Virus record (IMG/VR): IMGVR_UViG_3300001335_000606
Reading direction: 5' to 3' (one strand)
Origin: an uncultured virus (IMG/VR IMGVR_UViG_3300001335_000606)
Taxonomy: Duplodnaviria > Heunggongvirae > Uroviricota > Caudoviricetes
Length of the DNA: 64,000 nucleotides
In this document: in pieces, positions 1-64,000 of the stretch
Position numbering within the stretch: position 1 is the first letter of the stretch
How the letters are laid out: every line of letters begins with the position of its first letter
Made by a program: the position numbers and the translations under genes
The notes under the pieces: generated by a model
Database searches by the model: none
What the model saw: only the letters and a program-made list of their open reading frames with translations
What the model was told of the DNA's origin: nothing

Positions 1-213
1 CATAAAGTTTCTGATAATTTTGCCAACAATACCTTTGAACAAACAAAAATGGCCTGTAAGGTATATGATTATTATAGGAAAATGTATCCTAATAATAGAA
101 AACTGGCTTTAAATGGATATAATGGATATGCTTCGTTAAGCAATCCTTATGCTACAAAGGTACTAAAACATTATAATTATTATACTAATTTAATAATAGA
201 CGAGGACTAGTAA
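1..213 (+). CDS. Partial (3' end) probable lytic transglycosylase-like protein
   Basis: Frame 1 open from the window edge; LALNGYNG...PYATKV resembles the C-terminal SLT motif; ends TAG TAA. Confidence 0.45.
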
Positions 214-214
214 T

Positions 215-502
215 ATGGTTTGGATGATTTTATTTTTTATAACACTGGCATTATTAATAATTTTAGTAATATTCGGCATAGTGCAATTGCAGGCACGAAT
301 AAAGAATTAGGACATGGTTTTTAAAGTATTTCAAAAGATGAACAAAGCGTTGAATATAATGCGAGAAATTGATAGAACAGGAGCATTTTAGGCCCACGAC
401 TAGGTGGGTGAAACCTTTATGCTTTTGACAGGAACACTAGAATAGTTAAGGAATTACATACTGGAACAATTAAAATATGGATAGAAAGAAAGGAAATAGT
501 AA
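215..502 (+). CDS. Small membrane-anchored phage protein
   Basis: N-terminal hydrophobic helix; EIDRTGAF*AHD*VG motif; ends TAG TAA. Confidence 0.7.
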
Positions 503-1220
503 TAATGTATATTTTGGAGAAAAGTTATAGAAAATAATTGAGAAATATAATAAGTCATAGAATGCTGAAATAAGATAGAAACTCTTTGCACAACATATTG
601 AGAGTGCATTTAGAAGGATAGCTACATCCTTAGTTAATAAATATCAACTTCCTAGTAGATTACAAAATTATCACACAATTGTTTAGTCCACCATATCAAC
701 CATGGTATAGAAAATGCCAGGCTTTGATAGTTCAAAGGGAAAAGCATTTACTTATTTTACAATTGTATCTAGAAATTACATTCTTTCACAATTGGATAAG
801 GGCATAAAACATAATTAGAGATTTAGAAGTATTAACAGAACTAATGATGAAGGTGTTTAGATTAATTTATTGGAAAATTGCTCATTGAGTAATTGGCATT
901 AGCAACAGCAAAAATAGTATATTTCTTAGTTGATGTAGCAAACTATTAACAGATTAGCAGAAGTAATCCAAAAGTAGTATATACCATCGTTAAAAAAAGA
1001 ATCTTAGAAAAAAATAGCATATGCAGTTTTGCAATTAATAAATGATATAGATTTGATAAGTAACTTTAATAGGAAGGCAATAATTATTTATATAACAGAA
1101 ATGACAGGTGGAAAATTAGCTACAATTATGAGAATATTAAAAAATATCGGAAAGTATTATTATGAAATTAAAGAAGATGTTATTGAAAACGATTTGTAGC
1201 TTTCATTATACGAATATTAA
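477..1220 (+). CDS. Late-transcription sigma factor (T4 gp55-like)
   Basis: NVYF start, FDSSKGKAFTYFTIVSRNY, FNRKAIIIYITEMT; about 14 in-frame TAG. Confidence 0.7.
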
Positions 1221-1234
1221 GGAATTAAATTATT

Positions 1235-1630
1235 ATGTAGAATTTTAAAAATGTGGAACTTTTCAATGATTATTCTTTGTAGGACTTATTTCGTTAGGTT
1301 GTTGGCAATTCAAGAGACAATAGAAGGATGTTAATGGAAACTATAGATGAGGCAGTTAAAAGTATTAATGACACAACTGATTTGCAAATAATGTCTCCAG
1401 AAATTGATAAAAATTTATAGCTTATGGTTAAAAATGATGAATTGTTGATTAAATTAGCAAACGCTATTACAAAATTAGTTAAATAGCATAAAGGATTGGT
1501 AGATTAGGATATTTAGCTAACAGAATAGTAGAAGCAACAATTAATGAAAGAAGTTGATTAGAATATTAAGCCATTATTAAGGAATATAAATTAGAATCCA
1601 ATAAAATATGAAAAAGCAAATACGAACTAA
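1235..1630 (+). CDS. Conserved hypothetical phage protein
   Basis: SD aagga, then ATG TAG; L*LMVKNDELLIKLA and LTE**KQQL; ends TAA. Confidence 0.75.
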
Positions 1631-2741
1631 TCATAATCAACCTATATTTAAGGGTCATTCTTTAACTTCTGACACTACTATTGTTGATACTATAAAGGGG
1701 TTTTTAAACAATCAATAGTTTTACGAAATAGAACTTGCAGAAGTGCGCCAAGTATTAACTTAGTAGGATGTAGATTAGTAGACATATCCTGAACATTAGC
1801 CTGGAGCCATAAAAGCAAGATTGCTTTTTTCTGAAATGCAAAAATAGGTATAGCAGTTAGTAATAATGATACCTAAGAGTCCATTTCAAAATTATATTCC
1901 AGTGGTTGGTTAGATTGTTTTTTGTTCTAAATATCCTTCCCAAGATGTTGATGTTTAGCAGGGATTAATATTGGATCAATACTATTATTTTGATATTTTA
2001 AATATATTAAACCAACAAAACAATAATGCCATTGGTGATGTTTCTTTTATAAATTCCGATTAGCGCCCGACAGACGAAAATTAGGAGAAGTGTGGAGAAA
2101 ATTTTATTATAGATCCATCAGTGAAGAAGGTCGCATATCAAGAAGGTGATATTATTATATCAGGCAGATTTGGACATTCTATGAAATTTAGTCATAATAA
2201 AAGTTCCGACGGGAAAAAACTTCTGCCATCAATAATTATAAGCAATGAACAAAATCAGTTATATGATGAAAATTCAACATAGAATTCAACATTGTGCGGT
2301 TCTTATATTGAAATTTCACAGCATGATAAAGATCCTAATGAAATGCCTGAATTAGCTTCAAACAGATCACTTTTAAATACAGAAAACGACTTTTCTTTAA
2401 TAGGCAATAATTTTTTAGGATTTAGCGATAGAATAATACTTAATGCTAAAACTAACGATGTATAGATATATGCTAAGGAGAATATTGAATTATCCTCATA
2501 GAAAAATATTTTTCAATAGAGTAAGAAAATTACAATATAGGGTGCTTAGTAGGTTCATATAATAGTTGGAAGTAATTAGATTACAATAAAGTCCACAGGT
2601 GTAGAAATCAAAGCTTCCACAATAACATTGGATGGTGTTACATAGATAAAAGGAATACAAGATGGAGTAACTCCGGGTTTTTGCAGTATGCCTACGTGTG
2701 CTTTTACAGGTGCTCCGCATACTACTAAGGTTGTAGGATAA
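1608..2741 (+). CDS. Baseplate hub/central spike protein (gp5/gpV-like)
   Basis: EGDIIISGRFGHS, SDRIILNAK, C-terminal GFCSMPTCAFTGAPH; lies upstream of the gp25 and gp6 homologues. Confidence 0.65.
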
Positions 2742-3280
2742 TGCTCGATACCAATTTATTAGTTAAATTAATTATAAAGAAGATTCAAGGAATGAAGGAT
2801 GCTTAGCATATACATTCTTTGTTAGGTGTTGTATTAAGTGTATATTTAATACAGAATTTATAGATTCAAGGTGTTTATATTGGTACCATTCCTACAATAC
2901 CTCCAAGCCCTGATCCTTTAAGTGGTTCAGTTAGATTTAAATTATTGTTTACTTTAATTTTAGGAAAATAGTTACTAAAAGCTGCTCAGTCTGGTGGTTT
3001 GGAGGGATGGTATAAAGCTTTGTTAACAAATGTTCAACTGACTTCTTTAATATTACCATTTGGTGGAAGTGTTTCGTTGATGTCACCAGTCAAAATATTT
3101 ACTCCAATTATGCCTTCCAAATTAAATTTAAAAAATTGCAACTCTTTGGAAGAAACATGGAAAAAACTTATAGATACATTTTTTAAAGATATTAAAAATA
3201 GTTTACCCATAAGTTCACCATTCCCTGCAGTAAGCACGGCAGGTGGTATGGGGACGATAACATTTAACAAATTCAGTTAA
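2741..3280 (+). CDS. Hypothetical baseplate-region protein
   Basis: TAATG overlap; continuous frame through TAGs that includes track ORF 2999-3280. Confidence 0.65.
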
Positions 3281-3292
3281 GGAGAACAATAA

Positions 3293-3718
3293 ATGAAATA
3301 GAGTTCAAAAAGATAGCTCAAAGAACTAATAATGTAGTGTTTAGACATTTATTTCAAAGAAAGTGGTGTTAATTAGATTTTATTGACATTATATGAAAAT
3401 AAAACCAGACCCACTAGTTAGAATAGAATTTCAAATATTTTGGAAGAAAATAGAAAGATTGTCAGTAAAACACAACAATTAAGATAGAAATATGGGGATC
3501 AAGATTATTATTCAGATGAAGACAGAAGTATTCTTGGAAGCGGTGAGAATAAGGTTACTGGTACGCAAGGCACAAGAATTCGATCGCCTCATGTAAAAAT
3601 GATTATGAACGAGCATATCGATCCCCTTGCAAACGATGGTGCCTCAATTTTAGATGATGTGTAGTCCTTACCATAGTTTTTAGTAAAAGGATTATCAAAA
3701 CTTAGAAGGAATGCCTAA
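3293..3718 (+). CDS. Hypothetical protein
   Basis: SD aggag; open through TAGs to TAA. Confidence 0.65.
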
Positions 3719-4088
3719 TTTAAAGAATATCGGTTACCCCCTTTCTTTTACATAGTTTGGATTGTTTAATCCAACTACAGATATACAATAGAATGCTAAG
3801 AACAAACTATTGAATTTGTTATATACCATGAAAGGTGAAAGGGTCATATCTAACAATTGTGAATTTGGAATAAATTTGACTAAACTTTTGTTTTAGAATT
3901 TTGGGTATCAAGATTTTGAAAGCAAAATGGCTTAGTAGATTGATGCAGAAATAAAAAAATGGATACCTGAAATAGATTATACAAAAACCACCTTGTAGAA
4001 ATAGTAGCACTCGTTAAGAATAACGATAGAATTTGCGGTAAATAGAAATGTTGACCAAATATATTTGGAGCTTAATTTAAATGAATAA
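3711..4088 (+). CDS. Baseplate wedge subunit, gp25-like
   Basis: NLLYTMKGERV...EFGINLTKLLF*N is the GPW/gp25 signature. Confidence 0.85.
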
Positions 4089-5841
4089 ACAACCATCTAA
4101 ATAGATTAGATATTTAAACCGAGACTTTGATACAATTCTTCAGAGGTTGATAGATTATACCAAGTATTACTATCCTAATTCCTTTAATGACTTTTCTCCA
4201 GCTTCTCCTGCAATGATTATTCTAGAACTTATATCATATGTAGGCGACGTGTTAAATTTTTATATAGATAAACAAACTAAATAGTCTATTTTATATTATG
4301 CGACGCAAAAATAGTCCATTTATAATATTGCTCAATCGTTGGGATATGATATAAAAACTGCGGTTCCTGCTTCCGTCCCGTTAACCTTTTAGTATGTTAT
4401 ACCCACTAGTTCCACAACTCCTGGATAGGTTGATTATGATTACGCGCCCATATTATATCCTGGAACAGTAGTACAAGCTTCTTCAATTCCTAATTCTCAT
4501 TTTACGGTATTGAATACTATTAATTTTCACGAACCTGATGAAATTCTAGCGACTGAAAGAGAAAATTAGAGTTTTAAAATTTTAAGAAAGAAGGAATATG
4601 GATATTCTGTAGAAGAAAAGCAATATACAATATAGCTAGGCGATACGGTAAGAGATAATCTAAAAATAACTCTTCCTGATAAAGGTGTTGTCAAAATACT
4701 TTCTGTTAAGACAATTAGCGGAGACGATATTATTAACGATTGGTATGAAGTTTCTAATCTAGCTAATGATACAGTAATAAGTCATGATATTTCATATAAT
4801 AATAACACGAGAGTATTCAATAGAATTAAAACAAATAAAAGGTTTAAAAAGCTTGTTGATACAAATGATTATACCTATCTTTATTTTGGTGCTAAATAGC
4901 GTTCCGATAAGTTGGAAGAAGAATTATACAAAGCATTTTATGAATATGATTATGATGAAATAGCAACACCTGCTTTATTACTCTTGAATAATAATTATGG
5001 AGAAGTTCCAACAAATGTGACAATGGTCATTACATACTTATTAGCAACAAATATTAAAATAAATGCAAATGTCATTGATACAATAACTCATAAACAAGCG
5101 TTTAACAATAGCGATTATAATGCTGAAATTTATAATATACTATTGGAAGGTATGATCGCATATAATGATTCTCCTTCAATAGGTGGGCAATCAGCTGAAA
5201 GTTTATAGAATATAAGAACTAATGCTTTGGCAATTGCAAATACACAAAATAGATTAGTGACGCAATAGGATTATTTTAACGCTGTTAAGATTATGCCTAC
5301 GGAATATGGTAGTGTTGCGAAGACATATGCAAGAAGAAATAATGCTAATAATAACATTGAACTTTGGGTGCTATCTTATGATGTTGACAAAAAACTATCT
5401 TAGACAAATTATCAAATAAAGCAGAATTTAGGTTAGTTTTTGGAAAGATATAGAATGCTAGGCGATAGAATTGTAATCAATAATGCTTATATAATAAATG
5501 TTAAATGCGAATTTAAAATAGCAGTCGATGCTCAATATGCAAAGAGAGAAGTTTTATATAATGCTATTACTAAAGTTAAATAGATTATGGATATTGATAA
5601 TTTCGAAATAGGGTCACCAATAGACCAAAACTATATTAAGAACCAACTATTATCTATTGAGGGTGTTAACAATGTGGTATCTATACAATTTTACAATTTA
5701 AAGGGAGGAAATTATTCCTCCGTTTAGTATGACATGTCAAATGCTTTTGATATAGATGATGGGAAATATTATACTAGTTTTACGCCTTCGATTTTTGAAC
5801 TAAAGTACCCTGAAACAGACATAGTGGGGAGTACAATATAA
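4081..5841 (+). CDS. Baseplate wedge subunit, gp6-like (baseplate J)
   Basis: YLNRDF...YYPNSFNDFS...SYVGDVLNFYID; QNRLVTQ*DY; PSIFELKYPETDI. Confidence 0.85.
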
Positions 5842-6809
5842 TGATTTACAATAAAGCTTTGCCATTTTCAAATACTATTTATAGCAGATATCCTTTAAAA
5901 AATTCTGGTGGGGATAATCAATTAACATTAAGAAGTAAACCTAATATCCCAGATATAAGTCGTGTATTATTGGGTTCAGATTACGACATTGATTATTAGT
6001 ATGAAAAATATGACTTGCTATTGTATGCTTCCAGAGGGGATATATATACGGGTCTCCCTATAACTTTGTCTTTGCACCCTGTGACAGTTTCGTGGGATCC
6101 AGGTATATATTTAGATAGTAGCAATTATTTAATTCAGACTCACGAAGCATCAACCTGGGTACAAAGATTTAGTGGTTCAAATTGGGGCACAGCAGGGGGA
6201 GATTATTCAGAATCTGCACTCCAAGCTTCATTTACATCCAAAACTTTATATGATGGAGTTTATTTTTAGGGTTTAACGGAATAGTTTTCTAATGGTTTTT
6301 TGTTAAAATATGATGATGAAACTAAGAATATTGGTGATATTTGGATGTATTCTGCAAATTCAACAAGTCCTCTGTACCCTAGAATGGTCTTTTATATTGA
6401 TGATTACACTTGGACTGCTTCGTCAAATGATATTGTAGATCTGTAGGATTATATTGTTGATATACCTGATTTAAAATATTATTTCAACAATTAGGAAAAA
6501 GTTAATTTAAAATTAAAATTATACCCTAAACATTACGAAAGAGATTGGACTTCCAGTGTTTGGCAAAATACACAAACAAATTCAACTATACCACAATAGT
6601 ATAGTGCTTCTTATGCTGTATATGATGTAACAACAATCCAGGAACTTTAGTTCATTCCTCATTCTTAGTATACTAGACTTTCTTGCGACGGTACATATAA
6701 TTATTTTGGTTTGGATATGTCCCAATTTCAAGTCAACAGAAAGTATAGAATATAGATAAAGGCTGAAGATAGAATTTATCCAATAAGGAATATATTTAAA
6801 ATTGTTTGA
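5841..6809 (+). CDS. Virion structural protein (baseplate region)
   Basis: TAATG overlap; WGTAGGD and YTRLSCDGTYNYF motifs; ends TGA. Confidence 0.65.
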
Positions 6810-7614
6810 ACCTGTTGAAAATGCCAAGCGGTAGCTGGTAAAATACTCCAATAAATTTTATAGTCCTACTGAGGATATGGACTTATATAATATCTATAGG
6901 GATAATATAGAAAAAATGTAGACCGTTATAGAACCTACATTGAGGATATTGGAAAGTCGTTTGGAAGATTAGGGAGTTCTCCCTTTAGGTGATGCCACAT
7001 TTCTTGCAAAATTAAAAAGGGACAATACTAAGTATGTAAGATTTTATAATTCAGCTATAAACTTAAATTTTTGGGATATTGAACAAGGTGGTTCTTATAA
7101 ACCTGATGTCTTGGAATATCTAAAATGTATAATTTTAAACAGATTTGGAAATATTTTAGAAAACAACTTTGTTTATTCTGTAGAACCTTAGTTTGATTCT
7201 TGCTTTCCGATCTTATAGGTTTCTCCCATTTATAATAGTATTTTGCACAATTAGAACCCCTCTTTCAATTTTTTGAAAAGACAATTATAGGTTATTAAAC
7301 AAAGTGTCATATTAAAATTAAAATATAGAATTTTGCAAGTTGCTGGTTATGAAATTTAGACAGGAGAAATATTAGGAAATTTCTTTACAAATTTTAATAC
7401 TTATGGAAATATATTGTATAATGGCAGTACATAGCAACAGTTTTATGTTTCACTTCCTTGGTATATTACATCCAAGTATGTAAACAAGTAGAACCGAATT
7501 GATTTGAATATGGGTTTTAAATTTTCTGGATTAGTGTATAGAATGCTGATATATTAGCCAAGAATATTCACAATACCAAGTTTTAAGGAAGGATTAGAAG
7601 ATGAAACTGGTTAA
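6802..7614 (+). CDS. Hypothetical protein (start uncertain: TTG 6802 or ATG 6877)
   Basis: Frame 1 interrupted only by TAG. Confidence 0.6.
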
Positions 7615-9991
7615 AATCCATAATAAAGATAGAGGGTTTAAAGATCTTTCAACATAGATTCAAATAGGTTCTCCTCAAGAAGTATTATAGTATTTATAGA
7701 GGGAGACTATAAGTACATTTTAGATGAAGGAATTGTATACATTGCTATGCAAAGAAACTTTGGGATTGGAATAGTTTGTAAATAGTGAATACCTGTATAA
7801 CGAGAATTAGACATATAAGTAGACATTAAATGAATATTGTGTCTCTTCTAGTTTGAATAATAAGAGTGTATACAAGATAAACAACAAGTTTTCATATGTT
7901 GGAAACATAAGGGGTGCAATTTAGGCTTCAACTCCTGTTCCATCAAGCGTGGTTAAAGCTTATACTTTGCCTTTGGTTGCGTTATTTTCGCAACTTTGGG
8001 ATAACGAAAATTATTAGAATTTTCTTACATACGATTATTTTGGTATTCCGCAAGATCAATTTTTATTAGATCATCAAGTTTTGGAATCTTAGCTTAGAAG
8101 ATCATATAATGGAACAATAGATGGATAGCAAGCAAGAGTCCTTTTTTTAGGTGCATTTGTTTCTCCTCCGTCTTTAATGAAACGCTATGTTAACCAAGAT
8201 ATTGAGGGGTGGGAAATTGTTCACCCTCCTTCAGATCTTATATCTACTGAGGTTTATGGTAATAATTCTTTAAAGGTTTTTCTATCTAAACAAATTACAT
8301 CTTATGGTAAAGAATAGCAGTTAGATTATGCTTTTTAGCCATGGCAATTGTATCCTTCAACTAAGCGGTTGGAATTTTTCGCCTTAACTCAAGATTATTC
8401 CAATCTTTCAAGATTATACTCTATTTGTAGAATCGTGGATAAGAATTTAGTTTCGCCAATTCAAGAGGTTTATCAATTTGCGTCGAATTCCTTTTAGCGT
8501 CATTTTGTCGAAGCTTATCCTCTTCTCCAAGAAAACATAAGATACTTACATTATATTAATTTAGATTATTCTGATGCAAATTGTGAAAAATTTCAATTAG
8601 GAACGACACTTTAGAACAAATTAGGATATTACAACAGTCTAATAGAAAATGAATATTTTGCTTCAAGACGAAGATATTTACTATCTAATCATCCGTCTTA
8701 TGATGTTCTTAGAGCGGTAGATCCTTCTTATTTATAGGAACAGCCTCAAATCACGGATTAGAAAACTAATATTTTAGCATTGTGTTATCGAGAAAATATA
8801 TATGAAGATGATTACGGGTTTCTTCATGAACTTGGCAGATACAAGATTAAATTTAAGTTTAAGATAGAAAATGCTTACAAATCTTAGTCTGGAAGTCCGA
8901 TGCTGTTGTTAAATACAACTTAGTATTTTTTTAATCAATTAGATACTCTTCATAATACACCATATTATATTTCTTAGAGTTTATTTAATGTAAGAATATT
9001 GCCTATTGAAGGTGCAACTGCACTTTAGAAACTTAAGAAGAATACTAATATTGGCATAATTAAAGAAGAATACCTTTATAAAAGCCCAAAAACTTGGGAA
9101 GCTTCTAATTTTTATGATGTAAAAACAGATAAAATGATAACAGAGGTGTTTTATCCAGGAAGAAAATATATTACATTTTCAAATGTTGAAAGTTACAAAG
9201 ATTTACCAGAATGGAAATATTTTGGAAACACAGCAATAACAACCAAATTCCATTTGACACCAGTAGACCATTATGAAGATTTTAATTTCTTCTTAAACAA
9301 GTATGGGCAATTTTTAACTTATAGAACTTTGAATAAGCGTTATTTTGAATTTAATGGAAAACCTTATATTGACTGCTTCGGATAGACTACTTAGAGTTTT
9401 ACTTAGCTTGACGATGGTTGGTATCAGGGTGTAACAACAATTGATAAATATTTTCAAGGTAATTCCTTTTTATCCTTTATGTTGCATTAGAAACAATCGG
9501 AACTGATTACTTCTTATTTTACTGACATGATAAGATTGGAAATAAAAGATATTGAAATTTAGTTTGTTTCATTTAATTAGTTGTTGGAAGAACAATTCCC
9601 AGATTACTTAATAATGGAAGGGGAAAACGCAAATTAGGAATTACCTGAATAGGATTAGGATACTGAACCTGACGAAGATTTAGATCCGAATATATGCTAT
9701 ATTACAATAGGTGTAATGGACAAGTATAGTCCTGCGACTATTTTAATACCTTATGCAGGAGATTGGTTGGCTTAGCCTATGGAATATATAGTTCCGTTGG
9801 ATCAAGAAATTTCTTTGGAATTTCCAAAAAATTTACAATTAAGAATTTAGGCAATTTAGGATGATCAATCATTTCTTGCATGGCACCAAGAAATTAATGG
9901 TAGATGGGTTCAAGTTTCTGACACTTACGGTATATAGTTAGATACGAACTAGCAATATTATAATCTAGTTATACAGTATGAAGGTGAATGA
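7601..9991 (+). CDS. Large hypothetical structural protein (~796 aa)
   Basis: Single frame through TAGs that includes track ORF 9134-9385; spot-checked; ends TGA. Confidence 0.65.
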
Positions 9992-10012
9992 ATTTGGAGA
10001 TAAAAATCTGAT

Positions 10013-12838
10013 ATGCGAATAATAGCAACAATTAAACAAAATGGGAATATTAAATGTATTCAACTTGATCCCAAGTATTATAATTTTACTAGTGAACTTT
10101 AGTTCAATGTTGATAAAAAATCTTGGTTAAAGAATCTTGGATATGAATCAGGGACATTTTAGTTAGGATATTATATATGCTAGAATGATAATATTTATAA
10201 TTCCACTTTAAAAGTTTCTAATGTTGCTCAAAATAAAACTTAGATTATAACGGAATTTTCATCAGATATTGATGATACTATAATCATAGATAAGTAGGAA
10301 TAGTTTAATTAGAATATTAAGTAGACAAAGTTACTGGCTTATTTTTAGAAAAAAGTTTGCATAGTTACCGACATTAAATATAATTTTTTCACAGAAAAAT
10401 ACTTTTTAAGATTTAAAGATGTTTCAACATTTTAGAAAGGTGATGAATTTCTTCTTTCAAAATTAATATATGAGCCGATATTCTAGACCTTTAATTTATT
10501 ATCCGATGAAAGCGGTTATCAAGAACTCTATGTAAAGATAGAACCTCCTCATAAACTTAATAGAGATTATATTTCAACAGAAGTTTCTGATCAAAATTTA
10601 GAATCTCTTCTTTAGAACTATACAGCAAGTTTGTATAATATGCCATTAAGTTTAGCTAATATGAAGTAGACGGTATTCTATGATCCAGAAGAACCTGAAA
10701 CTTTTGTTCATTTTGGATCTTATCAAAGTCGTTTATAGATGTTTAGAACAAAATATTTATAGTTGGAAAGTATTTCATCTTCATATAGTTAGCCATATTA
10801 GAAAATGCAAGATATTATTTCTGATTTTAACACATTTTAGAGATATTGCATTACCGAACCCGAATTAATTTCAACATCATCATTAGGATTACTGTCTTTA
10901 ACATCTTCAACAAGTTCGGACTTTTTAAATTGGTATTAGACTAAATCTAATATAGCTGTGGCTTATGATTTGGAAAATCCTCATTCTCTTATAAATTTAA
11001 TTCCTGAATCAATGTTGACTGATGAGAGAAATACAGATTTGTTTGCTATCCTTAGATTGATGGGGGATGTTTTTGATTAGTATTGGTCGGCAATTAAAAC
11101 AATACCTACAATAACTTCTCGTTTGGAAACAGATTTGCAAACTTATAGTGAGGTTTTTTTAAGAAATTTATTAAACAATTGGGGAATTGATACCTACTAT
11201 AGTTTTTCTGATAAATTTATATAGCAAATATATTTGTAGTTTGCAGATGTGCTTGATGAGAATTTCTCCTACAATCAGTATAATAGAACAGTTTTGTCAA
11301 GATTATTGGCAAATATACCCTTTCTTTTAAGAACAAAGGGGACAAGAACAGCAGTTTAGCAATTATTAAATATATTTGGCTTTTCTGAAAATTTATTACG
11401 TATTAATGAATTTCATAAAGATGGATACACAGGTAGTTATACAGTTGATATTGTTAAACCTTACTATAATACAACTTTAGGAAATTTAACCATAACCTGT
11501 AGTAATACAGATCTTAACAAATCCGTTATTTTATATTGCTCATTTCCTGAAATAATAACATAGTCCTTTATATCAACTTTACCAGATATTAACTATTCTT
11601 ATTATGATACGGAGTCTTTTTACGTCATTAAATTTGTGGTTTCGGGTAGCCAAGTTAATATATTTAATTATGATGATGGAATATTTGGTGAAACACAATC
11701 AATAACGGCAGATTTGAATAATTTAGATTTTGCCAATAATTTGCATGTTTATAATGTAAAATACTTAAATATACCTGAAACTCATTCTCAAGATTCTGTA
11801 TATAACTTAGGTAGTAATATCGTTGACAATCTTGCCAATGTATAGGCAATATTTGATTTTAATAGCTTTGATTATCAAGTACTGCCTAATGATGATATTT
11901 ATATTACAGATATTGACACTGATGCTTTTTCCATAGGAAAATTTTCAAGTATTAAATATTCTTCTATATTTGCTTTGGGAAACAATCCGTCAAAGTTTTA
12001 TACTATAAGCACAAACCAATCCTAGCAAATAATTCAAGGGGAAAATTCAACAGATTCTTTTTTAAGTTTGCCTAATGTTCATATAGGCAGTTTGTATAGT
12101 GATAATTACAATTCGCAATTCGTTATAGATCAGACTGAACCTTTTGAAAATCTTTTAGATAATAATTAGTATAGAGATTTTCAACAATTTCCATCTTATT
12201 GGCATACATAGTTACAAAAATATTCACAATTATATGACCAGTATATGTACTATGGTAATACTGTGAGTTTTTAGAGAATGACAAAATTTTATGAGAACAT
12301 GGATAATAATGTTTTCTTGATGATAAAACAATTTGTTCCGTTTAGTGTCAATGCAAAATACGGTTTAATTTTAGAAAATAACATTTTGCATAGAAACAGA
12401 ATACCTACAATTCAATATGCAAAAAATAAAATTGAAGAAAGTGTCTATAGAATAAATAAATTAAAACCTGAAAACCGATTTTCCGTGAATTATGAACAAG
12501 TTCCAAAGGGTGAATTGGAGTTTTAGACAAATTTTCAAGTTTAGGTTTATGAAAGTTACGAAGCAAATTTGGGAAAAACATTTGATACTATTAATTTGTA
12601 TGGAGAAAGTAATTATACTGCAGATGCATGGTTAAGATGTTATAGTTCAGCGAGAATTAAAGAAACTTAGGCAACATACAGAGTTATCCGAGTAAGAGTT
12701 AATACTTGTCTTAATCCAAGATTTGCGTATAATTTCAGAATTGGGTTAGGTTATTGTGAAACCCAAAGCAGCCTAAGCGAAAGACAAATGATAGTAGATG
12801 AAAAACAAAAATTAAATATTACAAAGATACAAATATAA
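10013..12838 (+). CDS. Baseplate wedge protein (gp7/gpI-like, ~941 aa)
   Basis: FVHFGS...RL*MF; RLLANIPFLLRTKGTR; MIKQFVP...GLILENNILHR. Confidence 0.65.
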
Positions 12839-12857
12839 TCAAGGAGATTAACATAAT

Positions 12858-13514
12858 ATGGCTCATATCATACCACAATCAGGGCAAATTATTATTAATG
12901 CGATTTTAACAAAGGCTGGTCGTTAGAAGCTTGCTTCTGGGGTTGATGCATTTAAAATCGTGAAATTTGCCGTAGCAGACGACTAGATAGATTATTCTAT
13001 GTAGGGATTATAGGGAGATATCTAGGATGATCCTACAGTATACCCTATTTTATAGCCTATAATTAATGGCAATTTGATGATGAAACACAAATTATATACA
13101 AATTACGCTATTAATCAAGGTTCACAAGTTTTAACAGAGATTAGCATTGATGGATTAGATCCCGATATTCTAAATGTCATTACAGCAGGAACAGGTCAGG
13201 TGACCTATACACCTTCAACTCTTGGTGTTGCCACTTAGACATATACTGTGGAAGTAAACTTTTCTAATGGAATACCATTTTCTGAACTTTCTTATTCTAC
13301 GACTATAAATGGATTGGGAATTGGAATACCCTTAACAGACAATCAATCTGTTTATAGTATAAGCAATGCTGCCGAAATCATGTTTACAAAGAAATATATA
13401 GCAAGTCCTATTTCTTTCACTATGACACTAACTGGAAACAGTAGTGGAACCACAGAAATATATTCCATAAAAGTAATTCCTAGCTCTGGTTGGGAATAGT
13501 AGGCACAATCTTAA
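12858..13514 (+). CDS. Conserved virion/baseplate protein
   Basis: SD aaggag; AILTKAGR*KLA...KFAVADD*IDY. Confidence 0.7.
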
Positions 13515-13532
13515 TTACGGAGATAATAAATA

Positions 13533-14471
13533 ATGGCAACTAATACTACAACAGCAACAACCAATTTGATTTCTCAAACCAACTTATTTTATACGGAATT
13601 TAATGAAAGCAGGGATATTGTAAGCAATCCTAACAAGAATTATTACGAAGAGATTGTCCCTGCAAATGTTCAAGTAAGTTTAGGTCTTTCTACTTCTAGT
13701 AATTATATTTATACTGCAAGTTATAGTGGCTCTACTATTATGACTGCGTATACCACTAGTAAGGACAGTTATTCTTATGGGGCAATTCAATCCTTGCTAA
13801 GAACCTACAGCTCAGATATGTCAACAGATTGGTATCCGATTTCCTCTAGTGGGTTTGCACCTGCAGCTCATTCTCTTTCAGTACTTTCGTTTGCAAATAA
13901 TGTTATTGGAGATAAATTAAATATATATTCCACAGAATAGGGGAGATTTTAGATAATATATAATTCTGAAACTCTTTCAGTGCAACCTGCCTCAGATTTC
14001 AGTGGATTTACATATTACTTAAATAATGAATATATAACATCTAATACAAATTTTGGATTTGTGTTTACAAGCTCTACTGATACTACCTTCAATACTGATA
14101 ACTTCAAGGGATTGTTTTTTGGTTAGTTAGGATTGTTAATGCTTTATGGTGAAGATGCACATTCTGAACCTCAAGCTGTAACATATTCAAATGCAGTATA
14201 TCAGGAGACTGTTCATAGTAAAACTTATTTTTGCCGTATAACAAACGAAAAATATAATGCTTCATCAAATCCAACTTGGGTAACATATAGTTCAGTATTA
14301 GGAACAAATGTTATAAGAAGTGTGAACGAAGATTAGCAATCTTATACTCTCATAACAACAATAGGTCTATATAACGAAAACAATACTTTGTTAGCAATTG
14401 CTAAGTTATCGCAACCTATATTGAAGTATATTGATACGGAACTTCATGCAAGAGTCGTTCTTTAGTATTAA
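13533..14471 (+). CDS. Virion structural protein
   Basis: YFCRITNEKYNASSNPT...ITTIGLYNENNTLLAIAKLSQPI. Confidence 0.75.
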
Positions 14472-14480
14472 TGAATAAAT

Positions 14481-15233
14481 ATGTACTTCAAACATTTGGA
14501 TGAAGTTGATGTTTCGCATGTTAGATATCCTATATTAAAAACAAGAACATTAGTAAATGGTTCTTAGGATTATTAGTTATTTGTATAGACCAAATCTAAT
14601 CCAACGGAATATTAGCTTGCAGGATTAAAGCGATTCATACAAAGCAACTATCATATTCAAAGTTATGATAGTAGTTCAGGGGTGTATCATTCTATAGAAG
14701 GGAATATATTTCCCTAGGAGTTATTTACGCAATCTTTAAACACTCTACAATTGAATACTAGTTCTGTGCAAAATATTACGTACTTTAAATATTTATATGG
14801 GATTGATACATTTGCTCTATCGTAGGTTACAACTGACACCTCAGGTTCATTGAGCATTAGTTCTAGCATTATAAAAAACACTTCAAATGAAGTGCAAGGA
14901 TATTTTCTCCAAGATATAAACGCCATATTATGGAATATTCCTCTAGCTTCAGATACAAGTGTATTACAAGTTCAGTATAACTTTTTTGTTCATGAATTTG
15001 AATATTATTGCTCCATTAATCCAGGCGAAATGAACATGACAAATAATCCCACTGCATATTCTACGGGGTCAACCAGATCAATATTACCTCATGTTGTCAA
15101 CACTTATATTTCATCCATAGGTCTATATGACACAAATGATACATTGCTTGCTATTGCAAAACTTAGCACACCAATAAAAGTAAGCACCAAAATTTCAACT
15201 ACGGTTATAATAAACTTGGATTACATTCCTTGA
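14481..15233 (+). CDS. Virion structural protein, C-terminal domain paralogous to the preceding gene
   Basis: YYCSINPGEMNMTNNPT...ISSIGLYDTNDTLLAIAKLSTPI. Confidence 0.75.
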
Positions 15234-15248
15234 TTAATGGAGGCAGTA

Positions 15249-16187
15249 TTGAATGAACGATTAAATTTGTTGCTTATGGATTTGCTCGGAGAACCTGAGA
15301 ATCCTGATTCAGAATGGGTGTATTACAAATGTCCCTTTTGCTAGAAACAAGGGAAACATAAAATAAAATTAGCTATAAATGCTAATACTTTAGTTTGGAA
15401 ATGCTGGGTTTGCAAGGAACATGGTTCAAACTTATTTTCTTTAATAAGAAAATTAGGAAAATGGTCTTTAAAGGATAGAGTAAAGTCCGCAGTTTAGAAC
15501 ATTATTCCTCAAAAATTTTCCAAACCTAAAGGAAAATTATCCCTTCCTAAAGAATTCCTCCCTCTAAATTAGGATAGGGATTTTATTATGAAAAAACGAG
15601 TTCTTAGATATTTAAAAAAGCGAGGTATTGGACAGTATTAGATAAATAAATATGATATAGGATTTTGCCAAACAGGGCAATACAAAAATCGCATCGTAAT
15701 ACCATCCTTTGATTAGAAGGGTGTATTAAATTATTTCACAGGAAGAAGTATTGTTAAAGAATAGGAATTGAAGTATTTAAATCCGAATTGTGCTCGTTCC
15801 TAGATAATAATTTTTGAAAATCTTATAACTTGGAAATTTCCAGTAGTTTTAACAGAAGGAATCTTTGATGCCATGTCTGTTAATTTTAATGCTATCCCAT
15901 TAATGGGAAAGGTTGTTCCAAATGCTTTGGTTGAAAAACTTTTGTATTATGATGCGGAAGTTATAATAACTTTAGATAGTGATGCCAGAGATGACCAGTA
16001 TGATATATTGCGGCAATTATATAAGCAGGGTTTGTCAAATATATATTATTTAAACTTGCCTGAGAAGGATCCAAGCGAAATGGGAAGATAGTATTATTGG
16101 GAATATTTATTTAACAATTACAAAAAGTTTAGTTAGAGCAACAATTTAGATATATTAAAATAGAAATTGGGAAAGTTGTAGAAATGA
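15249..16187 (+). CDS. DNA primase (Zn finger + TOPRIM)
   Basis: CPFC...CWVC; RIVIPSFD; LTEGIFDA; LDSDA; KDPSEMG; SD ggagg before TTG (in-frame ATG at 15237 is an alternative start). Confidence 0.9.
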
Positions 16188-19100
16188 TTAAAAAGATTTT
16201 TCATATTTCAGATATTCATATTCGTTTATACAGAAGAGCTAAATAGTATCTGCATGTATTGTAGAATTTATTAACTACTATTGAAGAACGAATGGATTAG
16301 CATTCTATAGCTGTAGTTACAGGTGATATATTCCATTCTAAAAATGAATTATCTCCAGAAGCTATAGCTATTGCAAGTGGTTTTTTTCAAAGATTATTGG
16401 AACTTCTACCTGTAATTTTGATAGCCGGAAATCATGATACAAATCTAGCAAATTCTAACAGATTAGACTCTTTATCTCCTATAGTTTAGTTAATTGAAGA
16501 TTAGAATTTATTTTATTTGAAAAATACCGGGTGGTATGAACATTCAAATTTAAATATTTGGGTCTCTTCAGTTTTTGATTAGAGATTGCCCAAAACATTT
16601 CCAAAAAACGATAGTATCAACATATTGTTATATCATGGTTGTGTTGGAAATGTAGTAGTTAATGGAATACCATTGCCTTCAACCTATAAAATTTAGGAAT
16701 TTAAAGGGTTTGATTTTGTTCTTCTAGGAGATATACATAAGCAACAAATTTTAAGTAAAAATCCTTTAACTGCTTATGCAGGATCTTTAATGCAATTGAA
16801 TTTTGGATAGTAGGTTGATAAGCATGGTATATTAGTTTGGGATTTGTAGAAAAAACAAATTGAAAGTGTTGAAATACCAAATGATTATTCTTATTACAAT
16901 ATTATTGTTAAAGATGGTTAGATAGAGGAAATGCCAGAAATAAAGGCTAAACATCCTCGTATAAAAATAAAGTATACAAATACTACAATGTTACGTCTGA
17001 AAGAAATTAAAAAAGAATTATATGAAAAATATCATGTTGAATAGTTAATGCTAATTAGACAATCCGAAGATTTAGTAGTTAGAACAAGCACCTTTAAATA
17101 TCAACTTTAGAATCTTTAGAATCCAAAGTATCAATAGCAGGTTATTAAATAGTATATTGAACATATGAATCTTCCTATCTAGAAGTAGGAATTAAAAAAA
17201 GTTTTGATATTAAATTAGGAAATAAATTCAGTAGTAAATTCTAGTCAGAAAAAGAAGTTTCATCAAAATCTCTGGACAGTATAGAAATTAGAATTTGATA
17301 ATTTCTTCAGTTATGGATAGGGCAATGTTGTTGAATTCAACACCCATAAAGGGATTGTGGCAATTCTAGGGGAGAACAGAGCGGGAAAATCCTCTATCAT
17401 TGATACATTAATGTTTCTTTTGTATGATAAAACTTCAAGATGCTATAAATCTATATCAGTTTTAAATAATAAAAAGGATAAATTATGGGGAAAAGTTACT
17501 TTAATGATAAATGGAAAGCCTCATGCAATATAGAGATGGGGCAAATTGAAGCATTCGGCTTCTGGTGATTCGCTTCCTATAAAGTGCAAATTTTATGCTA
17601 TATAGGAAGATGGTACTTAGGTAGATTTGTCTGGTACTGATCGTTTTTCAACTAATGCAATAATACAGCAGTACGTAGGTGTATACGATGATGCTGTAGC
17701 TACATTCTTTTCTACACAAGGTAATGCGAATGCTTTTATATAGTTAACAAATTCAGGAAGAAAATCCCAGTTGAATTCTTTATTGAATTTGTCTATTTTT
17801 GATGATTGTTATTCTTAGGCTAACGAAAGATCCAAATATTTAAAGGGTTACTTGAATAATGTTGAGATTGAAAAAATTGAAAACGACCTTAAAATTAATA
17901 ATTAGAACATAATTGTCTTAAGTGAAAGTATTAAGAACTTAGAAGATAGTATTAAAAAGGTTTGCAAAGAAATAGATAAAAAAGAAAAAATACTTAAAGA
18001 ATTGAATAGTGAAAAGCGTAAATAGAACCAAGAAATTATAGATATTGAATAGATTAAAACAAACATAAAGAAGCAAAAAGAGCAAAAGGCAAGTTTGACT
18101 GCTGGCAAACTTAGCGTAGAAAAAAAGAAGAATGCTCTTGAAGAAAATTTAAAATAGCTTGAAGTTTTAATATAGAAAGTCAAAATTGGAAAGAAAAAAT
18201 AGCATTACGAAAGCTTGTAGAGTGATTATTTACAGTATCAGGGTTATTTAAAGCAATTATAGATGCTAAATTCTGATATTGCTGAAAAATAGAAAAAGTT
18301 GGAATTATTAAAGGAAGTTGAATATGATGAAAATTGCCCATATTGCATGAATAATCCTTTAACTAAAGATGCTATTTCTACACAAAAGAAAATGTCAAAA
18401 TGGTTATAGAAGAGAAAAGAATTGAAAGAAGATATTGCAAAAATAAAACCTGCCTTTGATAAAAGAAATTAGTTAGAAGGGGAAATAAGGTTATTTGAAT
18501 CAGAAGTGTTGCCTCTGCACAATTCTTTAATGAAGGAAGATTCATAGCTTTCGGATGATTGGTTGGATTATGAGGAAAAAATCAGGATTATTGATAATAA
18601 ACTTTCAATTTTAGAACAAAAACAAAAAGCTTATTATGACAATCAAATAATTATATAGTAGAATACAAAATTACATAAGCAAATAATGGAAATTGAACAA
18701 TTGTTGCATCCTTTAATAGAGGAAAGAAAGGAATTAGAAAATTAGCTTCTTAAAAACAGAATTAATATTTCTAACACTTAGCAATCCATTGAAAATGGGA
18801 ATATAGCTATTAGACAGTATAACGAAAAAAATTAGCAATTATAGGTGCTTTAGAAGTATAAATTAATAGTTGGAAGAACAGGTTTGCAGTACTATATAAC
18901 TTCGAATATTATTGTGGTTTTATAGAATGAAATGAATGCAGTACTTGAAATGATTGCTAATTTTTCGGTTTAGTTTGTTATTTAGGGGAAATAGGTTCAT
19001 ATCAATATTGTTTATTCTGATAAGACCTATCCTGTTGAAACTTGTTCGGGGTTTGAAAAGTTTATAATTTCCATCGCATTAAGACACACTTTGTCTTCTA

Positions 19101-19330
19101 TTACGAACAAATCTAAAGCTAAAATGTTCGTAATAGATGAAGGATTTGGAGTTTTAGATAATGAAAATGTTAATGCTTTTTAGAAGATATTTAATTTTAT
19201 TGCATAGAAATATTAGACCTTAGTAGTTATATCACACTTATAGGCCATGAAGCCGATGTTTTAGGATGCAATTCAAGTGCAATACAATGATGGAGTAAGT
19301 ATGATATATGAATCTAGTAGTAACCAATGA
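16184..19330 (+). CDS. Fused SbcD/Mre11 nuclease - SbcC/Rad50 ATPase (gp47-gp46-like)
   Basis: HISDIH, TGDIFH, AGNHD, LGDIH; Walker A GENRAGKS; zinc hook CPYC; CSGFE; IDEGFG; ISH, all in one frame. Confidence 0.88.
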
Positions 19331-22300
19331 AGGAGATTTAAGAAAGCTTGGTGATAAGCAGTTTCTAATAGACGATTATAGCGGTAAATATATATATCTT
19401 TCAGAATTTCCAGATTATTTTGGTCTGGGATTAAATTCCTTCTTAATTGGAATAAGGGACGTCTGTTTTCAACCTCATACAGTATTACATGTATTTTATC
19501 TAGATTCAAAATATCAGTCGCATCCAGTTGTAGTTACAGAATATAAATAGCGATAGTTTATCAGATGTTATGTTGAAGTTGATGATACTTTCCCAATTGG
19601 ATTTGGTTCATTCATTTTAATTGGAACTTTGAAAAGTACCGCCGAAGGGTAGAGTGTTCCTGAATAGTATCAGTTAATTGAGAATATTAAAAGACAAGTC
19701 AAGATTTATACTAATCCTAATGAAAAAACCCCCTCCGTATTGCGTTTTAAAACCAAGCCCAAAGTAAGTATTGAATTAAATTAGAAATAGTTATTTACAA
19801 CATAGGTTTAGACATTGACAGAAAATTTCCCGTTAAGTTCCATTTCATTAATACCAAGAAATTTTCATTATACAATATCCGCAACTAATGAAACAAAGAG
19901 TTAGCTTGATAGAAATATGTTTCTATTCGAAATTGATACTTAGCATTTTGCAAATTCGGTTTTTTATGAGAAATTTCTTAACTATGCTGTTACTGCCTCT
20001 ACAATTGAAGAAGTTTGTGTTGATTATACTCAAATTTTTTCAGGCAGCGATACTAGTAATACATTACATCTTGGCAAATACAAGGGTCAACTCACAAATA
20101 TATTTTAGGATTTAACAACGTCCTTTTGCAATTTGTCATTAACTAATGGTTTGGCTATTATAGATTCTACAAACCCTCTTGTTGTAGATAAACTATATGG
20201 TACCAATATTTCAAGTTTTACCGCAACCCCTCAATCTATTTTTGGTATTACTCCACCCAAAGAAATTTTGTATCTATTATATGGATAGGGTGAATCTACT
20301 AATTCTATAATAAATGCCAATCTATCTAATATTTATTCAAGAATTAATCCTATTACATTTGTTTCCAGAATTGAATATGCCGAAGCTCTTTCAATGCAAA
20401 CCGCCTATTTTCATGGTGAAATTCTAACTCCTAACTCATAGATTTTTTCTGATTAGTTTACCGTAGAGACAAGTAGTCCAGCCCCCACTTATTATGTTGG
20501 CAGTTATTACAAAAATCCATTAATAAAAGATCCAAGCAAATATGTTCATAAAACACTTATTGCAGGGGAAACCTATTCTTCGTATGTCTTTACTAGTTCC
20601 AACAATTACACTTTGTCGGCAACAGATAACACGATTTTCCAAAGAGCAAATATTCAAAATGCTTATTTTCTTAATGATGATTATGATATTCCAATAACCT
20701 TCAATATTATTCAGGGTGAAATATTCTCAAAACATTTAACCACTACATTTCAAGATGTTGGGGTTGGTTCTGTTTCTCATTTAACTGGATCCTTGATTGG
20801 TGAAGGGTCGTTTTTAACATATGAAAGCGGTTCCAATGTTACTGTTGATGGAATTACGACATATTATGATGTTGATGAAGAAATTACTTTGACGGAATTT
20901 GCATAGTTTAGTGGATCTGCCTATAATGTTTTGGTTAATATCCATTATTTCTCTGGTTCTATACATACAGGATCTCTTGTACATAAGAGTGATTTATATC
21001 ATAATGCTACTTATTCAGGAATGCACTATAAAAAATACCGAATGGAGAGTCCTCTGTTTTAGGTTTAGTTACAAAATTTAAATACTCTTTAGGTTTTTGT
21101 TCCTTCAGCAATTCCAAATAAATCAAAGCTTGAAATTTAGGTAGATAGAATTGATGAAGGGAATCTTTTGCTAATTATTACAGGAAGTAGCTATTTTTCT
21201 TCATCAAATGAAGCAGGTATTGTATTAGAAGGAAATTTTGGTATTGCTGAAACGCAATCATATGGAGTAGATTTTACTTTTGAAGGTTATTATCAAAATG
21301 CATAGCTTGAAGGAAATGAAATTCAAAAGTATACATTAATATAGAGTTATTTGACAACGCAATATCAAGATATTTTTAATACTGCCGAAGTTTTATTTTT
21401 AAACGATGTATATTCAAAATTCTATGTTCCAATTGCAGTTGATGCTAATATAGATGAATTAGATTGGTTTTTTAAAAATCTATATAATACGCAATCAGAA
21501 ACCTATTCTGTAGATATTACCTTTACATTTCAGAATTAGACATAGCCAAGTAAAGCATTTGGGGATAGCGAAACATTACCTGTAAATATTGTTATTGAAG
21601 AAGCTTAGATTTATTCAGGCACTTATGATTCCTTTTAGGTGTATTATAGTGACACTCCACCTTATACAAATTATCAATTGTTATCGGTTGCAAATGTGGA
21701 CTCTACGGAATTTCCATTAACGAAATCTTTAGATTTACCTGTGCTTGCTTTTGCTGGAGAAACTACTCACTTTCAAATAAAACATAGAAATATAAGAGGT
21801 TAGTATTGCCCGTCCCAATTCTTCAATTTAATATATGGTTTGGAATTTTCAACAGAATAGGTTTTATAGATGCAAAAAACATACAATATTACTTATTTAG
21901 GAACAGGGCAAATTAGTGGTGTTACTTCCGTTAATGGAATGGTGGGGGATGTTGAGTTAACTTCGGAAGATATTCCGTTCAATGCATCCACAGTACATAA
22001 TGCTTTGGAATATTTATATAATAATATTGAATCTGGGTCTGGATTTGGTGTTGGCGGATAGGATGTTGTAACTTTTTATCCATAGGTGGAATTTGAAATT
22101 GGAACCACGGAAAGCACATATACTTTTAGTTGGGCATTATCACCTCTTGTTGAGCCTGATAGTTATAAATATACAATAAGCTATGCTCCATATCCCGATG
22201 AATAGAATTTTACTCAAAGCAATACGGGTTCCTTGGATTGGTGGATTAATGAATTAGTAATAGATGCTTTAAGCAGTTCTGCAAAAATTTAGTTACAGGT

Positions 22301-22685
22301 GATGTATAATTAGAATCAAAGCCAATCTTATATTTCGTATATTTGGTTCCGTAACAGTTTATATTGTGGCTATACAAACAGTAATACTGATGTAAATTTA
22401 TTGGGCTAGGGAATCACCTACAGTTTGGATGATTAGTATGGTTCAATTTATAAAGTAATATGCCCTATTGATAATTATATATGGTTTGCCTGTCCTGAAA
22501 GAATGATTACAGATGTTGAGCCTGAATTTGTAGTAAATAGTGTTGGTGGTGGCATGGTAGATACTTTTATTAAAGAACATATTAATGCATCAGGATACAA
22601 AGAAACCTATAGTCATTATTGTTCAAACAATCACACTTTAGGTGATACAATTTTGCAAATTAGAAACCCTTTATATCCTGAATAA
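19308..22685 (+). CDS. Large tail-associated protein (~1125 aa)
   Basis: Five track ORFs share one frame separated by TAG; GVTSVNGMVGDV tail-fibre-type motif. Confidence 0.65.
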
Positions 22686-22725
22686 TTTGGCGAAATGAAT
22701 AAATCACTTTTTAAGGAATAATGAT

Positions 22726-23286
22726 ATGTCCCGATATATAGAGATAATTAGCAAAATAAAACCAAAGAATTACCCTTAGTCAACATTTAAAATTGCAGAT
22801 TTAACTGATATTGATGTTAATTTGGATTAGACAGAAGGAAATGTGTTATGTGTAAATGATACGGCAACCTTCACAAAAAGTGGAATAACTTGGGATTTAG
22901 ATACAAATAAATGCATTATAAGTGGAGATTTACACATCAGTGGGAATCTTTACGAATATTCAGACATGAATTTAAAAACAAATATTATCAAAATATAGAA
23001 ACCTATGGAAAAACTGGAACAAATTACGGGAATTGAATTTAATTGGTTAAAAAATCAAAAACATGATTATGGTATAGTAGCTCAAGAAGTTTAGGCAATC
23101 ATTCCAGAAATGGTTTCCACTAATTCATTAAATGGATTAAAACAAGTTTCTTATATAAAGTTAATTCCATTTCTATTGTAGGCCTTGAAATAGTTGAATG
23201 CTAAAGTGAAAAGATTGGAAAAGAAAAGAACATTTTTACAAGCGATCTGCTAGTTTTTTAAGATAAAAAGGACAAGTACAAAGTAA
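22726..23286 (+). CDS. Short tail protein with peptidase S74 (intramolecular chaperone) domain
   Basis: SDMNLKTNI...YGIVAQEV*AIIPEMV...VSYIKLIPFLL*ALK*L. Confidence 0.85.
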
Positions 23287-23360
23287 TTATAATCGTATAA
23301 TCAGAATTAAATTTAACAAACATATTAAAGGGTTCCATTAACAAGGAGATATTATGTAAT

Positions 23361-26300
23361 ATGGCATTATTACAACGAACATTTGCAAGTAATAGCATTT
23401 GGATAGGAACTGGAGATTCTAGCTCTGCATGGGGTGGATATTCTTCTGGCTAGTATCCATTTGCTATTTATGATGGTGCAAGTCCGTTATTATATTTTAC
23501 AACTCAATCAGCAATAAATCAATTATCGTTTTCGATTAATTCTCAATTAGGATCCGTTGGTTTCTCTTCTGGAATGATGGGAAGTGGCTTCAGAATTGAG
23601 AATACTAGTTCTACAGGTGGATAGTGGTGGTCTGCAACCTTTGATGATTTATGGATTAGAGGAGCCCTACATGCTTGGTAGTTTATTGTTAATCAAATAA
23701 GAGCAACAAATGGATCTTTATGGGTCAGTGATGCGGGCAAAGCAATCTCAATGTCCTATGGAGCTAACACTGATGAAATTGTTCTTTATTTTGATACTGG
23801 CAGTATGCTACCATTTGTTGATAATGATATAATAAGAAGTAGACGCTGGTTGATTTCAGGGGCAGATACAGATAGTGGGGTACTTCCAGAACAATGGGAT
23901 ATTATTTTTGAATTATCGGATGTAGATTATGCTAATTCTTTAGCAACAGCATCTATTTCAAACCCCACTGATTATTGGATTTCTAGCAATATTAGTTTCC
24001 CAGATTTCTTTGAAACTGCTTCAACTTTAACTACGGATTGGGTAAGAGTTGGTAATAGTTCAGATGACGCAAGAAAGGGTGCAATATACCTAACTTCTAA
24101 CGATTTAGATGGCCCATTTATTGATGTTTACGACCATATGGATTCTGTAGCAGATGCACATGGTGGAACAAGTTAGAGTGTAACACATTCAATACTAGAA
24201 GCCAGATTAGGTAAATTAGAAGGATTAACTACTTAGACTTTTGGTCAATTGCAAGGGTATGGCTTATACTCAGAAAATGTTTATTTGAAAGGAACAGTAT
24301 CGGCAACAGCTGGTACATTTAGTGCTTGGTTGGCTTCACCAACTGGATATATTGGTGGTTGGACAATATCAAGTAATACACTTTATAGTGGGGATGTTAC
24401 TCTTTCCGCAAAATAGGATCATGAATATATTGGATTTAGTGCTTCTGCATTAACTCAATCAGGAATTTATATTGGCCAAAGTAGTTCTGTTAGTCCCGGA
24501 ACATATGGCATTTCGATGTTTTCTTAGTATGGTTGGGAAGGATCTTATTTCTTGTGGAATGGAAGTAATCTTTTTATTCAATCCCCAGGATTTACTCTTA
24601 GTGCTGATGGCTTAACTATAGAAGGGGAATTAGAAGCAACTGATGGATATATTGGTGGTTGGTCAGTTTCAAACTACGCTCTTTCAAGTAATCAGGTTAC
24701 TATTTCTTCGGCGTTAACTAATAGTTATTTTGGTGTTACGGCTGATCACTATAATGAAGATGGAATTTATTTAGGTTATAGTGATAGTAAAAATCTATTT
24801 TCCGTAACTGATGAAGATTCTGGAATTTTCTGGGATGGTACTCAATTAGGAATCACTTCTTCCAATTTTACTCTTTCTCAAGGTAATATAATTGCTAAAG
24901 GTGGAACCATAGCAGGTTGGGATATTAATTCCAATGAAATATATAAAACTACTGCTTTCAATACCATCATTTTAAAAACATCAACATCTTCTTAGTGGAA
25001 TTGGGTTGATTATCAAGGATATCCTTTTGATTTAGATGGAGAAAAATTCCTTGATGTTTTACACAATTATTACACCGCATCTGAAAATAAAACTTATTGG
25101 ACAGAAGAATCTGGAACATCTTCAGTTTCTTTAGGAGATAATGAAGAAGCAATTGTACTCTTTACTTCTTCTTATAATAAACAAGGGTTGATTGTTGATG
25201 TTGATGGTGGGATCGCAGCATTTGATATAGAACCCAATGAAACTATATATTTTGGTATTGACCATATAGATATTCATAACTATGCTGAATGGAATGCTTC
25301 TCCATACGCAGATAGTTTAGCATTAATACTAGCAGATGATTCTGATAATAATTTAACAGATGTAGTTATACTTTCTGCCGGTGCTCAAGATTACAGCATA
25401 GTATCACGTGATAATCTTTTCTTCTCCTATACTAACAGAACTGGAGATGTCGTATCTACCAAATTAAAATTATATTCAAAAAATAATAGAACAGCAGTTT
25501 CTGTTGACGACGAAGAGGAAGAATAGTTATATTATATTCTTGGAATAACTGCTTCTGGAATGGGAATTGCAAGAGCAAAAGGTTATACTGAATTAAACCC
25601 TTCGGGATTGTTAGTTTATGGTGGCCCAACAAACTACATTAAAATAACTAATGAAACAAGTGGAAGTATTACTCAAAGTTATGGTGTTATAGCAATCGAT
25701 ACTCTTTATGTTCGTGGGGTATAGATAAACGGTGGCTCTAGTGGGTCTTCTGGCGGTGGAGGTGTAGATGGTGTTGGTACTGCAAATACCTTAGCAATGT
25801 GGCAGGATCCCAATACTATTCAAAATTCTATAATAACTCAACAAAATAGTGCTACTATTAGTGTTGATGGTACTGTTAGTGCTCCAGTGTATAGTGGTAG
25901 TGGGTTTTATCCTAGTTCAAGTGCAAATGGTTCAACTGCTATTGGGAATTTACCTGCGGATGCAGACCTAACTGGGTTAAGCATAAAGAATATTTTAGAT
26001 ACAATGATGAATTATGCAGCCCCCACTTTTGGAAATTTTTATTTTACTAGTGGAAGTACAGATTTAGGATATTCTTCTTAGGTTGTTTAGGTGGGATTTC
26101 CAATTGGCCATCCATGTAGTTGGACTTGCTCTATAACTAATATTGGAAATGTAAAAGACGGAAGTCATATAATATTGACCAATGATATTGGTTGGGATAC
26201 TTCTAACGAAATAAGTGCGGCAACACCGATATAGACCGCTTCAACATCTGACCATACCGTCTATTATTAGAATACTGCTGGTTCTGGATATTTCCGATTA

Positions 26301-26762
26301 ACAGGAACAAGCAAATTGAACACATCCTTTATTAAAACATTCAATTTCTATTGGAGACATCCAGTATTAGTTTTCCATAGCGATAGTAGTTCACTTGATC
26401 AAAGTGCATTTGATGACATTTGTGATTCAATCCCAGGTGTATCCCCTTATAAATATGCCAAAGATTTAACTCATGGTTCAAATGTTGCAGATGGGAATAC
26501 ATTTACTTTCAGTAGTAGTGGCATTTCGGCAAATAGATATGTTTGGGTTGCTTATCCTTCGTCTTGGGCTTATGTCCCCAATAAATTTGAAATGCAACCA
26601 GATGGAGGTGCTGGATCTTGGGTAGATTATGCAATTGATACCAATAATACCAATCTAAACTATAGTAATGTTTATAATGGTGACACAATAACATATAGAT
26701 TAATTAGAACCGATTTAAAAACAGGAGAAACAGATGCTCCTTCGGTAAAGATTTCGACTTGA
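23361..26762 (+). CDS. Tail fibre-like protein (~1133 aa)
   Basis: Ser/Gly/Thr-rich; repeats GYIGGW/GTIAGW; ARLGKLEG..GYGLYSENVYLKG; five track ORFs in one frame. Confidence 0.75.
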
Positions 26763-26775
26763 GGAGATATGAATA

Positions 26776-28434
26776 ATGGCAACACAATATAATTATCCTA
26801 CAAATTACCTTAGATTTGGTGGAAAAATATCTCCTGTAAATAGCACTCACAATATTGGAATGTTGGATTCCTTCTATCTTTAGGGTGGATTGAAAACAAT
26901 ATATTCATTAGCTTAGATAACAGATGATTATAATACTAGATCTTGGATACCTGATGGTAGGAGACAAACAGGATCCATAATCTATGTTATAAGCTAGGGC
27001 AAATATTATATAGATACTGGAGGATCAGGTGCTACTGGTTATTAGGAATTAGCAGCATTAACTCCTGGCGGTATACCTTCATTTGATGGATTAATATTGG
27101 GTGATGAAGGTTTAACTATAACAGGTAGCGGTAATATTGATGTTCAAAATGGAACAATTAGTGGTGTTTCTATTACCGCTTCTACTGGATTTTATTCGGA
27201 AAATGGCGATTTAGATATCGGTGGCGATGCCTATATAGATGGTACTATAAGTAATGCTTAGTGGAATGGCGATACGATAGATGTTTCCCATGGCGGAACA
27301 GGTCAAGAATTCTTTAATGCCAATCAAATTTTAATAGGTAATGGACTTAATCCAATAACTACGATTGGAGGCAGTTATGGAGAAGTACTTATAGGAAAAG
27401 GCACGGCAGATCCTGAATTTGCATCTTCATTATATCTTTCTGGAAATTTGCAAATTGATGGAACAGCTTCATTTAGTCAAATTACCGCTTCTACTGGATT
27501 TTATTCGGAAACTGGCACACTTTAGATTGGTGGATAGTCTACATTTGCAAAACCTATTACCGTAACTCAGGCAACAGGATAGGCTCCTTTTTATATAACT
27601 TCTCATACTAAAGTTGTCAATCTAAATGCGGATAAGGTAGATGACATGCATGTTGATTTGAAGGCTAGCCATGGAATACCTTATCTTGATGATGATACAC
27701 TAACTAATGCCGAAATTCCATTGGTAGGTATCGTTATAGCTCAAGATGAGAGTGCCCCAATAGGTGCAACGGGAACACAATATCGTATTCTTAAGTGGAA
27801 TGACGCAGGATCTAGTATTGAGGATAGTAATATATCCGATGTTGATGATCTAATAACTCTATTATCAAGTGCCACATTAGGAGATGCTTCGTCTAATATC
27901 ATAACTTCTACTGGTCAATTTACCGCATCTAATGGAATTCATGTTGAAGATGGAGATTTAACATTTGACAATAACCTATATAATGATAGTGGATTTTCGG
28001 TTGATTCTAGCGGAAATCTTTAGTGTCTTTCATTAAAGGAAACATCTTTAAGAAGATACAAGCATGATATATACGGTATTTAGTCTCCGCAATTGGATAA
28101 CATTGCAAAACTAAGACCCATAACATTCTTATATAACTAGGATGCTCCAGATGATGTTAATGATGTTAAAGTTAGACAGGCTGGATTTATTGCAGAATAG
28201 ATGGAATAGATTTATCCAGAAGTTGTCTGGTATAAGAATGGTTAGCTTGGTGGTATTCAATATCAAAGATTGACGGCATATCTTACAAAGGGTATACAAG
28301 AATTGATTGAAGAGAACAAGAAGCTATCACATAGATTGGATTTAAAGGATAAGGCAATTACAAAATTGAATAAGCAAGTTAAATAGTTGGAATAGCTAAT
28401 GAATGATTTGTTATAGAGGTTTTCAGCTCAATGA
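26776..28434 (+). CDS. Tail fibre with C-terminal peptidase S74 chaperone
   Basis: HGGTG; SHTKVVNLNADKVD; SLRRYKHDI...AGFIAE*ME*IYPEVV. Confidence 0.82.
27172..27511 (+). repeat. 31-bp exact direct repeat inside the tail fibre gene (27172-27202 and 27481-27511)
   Basis: attaccgcttctactggattttattcggaaa occurs twice (ITASTGFYSE). Confidence 0.85.
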
Positions 28435-28444
28435 GGAGAAATTA

Positions 28445-28744
28445 ATGAAAAAATTAATGGAATTATTGACTGAATTAAGACATGGAAATCCAATGGCTGA
28501 AAAATATTGGGAACAATTTATGATGAAATTACGTAGAAATGGTCTAAAGGATTCTATATTAACAATAGAACGAGGACGTTTAACTGGTGACAAACGCATT
28601 ATTTTCCCCAAAGGTTTAAATGTTGGTATAGGAACATAGTTTCCCGATAAAGTGACATTATATAAAAATAAAAAATAGATTATGCATTAGTTATGGAATA
28701 ATGCAGATAAAATAATACAAAGACTTATCTATGAGCTTGAATAA
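28445..28744 (+). CDS. Small hypothetical protein
   Basis: SD aggag; MKKLMELLTE leader. Confidence 0.7.
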
Positions 28745-28768
28745 ATAAAAAGAGAGAGAGAAATAAAA

Positions 28769-29251
28769 ATGCCAGCAAAATCAGAAGCACAAAGAAGATT
28801 ATTTGGTATGGTAGTTGCCTATAAGGAAGGTAACTTACCAGATGCAAGTGAAAAAGTTAAGTAGATTGCAAAGGGTGTCTCATTAAAGGATGCTAAAGAT
28901 TTCGCCAAAAGTATTAAATAGTAGGATGAAATTGAAGACACCTTTGAAGAAGAAAAGAAAAAATTGTTAAGAGATATTTAGGGAATAAAATAGAATATAG
29001 CAAGAACTCTAAAGGATGTTTTGATTTAGGAAAAACAAATTGATGACATGTAGTTTTAGAAGCATGTATTAAAAAACAGATCCAAAATAAAGCGGTTGAT
29101 GCAACAATATGGGTTTAAAATGAAAGATTTAAAACATATAGGAAATTATTACGATTTTGCCTCCATAACAGATTTGGATACTAGAAGAGTTAAAGATATT
29201 GACTTAGAATATTATTCCGCTGTTTTATATGATTTGCTTACACAACATTAA
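28769..29251 (+). CDS. DUF3008-like protein
   Basis: MPAKSEAQRRLFGMVVAYKEG...KDAKDFA. Confidence 0.7.
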
Positions 29252-29266
29252 AGGCGGAAACTATTA

Positions 29267-30169
29267 GTGGATAAGGATAAAGTTGAAGTTGTAAATCGAA
29301 ATACAAATAAGCGCTATGAAGTATCCAAAAATTATTACGATAGTCATAAAAATCAATATAAAATATTAAATCCTCCTAAAAAACAAAAAAGCTAGGTTTC
29401 TGGAAAGTTAAGTGGTGAAATTTCAAGCGCAGATTTGGATAGACAGATAAAGGCAACCATTAAGGATATAGAACTCCCTAAAAAAACTCTGTCACAGTTA
29501 ACGCAAATTCATCGTCAAAAAATATCTGCACAAATAGATAAATTGATAGAATTGGGAAAATAGGCAAAATAGAAAGGTTAGAATGCGTCAGATTATAATC
29601 TTTGTAATATAACAATTCCAGGGACAAACTTATACTGCCAAGGAAATAAAGGTATACCAAGGGATCAAATGCCCCAATTTAAAGGTAAACCTATTCCCAA
29701 GTCAAAAGCAGATGAACTCCCTAAAAATTAGAGCGGCTCAGTTGATACTTAGGAATTTTTTAAAAGAATGTTATAGAAAAAAGGAATTGAAATTTCTTAG
29801 CCAGTTTCAGTTCCTCCTGATAGGTTGAAAGCAACTCAATCATAGCTGGTTGGTGTTAAGGTTGCTGGAATGAGTAAAGTATTAGATGATCCTAAACATC
29901 CTGCATATTCAAAAATTACTGCCCCAATTTATGTTAGTAAAGATGGGTATGTATTAGATGGACATCATAGATGGGCTTCCATTATTGCTCATAATGCAAC
30001 AAATCCTAAGCATCAAATACCAATGAAAGTTCAAGTGATTGACCAGGATATAATACCACTAGTAAAAACCGCTAATGCCTTCGCAGAAAAAATGGGAATT
30101 AGATCTAAAAAAGCAAGTGCCGTAAAAGAAGCTAAAATACTTCTTAATTATTTATTAAAACAATATTAA
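29267..30169 (+). CDS. ParB/Sulfiredoxin-like domain protein
   Basis: GTG start; LKATQS*L; PIYVSKDGYVLDGHHRWA. Confidence 0.8.
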
Positions 30170-30172
30170 TTT

Positions 30173-30688
30173 ATGCTTTTGTGTTAGTATTGCCATAAAG
30201 AACATGATGGTTCCTATGGCTCTGGAAGATTTTGTAGCCCTTAGTGCGCTTCAAAATCTAGAATTAAGAATAGAAGAAAAACTATAACTAAAAAGAAGAG
30301 GTCAGGTCAGTATAAAAAATTCAATCCAAAGGTTTCCAAACTTTAGAAGAAGGTTTCTAGAATTTTGAGTAAACACGGTATTCAACATAAAGTACAAGAA
30401 CAGGTAGGTAAATATTATTTTGACATTAAAATTGGAAATATTTTAATAGAGGTAAATGGAGATTATTGGCATGCGAATCCAAAGTTTTATAGAGGGAATC
30501 AAATTATAAAGTATCCTGGACGTAGGAAGAAATTGGTTGCTAATATTTGGAAGAAAGATTTAAAGAAGATGTTGCAAGCAAGAAAAAAAGGATATCGTGT
30601 AATCTATCTATGGGAGAATGATATTAATAATTGGACGGAAGGTCAATTAATATAGAATTTACAAAGGAAAATATTAAATAAGGTATGA
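30173..30688 (+). CDS. Vsr/DUF559-like endonuclease with N-terminal Zn module (probable homing endonuclease)
   Basis: C*YCHKEHDGSYGSGRFCSP*C; YFDIK..ILIEVNGDYWH; YLWE. Confidence 0.8.
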
Positions 30689-31047
30689 TTAAATTATATT
30701 AGTAGGTTATTGCCACTCTTGCCGATACAATAAAAGTTAGAATGGCAATAGATAAAACAAAACATGCAAAGGAAAGGCAATCAAGAGATTAGTCTCGTTT
30801 TATAACTAATCAGGAAATAACTCAAGGAATTTAGTCTGCAGTAAAACTGATTGCACAAAACCTAATGTTAGACAATATAGATATTGGCAACTATGTTTGT
30901 ATTATTAACAAAAAATTTAAACCAGCATTGAATATTGTAGGTGTAATTAATAAAGTGGGTAACACTTTGGAATTTGTAGTAGTAACTATAATGCAAAAAG
31001 ATGGGTTTTACCCCAAGTCTGGAACATATAAATTTGAAATAAGATAA
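30685..31047 (+). CDS. Hypothetical protein
   Basis: ATGA overlap; TKHAKERQSR...VVVTIM. Confidence 0.65.
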
Positions 31048-31063
31048 TAGCGAGGAAATAAAC

Positions 31064-31246
31064 ATGAAATTAAAATCTTTAATAAAAGAAGCTAGAACTT
31101 ACAATATTTTGAAATATAAAAATGCAAAAAATCTTTATGATAAAACGATTGCTCAATGGAGAAGAGAATTTAGGAAAATGACAAATTAGTAGTTGTAGGC
31201 ATTTATGGAAGAAATTGCTTATTTTTCAAAGGATTATCTTAAATGA
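31064..31246 (+). CDS. Small hypothetical protein
   Basis: SD gagg; MKLKSLIKE leader. Confidence 0.65.
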
Positions 31247-31557
31247 GAAGATGTATAAGTTAGATACCTCATAGCTAGTATTTAAAAAATCAATCAAATG
31301 TTAAAGAAATGCAGAATATTTTGATTGATTTTAAATTTGAAATATTATTTAGGAATAATAAAGATTAGTATAAAAAATTCTTTAATGCATATAGATTTGG
31401 GAATGGGGTATATGCCAAATTAGATAATTTTTATATATTAATAACACCTAATAGGATTAAAAAGGTTTCTAGACCAGGGTCAAAAGATTTAGTTTTACCA
31501 GACAATTGGCATAAGGTTGCGAAAATTATTCCTGAAAGTAAGAGGAAAACACGATAA
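31243..31557 (+). CDS. Hypothetical protein
   Basis: ATGA overlap; open through TAG to TAA. Confidence 0.55.
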
Positions 31558-31784
31558 TGACCACCTCAATAGATTTAAAACAATATAAGAAACATAAATT
31601 TTCTCCATTATTTAGAATCATAATTGATGCGATGATAAAACGAACTGGTAACCAATTAGATGTGGTTCAAAAAGATTCTAGATTTTATCATGTAACTTGC
31701 CAGCATTATCCTTGGTTAATAATCAAAATCCCTGTTACTTTAATAGAAGAAAAAATGTTTAAAATAGGGGCTATATTACGATGA
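31557..31784 (+). CDS. Hypothetical protein
   Basis: Track ORF, translationally coupled at both ends. Confidence 0.6.
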   Translation: MTTSIDLKQYKKHKFSPLFRIIIDAMIKRTGNQLDVVQKDSRFYHVTCQHYPWLIIKIPVTLIEEKMFKIGAILR

Positions 31785-32215
31785 TAAAATTAGTAAAACT
31801 ACTTAACTAGGGTGCAGATTGGATTTTACTTAAGTCTATTAATAGAATGGTTCATGAGTACGATGGATTCTTTATGGACGCTAGAGATCCGCTTGGTGGG
31901 AATTAGATACCTTATGGTACTAAATAGTGGAAGAAATTATATAAAAAGTTGAGTCCCAAAGATAGAAAAACAGTAGACCAGTTGAATAAACAAAACCATT
32001 ATAACCGAATGCGGGAGGCTAAAATGACACAAAGTTCAAAATTAACCAACCCAGCACAACAATTAGAATATATTAAGGCATATGCCGCATTCGGTTATAT
32101 TTCAACAAATAGAGCATATCAAAGAATACAACAAGCTGAAAGATTATTTAAAACTAAACAATATGGCGAGTTGGACAATTTATATAAGGACGTATATAGC
32201 AGAGTGAAGGGGTAA
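31781..32215 (+). CDS. Hypothetical protein
   Basis: MIKLVKLLN* leader; includes track ORF 31949-32215. Confidence 0.7.
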
Positions 32216-32224
32216 GATACTATT

Positions 32225-32569
32225 ATGAAAAGAAAAACATTAAGAGGATTATTATCTTAGGGATCAAAAAAGAGAGGTTTAATCAAAGGCAAAGGAATTT
32301 ATGCTTAGCGGATTTCTTGCAATATTAAGTGGACAGCATAGTACGTTGATACAATAGGTTATTTGACAATAATTACCATAGAAAATTATGATGGGCCTAG
32401 AGAGGAAGAATTTAGACTTTTGTTGGAGCTAGAAGAACATCTAATTTCTTTAGGGTTTGCTACTTATAGAAATTGGAATAAAATTTAGATTACCGATCAA
32501 GAAAATTATCAAAAGGCTATCGCGTAGATATCAAAATTTGTGCGGAATTTTAAATTGTTCAAAGACTGA
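32225..32569 (+). CDS. Hypothetical protein
   Basis: MKRKTLRGLLS* leader; ends TGA. Confidence 0.65.
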
Positions 32570-32583
32570 GGAGTTAAATAACT

Positions 32584-33255
32584 ATGTATTACAAAGATAT
32601 ATTAGCAAAGGGTCTTTAGATTATAGCACAATTAAAGGCATTTCATTGGCAAACATCCAATAATGCTCAACATTAGTTATTAGGCACTTTATATTAGGAT
32701 TTTGATGAGTAGAATGACGAGTTGATGTAGGTTATTATGGGTAATTTGGGCAAAAGAATTGGTGTAGGATAGGGTGTTATACATTTACAAAATGTAACTA
32801 ATCTAAATCCAGAACAATATCTTTAGAGTTGTGCACAATTTTATTAGAGCGTATTACAGTTTTTTGATAATCAAACTGGAAATTCTGGAATCAACGATAT
32901 TTTGTATGATATTATCAATATGTTTAGAAAAGGTTTGTATCTAATAAGGCAAGAATCCAAAATGAAAAAAGGATAGATTGTCGAATGGATGCGAAAATCT
33001 GATGAATAGTTGATAACGGAATTGCTTAATAGAGAAAAGTCTACTCTAAAAGAAAGTTATAAGAGAAAATTTTAGTGGTTAGGATCCAGACGGGATTTTA
33101 AAAGAATTGTTGATGAAATTAGGCACTTAGATGATTAGTATATTTAGAAGATTGACTATAAGAAAATGGAAATTTTTACAACCGAAGGATTTAATCCTTC
33201 AACCGCATTAAATCACCGTAAAGATGCTTTGAATATAAGGGAATTTTATCATTGA
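32584..33255 (+). CDS. Dps/ferritin-like (DUF5856-type) protein with C-terminal extension
   Basis: QLKAFHWQTSNNAQH*LLGTLY*DFDE*NDELM*VIMG. Confidence 0.75.
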
Positions 33256-33268
33256 GGTATAAATAATT

Positions 33269-33676
33269 ATGATTAAAGAACATAAATTATTACTTAAATA
33301 TTTATTAAAAGAATGGAAAGGATAGAAAAAAATATTAGCTTAGGAATAGAAATTGGTAAGCAAAGGCTAGGTTCGTGGAACCTTTAAAAAGGTTTCCAAC
33401 TATGATTTTAATGTTTCTTGGAATCAGTATAGTGCTTCGGGTGAAAGAAATTTTTATTTCTAGATATATGTTCATGTGCCTAAACCTTCCCCTTTCTTTT
33501 CGGTCGGCTTTTTTGTCCAACAAAAATTGCAATAGAATTTGCAAAAATTAGGATATGATGCTTGGGTAAGGAAGAGTCATATAGATGTGGGCTAGGTTCG
33601 CAATCCTAGTAAATTTTTAAATGATTTAAAAAAAGTTATTCAAAAAACCATGTATATGGAATTAAATGGAGATTAA
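33269..33676 (+). CDS. Leader-family small protein
   Basis: MIKEHKLLLKYLLKEWK. Confidence 0.7.
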
Positions 33677-33681
33677 ATAAT

Positions 33682-34248
33682 ATGAAACATAATACAAAAA
33701 AAATGTCAAAAGAAAGAAAAATATTGCTCAATTACTTACTCAAGGAATATAAACAATCATTAAGATAGAAGTCAGATGATTAGCTAGCTAATGACATTTA
33801 GTCATACTTCAGGATGCAAAAATAGTTATAGGACAAAAGATCACTAATACAAGACCAGATTAACTAGATATAGGCAATGGACAAATCATTAGCAACACGT
33901 TTCAAAAAGATTCAAACCTATATGGAATCAAATGAGATTTCAGAGAAGAAAGTCAATGATTGGGTTGCAAGATTGAATACTGTTGCGAAATATAAACGAA
34001 TTACGCCAGATTATAAGCAAATGTGGAGTGAAGCTTTGAAGAAAGTTAATGAAGCAACAAGAAGAGTATTGGAGCAAATCAAAATTGCAAACGAATAGAC
34101 AAAGAGAGCTGCAACAAAGATTGAGTTGGAACTTGTTGAAGAAAATGTATTCGATGTAATCAAGTCACTTTTCACAAAGTTCGTTAGACTGTTCAAGGCA
34201 TTTGATAATTACAAGCGGGTGAGTGATTCACTTCCACGAATAAAATGA
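33682..34248 (+). CDS. Leader-family coiled-coil protein
   Basis: MSKERKILLNYLLKEYK at 33703; includes track ORF 33877-34098. Confidence 0.75.
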
Positions 34249-34259
34249 GAAACCCAAAG

Positions 34260-34703
34260 ATGACAAAATAGAAAAAAATATTGCTCAGTTATTTACTAAA
34301 ATAGTATAAAGAAAGTCTGAAGTAGGATGCTTGGCAAACAGAATATCAAAAAAACAAAACCGTATTTGATAGAGAGTTTAAGCATTTAACTGCAAAAATG
34401 AAATCAATTTTTGATAGAGCAAAGCTTGATGATATTTATTTTGATGCTCCTTATATTGATGATAAAGGAGAGAAAAACGGAATCGTTATTAGATGGGTTG
34501 TTGACTAGCCAAGATATTTTCGCCATCCATAGTAGATTAGACCACGCTCATATGGGCAAATGGGTACGGATAAAGAAGAGAATTACCGTAAGTGGCAACA
34601 AACTGAAAAACAAATTTAGGACTTGATAGTTAAGTTTGCCAAAAAGTATCGTAAGTTTGTATCCGGATGGAGCAGAAATGTTAGTGGTTACAATTGGATA
34701 TGA
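34260..34703 (+). CDS. Leader-family small protein
   Basis: MTK*KKILLSYLLK*YK. Confidence 0.75.
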
Positions 34704-34741
34704 AGCTCCAACTGATCAAATTAATAGGAGAAACAACATCA

Positions 34742-34966
34742 ATGACAAAATAGAAAAAAGTATTGCTTAATTATTTATTAAAGGAATATCTTCAATAGAG
34801 TAATGATGAACGAAAAGAATATGGTATTAGATGGTCTTAGTTTAACCGACAAGATAGATTAATAACAAAGCAAAAAATATTTTCATCTTAGAAACAATTA
34901 GATAGGTTTATTAAAAATTTATAGAAGAAGGATAACTTCAATAAAATATAGGCTTGGTTAGGCTAA
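34742..34966 (+). CDS. Leader-family small protein
   Basis: MTK*KKVLLNYLLKEYL; SD aggag. Confidence 0.75.
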
Positions 34967-35025
34967 TATAAATAATTAATTTATGAACGATCCTGTAAAC
35001 AGATAATAATAAGGAGTGAACTATC

Positions 35026-35334
35026 ATGACAAAATAGAAAAAAATATTGCTCAGTTACTTACTAAAGTAGTATAAGTAGGAAAAAATCTCTGAAGATATT
35101 ACACCATTCTATGGTTAGCCTCATGAAGATTAGAATTGGGTGTGGGTCATTTGGGTTGGTGAAACACATCAACCAAAGAATGTTAACAAACCGCCTGATT
35201 ATTGGTTTTCCACAAAACACTATGCCTAGCAGTTTAAAAGAAAAAACAATATTCAAGGATATGTTAGCTAGTATATGATAAGTGATGAATCACTTAGAAA
35301 AATCAAAAGACAACGAGGCAAGTGGATTAAATAA
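35026..35334 (+). CDS. Leader-family small protein
   Basis: MTK*KKILLSYLLK*YK; SD aaggag. Confidence 0.75.
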
Positions 35335-35378
35335 AAATACAACTAACATAGATGGCAAAACAGAATGAAGATTAAACT

Positions 35379-36029
35379 ATGAAAAACATCGGCTTAACTT
35401 TAGCAGTTTTAGCAGGTCTAATAATTGTTGGTATTGTAATAGGTTGGTTTTGGCATAAATCTACTTGTAAACCTACAATTATTGAACTACCTGGATAGAC
35501 TGTATAGGTAACACAATGGAAAACTAAAATTGTTACTGTTAAAGATACAATCTTTAAAGAAGTAACACAAATAATTTATCAAGATAGTTTGGTTTATGTT
35601 CATCCCATTGTAGATACTATTATCGATAATACATATTAGTATAAAAACTTTTTGGTATAGAACGGAATATAGACAAATGATTTAATTGCTTTTAAGGTTT
35701 AGACAAGTAATTAGATATAGGCGTTTGCTGATACACTATTTAACAATTCTTATCTAAATTTTAAAGAAAATGTAAGAATAAGAGATTTTGTCTATCAACC
35801 TGCTCCTATAGAAATAGATTTGGATCAAGGGACTAAGTTATTTCAATTGTATGGAAATGCATTATTGACTATGCAAGAAAATTAGTCATAGAATGTTATT
35901 GATTCAAGATATACCTTTACGCCATATTTGGGTGTTTCAGGAATTATTGCTGAACGCTATAAGGTTGATATTGGAGCATCGCTAAATTCATTTTATGGCG
36001 GAATCGGTATTAAATTTTTAGAATTTTAA
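35379..36029 (+). CDS. Membrane-anchored protein, candidate spanin
   Basis: N-terminal TM helix, DTI repeats, C-terminal amphipathic beta strands ending GIGIKFLEF. Confidence 0.5.
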
Positions 36030-36042
36030 AAGGAGTAAATAT

Positions 36043-36309
36043 ATGAAGATTTCATTAAAACAATTGTTAACATAGAGAATTGCTCCAGGAACCAAATTCA
36101 AAGTTTTAAGAAGTTTTAGAGGGATATTTAATTCTCATACTAGAAATCCCAGCGGAACAGGAAAAGAATTACCTAAGGGGTCAATTATAAAATATTAGAG
36201 TACTGCTCTGAATGGAAATACTTGGTTTATATATAAAAATGAAAGATTTTGTATGCATTTAATGTCGGTTGATGGGATGATTGAATATAAAATGATTAAG
36301 GAAGTATAA
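36043..36309 (+). CDS. Small hypothetical protein
   Basis: SD aggag; MKISLKQLLT* leader. Confidence 0.7.
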
Positions 36310-36325
36310 AGAGGGAAAATAAAAA

Positions 36326-36619
36326 ATGACAAAATAGAAAAAAGTATTGCTTAAATCATTATTAATGGAATATTGTAATGAAAAATTACTTAAATAGAAA
36401 GCTGATAAATTAGCAACTATTTATGTAAATGGAGATAAATGGTATCTTAGAATGATTGATTCAACACATGTTGCAATGTCAAATAAAGACAAGGATGCAC
36501 CATATAACAAAGGTTCAGCAATATATCATGTTGGCCAATTAAGAGGCGAATAGTATTATGATGATTTAATTAAATGGTTACATAATAAAAAGAATATTGA
36601 TGGCAACAAATATCATTAA
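36326..36619 (+). CDS. Leader-family small protein
   Basis: MTK*KKVLLKSLLMEY. Confidence 0.75.
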
Positions 36620-36645
36620 TAAAATTAAATATAAAGGATTAAAAG

Positions 36646-36933
36646 ATGGAAAAATTGATGAATTTAATAATGTAGAAACCACTGGGATATAAATAGTGGG
36701 CTTCATTTACAAAATAGATAGAAGCACTTGGTTTGGATGTGGATTAGAATAATAATGCACTTATTTATTTTGGCAAACTAAAACAAATGCCTTTGTCTTT
36801 ACGCCAAAAAATTAAATCTATTATGAAAAAATACAATCTTCGCCCGAAGGGTTGGTGGGTTGAAGATATTGAAACATAGCCTATTACGGGAAAACAAGCA
36901 GGGAATCCTATGACAATATTACAAATAAAATAA
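36646..36933 (+). CDS. Small hypothetical protein
   Basis: SD aagga; MEKLMNLIM* leader. Confidence 0.7.
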
Positions 36934-36949
36934 TATTGGGGAAATATGA

Positions 36950-37330
36950 ATGACAAAATAGAAGAATTTATTACTAAAGCAATTATTAAAGGAATATAGG
37001 CAATCATTGAAATAGGGATATGATTATAAAAAAGATATTACTCGTAAACACCTAAATGTTTTATAGCTTTGGAGAAGCAGACTTATTTCAACCGCAAGTA
37101 ATCTAGGCAATAAGCCTAAATTGGGTTTTGGCGATTTTTTTGGTTGGTATTCATAGCAGAAAGAAAAAAGAATTTATTAGGACTTAGTATAGAAATCAAA
37201 CAGACCCGATGATGCACAATGGTTTAAATAGACAAATTATGGCTGGAATTATATCTTAAGTGGTGATATAAACAGTAATAAAGCAAGAGTTTCATGGTTT
37301 GGGAAAATAATTAAGAAAAGGGGTGAATAA
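36950..37330 (+). CDS. Leader-family small protein
   Basis: MTK*KNLLLKQLLKEYR. Confidence 0.75.
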
Positions 37331-37333
37331 ATC

Positions 37334-37693
37334 ATGACAAAATAGAAGAAAATACTTCTTAAATACTTATTGAAATAGTGGAAAAAATAGAGATATTCAA
37401 TCAAGGAATCTAAAATTGATCTTAGAAAGATTAATCCTAAAGATTATCCATAGTATTTTGATTAGAATCTTAAGAAGGGATTAAAGAGGATCTTTCAGCT
37501 AGCACCATATAAAGTTTAGCTATAGGATGGAAAAATATATGTAGAAATTGCACCCAATCAGACGAAGATTGAAAAATTACAGTAGATTTTGGAGTACCTT
37601 TATGGATATTCCAGAATTGTTAAATATTATTAGGGTGCCGGTAGCAGAAGCAAAAATGCATATGGTATAATATATTTAAAGAAATCAAGGTGA
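37334..37693 (+). CDS. Leader-family small protein
   Basis: MTK*KKILLKYLLK*WK. Confidence 0.75.
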
Positions 37694-37712
37694 ATAAAGG
37701 AATTTTTACGAA

Positions 37713-38048
37713 ATGAAAAGATAGAAGAAATTATTGCTTAATAAGTTATTAAAATAGTATAAAGATTAGAAGGATTTATTGAATGAAAATTTAAGCAATG
37801 GTGATTTTAACAAATTAAACTCAATGATTGCAATGATTGAGAAAAAATTAAATGAATGTTTGTTGTTAATGGATCAGATGGATCGGATTACTCGAAATGA
37901 TCCAAATTGGAAGTTATAGCATAAAGGTTATACTAAATTTGTAATAAAAAATTAGATGAATCGTGAAGGTTGGCACAATTATAAACAAAATCTTAAAGAT
38001 TATTAGAGGGATAGGAAAAACTATACTTATCGTAATTATATTAGATAA
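37713..38048 (+). CDS. Leader-family small protein
   Basis: MKR*KKLLLNKLLK*YK. Confidence 0.75.
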
Positions 38049-38091
38049 TTCCTCTTAACAGAGGAGAATGCTAAAAAAATAAAGGAATTTT

Positions 38092-38652
38092 ATGAAAATG
38101 AAAAGATTAAATTAGAAAATAATACCAAAACAATATGATACAATTAAAGTAGATAAAAGTGTGCTTAGGAACTATGCTCGCAAACAAGGAGACCCTTTCG
38201 GAAAACACTGGTTACGAATTATAAACCAGATGTTAAAAAACAGTGGCAATGATACTCTTTATGTTTCTAGTGTTGATAAGGATATTGCATATGTTAGCGG
38301 CTGGAAGGGGGATGCTATATTAGGCACCGCTGAAATTCCATTAAGTGCTGTTAAATCTATAGTAAAGGAAAGCAAAGAAAAGAATATGAAAAGAGTAGAT
38401 TAGATAGCAAAAAGATTACCACCCAAAGACATTAAACCAGGCGATTATGTTGAATTATAGGGAAACAAAATCAAGAGGACTTTAAATGCACCTCAAATTT
38501 TGAAAATGATGAAACAAACTATGAATATCTTATATGTAAAAGCAATTGACCCACATGGGATGATGACACTTACACCTCATAGAAGTGTGTTAACTTCAAG
38601 GGTATTAGTACCAATAAGTATGGTAAGATATAAGTTAACAAATGTTGATTAA
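38092..38652 (+). CDS. Hypothetical protein
   Basis: SD aagga; includes track ORF 38161-38403. Confidence 0.7.
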
Positions 38653-38663
38653 TTGGAGGATAA

Positions 38664-39278
38664 ATGCCCGATAATAAAGTTAAATTTACTTTTGAAAATT
38701 TACAGAATATACTGTCTGAAGGAAGTGAATAGTTACTAAATTATTAGAACAAAGAGTTCCAAATTAAAACGCATAAAATAAAACCTAGAAACAAGATTTA
38801 CATGGATGAAAATGGTTAGCTATATACTAAAGAAAAGGGTTATAAACTTTCAAGATAGAAGTATGGTCTTATGCCCACCTTCTGTCCTGTTTGCCATAAA
38901 ATTATGGGAAAACATCCTTATGATAAATTGTTTTGGCGTATACATAAACGATGTACAAAATGTTCCGTAAAATTAGAACAGGAAATGAAATAGAATGGAA
39001 CATTCGATTAGTTTGCAATTAACTATATGAAGAATAAAATGGTTTCTACTTGCGATATGGCCATAGAATTTTATAAGGCATTAAAAGATTAGAACTCTAG
39101 ATCTGTGGTAATCAATGCTGATGGCGAATCATAGAAATGGGCGGTTGAAAATGCAGAGGAGTTTAACCAGATTGTTGATAAGGTCATAGGAGAAATTGAA
39201 GAATATCGAGATGGTGGTATTAAATATTTCGATGAAAAATTAAAGGAAACTTAGAATAATGAAAAAAAATTAGGATAA
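38664..39278 (+). CDS. Conserved Zn-binding phage protein
   Basis: MPTFCPVCHKIM...RCTKC; SD ggagg. Confidence 0.7.
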
Positions 39279-39567
39279 ATACAATAGTCATTAGAATAAA
39301 TACAATAGTCGTAAATTGATATTTGCCTTGTTAATATTTGCTTCATCTTTGGTTATTTTATTTTTAAAGATAAATGATGTAGAAAGTTTTTTGAATTTAT
39401 TTAAAGAATGGGTTTGGTTAGTTTTAGGTCTTTTTGCTGTATATACTGGCGGGAATATTAGCAGTAAGTATGTACACAAAAAGAACCCCCATAACCTGTA
39501 TCATGACACCGACTGGCAAAGTAATTATATAAGAGAGCACGGGGATCCTTACGAAGACGGTCTATAA
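39259..39567 (+). CDS. Holin-like membrane protein
   Basis: SRKL, two hydrophobic segments, YTGGN; two TAGs near the N-terminus. Confidence 0.55.
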
Positions 39568-39571
39568 TTTG

Positions 39572-41242
39572 ATGAATTCTAATTCCGTTAAAATCAATCC
39601 TAGGAATACTAAATTTTCTTAGACAAAAAAGGCAATGATGGCATAGTATAAAAGATGCTATCAATCACCTGTCTATTTTCTACGCAAATATGCTGTAATA
39701 CAACACCCTACCCGAGGTTCTATACCATTTGACCTTTATCCCTTTCAATAGGAAACATTAGAAGATTTCGTTAAACATCCTTGGAATATAATATTAAAAT
39801 CAAGACAATTAGGAATTTCAACTTTGGTTGCTGGATATGTTTTATGGTTATGCAATTTCCAAAGAGATAAATCAGTATTGATTATTGCAAATGTTCAAGA
39901 TGTTGCTATGAACATTATTAGAAAGATTAGGCACATGTATGGTTCTTTGCCTAGTTGGCTTAGAGAATAGCTTGTAACAGATAATAAGCAATCTTTATTT
40001 TGGAACAATGATTCTTGGGTAAAAGCTGCGTCTGCTAGTCCCAATGCTGGGGTTTCAGAAGCTTTATCTTTGCTAGTTTTTGATGAAGCAGCCGTATTAA
40101 ATTAGACATTAGCTTCTCAAATTTGGACATCTGCTCAACCCACACTATCTACTGGTGGAGATTGTATTATGTTATCAACCCCAAGAGGTATTGGATCTAC
40201 CTTCCATAGATTGTGGACAGAAGCTTAGTAGTGTAATAATAGATTTCACACTATAAAATTAAAATGGGATGTTCATCCTTAGAGAGATCAGGCTTGGAGA
40301 GAATAGCAAACTAAAACTTTGGGATAGAAATAGAGTGCAAGGTAGTGTGATTGCGACTTTGCTTCTTCAGGAGATAATGTTATTCCAGGTCATGTTTTGT
40401 CACAGTTGGAATCTTAGACAATCATGTAGCCTATTGAAAAAATGCATAATGAACAACTTTGGTTATTTAAATATCCTGAAGCTAATAAAGAATATATAAT
40501 TTCCGCTGATGTCGCAAGAGGTGATGGAAGTGATTTTAGTGCTTTTCAAATTATTTCAATTGATGACAATTAGCAGGTTGGGGAATTCAAAGGAAAGATA
40601 CCGACAAAAGATTATGGTCAGCTTATCGTTAGAATAGCTAAAATGTTTAATGAAGCATTTGTTGTTGTGTAGAATGCCTCAATTGGCTGGGCAGTACTGC
40701 AATAGATTATAAATCAAGAGTATAAGAATTTGTATTATCATAAAAAAGACTACAAATACATAGATATATAGTTACATTCAAAACAAAGAATGAATAAGAG
40801 ACAATAGTCTCAAAAAGATATCGTAGGATTTACTACTTCTAGCAGAACTCGACCTTTAATAATAGATAAAATGGTTGTTTCTTTGTAGTCTAAGTAGTTC
40901 ATTGTTCATTCTAAAAGATTGTTAAACTAGCTTTGGACATTTATTTGGTTAAATGGGAAACCAGAAGCTATGAAAAGTTACAATGATGACCTTGTTATGT
41001 CTTTAGCAATAGGATTATGGGTTCGTTATACATCATATATAGTAAAGCGTGAAGCACGTGCTTTTACCAAATTGAAATTGAATGTTATAGAAAGTGGTCT
41101 TCATAAAAAGCATCAAAGCTAGGAAAGAATCTCGACGGGTTTCTTCAATAATGCAAGTAATTATAATAGAAGTCGTAATATATTTCAAATTGGGTAGCAG
41201 GAAGTAGATTTGCACAAGTTTTATTTTCCAAAGAATAAATAA
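39572..41242 (+). CDS. terL: Terminase large subunit (T4 gp17-like)
   Basis: LKSRQLGIST, LLVFDEAA, LSTPRG, ADVARGDGSDFS, NDDLVMS. Confidence 0.95.
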
Positions 41243-41260
41243 TTAGGAGATTAAATACAT

Positions 41261-41617
41261 ATGAATAAAGAAAGAATTAAATTGTTGAATACATTATTGT
41301 CCGAATATTATGCGGAAGAAAAAGACAAAAAGAAGAAATTGAACTAGGCTAGAGATTATAAAGATCTGAAAATTTTCCCAGTAAGATATAATATTAGAGT
41401 TGGATTATATGGAGAATAGCAGGGGTATAAGTAGGGAACGGTATTAGTAGATTGTACCGATAGTTCAGCAATAGTTTCTCAATGGTTGGGCAAAGTTCTG
41501 GAAAAAGCTTTCGGCAGAAGCAATGTATAGCATGGTATGGCTGGCGAAATAATTACTACTTCAAAAAATGATCCAAGAATAATGGATAAAGTTATTAAAG
41601 TAATACAACAGGCATAA
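41261..41617 (+). CDS. Leader-family small protein
   Basis: MNKERIKLLNTLLSEY; SD aggag. Confidence 0.7.
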
Positions 41618-41620
41618 ATC

Positions 41621-42028
41621 ATGACTAAACAAAAAATTAAATTATTAAAAACACTTTTAAAATAGTTGAAAGAATAGAAAAAACAATTATTAAATGAAGT
41701 ACCAGGCGAAAAAATATACCAACTTCCTATAAAGTTTAATATAAGAGTATCATACTTACCAAATGTATATATTGATAATTCGTGGATGAATTCAAATTAT
41801 CTTCACAAGAAACTTACGCCTATTGACAATCCTGAAATGATAGTGGTCGAAGCATTGGGGGCATCTTAGAGAATTACAAGATTATTACTAATAGCATTAA
41901 AGAAGAAATTTGGAAATCAAACTGTAAATGTAACTAAATTGAATGAAATTGTAATTGATACTCAAAAGGATGGTAAAAAAATGCTTCCAATAGTTGATAA
42001 TATAATTAAAGAAACACTTTTAAAATAA
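41621..42028 (+). CDS. Leader-family small protein, paralogue of the preceding gene
   Basis: MTKQKIKLLKTLLK*L; LPIKFNIRV versus FPVRYNIRV. Confidence 0.7.
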
Positions 42029-42074
42029 AATATAACATGTTATTAGCATAATAATAAAATTTAAGGAGTGATTA

Positions 42075-43658
42075 ATGGATATATATAAAGCATTAAAAAG
42101 GGTTTTTGGAACAGGATTAATTGTTAACGACGTGAAAGGCGATAAAATTAAAGTTATTGATACACAGAGGTCTCAAGCCTATGCAAGAGCCAACACCTTT
42201 ATATCAAAATTACGTAAAAATTCATTATATCAAACAACTTTACAACAAAATTATTCAATTAACAGGCTAGCATTATATAGAGATTATGATATGATGGATG
42301 CCGATCCATATATCTCCTCTGCTTTAGATATATATGTCTTTGAATCATTAACTAAAGATGAATATGGGCAAACCTTAAAAATTACATGCCAAGATGAGGA
42401 TATCACTGAATTATTAGAAGAATTATTTTATGAGAGATTAAATTGTGAATTTAATTTCCCTATATGGTTCAGAAACTTTACAAAATATGGAGATTTCTTC
42501 TTAGCTTTAAAACTTCATGATACGTTAGGTATTATTGGTGGAGAGCCACTTTCTTCTTATGACTTATAGAGAGTTGAAGACGACCCCGATAGACCTGGTG
42601 CTTATTATTTTAAATTCTATGCTGGGGGTAATGAAATAATTTAGAATTATAACATTGCTCACTTTAGATTATTAAATGATTCCAACTTTTTGCCATATGG
42701 AAGATCTACATTATAGCCAGCACGTAGAATTTGGAAAAATTTAACTCTTATGATTGATGCTATGATGATTCAAAGAATTATGAGAGCACCTTAGAGAAGA
42801 GTTTTTAAAATTGATACTGGGGATTTGTCTAAGGAATAGGTCTAGCCTTATATGAGAGATGTAATAAACAAGATGCAAAAAGTTCCATATAAAGACCCTA
42901 ATACTGGTTAGATAAATCTCAAATATAATATCCAAAATTTACTTGAAGATTTCTTTATTCCTGTTAGAGGAAAAGAAGATGGTTCTAGTGTTGAAACTCT
43001 TGCTGGCATGTAGAATAGTTTTACGGATGACATACAATTCTTATTTAAATATTTAAGAACGGCACTAAAAATACCTAATGCATTCTTAAATGACGAGCAA
43101 GGAATCGAAGCAAAGGCAACTCTTGCTGGTCTTGACATAATATTTGCTAGATATGTTGAAACCTTACAGAATATATTTATAAGTTAGCTTTATAGAGTTG
43201 CTTTAATACATTTGTTTATGAATGGTTATACAGATTTGGGCGATATAGATTTTAAACTGGAATTAAATAACCCTTCTAATGTTAAGAAAATACAATAGAT
43301 TTAGCTTTGGAATCAGCTCGTAGATTTGGGTATCAAAATGTAGGAAAGTTCCCATTTTTCCTTGAACTTTATTTATGATGAAATTTATAATATTCCAGGC
43401 GACAGAGCCACCTTAATGCTAAAACAAATTAAGAGTGATAGAAAATATAAAGCTCAACTTTAGGCTTTGCAACAAGAAGTAATGGGTGGCGGTGAAGAAT
43501 AGTATGCTTAGGAAGAGGAAGAAGCTCCCGAAGAATACCAAGAAACTACATAGTCTGAGCCTGCTTAGTAGTAGGCATAGTCGGTTGAACCAGAAGAATA
43601 TTAGGAGTAGCCATTAACAAACAATTTTAGAGGCAATTCACCACTAAATTTGGATTAA
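42075..43658 (+). CDS. Portal protein (T4 gp20-like)
   Basis: YRDYDMMDADPYISSALD; FLPYGRSTL*PARR; MRAP*RRVFKID; EDFFIPVRG. Confidence 0.95.
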
Positions 43659-43745
43659 GGAAATATAAAATATGGGAAGGGTTCAATTCCACTATAAAAT
43701 TAAAGGATTTAATATCTTAATCAAGGAGAACGGAGATAGATAATT

Positions 43746-44573
43746 ATGTTAGAAAAGATTAAACATAGTAAAATCAAGAATACTGGCATTATTGCTGAAA
43801 TTTTAATCAAAAAAATGATAGAGTAGGCTGTATAGCATAAAAAGCCTATAGCATATAACATCTTTAATCATTTTTTCAATAAAAGAAACTTAATGAGTAA
43901 ATAGCTGTCTATTTATGAAATTTTAACGAACCAAAGATATTAGAATTAGGCAAAGGCTACAGATTTGCTTGAATAGGCTCTTAAAATGAGAATGTCTTTT
44001 GATGAAATGAAGTTATAGAAAGAAAAATATCTTTGTATTAAAGAAATGAAAAAGCACTATGACATAAAAGAATTGTTCAATTATAAAGTTTCTAATTACA
44101 AAGTGTATGCGAGTATATATAAAGTGTTTGAATCTTTGAAAAAAGAACAATTTAATCCAATTAACATAGTGGAGTCGAAATATCAAATAATAGAATATAT
44201 GCTTAAACCTATGAGATAGCAGGTTGTGAATTAGGATTTGGAATATTTCAGAAAGCAATCTTAGTAGATCAGATAGTAGGTTTTGAAAGTTTATTGTAAA
44301 AAGTTTAATTAGAAATATAGCACTCTTAGTGAGAAACAAAAAAAGCTTCTTAGATAGTACGCATATTCCATGTCCAATGCAACTGTTGATAAATATATAA
44401 ATAATTAGCTAAATCGTTTAAAAGATAAATTTAAAAGCATAGATAACAAAGATGTTGAATAGTTGGTGTAGAACATAGATAAGATTAAAAATATAAAACC
44501 GATACAAGACAAAATATATTCTCTCTTGAATTTGTATGAAATTGAAAAGATGTAGTATTAGAAGGAGTAGTAA
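43746..44573 (+). CDS. Conserved head-region protein
   Basis: KIKHSKIKNTG; VSNYKVYASIYKVFE; FN*KYSTLSEKQK. Confidence 0.75.
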
Positions 44574-44574
44574 T

Positions 44575-44886
44575 ATGAATACTACTGCAAATTTTGATGC
44601 ATACGCAACACCCTTTGCATTTGGGCCAAAGCGCAAAAAATTTTTGGACATTATGTTGAGAGATGGAAAAAAGATTATTTCCTAGGGATTTGGGAGATTT
44701 GAACCCCTGGAAAGACGGAAATTCAATAAAAATCTTATATCTATTCTTTTTAATGTCAAGATTAATGGCAATTTTCCTTAGCATATGGTTTGTTTAAGGG
44801 ATATATTAAGAAAAATAATCTTAAATATTAGTAATGGTCATTCTTATTGTTCAGCAGTTAATCAAGTATTACAGGAGACAGAATGA
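44575..44886 (+). CDS. Hypothetical protein
   Basis: SD aaggag; YATPFAFG motif. Confidence 0.65.
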
Positions 44887-45621
44887 GTGGTAGAAATTTC
44901 AGCAGAAGCTAGACCTACAATTGAACTTGTATTATATGGTTTTTCTATTTTATTTCCAAGCATTATATCAATTTTTGCAGTAGCTAGAAGAGCATATTTT
45001 AAAAAAACTGTTACTAATTTATATAAACTATTCGCAGAACAGAAAACCGAAAATGAAAAAGAACATAAAAGCATAATGGATAATATCAAGAATTGTTCAA
45101 TTAGCATTGAAAGTCATACTTAGACAATAAAGGGATTGCTTTTGGACAAAAATATTGCTACAAGAATTAGATAGATTATTAAACATGCAATTGATTATTG
45201 TAGAGATGGGAATTTGAGCAAAATTATGGATAATTCTGCATAGTAGTTAATTGTCTTTGCAAAAGAAGTTTTAGAAGTTGGATTATGGAATATAACAAAG
45301 GAACAACTATTGGCAAAATATTGGAATGCACGAGATAATTGTCTTATGTTTGGCAAATCCATTGTTGGCGAAGAAATGATGGATATTTGGCATAAAAAAT
45401 CATTACCAATTTATAAACGATATGCAAAATATTTGATTGACATATCAGAAGATATTGTAAATAATAAAGAACAGCGATTTCTTATAAAATTGGAAGATTT
45501 AACTCAAACAATGGTTCGTTAGTTTATTATGTTCACATCGCAAAAAAAGTATAGAGAATATTTAATAAAGTTAAATGGCAAAAATGAAAACGATACTTAG
45601 AACGATATTAAATCTGATTGA
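44887..45621 (+). CDS. Hypothetical membrane-anchored protein
   Basis: Joins track ORFs 44887 and 45310 across TAG; N-terminal TM helix. Confidence 0.7.
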
Positions 45622-45895
45622 AATAATTATTAAATTTGCTAATAAGCATAAAGATAAGCAATTGCATTTTTTGTATTGTGCAGTAATCTCTTATGGTTTT
45701 TATACCTTTATTAATTAGTTTACTATTGAAGTTAATTTTGGAATATTTGCAGTAATTTTATCAATTTCTATTTTAAAGGAAGGGGTTGATTTACTAATAA
45801 CAAACAAATTTTCTATAGGTGATATTATTGCGGGGTTACTGGGTTGGCTTTGGGCATTCTCTAATTGCTTGGTATGTTTAATCTTTTTTCGTTAA
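45584..45895 (+). CDS. Small membrane protein (VanZ/YfiM-like)
   Basis: DKQLHF...KEGVD...FSIGDIIA..LG. Confidence 0.6.
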
Positions 45896-45908
45896 AGGAT
45901 AATAATAT

Positions 45909-46202
45909 ATGAAAATGAAAGATTTAATAATGGAAAAATTAGAACCAGATAAATATTAGTCGCAATGGTTGAAAGTTGAATATGACGGCGAAAAAACGAC
46001 AAAATTAACTTTTCATATTTTAGGTGAAGAATTTGTTATTATTGACCATTCAATTGCGTTTTCTTTCGGCAGGGGAGAACATGTTGCTGAGAAAATTTAT
46101 AATACTATATTAAAGGAATTGTCAAAATCGGATAAAAGCAAATTTTAGCAATTATTAAAAAATTTATATAGTGGAAAATTGATAAAATATTTTAATAAAT
46201 AA
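45909..46202 (+). CDS. Small hypothetical protein
   Basis: MKMKDLIME leader. Confidence 0.65.
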
Positions 46203-46217
46203 GGAATAATATAATAT

Positions 46218-46853
46218 ATGGATAGAAAGCGAATATTGCTAGTAGAAACATTTCCACTTAGCATGCCATCTCAAAAGATTTTGAAATAGTCAATTAAAGA
46301 AAATAATGGTAAGCTTTATTTGACTGGCCGTTTGCAACATGCTAATTTATTGAATGGGAATGAAAGATATTATCCAAAAGATATTTTAGAAAAAGCAATA
46401 AATTAGTATATGCCTAAAATTAAAAATAATCAAGCATTTGGATAGTGTAATCATCCAGATAGTGATCAAATAGATTTAGAAAGAGTTTCGCATATAATTA
46501 AAGAATTATCTTGGAATGGCGATGAGGTTATTGGGACAATAATGCTTACGTCAAACCAAATTGGAAAAGATATGCAAGCCTTGGTAATATAGGACGGTGC
46601 TTCTCTTTCAATATCTAGTCGCGGACTGGGATCCCTTAAAAGAACTACAAAGGGTGATGAAGTTCAAGATGATTATTAGATAATAGGATGGGATTTAGTT
46701 GCTTAGCCATCAACACCCAATGCGACTTTCCATAATACGAATTAGAGTATTGATTAGAAAGTTAAAAAATTGGTATAGAAGAAAACCTTAACAGAAACTA
46801 AGAAGGAAAAGATTTCTTTCTTAGTAAATTAGATTAAAACACTTTTAAAGTGA
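46218..46853 (+). CDS. Prohead protease (T4 gp21-like)
   Basis: NGNERYYP; AFG*CNHP; VSHII; ISSRGLGSL; WDLVA*PSTPNA. Confidence 0.95.
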
Positions 46854-46867
46854 AGGAGTAACAAATT

Positions 46868-47140
46868 ATGATTATATCAAGAATAATTATAGCAATAATA
46901 TTTGGATTTTTTGGTGCCATTGGTGCATTAAATGCCCCTTGGGAAAAAATTTGGTCTGTAGCAATAGTAATAGCGCTTTATTCTATTTTCGAATTTTTAT
47001 ATGAGAGTTGGCACATTAAAAAAGCAAAATGCACTCAAAAGGAATCGATAGGATATTATTTACTTTCGTTGATTATTATGTTAATTCCATTATTAGTAAT
47101 AACATTCGGTCAATATGCGGGAAATATTTTGAGACCGTGA
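46868..47140 (+). CDS. Small membrane protein (three hydrophobic segments)
   Basis: Track ORF; SD aaggag. Confidence 0.65.
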   Translation: MIISRIIIAIIFGFFGAIGALNAPWEKIWSVAIVIALYSIFEFLYESWHIKKAKCTQKESIGYYLLSLIIMLIPLLVITFGQYAGNILRP

Positions 47141-47151
47141 GAAAATTTCGC

Positions 47152-47469
47152 ATGAAATTAAAAACTTTGATAGAAAATAGAATTAACATCTCCCAGGGTA
47201 AAACCCAACTTGCTGATAATTGGTATCAACATTTAGCAAAATATGTGAAAACAAAGGGTATTTGGAACAGCGTATAGAAAAATCTTCATGATATTATGAA
47301 AGTTGAACCAGATGGCAGAATTTCTGACGGAACTATTATCTATAAAAATTTGGAAACCATTTTGTCTCATCTGGAGCATGGCAGTGGATTTTCAACATTG
47401 AACAAGAGAAACAATATTTCTAGGAAAACATTGGTTAGAGCTATAAAAGATTTTTTAGCAAAAAATTAA
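47152..47469 (+). CDS. Small hypothetical protein
   Basis: MKLKTLIE leader. Confidence 0.65.
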
Positions 47470-47521
47470 ATAATTATATATAAGAGAAAAACTGTAAAAA
47501 TAAGGAAAATATAAAAATATA

Positions 47522-47743
47522 ATGCTTAAATTAATGGATTTATTATTTGAATAGCGTTAGGAAAAGGTTATAGTAATCAATAAAAAAACACAGAAGAAAT
47601 CAGAAATGTCTAAAGATTGGTATGAAAAACACAAAGATTAGTACACTTTGCAAAGTGTAAAACCTATAGAATCTAAGCCACCGGATGAAAATAAAAAACC
47701 TACAGGAGCAAAAAAAGCAGAAAAAACCGAGAAAACATATTAA
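47522..47743 (+). CDS. Small hypothetical protein
   Basis: MLKLMDLLFE leader. Confidence 0.7.
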
Positions 47744-47757
47744 GGAGAAAAAAGAAA

Positions 47758-48198
47758 ATGAGTAGAATCAAATTAGTAAACATCTTAGCATAGGCAATTA
47801 ATCGTCTGCAAGAAGGAGATAATATGGTGACAGTGCAAAATAAAAAAACTGGAAAAATTTATGACGTAAGTGAGGATTGGTATTCAAGTCATAAGAGCCA
47901 ATACGCAATACCAAAAAAGAAAATTAAAAAAGCTGGATCAGGTGCAAGCAGTCATTCTAAAAAAGTAACAAATGTTGATAAAGGATTTGACCATTTTAAA
48001 AGGTGGTTGGATGTTAAAATGTCACCGGAAGATGAAAAAAAGGCTAAAAGTCATTTTGCAACTATGTTGAAACAAGGTATGAGTGAAAAGGATATATAGT
48101 TATTAGCTGGTGAAGGTTAGGAGTCAGAAATGTATGACAAATTCAAAAACTATAAAGGGTTTGATAAGCTTAACGACGTAGTAGATAAATATTTTTAA
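47758..48198 (+). CDS. Hypothetical protein
   Basis: SD aaggag; MSRIKLVNILA*; includes track ORF 47824-48099. Confidence 0.7.
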
Positions 48199-48245
48199 TT
48201 TATGAGAAGGATTACAGTATAAATATATTGTAGGTATTGATTAAC

Positions 48246-49070
48246 ATGCTGACAACAAGATTTGAAGATGTTAAAAATTTCACCAATTATGTGCAAACCC
48301 CAGTTTCCAAAAATAAAATAGTAATACATGGAACTGCGGGAGGATCCGCAAATGGAGCAATACATTGGATGAATGGCGGAGCTGGCAGAAATGTTGCTGT
48401 AGATTTTGTTATTGGATAGAATGCCAGAATCTATAGATTGTTTCCTGAAGAATATTACGCTTATCATGCAGGATCTAAATTTAGAACTATAAGTGAAACT
48501 TCTTTTGGCATTGAGATTGTCAATTGGCTTTATTTAACTAAATCAGGATCTGATTATAAAACTTGGGTCGGATCGACAATTGATCCTTCAAGAGTAAAAT
48601 AGGTTAATATGTGGAGAGGTCATAAATACTTTCATACAATAACCTAGCAACAACATGCATCTTTGCAGTATTTGCTTAAATATTTATGTTAGAAATATGA
48701 TATAAGAAAAAGATTGTATAGAAATTACGATCCAAACTATGGATTTAATACCAGCGATTTTAGTGGTATATTATTCCATTCTACTTTCCATCCTTCCAAA
48801 ATGGATTGGTATATATATAAAGGAAGAATAAAGATGATTAAACTCAAACCATTAATTCAATAGGACTGGCATTCTTATTAGCAAAATTATACTGATCCTA
48901 GAACAATAAAGAAACATAGAAAACATTGGGATGCAATTTCTGAAAAAGAAAGATTAGAATGGGTTAAGCAACATAATGCTAGAGATTCTAATATTGTTCA
49001 TATAACCTTTTTAACACCTGCATAGATGAAAAAATATAAGGTAAAACCTTGGCCATATCGTAAATGGTAA
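48246..49070 (+). CDS. N-acetylmuramoyl-L-alanine amidase (endolysin), running in frame into a second domain at 48834
   Basis: IVIHGTAG; AYHAG; SFGIEIVN; GILFHS...KMD. Confidence 0.85.
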
Positions 49071-49104
49071 TTAACTATGATATACATATGAAGGAAGAAT
49101 ATCG

Positions 49105-49323
49105 ATAAAATTAAAAGAACTATTAAATTAGCATCAATATAAAAAGATAGTTAGCGTCAAGGGGGACTATACAACTATAGAATTTGTTGATGAAGAATTG
49201 GCAAATAAAGCAATAGCATGGGGAAAAAGGCATAATATAAAATGTTTTATGGATAGACCAAGAACAAATATTAAGGTTCTTACTTGGGATTTAGTCCAGT
49301 ATGCTAGTAATAATCTTTTTTGA
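49105..49323 (+). CDS. Small hypothetical ORF lacking a canonical start codon
   Basis: IKLKELLN* leader after SD aagga; no in-frame ATG/GTG/TTG before it. Confidence 0.45.
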
Positions 49324-49431
49324 AGAGGAAATTAAATGAATAAAAAAATATTAGCAAATTTTAATTTTTTTATTACTATTTTTCTTTCATTGGATAATTA
49401 TAAGTAAAGACAACTATTTAAAGAGGTGTAT

Positions 49432-49671
49432 GTGCGAAAAAGTAGAAAACAGCGTGGTAGAACAGTAATAGTTGAACATGATAATGTTGATAAGGCTATA
49501 AAAAAGCTTCGAAGATTAGTAACAGACAATAATATTATGAAATAGTATTATTAGCATTGTTATTATACAAAGAAGTCCGCTAAGCGCAGAAGGAAGCAAA
49601 GTCTGAAAAAATTTAAAGCCAAAATTTGGCAGGAAAAACAAGATTAGAAATTAAAATCTAGAACAATATAA
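49432..49671 (+). CDS. rpsU: Phage-encoded 30S ribosomal protein bS21
   Basis: VIVEHDNVDKAIKKLRRLV...IMK*YY*HCYYTKKSAKRRRK; SD gaggtg, GTG start. Confidence 0.85.
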
Positions 49672-49763
49672 CTTTGTCATTTTAATATGGCAAGAAATTT
49701 GATATCTAAAAAATATATCACATTACAAATCACAATATTTGTATCCCATAGGAGAATTAACAA

Positions 49764-50738
49764 ATGGAAGTTAAAAACTTACTAAAGTAGTCAATCCTTG
49801 AAGTTGAAACTTTAAAGGAAACTGCAACACGTAATACCAAAGACCAATTGCTAAAGGAAATGTCAAAGGGTCTTAAAAAACAACTTAAATAGCAATATGA
49901 ATAGGATAAATTCATTCCTGAAGAAGATTAGGATGATGAAATTCTTCCTGAGCAAGATTAGGATGATGAAATTCTTCCTGAAGAAGATTAGGAAGACGAA
50001 TTAATTCCTGAACAAGATTAGGATGATGAAATTATTCCTGAAGAAGATTAGGATGATGAAATTATTCCCGAGGAAGATTAGGAATAGGAACCTATCATTG
50101 AGGATGATTAGTTAGACGACATAATTGAAGAATTGGAAGATTAGACTGACTAGGATATGCCGTATAGCGAAAAGGCTATGTAGGAAGATCTGTAGGATGA
50201 TGAAAAAGTTCCATCTTTGGAAGAAGAGGAAGATGAATAGGAATTGATCTAGAAAATTAGAGAAATTCTTGAATCTTAGGAAGAATAGGAATAGAAAATT
50301 ATTCCTGAAGAAGATTAGGACTAGGAAAAATAGGAAGTGATTGAGCGATTAAAGAAAGAAAATAAAAAACTAAGAAAAGAAAATCGTCTTTACAATTCTA
50401 ATTTAAGGAAACTAAACTCCCAAGTTAATGAAATTAAATGTCTTCAAATGAAGAGTAGATATGCAATAAAGTTATTTGAAAGATTTAATTTGAGCCAATC
50501 TCAAAAAACTAAAGTTATTGAAAATTTCGATAGAGCAAATAACGAAAGAGAAATTAAACTTGTGTACGCTACTTTGGCTGAAGGACTTAAGAGTGTTTCT
50601 AAAACTCCTAAAAAGAAAAAGATGGGATACGCATCTAACCGTATTAAGACAACTAAAAGAAATATAAAAGAAAGTACACTTGATGATAGCGATAAGGCTG
50701 TGTCTGCAATATTCAGACGCAGAACCATTTTGGACTAA
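49764..50738 (+). CDS. Prohead scaffold/core protein (gp22-like)
   Basis: NLLK*SI start, acidic middle, QKTKVIENFDRA..REIKLVYATL; directly upstream of the capsid gene. Confidence 0.85.
49914..50093 (+). repeat. About six tandem 30-bp units in the scaffold gene ([I/L]PE[E/Q]D*DDEI)
   Basis: ttcctgaagaagattaggatgatgaaatt repeated with substitutions. Confidence 0.9.
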
Positions 50739-50764
50739 TCATCTATTAAGGAGATTCAAAAATA

Positions 50765-52441
50765 ATGAGATTTACTGAAGCTATAAAAAAGGTAATAGAC
50801 GATAATCCTAGTTATGGTACTCGTTTATAGCAAGCTGAAAAGATTGCTAGAAAGTGGGAAAAATTAGGATTAATGGAAGGGTTGAATTCCCCCAGAGATT
50901 CTCTGTTGAGAACCAATGTTGCCATAATGCTCTAGAACCAAGCTAAACAAATTTTAAGAGAAGCAAACTATACTTCCACTACTCAATATCACGAAGAGTG
51001 GGTTGGTATTGCAATGCCTCTCGTACGCAGATTTATGCACAAACTAGCTGGCAAGGACTTTGTGACTGTACAAGCAATGTCCCAACCGACTGGTTTGGTA
51101 TTCTTCATTGACCATCAATTTGGAACCACAAGAAAGGGATTCGATAAAGGTGAATCACTCTACGGCACTACATTTAGCGGTACCAGAGGGGAATTCGACT
51201 ATGTGATGGATACTAATCTTGAAAAAGGTCTTTATGATGCTGGCAGATGGGGATATTCACTTAATGAAGCAACTACCGTAAGCACGGTAACGGCATAGTC
51301 CACTTCTACGATTATTACTGCTAAATACTATCAAAATGATAGCAGATTTAGCCAATCATATGCTGATGAGATTGCCGATGGTGACATAAAACTTCTTTCC
51401 GTAGCAATTCCTACGGATGCAGATAAGAATGGATATGATGCCTTCTATCTATACAATAGTGAAACCGATACCAGTTCTGCAACTTATATTTAGAAAACAT
51501 TCAGACAATACACGAGAATTAATGGCGACAATTTGGAATTTGTAGTATTGACAGGGGGCAGCGATCCCTGGACTGGTAGTGCAACTCTATCATATCACAA
51601 ACAACCAACAACTTATAACCGTGGTGACTTTGAATATCAAGGTGACGACTTGCAAACTTAGGACATCGGTATTCCTGAAGTTCAATTCAAATTGACCCAA
51701 AAACCGATTGTACCTGAAACCCGCAAGATGAAAGCTACCTGGACGCAAGAGTTAATTGACGACTTGAACGCCCTATTGGCTATCGACGGTGAACAAGAAA
51801 TTTCCAACCAACTTACTGACCAAATCACTCTTGAAACTGACTTAGAATTGATTGCTATGATTGGTAAAGGTGCTGTTCAGTCTGGAAACGAAAGCTACTT
51901 CTCAGTTAAACCTGGATATTAGCTATCATCCGTGACAGATGGCGTGGCAACATTTGCAGAAAATAGTAACTACGCAATCCAAGACAGACCAAGTTGGTTC
52001 AGGAACATTTCTGTTCCAATGCAAAAGGTTTCTAACCAAATTCACCAAAAGACGGGTAAAGGTGGCGCAAACTTCGCTATCGTTTCCCCTACCCTTGCTA
52101 CTGTTCTTGAAACTATTGAAGGATTCTCAATGGATACAGATGGTACTCAAGACTGGATGGATGGTGGATTTACTAAGATTGGTACTTATAAAGCAAGATA
52201 TAAAATCTATAAAAACCCATATAGTGTTAGTGATAACATGATGATTTTGGGATATCGTGGAACTGGATTCCTCGACTTCGGCGCTGCATATTGCCCATAT
52301 ATTCCTCTTATCATGCTTCCTAATATAATGGAACCGACCAACTTAACACCTACGAAAGGTGTCTATACCAGATACGCAAAAACAATGCTTCGTAATGATT
52401 ATTACGGTGTTGTTTATGTTCACGGTCTATAGACAGTTTGA
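50765..52441 (+). CDS. Major capsid protein (T4 gp23-like, 558 aa)
   Basis: AIML*NQA; MPLVRR; VQAMSQPTGLVF; TRKMKATWTQE; AAYCPYIPL; TRYAK; 7 in-frame TAG. Confidence 0.97.
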
Positions 52442-52474
52442 GCTAGGTTTAACTTGGTATAACATAGATACATC

Positions 52475-52510
52475 GGGGGTGGTAGGTGTCTGCTTATCAC
52501 CTCTTTTTTT
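52475..52510 (+). terminator. Rho-independent terminator after the major capsid gene
   Basis: ggggtggtagg...cttatcacctc stem with G-U pairs, followed by a T run. Confidence 0.75.
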
Positions 52511-52535
52511 GTTTTACTTTAAAAGGGAAATAACT

Positions 52536-52790
52536 ATGACAAAAGAAAATAAATTGATAATGTAGAGAATGGTAAAAAGAGTATTGAATTAGGGCTATTC
52601 TTACACTATTACTCAAGCTGATAGACGCACAGTACATCTGAAGATGGTTTCCGAAGAATACAGAGATGTATTACTTAAAATTCTTGACGGTAATAGAATA
52701 AAGGCAACCCCTGTTGCTAAGGATAATGTTACTCTAATAGTCAACTTAGATTAGCTTATTAGCACTTTTCTTCACGCCATAAGATTTTAA
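52536..52790 (+). CDS. Small hypothetical protein
   Basis: MTKENKLIM*RMVKRVLN*. Confidence 0.7.
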
Positions 52791-52857
52791 ATATACTTAT
52801 ATCGTAAGAATGGAAAAAACCAATAAATAACATAAAATTTTAAAAGGAACTTAACAA

Positions 52858-53259
52858 ATGGCAAAAACAAACGAAAAAACTGACACTACTATAGAAGCAA
52901 AATCAGCTCCTATAAAATAGAAGATAGTAGAAAAAACCGAACCTATAAAAAAGGAAGTTGAAACTAAAAAAACAGCACCAGAGAAAATTGATGAACCTGT
53001 TAAATCACCACCAAAATCTGTATCAACTGCTACTATAGACATTTCATAGGTCAAAATTTTAGCCAAAGATTTAGAATTGAAAATAAAGACCAAATAGAAT
53101 TTAATGTGGGTTTGGGATCCTAAAACTTTTGAAAATACCAAGGATGTTAAACATTATGACAGTTTATCCACAGAATTTCTTTCAAGAGTTGATACTTTAA
53201 AAGATTTAATTGCTGGAAGAACTATTATAAACGGGGATTATACGATAACTAATTTTTAA
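52858..53259 (+). CDS. Hypothetical Lys/Glu/Pro-rich protein
   Basis: SD aagga; open through TAG to TAA. Confidence 0.7.
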
Positions 53260-53271
53260 GGAATGAGTTAA

Positions 53272-53514
53272 ATGACAAAGAAAGACCGTCTTTTGATGGA
53301 AAGAATGGTCAAAAGAATTGATTAGATTCAAGCCTTTAAAATCGTAGATCAATTAAGTGATAAATATCCAAATGAAACTTCGCATATTATGTGGAGATTA
53401 TCACAAATCAATGTGATATTGGATGACCTCCAAAAAAGATTAAGAGGACACCCTTCAAGAGAATTAAAAAAAGCCACACTAATTGAACTTAATAAATTAA
53501 TTAATAAGATATAA
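53272..53514 (+). CDS. Small hypothetical protein sharing its N-terminus with 52536
   Basis: MTKKDRLLMERMVKRID*. Confidence 0.7.
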
Positions 53515-53551
53515 TAACCCGTTATTTCAAGAAGATTAAAAGGAAATAACT

Positions 53552-54694
53552 ATGGCAATAACAAGAACGGATTGGGAAACTGTAACATTCTCTGCAGGTT
53601 AGTCTACAGCTTTCAATATATACGATAGTGAACCTTAGTTTGCCACAGATTCTGTTAAGATAGCAAAATATGTCGTAAGATCATTAGGTTATCCCATGAC
53701 TAATGTTGAACTTGCTCCCGAACATATATTTACAGCGTTTTAGTCTTCTATAATGAAGTATAGCACTATAGTGAATGAGGCTAAAATTGCTGATAATATG
53801 CTAAATGTATTTGGCAGTGACCCCACTCGAGATCTAACGAAGGCAGCAATCTATGAAAATATGGGTTCAACCTTTAAAATTTCATAGATGTATGGTCAAG
53901 AAGCTGAAATAAGAAACAGATTAAGAACGGAAGTTTATTCTGCTTCTATACATCTAACAGCAGGAGTCTCTGAATACGATTTAGCAAACTATATACCCTA
54001 GTATACAAATTCAAATGTTTAGTTAGTGGAAGTGTATTACTATCCGATAATCTATCGTTCTAACGCCTTTGATCCTATCGTTAACCCCGGATTTAATATG
54101 GCTTCAATCATGCATGAATTCGGAGGAGTATATTCTCAAAATGCCCGATTGGTTATTATGCCAGTTTTTGAAACTCTTCTAAAAATGCAGGCCTTAGAAC
54201 TTTCTCAGCATATAAGAAGATCCCATATAGGATTTGAATTGAGAAAGAATAAAATAGTATTTATGCCAGCACCTAGGCAAGATTATCCCGTAGCAATATA
54301 GTATATATTGAAATCAGATAAATATGAAAACTCTATACAGGATAATGCTGTAAATAATGTTGCGAATTTTCCTATTAATGATTACATTGCTTATGGAGAA
54401 ATAAATACTCCAGGCAAAAATTGGATACAACGATTTACTTTAACTTTGGCTAAATAGATTTTAGGTATAATACGATCCAAGTATACTACAGTACCCTATC
54501 CGTAGGGATAGACTAGTTTGGACGGAGAAACCTTGAGACAAGAGGCTGTAACTGAACAAGACAAATTAATTTAGGAATTGCGTTTAATGCTATAGCAATC
54601 TTCTATGGGAAGATTAGTATAGAAGAAAAGGGAAATGGCTGAAAACATCCAAATTATTAATTCAAAGGTTCCTTCCAGAATATACATAGGATAA
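53552..54694 (+). CDS. Neck protein (T4 gp13-like)
   Basis: LGYPMTNVEL; WIQRFTLTLAK*ILGIIRSKY; SLDGETL; VPSRIYIG. Confidence 0.85.
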
Positions 54695-54702
54695 TTTAAA
54701 GA

Positions 54703-55212
54703 ATGCAAAGGGGATTATTCTTTCAATAGCGAGATTTAACTCTATTAAAAAGTTTAAGTGAATAGCTTGTCGAAGAATGGATGAAAGTTGAATTCCAATA
54801 TTTTAAGTTGAATACAAAGAATATAAAAGTTAACATATATGGATAGGCTAGAAGAGGTGCAAGATAGTATTATAAAGGTATTACAATGCCTGGTCTAATA
54901 GATCATAATCCGCAAGCCTTGGATTTTTCATAGTCTCTTAAATATCGTAACTCTGCAAGATTTCGATTATTAGTATAGACACTTAAAAAATATAATTTGT
55001 ATCCTGAAGTGGGCGACATCGTTTATTGGAATAAAATATTTTGGTAGATAGCAAATGTTACGCAATAGCAATTAATAGCTAATGATCATGAAACAGAGTG
55101 GTCAAAGATCTTATAGACCGTGACTCTATCAGACTCAAAGGTTAAACAGCTTTTGAAGTTTTCAAATGAAGAATATAACAGATATACCGAAGAGAGTACA
55201 ATGAATGGTTGA
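54703..55212 (+). CDS. Neck/head-closure protein (gp14-like)
   Basis: NIYG*A; LYPEVGDIVYW. Confidence 0.7.
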
Positions 55213-55903
55213 TCAACACACATTAAATGCATATATTTCAATAGAGAAAACAGATGAAACTATATTGAGATATATTGAAGAAATAATGCAACCCTCAATA
55301 TAGAATTATTAGGGTGTTGTTTAGAAAGTACCTATTATCTATAATGGTGCTTAGCGTTGGGTTCAAGTTAGAAAACGCAAATATCTAGTAGATGAAAATG
55401 GAAATACTTTATATCCTTTGATATCTTTTAGTAGAACCAGTACAAAGAAAAGAGATAATAAGATTGTTAATAAAGTTTGGACATTTCGTGGTTATAGAAA
55501 TTATGTATAGGTGGAAAATAAATTTTCAAAAGATAGACCTTATTCATCTTTTGATAATAATATAAAAAGGACTTCATATTTTAACTTAATGTTGCCTATA
55601 CCTGTTGTTTGTAATTACTAGTTTCAAATTTACGCGGATAGTCAATAGCATATGAATTTATTACTGGAAGCATTCTTTTTACATGATAGGAGATGGTGGA
55701 TTATTGAAGGATACAAAGTAAAGGTTGATATTGGTGATTTTACAAATTCGACAGAAATTGAAGTTGATAATGAAAGAATTATTAGATCAACATTTTCCAT
55801 TACTACATAGTCCACTTTATTCCCAAAGTAGCATCAACCTGTTTAGGAAATTTAGGAAATAACACCAGAAGAATTTTAGTCCGAAATTCAAACTTAGTAG
55901 TAA
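55205..55903 (+). CDS. Tail terminator/sheath stabiliser (gp15-like)
   Basis: KVPIIYNGA*RW; YPLISF; NERIIRSTF. Confidence 0.7.
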
Positions 55904-55939
55904 TTATAGATGTAATATTATTTATAGAAGGAGTATACT

Positions 55940-56218
55940 ATGAAGATTCAAGACGAATATATAAACAAAATTATGGAAGTTTCTAACAAAATTGAAGGTT
56001 CTATCAAAAGACTAGGAGTTATACTTTTTAACGAAAATATGTTAGAGAAAGAAAAAGATAATCTTTTAATTTCAATTGAAAATTTGAACAAAGAAAAATA
56101 GAATCTAATTCAGCAAATTTCTCAATAGTACGGCGAAGGTTATATAGAACCTGGTACTTGGGAATTTCATCCAAAAGAGACGGAAAATGCTGAATAGGAG
56201 ATTGTTAAGGAGAATTAA
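55940..56218 (+). CDS. Small conserved coiled-coil protein
   Basis: YGEGYIEPGTWEF; SD aaggag. Confidence 0.7.
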
Positions 56219-56224
56219 CGATAA

Positions 56225-58432
56225 ATGAGAGAATACGTAAGTCCAGGAATTTATACATAGGAATATGACAAATCCTTTCTTCCTACTGCTCCTCCAGCAG
56301 GATCCGCTGCAATATTTGTAGGTGGATTTACAAAAGGTCAAGCATTTGTTCCTATGCGTATTAAAGACACATACGATTTATTGGATAGGACAGGGGAACC
56401 AAATGGTCTCTTCTATTCCCAATACGCTGCATATGAATATTCTAAGCACAAAGGCGACTTTTACGTCCAAAGAATTCTATGGGATTAGCAATGGACTTCT
56501 GAAGCCTATTTAGTAACAGCTTAGGGTGATGATGGAATTTAGTTGCTTGCAGTATTATTTCCAACTGGAGACAGTGTTGATTTAAGTACTTCAACTTCTG
56601 CTGAAAAAAGTGGTGACAGCTGGTCAGATTTGACCTTTGGTGTTACTGATGGAACAACCACGACCAGTTATACATGGTCTTTTGCAGATGTTGTAAATAT
56701 TGATGGAGTGGTTGGAACTAATCCTGTTCAATCCACACCTTTGTATTTATTTGGAAAAACTGCAAATTACGATGCTACAGATAATACTGGAAGCTTTACA
56801 ACCATTTCAATAGTAAAATAGAGTGACTTCTTTACATCACAAAATGGGTATAAGAATGCTAGAACCCCATCCGTATTCAATCAATACAATGTGGAATTAT
56901 TCCATTTTGAGACATTAGGAGACGGAACTTACACTAATAAAGAAATCAAGATAGCTATTGAAGGATTGCAAACTGCTTCTTCACTTGAATATGCTAAATT
57001 TGATGTAATTGTGAGAGCATATGATGATACTTAGAAGAAACCTCAAATTCTTGAAGCTTTCTATGAAGTAACTTTGGATCCAACCGATATTGCTTACATT
57101 GGAAAAAGAATCGGTGACATGTATCAAGAATGGGACAGAACTAATAACAAAACAATTCTTCATGGAGATTTCCCTAATAACTCAAAATACATCCGTGTCG
57201 TTGTAAGTGATTAGGTAAAAAATAAGAATGTAGCCCCATTAGGAAATGTATATGGAATCGAAGCTATTCCAGTAACAGGTTCTGATACTTATGAAATAAC
57301 ATGCCCAACACCTTATACTCATAGTTCGGAAGTGGAAACAAGATCACTTACTTTGTATCATGAACACCAAGGATACGATGTCAGCTTAGGTTAGGTTAAA
57401 TTCTTATCAAATCCTCTGCATAATAGTGCTACTACAACTTCATTAAGTATTTATACGGTAACTGGGGATTATATAATTCCTTTCTATGGTGGATTTGATG
57501 GAAGAAATCCTTCTGATGGATTTACAACAGATTAGAATACTTTATATGGATTTGACTTCACAAGCTAGACTTCTTCTGGCAGTGCAATATTTATAGAAGC
57601 TTTGGGATTATTAAGAAATGTATAGTAGTACGATATTGATGTTGTGTCCATAGCTGGTGTAAACCTTGAAAGTGAAGGCAAAAAGTCTGTATTTGAATAT
57701 GCATTATAGGAAGTTTGCGAATTTAGAGGAGATTGTATAGTTGTAGCTGAAGCCTGTGAATTAGGTACAATGACAACCGGAACAATAACCACATATACTG
57801 AAGATTTTGATTCTTCTTATGGTGCGGTTTATTATCCTGGAGTAAAGATAAAATGCGATTATACAAAAACTTATCCAGATTTGCCTGGTTCTGCTTTAAT
57901 TCCTTCTGTAATAGCATATACAGAAAAGGTTTCGCAACCTCACTATGCTCCAGCTGGAATTAATCGTGGTACATTAAATGTATTGCAAGCATTAACAAAA
58001 CTAACCAGAGATTAGAGAGATTCTCTTTATAAGTATAATATCAATCCGATAGCTTCTTTTGCAGCAAATGGAACTGTAGTTTGGGGTCAAAAAACTCTCC
58101 AAAAAGCAGCATCTGCGTTAGATAGATTGAATGTAAGAATACTTGTTAACAGAATTAAGAAGTGGATTGAAACTTACGGTAAAACTGTACTATTTGACAA
58201 TAATACCGTAACATTAAGACAGGTATTTACACTGGGTGTAGAATCTTATCTCAATAATATAGTTTCCGTAAACGGATTATATGCTTATAGGTTTGTGATG
58301 GATTAGACTAATAACACACCGGAAGTTATTGACAGAAATCAATTAGTCGGTGAAGTATGGCTTAAACCTACGAAAACTGCATAGTTTATCATCATTCCTA
58401 TTAACATTGTTAGAACTGATATGGAAATTTGA
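56225..58432 (+). CDS. Tail sheath protein (gp18-like)
   Basis: YVSPGIY; APAGINRG; VWGQKTLQ..SALDRLNVR; KPTKTA*FI. Confidence 0.96.
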
Positions 58433-58461
58433 GTAAAAAAATCAATAGGAGATAATAAATA

Positions 58462-58947
58462 ATGGCTGATTATCAAAATGAAATGCTAGGGGTACAATAC
58501 TAGGCAAAACTAAAGTATCTCTTTATAATCACAATAGAAGGTATTCCAACTTATCTTTGCACAAAAGCGTCAAGACCATCCTGGTCTGCTGGGGAAGTTC
58601 AATATAACTTCTTAAACTTAAAGCGTTGGAGCGCAGGAAAAGTTACTTGGGATACAATTTCCGTTACTGTTGTTGATGCATTCACTCCTTCAGGTGCTCA
58701 AGCTGTCATGGCATGGTTAAGAGCTAAACATGAACCTTTGAGTGGAAGAGACGGATATGCAAACAACTATATGAAAGACTGTACAATTCATCTACTGGGG
58801 CCAAGTGGCGATGTTCAAGAATCCTGGAAGCTAATAAATTGTTGGGTTCAATCTGCAAACTTCGGTGACCTTGATATGAGTGATGAAAATACTCCAATGG
58901 AAATTGAATTGACTTTGAGATATGACAAGGCAATATTGTAGTATTAA
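58462..58947 (+). CDS. Tail tube protein (gp19-like)
   Basis: AGKVTW; PSGAQAVMAW; SGRDGYA; ANFGDLD; LTLRYDKA. Confidence 0.92.
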
Positions 58948-58969
58948 TTAAAATAACATATAAAGATAA

Positions 58970-59004
58970 AAAAAAGAAGGACATGTAATATGTCCTTCTT
59001 TTTT
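58970..59004. terminator. Bidirectional terminator between the convergent gene blocks
   Basis: Perfect inverted repeat aaaaaagaaggacat-gtaat-atgtccttctttttt. Confidence 0.9.
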
Positions 59005-59044
59005 ATTGTACCATTAAATATAACAAAAAATATGCTAAAATTAC

Positions 59045-59242
59045 TTACTTCTGAGTGAGGATCTATAGCATGAGTTTTTTTATTTTTTCTCTCTCGTACT
59101 TTTGAGCAACTTTGAAAATTCTAGTTGCACCTTTTGTCGGGTTGAAAATTATTTCATCCTCTGTTAATCCAATTTTTTCCAAATCATGCTAATTTGCCTT
59201 CTTAACAAATGATCTTATTAGCTTTGCATTTTTCCCACTCAT
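59045..59242 (-). CDS. Small hypothetical protein
   Basis: MSGKNAKLIR; two in-frame TAG; ends TAA. Confidence 0.6.
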
Positions 59243-59745
59243 AAATTAATCTTCCTTTTAAATTCTTCAATTAAACTATAATTCTCGTATTTCTTTCTCA
59301 ACTTATGCAATTTTGCAGTGTATAAACAGCTTTCAGGAACAAAGGATTTTTTAAATAACTTCTAAACTTCAACTTTATAAACATATACTCCATATTTTTG
59401 ATATACCCACTTTCTATTAACTGAGAACTAAGAATGGTTATTATATATACTAAATCCTCCCTTTACATCTATAAAAACCTAATTCTAGGTAAAGGGGAAA
59501 AGTTGTTTTACTATCGGATTCTAAGAAAACTACACTTTGAAGTCTGGAGTGTATATATGTTTTTGTAAAGCGGACTTATTATTTATTAAAACCTTTTCAC
59601 TTAAAAGAAATGGCTAGGGTTGATATTCAAAATGCAAAACCAATCCTAGTTCTGTACAATCTTCAAGCCATTTATACATCTAAACTTCTTCATTACTATC
59701 AAAACTTATTTCGTCATATAGAAATTTGTTTTTCTTTGAAGTCAT
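59239..59745 (-). CDS. PD-(D/E)XK endonuclease, DUF1064-like
   Basis: FDSNEE; FEYQP*PF; YTPDF; IDVKG. Confidence 0.75.
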
Positions 59746-60005
59746 TAATTATTATCTTTTAGTACCTCATCCGTATAAATGTTCAGAACTTCACCGCAAT
59801 TGGTACATACAAAAGCTTGTATTGGCATTATCATATTTTTATCCAATTCAGGGTCTTCAAAGGGTGTTACTACTTTGAATAAAAATACTTCTTCGAATTT
59901 TAATCCCCCGCATTTACTACATTTTAAAAAATTCTTTGCCAAATCTTCTTTACTTTTTTCTTCCTAGTTTTCTTTTCCTTTCTTAAAATCAATTATTTCA
60001 GCCAT
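59745..60005 (-). CDS. Zn-ribbon protein
   Basis: CSKCG...CTNCG; extended upstream through TAG to an ATG with SD aggag. Confidence 0.75.
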
Positions 60006-60268
60006 TCATAATCTCCTCTTATTTCAATATTATGTCTATAATGTTTATTGCTTGCTTTCTATTTGTTTTTTTGATAACTTTCTTTGATAAACTAAATAAT
60101 CTGTTTATCTTTGTGTATAGATTGTATATCTGCCTAATACAGTCTTTCCATAAGAACAATACTATTCTATCTAATATCTATAATACTATCTGCATAAAAC
60201 GCAGGTAATTTAAACAAGGTTAATAAAAAGGAATTCGCCTAATTCTATTCCATTCTCATAAGATACAT
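59993..60268 (-). CDS. Hypothetical protein
   Basis: Open through TAGs only. Confidence 0.5.
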
Positions 60269-60276
60269 AATTACAC

Positions 60277-60549
60277 TCAATAATGCATTTCAAACATATC
60301 TCTTACTGCCTTTTCATTAACTGCAAAAATAACCTAATTATTATTTACATTTACAACGAAATAACTATTTGGGCAATAATATTCATATTGATTTGTGTTT
60401 GTATTAAACAAAGTTCCGTGCTAAGATTTAGGCTTATTGCATTTTGAACATATTAAGTTTGGCAACTATCCAACTAATTTTATAACATTTATTCCAAGGG
60501 CTTCCTAAAAGTTCATCAATTGAAAATTACTTCTAAAACAACATCTCAT
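60277..60549 (-). CDS. Hypothetical protein
   Basis: SD aggagg; CSKC; open through TAG. Confidence 0.6.
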
Positions 60550-60875
60550 GTTATTTCCTCCTATAAAAATATCTTATTCAAAATTTGTTTCGCGTATATA
60601 ATATCTTCCTATTTCTATTCTTCAAAATCTTCTATGGCTTGTTTAATCTTGACTATATAATCTCTTTCCACCTATAAATCTTTTAGTTCCTAATCCACTA
60701 TAGATGTGATAACCAACATTATTTGTTTAATGTTCATTCCTCCGTCAAGACAAATTAATACTTCATCTAAAACGGATATTAACTAATCTTTTGTTTGTTT
60801 TTCTGAAAATAAACTGGAAAAATCAAATAAATGATTCTAAACATACTAAGTTAATAATTCTCTTATTGCATCCAT
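60546..60875 (-). CDS. Hypothetical acidic protein
   Basis: SD aggtgg; open through TAG; ATGA overlap. Confidence 0.6.
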
Positions 60876-61162
60876 AATACCACCTAATATCCTGAAGGGT
60901 GTACTAAAACTGAAGTGCTTATTCCAATTTCTTTCAAAAAATAAAGAAGTGATGGATTCGTTGTAAACAAACTAGTCGGTGAAAACAACAAATACTATCC
61001 GTCAAACCCACTTCCTAACAATAAAGCGTCAAGTTTCCACATACCAACAGAAGAACAATATTCATCCATCATTGAATCTATATTAAATTCATTTGGATTT
61101 AAACAATAATTTATGTTCTTTTCCAAAGAAAAGATGTTATCTATATAATTCTAATTATCCAT
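60863..61162 (-). CDS. Hypothetical protein
   Basis: SD aggag; open through TAG. Confidence 0.6.
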
Positions 61163-61221
61163 TGTCGGTTCTCCTGCAAAAATAATAACACTAAATATAA
61201 TTATAATGAAAATTTAATAAA

Positions 61222-62148
61222 TCAAGCGATATTTTTTTCTAATTCTTTTGCCAAGAAATCATTTAAAATGTTTTGCTTGTTAACGGAACTACCAATATCT
61301 TTAAGCATCATATGATTACTAATAAAATTAGTAGCAGTAGAATATAGAGACCAAAGTGAATCTTTTTTAACTTGTTCCCTATTATTCAACATATATTTTT
61401 CTACAATTTCATCGTAATGCTTTATAAACATGGAAGGAAATCCCATTTTGCTTAAATCTTCTAACATTTCATTTTTGAATGGTATGCCTTGCATTTTTTC
61501 AATATTCAAAGCCAATTCATCAAAATTTTCCAACACCTTAGAATACATTTCCGAAAAATTCCATTTTTCAAGAATTGAGGGTGTGTGAATTACTTTCTTA
61601 ATACCGTAATCAACTCCAATTACCATTCCATTTTCACATTTAAATCTATATGCACCAAATAAAATACCTGCTGGTAGACCACCATCTGTTGAATTGAAAA
61701 CATCAATTGTGGGGGATATTCTACTTCCGTCTACATCTACCTTCACTTCATCAAAGACCAAGTTTGCATAGATGCGGTTTTTACCTTGTCTTTGATCCAC
61801 ATAAAGCTTTGGAATGGAAAATTTAAGACCAGCATTGTCAAGCACATTCATAACATCACCAATTACTGCTTCGTGTTGTGCTAACTGGTATCTATCACTC
61901 ACGATATTAACAATCAATTCTTCATTTTTAAATGGCACAATATTTCCGTTCTTTTCAATCTTGCCACCTGCGCGTTTTATTGAAAAAAATCGTTTGTAGG
62001 CACGATTCTCTGTATCCTCAACCATATTTTCAATAGTTGTACGTGTTGCAGAAAAAATTTCCTGCAATTGTTCCCTATCAACAAACTCCAAAACAGTTGA
62101 CTTGTTTTTGGTTGCTGATTTAACTGCTTTTAATTCTCTCATGTTCAT
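61222..62148 (-). CDS. DUF932-like protein
   Basis: IVSDRYQLAQH; FNSTDGG; YRFKCENGMV; SLWSLYSTAT; no TAG. Confidence 0.8.
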   Translation of the reverse strand: MNMRELKAVKSATKNKSTVLEFVDREQLQEIFSATRTTIENMVEDTENRAYKRFFSIKRAGGKIEKNGNIVPFKNEELIVNIVSDRYQLAQHEAVIGDVMNVLDNAGLKFSIPKLYVDQRQGKNRIYANLVFDEVKVDVDGSRISPTIDVFNSTDGGLPAGILFGAYRFKCENGMVIGVDYGIKKVIHTPSILEKWNFSEMYSKVLENFDELALNIEKMQGIPFKNEMLEDLSKMGFPSMFIKHYDEIVEKYMLNNREQVKKDSLWSLYSTATNFISNHMMLKDIGSSVNKQNILNDFLAKELEKNIA

Positions 62149-62160
62149 AATAACTCCATA

Positions 62161-62871
62161 TTATTCGTATTTAAATATTCGTTTTACCATTGGATCATAT
62201 TGCAAATTTTCCATATAAGATAAATAAGTATTTATGGATTCCATTAAAGTTTCCCTATCAATTGATAAATGGTTTCTCAAACCTCTCCATTCTATCGTAT
62301 TAAAGTCCGAATGTATATGATACAAATCAGACTTAGAATTATTGACTTCGGGTACCACATATCTCTTTCCATTATTGTAATCCCTAAGACAACTATTCAC
62401 TCTATAATAATATTTTGCACGGCAACCCTTATATGAAGCGTATCCTTCATGCTCCATCCAAAAATCTTTAATTTTTAGTAATTTCTTGTCAACACCTAAA
62501 CGCAAATATTCATAAAGTAAAGCATAATGCTGTATTCTAGAATAATCACTTCTTGAGGCATGAACATGCAAACTTGTGCTGTCATTATCATGAGCAAATT
62601 TTGAAATGGTACCGAGTACCATTTCCACTTTTTTCATATTTTCCTTTGTATATAAGAACTTCTTTGTCTTAATTTCGAACGCAAGTGCAAATATATCCTC
62701 GCATTCTACGACTAACGAAGCATCAATATTATAAAATTTGCTATGGTCAGGACGATTATCTTCCATACTTTGAAGCAAAATTCCAGAATGCTTTAATTCT
62801 AATTCTTTATGAAGAGCTACAGCATTTTCAAATGGAATTATGAATTCAATTTCAATACCAAAGTATAACAC
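62161..62871 (-). CDS. Putative amidoligase (COOH-NH2 ligase fold)
   Basis: FGIEIEF; DASL; EIKT; STSLHVH; TIEWR; SD gaggagg, GTG start; no TAG. Confidence 0.75.
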   Translation of the reverse strand: MLYFGIEIEFIIPFENAVALHKELELKHSGILLQSMEDNRPDHSKFYNIDASLVVECEDIFALAFEIKTKKFLYTKENMKKVEMVLGTISKFAHDNDSTSLHVHASRSDYSRIQHYALLYEYLRLGVDKKLLKIKDFWMEHEGYASYKGCRAKYYYRVNSCLRDYNNGKRYVVPEVNNSKSDLYHIHSDFNTIEWRGLRNHLSIDRETLMESINTYLSYMENLQYDPMVKRIFKYE

Positions 62872-62884
62872 CGTAACCTCCTCT

Positions 62885-62935
62885 TCTTTTAATACACTAT
62901 TATTATAACCAAATTATATAAAATATTATCCACAA
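62885..62935 (-). promoter_or_regulatory. Candidate host-type promoter
   Basis: TATAAT boxes on the - strand upstream of the amidoligase SD; no convincing -35; AT-rich background. Confidence 0.35.
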
Positions 62936-63999
62936 ATATTTTTAGCCAAGCTTCTCCCCGTCCCATTGGCAACCACAATAGACCGAGACCTTCCTGAACA
63001 ATCCCCGATAAATTTTATTTTATCAGAATTGTTAATTTTGGAACCATAAAATTTTGTCTAAATACCATAAAGCAAATTGTCTTCAATGGAAACCTACGGG
63101 ACAACAATTGCTAATTTCGTAATGAACTCTTTTATCGCCTAATAAGTTTTAGCAGGGAGAACATAGGAAAGGTCTCCCAAAATATATTGTTCCTTTGGCA
63201 AGGTCGGTAATACTCTAAATAAATGTTTGGTTCTTTTCTGTTTGAGAAAGTCCCCTAGCGTTTGCAAAATTAATTTTTCTCTGGAACCTGCTAACAAGTT
63301 CGCTTGTTGTGCAATAGATTTGCCATATAATACTGGATTATTAAAGGGTTCAGTAAATTTTTGCGTAACAAGAATTGCAAAATTGGTATTCTTAGATTTA
63401 ACATTCGTTTTTGAATGTCCATTAACTATACAAACCTTCTCTCCCAAAACATCAACAAGCTATGTTACAACAAACCCTTTAGGATTATGACAAAATGTTC
63501 TTACTTCCAAATTATTGGAAGTTTTATATTTCACCTTCCATTCATGAAATTTCTAATCCAAGCTTTTAATGTTAGGCAAATTAGAAGGAATCTATATTCT
63601 TACTCCAATATCAACCTTAAAGCTTCCACCTAATAATTCTGGGTATTTCTTAGTAACATAGTCAACTAATGTCGTGCCATATCTGCCTACAGCTAGAATA
63701 ACCATATCATATTTCTCTTCAATTTCATCAAATTTTTCTGGAGTAATTTGAGTATCAAAACAAAACTAAACTAAATCACCTAATTCACTCTATATTCTTC
63801 GTAAAATCGCTTCATTTGTCATTTTTAATTGATCTGTTCCCAAATGGAAGGTTTTTCCACCTTCGGCACTAACTAAACACATTCCGTTATTATAAAATTT
63901 TTGGGCAAGCTCAGATAATATTTCCGTACTAAATTCTTCTGCTTCAATTTCTTTTGCATAATCCCGTCTTATCAAAGAATACGCTTTAGGATCAGGTTC
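62926..63999 (-). CDS. Partial FAD-dependent oxidoreductase (COG2509-like); 5' end lies outside the window
   Basis: FHLGTDQL; LAVGR.G; VDIGVRI*; VRTFCHNPKGFV; NTNFAILV; LYGI*TKFY; IGDCSG. Confidence 0.85.
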
Positions 64000-64000
64000 A

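Follow-up and report, generated by a model that had tools for sequence, protein, structure and literature searches.

The stretch of DNA analysed here (hereafter the window; 64,000 nucleotides of the uncultured virus record IMGVR_UViG_3300001335_000606) carries core virion and packaging genes and is part of a T4-like myovirus genome. Its forward strand encodes a fused Mre11/Rad50-type nuclease-ATPase (16184..19330, with 54 TAG codons), the large terminase (39569..41242, 24 TAG codons), the portal protein of the gp20 family (42075..43658, 22), an S77 prohead protease (46218..46853, 10), an acidic scaffold-like protein (49764..50738, 23), the major capsid protein of the gp23 family (50765..52441, 7) and the tail sheath (56225..58432, 16), while a DUF932 protein with an adjoining gene (61222..62871) and an FAD-dependent protein (62926..63975, 8 TAG codons) lie on the reverse strand. 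With TAG translated as X, Pfam families were still recovered: Gp23 (1.7e-59), Portal_T4 (2.2e-52) and Peptidase_S77 (1.3e-26) were matched, Phage_T4_gp19 reached 30.8 bits (cut-off 28.2), and Terminase_6N, two sheath domains and GPW_gp25 gave weaker matches under Pfam's gathering score. There were also PDB matches to T4 gp20, gp23 and gp17. Among cultured phages, those closest to the window are Microcystis phage Mel-JY01 (PP395634) and Flavobacterium phage immuto (NC_055915), with a terminase identity of about 43%. These two and the uncultured huge phage LR756508 share the T4-like gene set and order with the window (22–23 window genes align, with terminase identities of 41–44%) but, unlike the window, use the standard code.

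When ORFs of at least 60 amino acids were called with TAA and TGA as the sole stops, 81 ORFs with small overlaps covered 61,659 of the 64,000 bases (about 96%), and ORFs of at least 150 amino acids numbered 44 with TAG as sense, compared with four under table 11. The initial annotation had described in-frame TAGs in nearly every gene on both strands, and this is borne out, since 78 of the 81 ORFs contain at least one, with 716 in total (35 per 1000 codons). The individual sites that it cited (50933, 46443, 42714, 42792, 40280, 40343, 40670, 58304, 58382, 3894 and 28198) are all in-frame TAG codons, as are the one following the ATG of the gene start at 1235 and the one at 63592-4 on the reverse strand. 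TAA ends 55 ORFs and TGA 26, a count in which TAG was unable to end an ORF by construction, and TAA never occurs in frame inside the 81 ORFs. A rare terminating TAG would be compatible with these data and may occur; in the capsid gene, a C-terminal TAG precedes conserved residues.

The window proteins were aligned, with TAG as a neutral X, to the three standard-code genomes, using masked codons as controls. No stop codon was aligned to any TAG column in Mel-JY01, immuto or LR756508. Opposite the 280 TAG columns aligned with Mel-JY01 were E 73 times, D 34, N 25, K 23 and Q 11; the corresponding counts were E 51 and Q 11 for immuto (n = 193), and E 77 and Q 9 for LR756508 (n = 240). E thus accounts for 26%, 26% and 32% of the TAG columns and Q for 4–6%, resembling masked-GAA controls (E 27–31%) and unlike masked-CAA controls (Q 18–22%, E 9–14%). 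The log-likelihood of the TAG columns was highest for Glu (−717.8), followed by Asp (−777.4), Gln (−793.9) and Lys (−800.6), and Glu was therefore favored over Gln by 76 units. At the motif sites where TAG had been proposed to occupy Glu positions, 25 of 28 cells from the standard-code genomes are Glu, with Q, N and S once each (10 alignable sites, the S74 site at 28198 lying outside this set).

A tally of homologue residues likewise favored Glu at the TAG columns of the capsid protein, the terminase and the FAD protein, as the initial annotation would predict. In the terminase, all 103 distant homologues have Glu opposite codons 220, 259 and 454, and 100 of the 103 have it opposite codon 61; two TAG columns are Glu in 94 of 103. 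Codon 368 (40670-40672, VVV[TAG]N; E 94 and D 9 among the 103 homologues) aligns with the Glu of 'VYIELNS' in T4 gp17, which we take to be the catalytic E458. Several terminase TAG columns lie on Glu and none on Q in comparison with the solved-structure T4 gp17, and overall the TAG columns of this protein are 44% E and 6% Q. Three TAG columns of the FAD protein are Glu in 66/66, 66/67 and 68/68 homologues; at GVRI[TAG], previously read as Glu, the count is 66/66. Capsid codon 57 (50933) corresponds to a Glu column in 93 of 93 distant homologues. Among the three standard-code relatives, the protease motif G[TAG]CNHP is opposite GELDHP in all three, the portal motif RAP[TAG]RR is opposite RAPEK in all three (RAPDRR in T4), and in the sheath MD[TAG]TNN is opposite Glu in two and TA[TAG]FI in all three. 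There are contrary cases: 86 of 103 homologues have Q opposite terminase codon 379, Mel-JY01 has Q where the capsid motif is L[TAG]NQAK, FAD-protein codon 294 is opposite Gly in 68 of 68 homologues, and the seven portal TAG columns that align with T4 are K (3), D (2), A (1) and V (1), with no E.

In two close recoded relatives (L005 and L006), TAG swaps with GAA/GAG and not with CAA/CAG (Fisher p = 4e-11 and 0.006), the former being its partner 7–13 times more often. For example, opposite 129 window TAGs, L005 has TAG 59, GAA/GAG 21 and CAA/CAG 5 times; opposite 202 TAGs of L005, the window has GAA/GAG 77, TAG 59 and CAA 6 times, and L006 shows the same swap behavior. TAG in L005 stands opposite 36% of window GAA columns compared with 6% of window CAA columns. 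The paralogue pair reported to differ by TAG (52563) and GAA (53299) was found as described. In the orthologue comparisons, CAA/CAG is as frequent opposite TAG (4%) as opposite GAA (4–6%), and therefore TAG/CAA pairings such as those noted at three paralogue positions are expected from ordinary E/Q substitution. Taken together, the independent tests all point to Glu and away from Gln, and on these comparative grounds TAG is shown to be a sense codon standing for Glu.

The recoding signature was found in 27 of 27 capsid clusters of the surrounding clade, two relatives being examined at the DNA level. In the public translations of these relatives, Q stands at 20 of the 20 TAG codons examined, and at capsid columns where Glu is conserved, 'Q' occupies 159 of 567 cells for the close clade, compared with 23 of 1953 for distant homologues. 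A megablast of 5 kb of the window against GenBank phages gave no match, an exact 40-mer taken from the start of the window did not occur in a viral contig collection, and a capsid search of that collection gave no close locus. When metagenomes were scanned with the FAD protein at the right edge, the homologues returned had 32–42% identity, with no contig extension and no CUA tRNA. A search for RNA evidence listed no RNA run, an outcome that is neutral with respect to decoding.

In the window, TAG has been fully assimilated as a codon for Glu. It is the second commonest Glu codon, making up 39.5% of all Glu codons (GAG, 7%), and the share of Glu among residues is 8.85% when TAG is counted and 5.35% without it. 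It is found on both strands, in replication and virion genes, at any position within a gene and in tandem, with 21 TAG-TAG pairs and 25 occurrences within the first ten codons. The base after TAG (+4) shows no meaningful bias (p = 0.18 vs. AAG; p = 0.04 vs. GAA, a small shift). The 54 TAGs of the Mre11/Rad50-type gene indicate that usage is not limited to virion genes, and homologues of this gene in two bins have 91 and 20 in-frame TAGs. In the scaffold-like protein, in which Glu-type codons (TAG, GAA and GAG) make up 24%, the acidic runs noticed earlier do hold TAG at a fixed place in repeated units (..EED[TAG]DDEI..), and the acidic C-terminal tail of the portal protein is TAG-rich. By comparison with the window-wide share, TAG makes up 21% of the Glu codons of the capsid gene, and the DUF932 gene pair has no TAG among 45 Glu codons, which has a chance of 1.5e-10 at that share.

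Nothing beyond general possibility favors an artefact, whether through errors of assembly or base calling, through modified bases mistaken for T, or through genome decay with many pseudogenes, and we regard its probability as negligible. Contigs from four public runs of two studies reproduce positions 39500–59400 with seven or fewer single-base differences, all of them outside TAG codons; the same TAG usage recurs in two relatives from other assemblies, the main exchange (TAG and GAA) needs two base changes, in-frame GAG is not selectively missing, and full-length ORFs tile nearly the whole window. It is also highly improbable that TAG means glutamine, as in code 15 of crAss-like, Lak and phAss-1 phages, with the Glu signal arising from E/Q interchangeability. 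Glutamine is the sole meaning of TAG in phages in the accessible portions of the literature searched, public pipelines have translated the relatives accordingly, and terminase codon 379 would fit such a code. However, Q at TAG columns falls far below the masked-CAA level, the likelihood is lower for Gln than for Glu, swaps with GAA/GAG predominate, and TAG occupies columns with invariant Glu, the nuclease site of the terminase among them. Somewhat less improbable, though still unlikely in our view, is ambiguous decoding, in which TAG would be read mostly as Glu and partly as Gln (e.g., through GatCAB transamidation of a Glu-charged suppressor) or would be subject to partial termination by RF1. 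A candidate host bin has RF1 and a GatB fragment and lacks a true GlnRS, so that a GluRS/GatCAB route may exist, and a minor second reading is compatible with the sequence alone. However, the placement of TAG at invariant, presumably catalytic Glu sites, in tandem and early in genes, its density, and the lack of a protective +4 context argue for efficient and faithful decoding as Glu.

The window contains no tRNA by ARAGORN and no Rfam match, and no RF2, GluRS or CUA tRNA was found within its 64 kb. No CUA-anticodon tRNA was found in L005, in L006, or among the tRNA genes read in bins G001 and G002, comprising all 33 Rfam matches of G002 and, of the 63 in G001, those scored matches that were fetched (in the G001 search, scoring covered 150 of 299 and 150 of 459 first-look candidates). 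ARAGORN with introns allowed found no CUA tRNA, a pattern of anticodon loop plus T-arm matched less often than its control did and yielded no tRNA with a CUA anticodon, a pattern of Glu-type D-arm plus CUA matched at chance level, and a custom Glu-tRNA covariance model (R1) revealed no new Glu-type gene. Two candidates from G001 were rejected: a 108-nt weak match on contig C167 is the 3′ half of a tRNA alone, without a 5′ partner, and an odd Glu-like tRNA on contig C156 has, by homology of its loop, a UUC anticodon and a defective stem, on a contig weakly linked to the recoded phage. A host that itself reads TAG as Glu, with the phage matching the cellular code, has in our estimate a small chance of being correct. 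The presence of TAG in both replication and late genes would be consistent with it, as would the failure of the search to find a phage-borne decoder in the window or the relatives' contigs; in addition, the available part of a 2026 KACI preprint describes TAA/TAG-to-glutamate signals in archaeal assemblies, which it attributes to contamination. However, cellular contigs of G001 and G002 gain no ORF length when TAG is sense and use TAG as a terminator, the RF1 of G002 scores 459 bits, over the curated cut-off, and the tRNA set of this bin is ordinary. A capsid profile search of 258 genomes of the family of G001 matched G001 alone. G002, whose cellular ORFs end in TAG and which also holds related phage contigs, is a possible standard-code host, linked to the phage by co-binning only.

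The window very probably derives from a freshwater T4-like myovirus of a clade that uses TAG as Glu throughout and terminates its genes with TAA and TGA alone, with a decoder tRNA that would lie outside the window. We hypothesize that this tRNA is phage-encoded, with a CUA anticodon and glutamate identity, and would be charged by cellular GluRS in a host that has RF1 and treats TAG as stop; such a route would be of importance because GluRS normally reads the anticodon. As nearly all genes, including those for replication, need TAG, the phage would have to impose its code from the start of infection. Judged as a whole, we lean toward a joint reading in which a freshwater T4-like clade, represented by at least 27 public capsid clusters, would have TAG as Glu and TAA/TGA as stops, a code unlisted for any virus or prokaryote, with the clusters checked in DNA (two of 27) mistranslated as Gln, and in which a GluRS-charged, glutamate-identity suppressor tRNA would impose this code on a standard-code, RF1-bearing host.

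Literature and annotation software (prodigal-gv, Pharokka-gv, code 15) take phage recoding to be TAG = Gln or TGA = Trp/Gly. Consequently, some 3.5% of positions in public proteins of the clade (roughly one residue in thirty) would carry Q instead of E, among them invariant, presumably catalytic Glu sites, and such mistranslation would corrupt searches for homologues as well as predictions of structure and function. Literature searches returned no report of TAG-to-Glu recoding in a phage, in agreement with the novelty that the initial annotation had suggested. In the accessible part of the Borges et al. preprint, phages with a code unlike that of the host have TAG-to-Gln and TGA-to-Trp recoding only, and the argument made there that phages exploit only GlnRS and TrpRS would be incomplete; a route through GluRS would have to exist as well. 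Genetic-code engineering would gain a new part in a natural amber suppressor pair that accepts Glu, and recoding is placed here in a freshwater T4-like lineage, beyond the gut and rumen settings of most descriptions.

Glutamate is a known meaning of UAG in eukaryotes: peritrich ciliates read both UAA and UAG as Glu (NCBI table 30), and Blastocrithidia reads UAG as Glu with UAA also reassigned. A further code, of an uncultured ciliate, has UAA as Lys and UAG as Glu in the available part of its description (PMC11687900). The window has UAG as glutamate in common with these codes; however, they belong to nuclear genomes and reassign UAA as well, whereas in this bacteriophage UAA is the main terminator, so that a peritrich-type code with both codons as Glu does not apply. 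Code 15 phages (crAss-like, Lak, phAss-1/Phassvirus, Garnet/Topaz and other clades of Borges et al.) likewise have in-frame TAG in essential genes that end in TAA or TGA, and for them, as here, a standard-code host is likely and decoding by a suppressor tRNA(CUA) is expected. However, TAG does not stand opposite Gln in homologues of the window proteins, the residue being Glu instead of Gln, and TAG in code 15 phages is biased toward late and lysis genes, whereas here it extends across nearly all ORFs, replication genes included. The window also differs from those phages in its freshwater origin, in the lack of a suppressor tRNA or RF2 gene within its 64 kb, and in its T4-like backbone.

Translated with the bacterial code, the 64-kb window holds four ORFs of at least 150 amino acids, compared with 44 when TAG is read through. 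With TAA and TGA as the sole stops and a minimum length of 60 amino acids, 81 ORFs span 61,659 of the 64,000 bases (G+C about 30%), of which 55 end with TAA and 26 with TGA, and in-frame TAG occurs in 78 of them (716 codons in total, 35 per 1000). All positions quoted in the initial annotation proved to be TAGs in frame, among them the ATG-TAG gene start (1235), and the paralogues carrying TAG at 52563 and GAA at 53299 were as described there. A Pfam search with TAG masked as X recognized a T4-like myovirus gene set, comprising gp23 capsid, gp20 portal, S77 prohead protease, gp17-type terminase, sheath, gp19 tube, gp25, primase and a fused Mre11/Rad50 protein, and PDB searches matched T4 gp20, gp23 and gp17. 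In the fused protein, an Mre11-type phosphoesterase and a Rad50-type ATPase share one 1048-aa ORF (16184–19330); their T4 counterparts, gp47 and gp46, are separate proteins, and the homologue in Microcystis phage Mel-JY01 is similarly long.

The window stretch is present in four public runs from two studies, labeled as freshwater or aquatic metagenomes. Across 39500–59400 the run contigs differ from it by at most seven single bases, none of them in a TAG codon. The same TAG habit is seen in L005 and L006, the loci of two close relatives from other assemblies, and the Mre11/Rad50 homologue on further contigs of their bins contains 91 and 20 in-frame TAGs. Within the amidase gene (48228–49070), the contigs of all four runs insert 22 bases after 48804 and replace G by A at 48809, a difference by which TGG would become TGA; therefore, the 280-aa amidase ORF of the window may be a fusion resulting from a small deletion or an assembly collapse at a short hairpin-like repeat.

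The nearest cultured relatives of the window phage, Mel-JY01 and Flavobacterium phage immuto, and the likewise close LR756508, an uncultured 484-kb phage, use the standard code, and their terminases share 41–44% identity with that of the window. All window proteins were searched by tblastn, with TAG entered as a score-neutral X, against nearly whole sequences of Mel-JY01 and immuto and 120 kb of LR756508. Glutamate was the most frequent residue opposite TAG in Mel-JY01 (n = 280; E 73, D 34, N 25, K 23, Q 11), immuto (n = 193; E 51, S 18, D 17, A 15, Q 11) and LR756508 (n = 240; E 77, D 32, S 16, N 15, K 13, Q 9), and no stop codon stood opposite a TAG column in these alignments. As a control, random GAA or CAA codons of the window were masked as X and the search was rerun. 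Masked GAA gave E at 27–31% with D second, indistinguishable from the TAG columns, whereas masked CAA gave Q at 18–22% and E at 9–14%. Under the masked-codon profiles, the log-likelihood of the TAG columns was highest for Glu (−717.8), followed by Asp (−777.4), Gln (−793.9) and Lys (−800.6), with six other residues below Lys. In LR756508.1, the portal homologue (145790–149458) matches in three pieces within one uninterrupted 1387-aa frame, which suggests two in-frame inserts, perhaps inteins.

Strongly conserved columns point to the same residue. All 93 distant homologues of the capsid have Glu at the L[TAG]NQAK column, and 75 and 69 of them have it at two other TAG columns. For the terminase, 24 TAG columns compared with 103 distant homologues contained 43.9% E and 6.0% Q overall, and Glu filled three columns in all 103 homologues; the counts were 100 for another column, 94 for each of two and 91 for one more. 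In the solved T4 gp17, the residue opposite the TAG of VVV[TAG]N, at the nuclease site of the terminase, is the Glu of 'VYIELNS', which we take to be the catalytic E458; the index offset giving E458 also places the aligned Asp at D401. Three of the eight TAG columns in the FAD protein (− strand) are Glu, in 66/66, 66/67 and 68/68 homologues. Contrary cases exist: 86 of 103 homologues have Q at terminase codon 379, an invariant Gly lies opposite FAD-protein codon 294, Mel-JY01 carries Q at the capsid L[TAG]NQAK site, and the T4 portal, to which seven TAG columns could be aligned, has K, D, K, A, K, D and V there. These contrary columns fit within the scatter of real Glu codons in the controls.

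Codon exchanges among recoded relatives discriminate further between Glu and Gln. Opposite 129 window TAGs, L005 (74% capsid identity to the window; L006, 57%) has TAG 59 times, GAA/GAG 21 times and CAA/CAG five times; conversely, opposite 202 L005 TAGs the window has GAA/GAG 77 times, TAG 59 times and CAA six times, and the pattern in L006 is similar. TAG takes up 36% of L005 codons at window GAA columns vs. 6% at window CAA columns (Fisher p = 4e-11; 0.006 for L006). Both TAG to GAA and TAG to CAA require two base changes, and therefore this preference is not explicable by mutation; TAG and GAR act as synonyms. Taken together, these comparisons show TAG to be a sense codon that stands for glutamate. 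The TAG-to-glutamate code proposed in the initial annotation is thus supported by the masked controls, the codon swaps and the conserved Glu columns, and at the motif sites it had listed Glu fills 25 of 28 aligned cells.

TAG accounts for 716 of 1811 Glu codons in the window (39.5%; GAG, 129), and counting it raises Glu from 5.35 to 8.85% of residues. Its positions are evenly distributed along genes, with 25 occurrences in the first ten codons and 21 TAG-TAG pairs, and the following base is unbiased relative to AAG (p = 0.18) with a small shift relative to GAA (p = 0.04). These features argue that TAG is an ordinary, well-decoded sense codon. It makes up less of the Glu codons in capsid (21%) and sheath (32%) and more in terminase (55%), and its use is not confined to late genes. 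A DUF932 gene and the adjoining 236-aa gene (61222–62871, − strand) have TAG at none of 45 Glu codons (chance 1.5e-10), while flanking same-strand genes do carry it; this pair may have been acquired recently from a standard-code source, or it may be needed before the decoder is available.

The meaning is common to a sizeable freshwater clade. All 27 capsid clusters nearest the window (47–74% identity; ENA, NCBI and Logan) have 'Q' at Glu-conserved columns, amounting to 159 of 567 cells compared with 23 of 1953 in the distant set. Database proteins of two relatives with DNA have Q at 10/10 TAG codons each, so that all 20 checked among the public protein clusters (P0001–P0027 and P0121–P0137) read Q; public pipelines therefore applied code 15 by default, mistranslating the clade with Gln in place of Glu throughout. 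The close-clade terminase homologues P0128, P0130 and P0131 are 676–758 aa, above the usual length, and P0128 carries PF14890. With TAG as sense, the long-ORF cover of two metagenome loci matched by the FAD protein (L154 and L156, about 47% G+C) rises almost twofold by a crude metric (1.21 to 2.15 and 1.27 to 2.30); these loci may be unrelated TAG-recoded elements.

No tRNA or Rfam match was found in the window, and no synthetase or release factor by Pfam among its ORFs of at least 150 aa. In the relatives' bins, including three dense tRNA arrays, none of the 33 Rfam tRNA hits of G002 or the fetched hits of G001 has a CUA anticodon, and no CUA tRNA came from searches with two patterns, from ARAGORN with introns permitted or from a covariance model made for Glu-tRNA; the G001 result is incomplete, as scoring there covered only 150 of 299 and 150 of 459 first-look candidates. 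One G001 tRNA (C156:262–332, − strand) was rejected as the TAG decoder, its anticodon being UUC by homology. It has a clear tRNA-Glu-type body and an irregular anticodon arm with three good stem pairs, its loop is one base short as read by ARAGORN ('tRNA-?(Glu|Arg)'), and it lies in a TAG-free tRNA array beside an RNA-ligase-like ORF with 34% identity to the ORF adjoining the Mel-JY01 tRNA gene. Elsewhere in G001 (C167:5289–5316, − strand), a lone tRNA 3′ half (T-arm, acceptor 3′ strand and CCA) stands beside tRNA-Trp, and the 400 bases upstream contain no 5′ half to match it.

The G002 bin has the G+C of the phage (26–28%), uses TAG as a terminator, and contains RF1 (459 bits) and a GatB fragment without a true GlnRS, which fits a standard-code host making Gln-tRNA via GluRS and GatCAB, tied to the phage by co-binning only. 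Non-discriminating GluRS already accepts different bases at anticodon position 36. It is reasonably probable, as a whole, that the phage encodes a tRNA(CUA) whose body is of the glutamate type, and that this suppressor would be transcribed early and charged by the GluRS of the cell, without being a GatCAB substrate. Such a mechanism would need only transcription to start, and so would explain TAG even in replication genes.

Searches of the full texts available turned up no description of a phage in which TAG stands for Glu. In the accessible portions of these sources, the Borges et al. preprint saw only TAG-to-Gln and TGA-to-Trp in phages with a code unlike that of the host, the Lak paper noted E occasionally opposite TAG and still concluded Gln, Al-Shayeb et al. 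kept the residue as X, and the phAss-1 paper, the jumbo-phage survey and Cook et al. assumed Gln. The KACI preprint, as far as its accessible text goes, treated TAA/TAG-to-glutamate signals in archaeal assemblies as contamination. Eukaryotic UAG=Glu is described, in the parts available, for peritrichs (UAR=Glu) and for a ciliate in which UAA means Lys and UAG means Glu (PMC11687900). None of these eukaryotic codes retains UAA as a stop, whereas the window phage ends 55 of its 81 ORFs with TAA. The window phage belongs among stop-codon-recoded phages of a known kind, with a new codon meaning.
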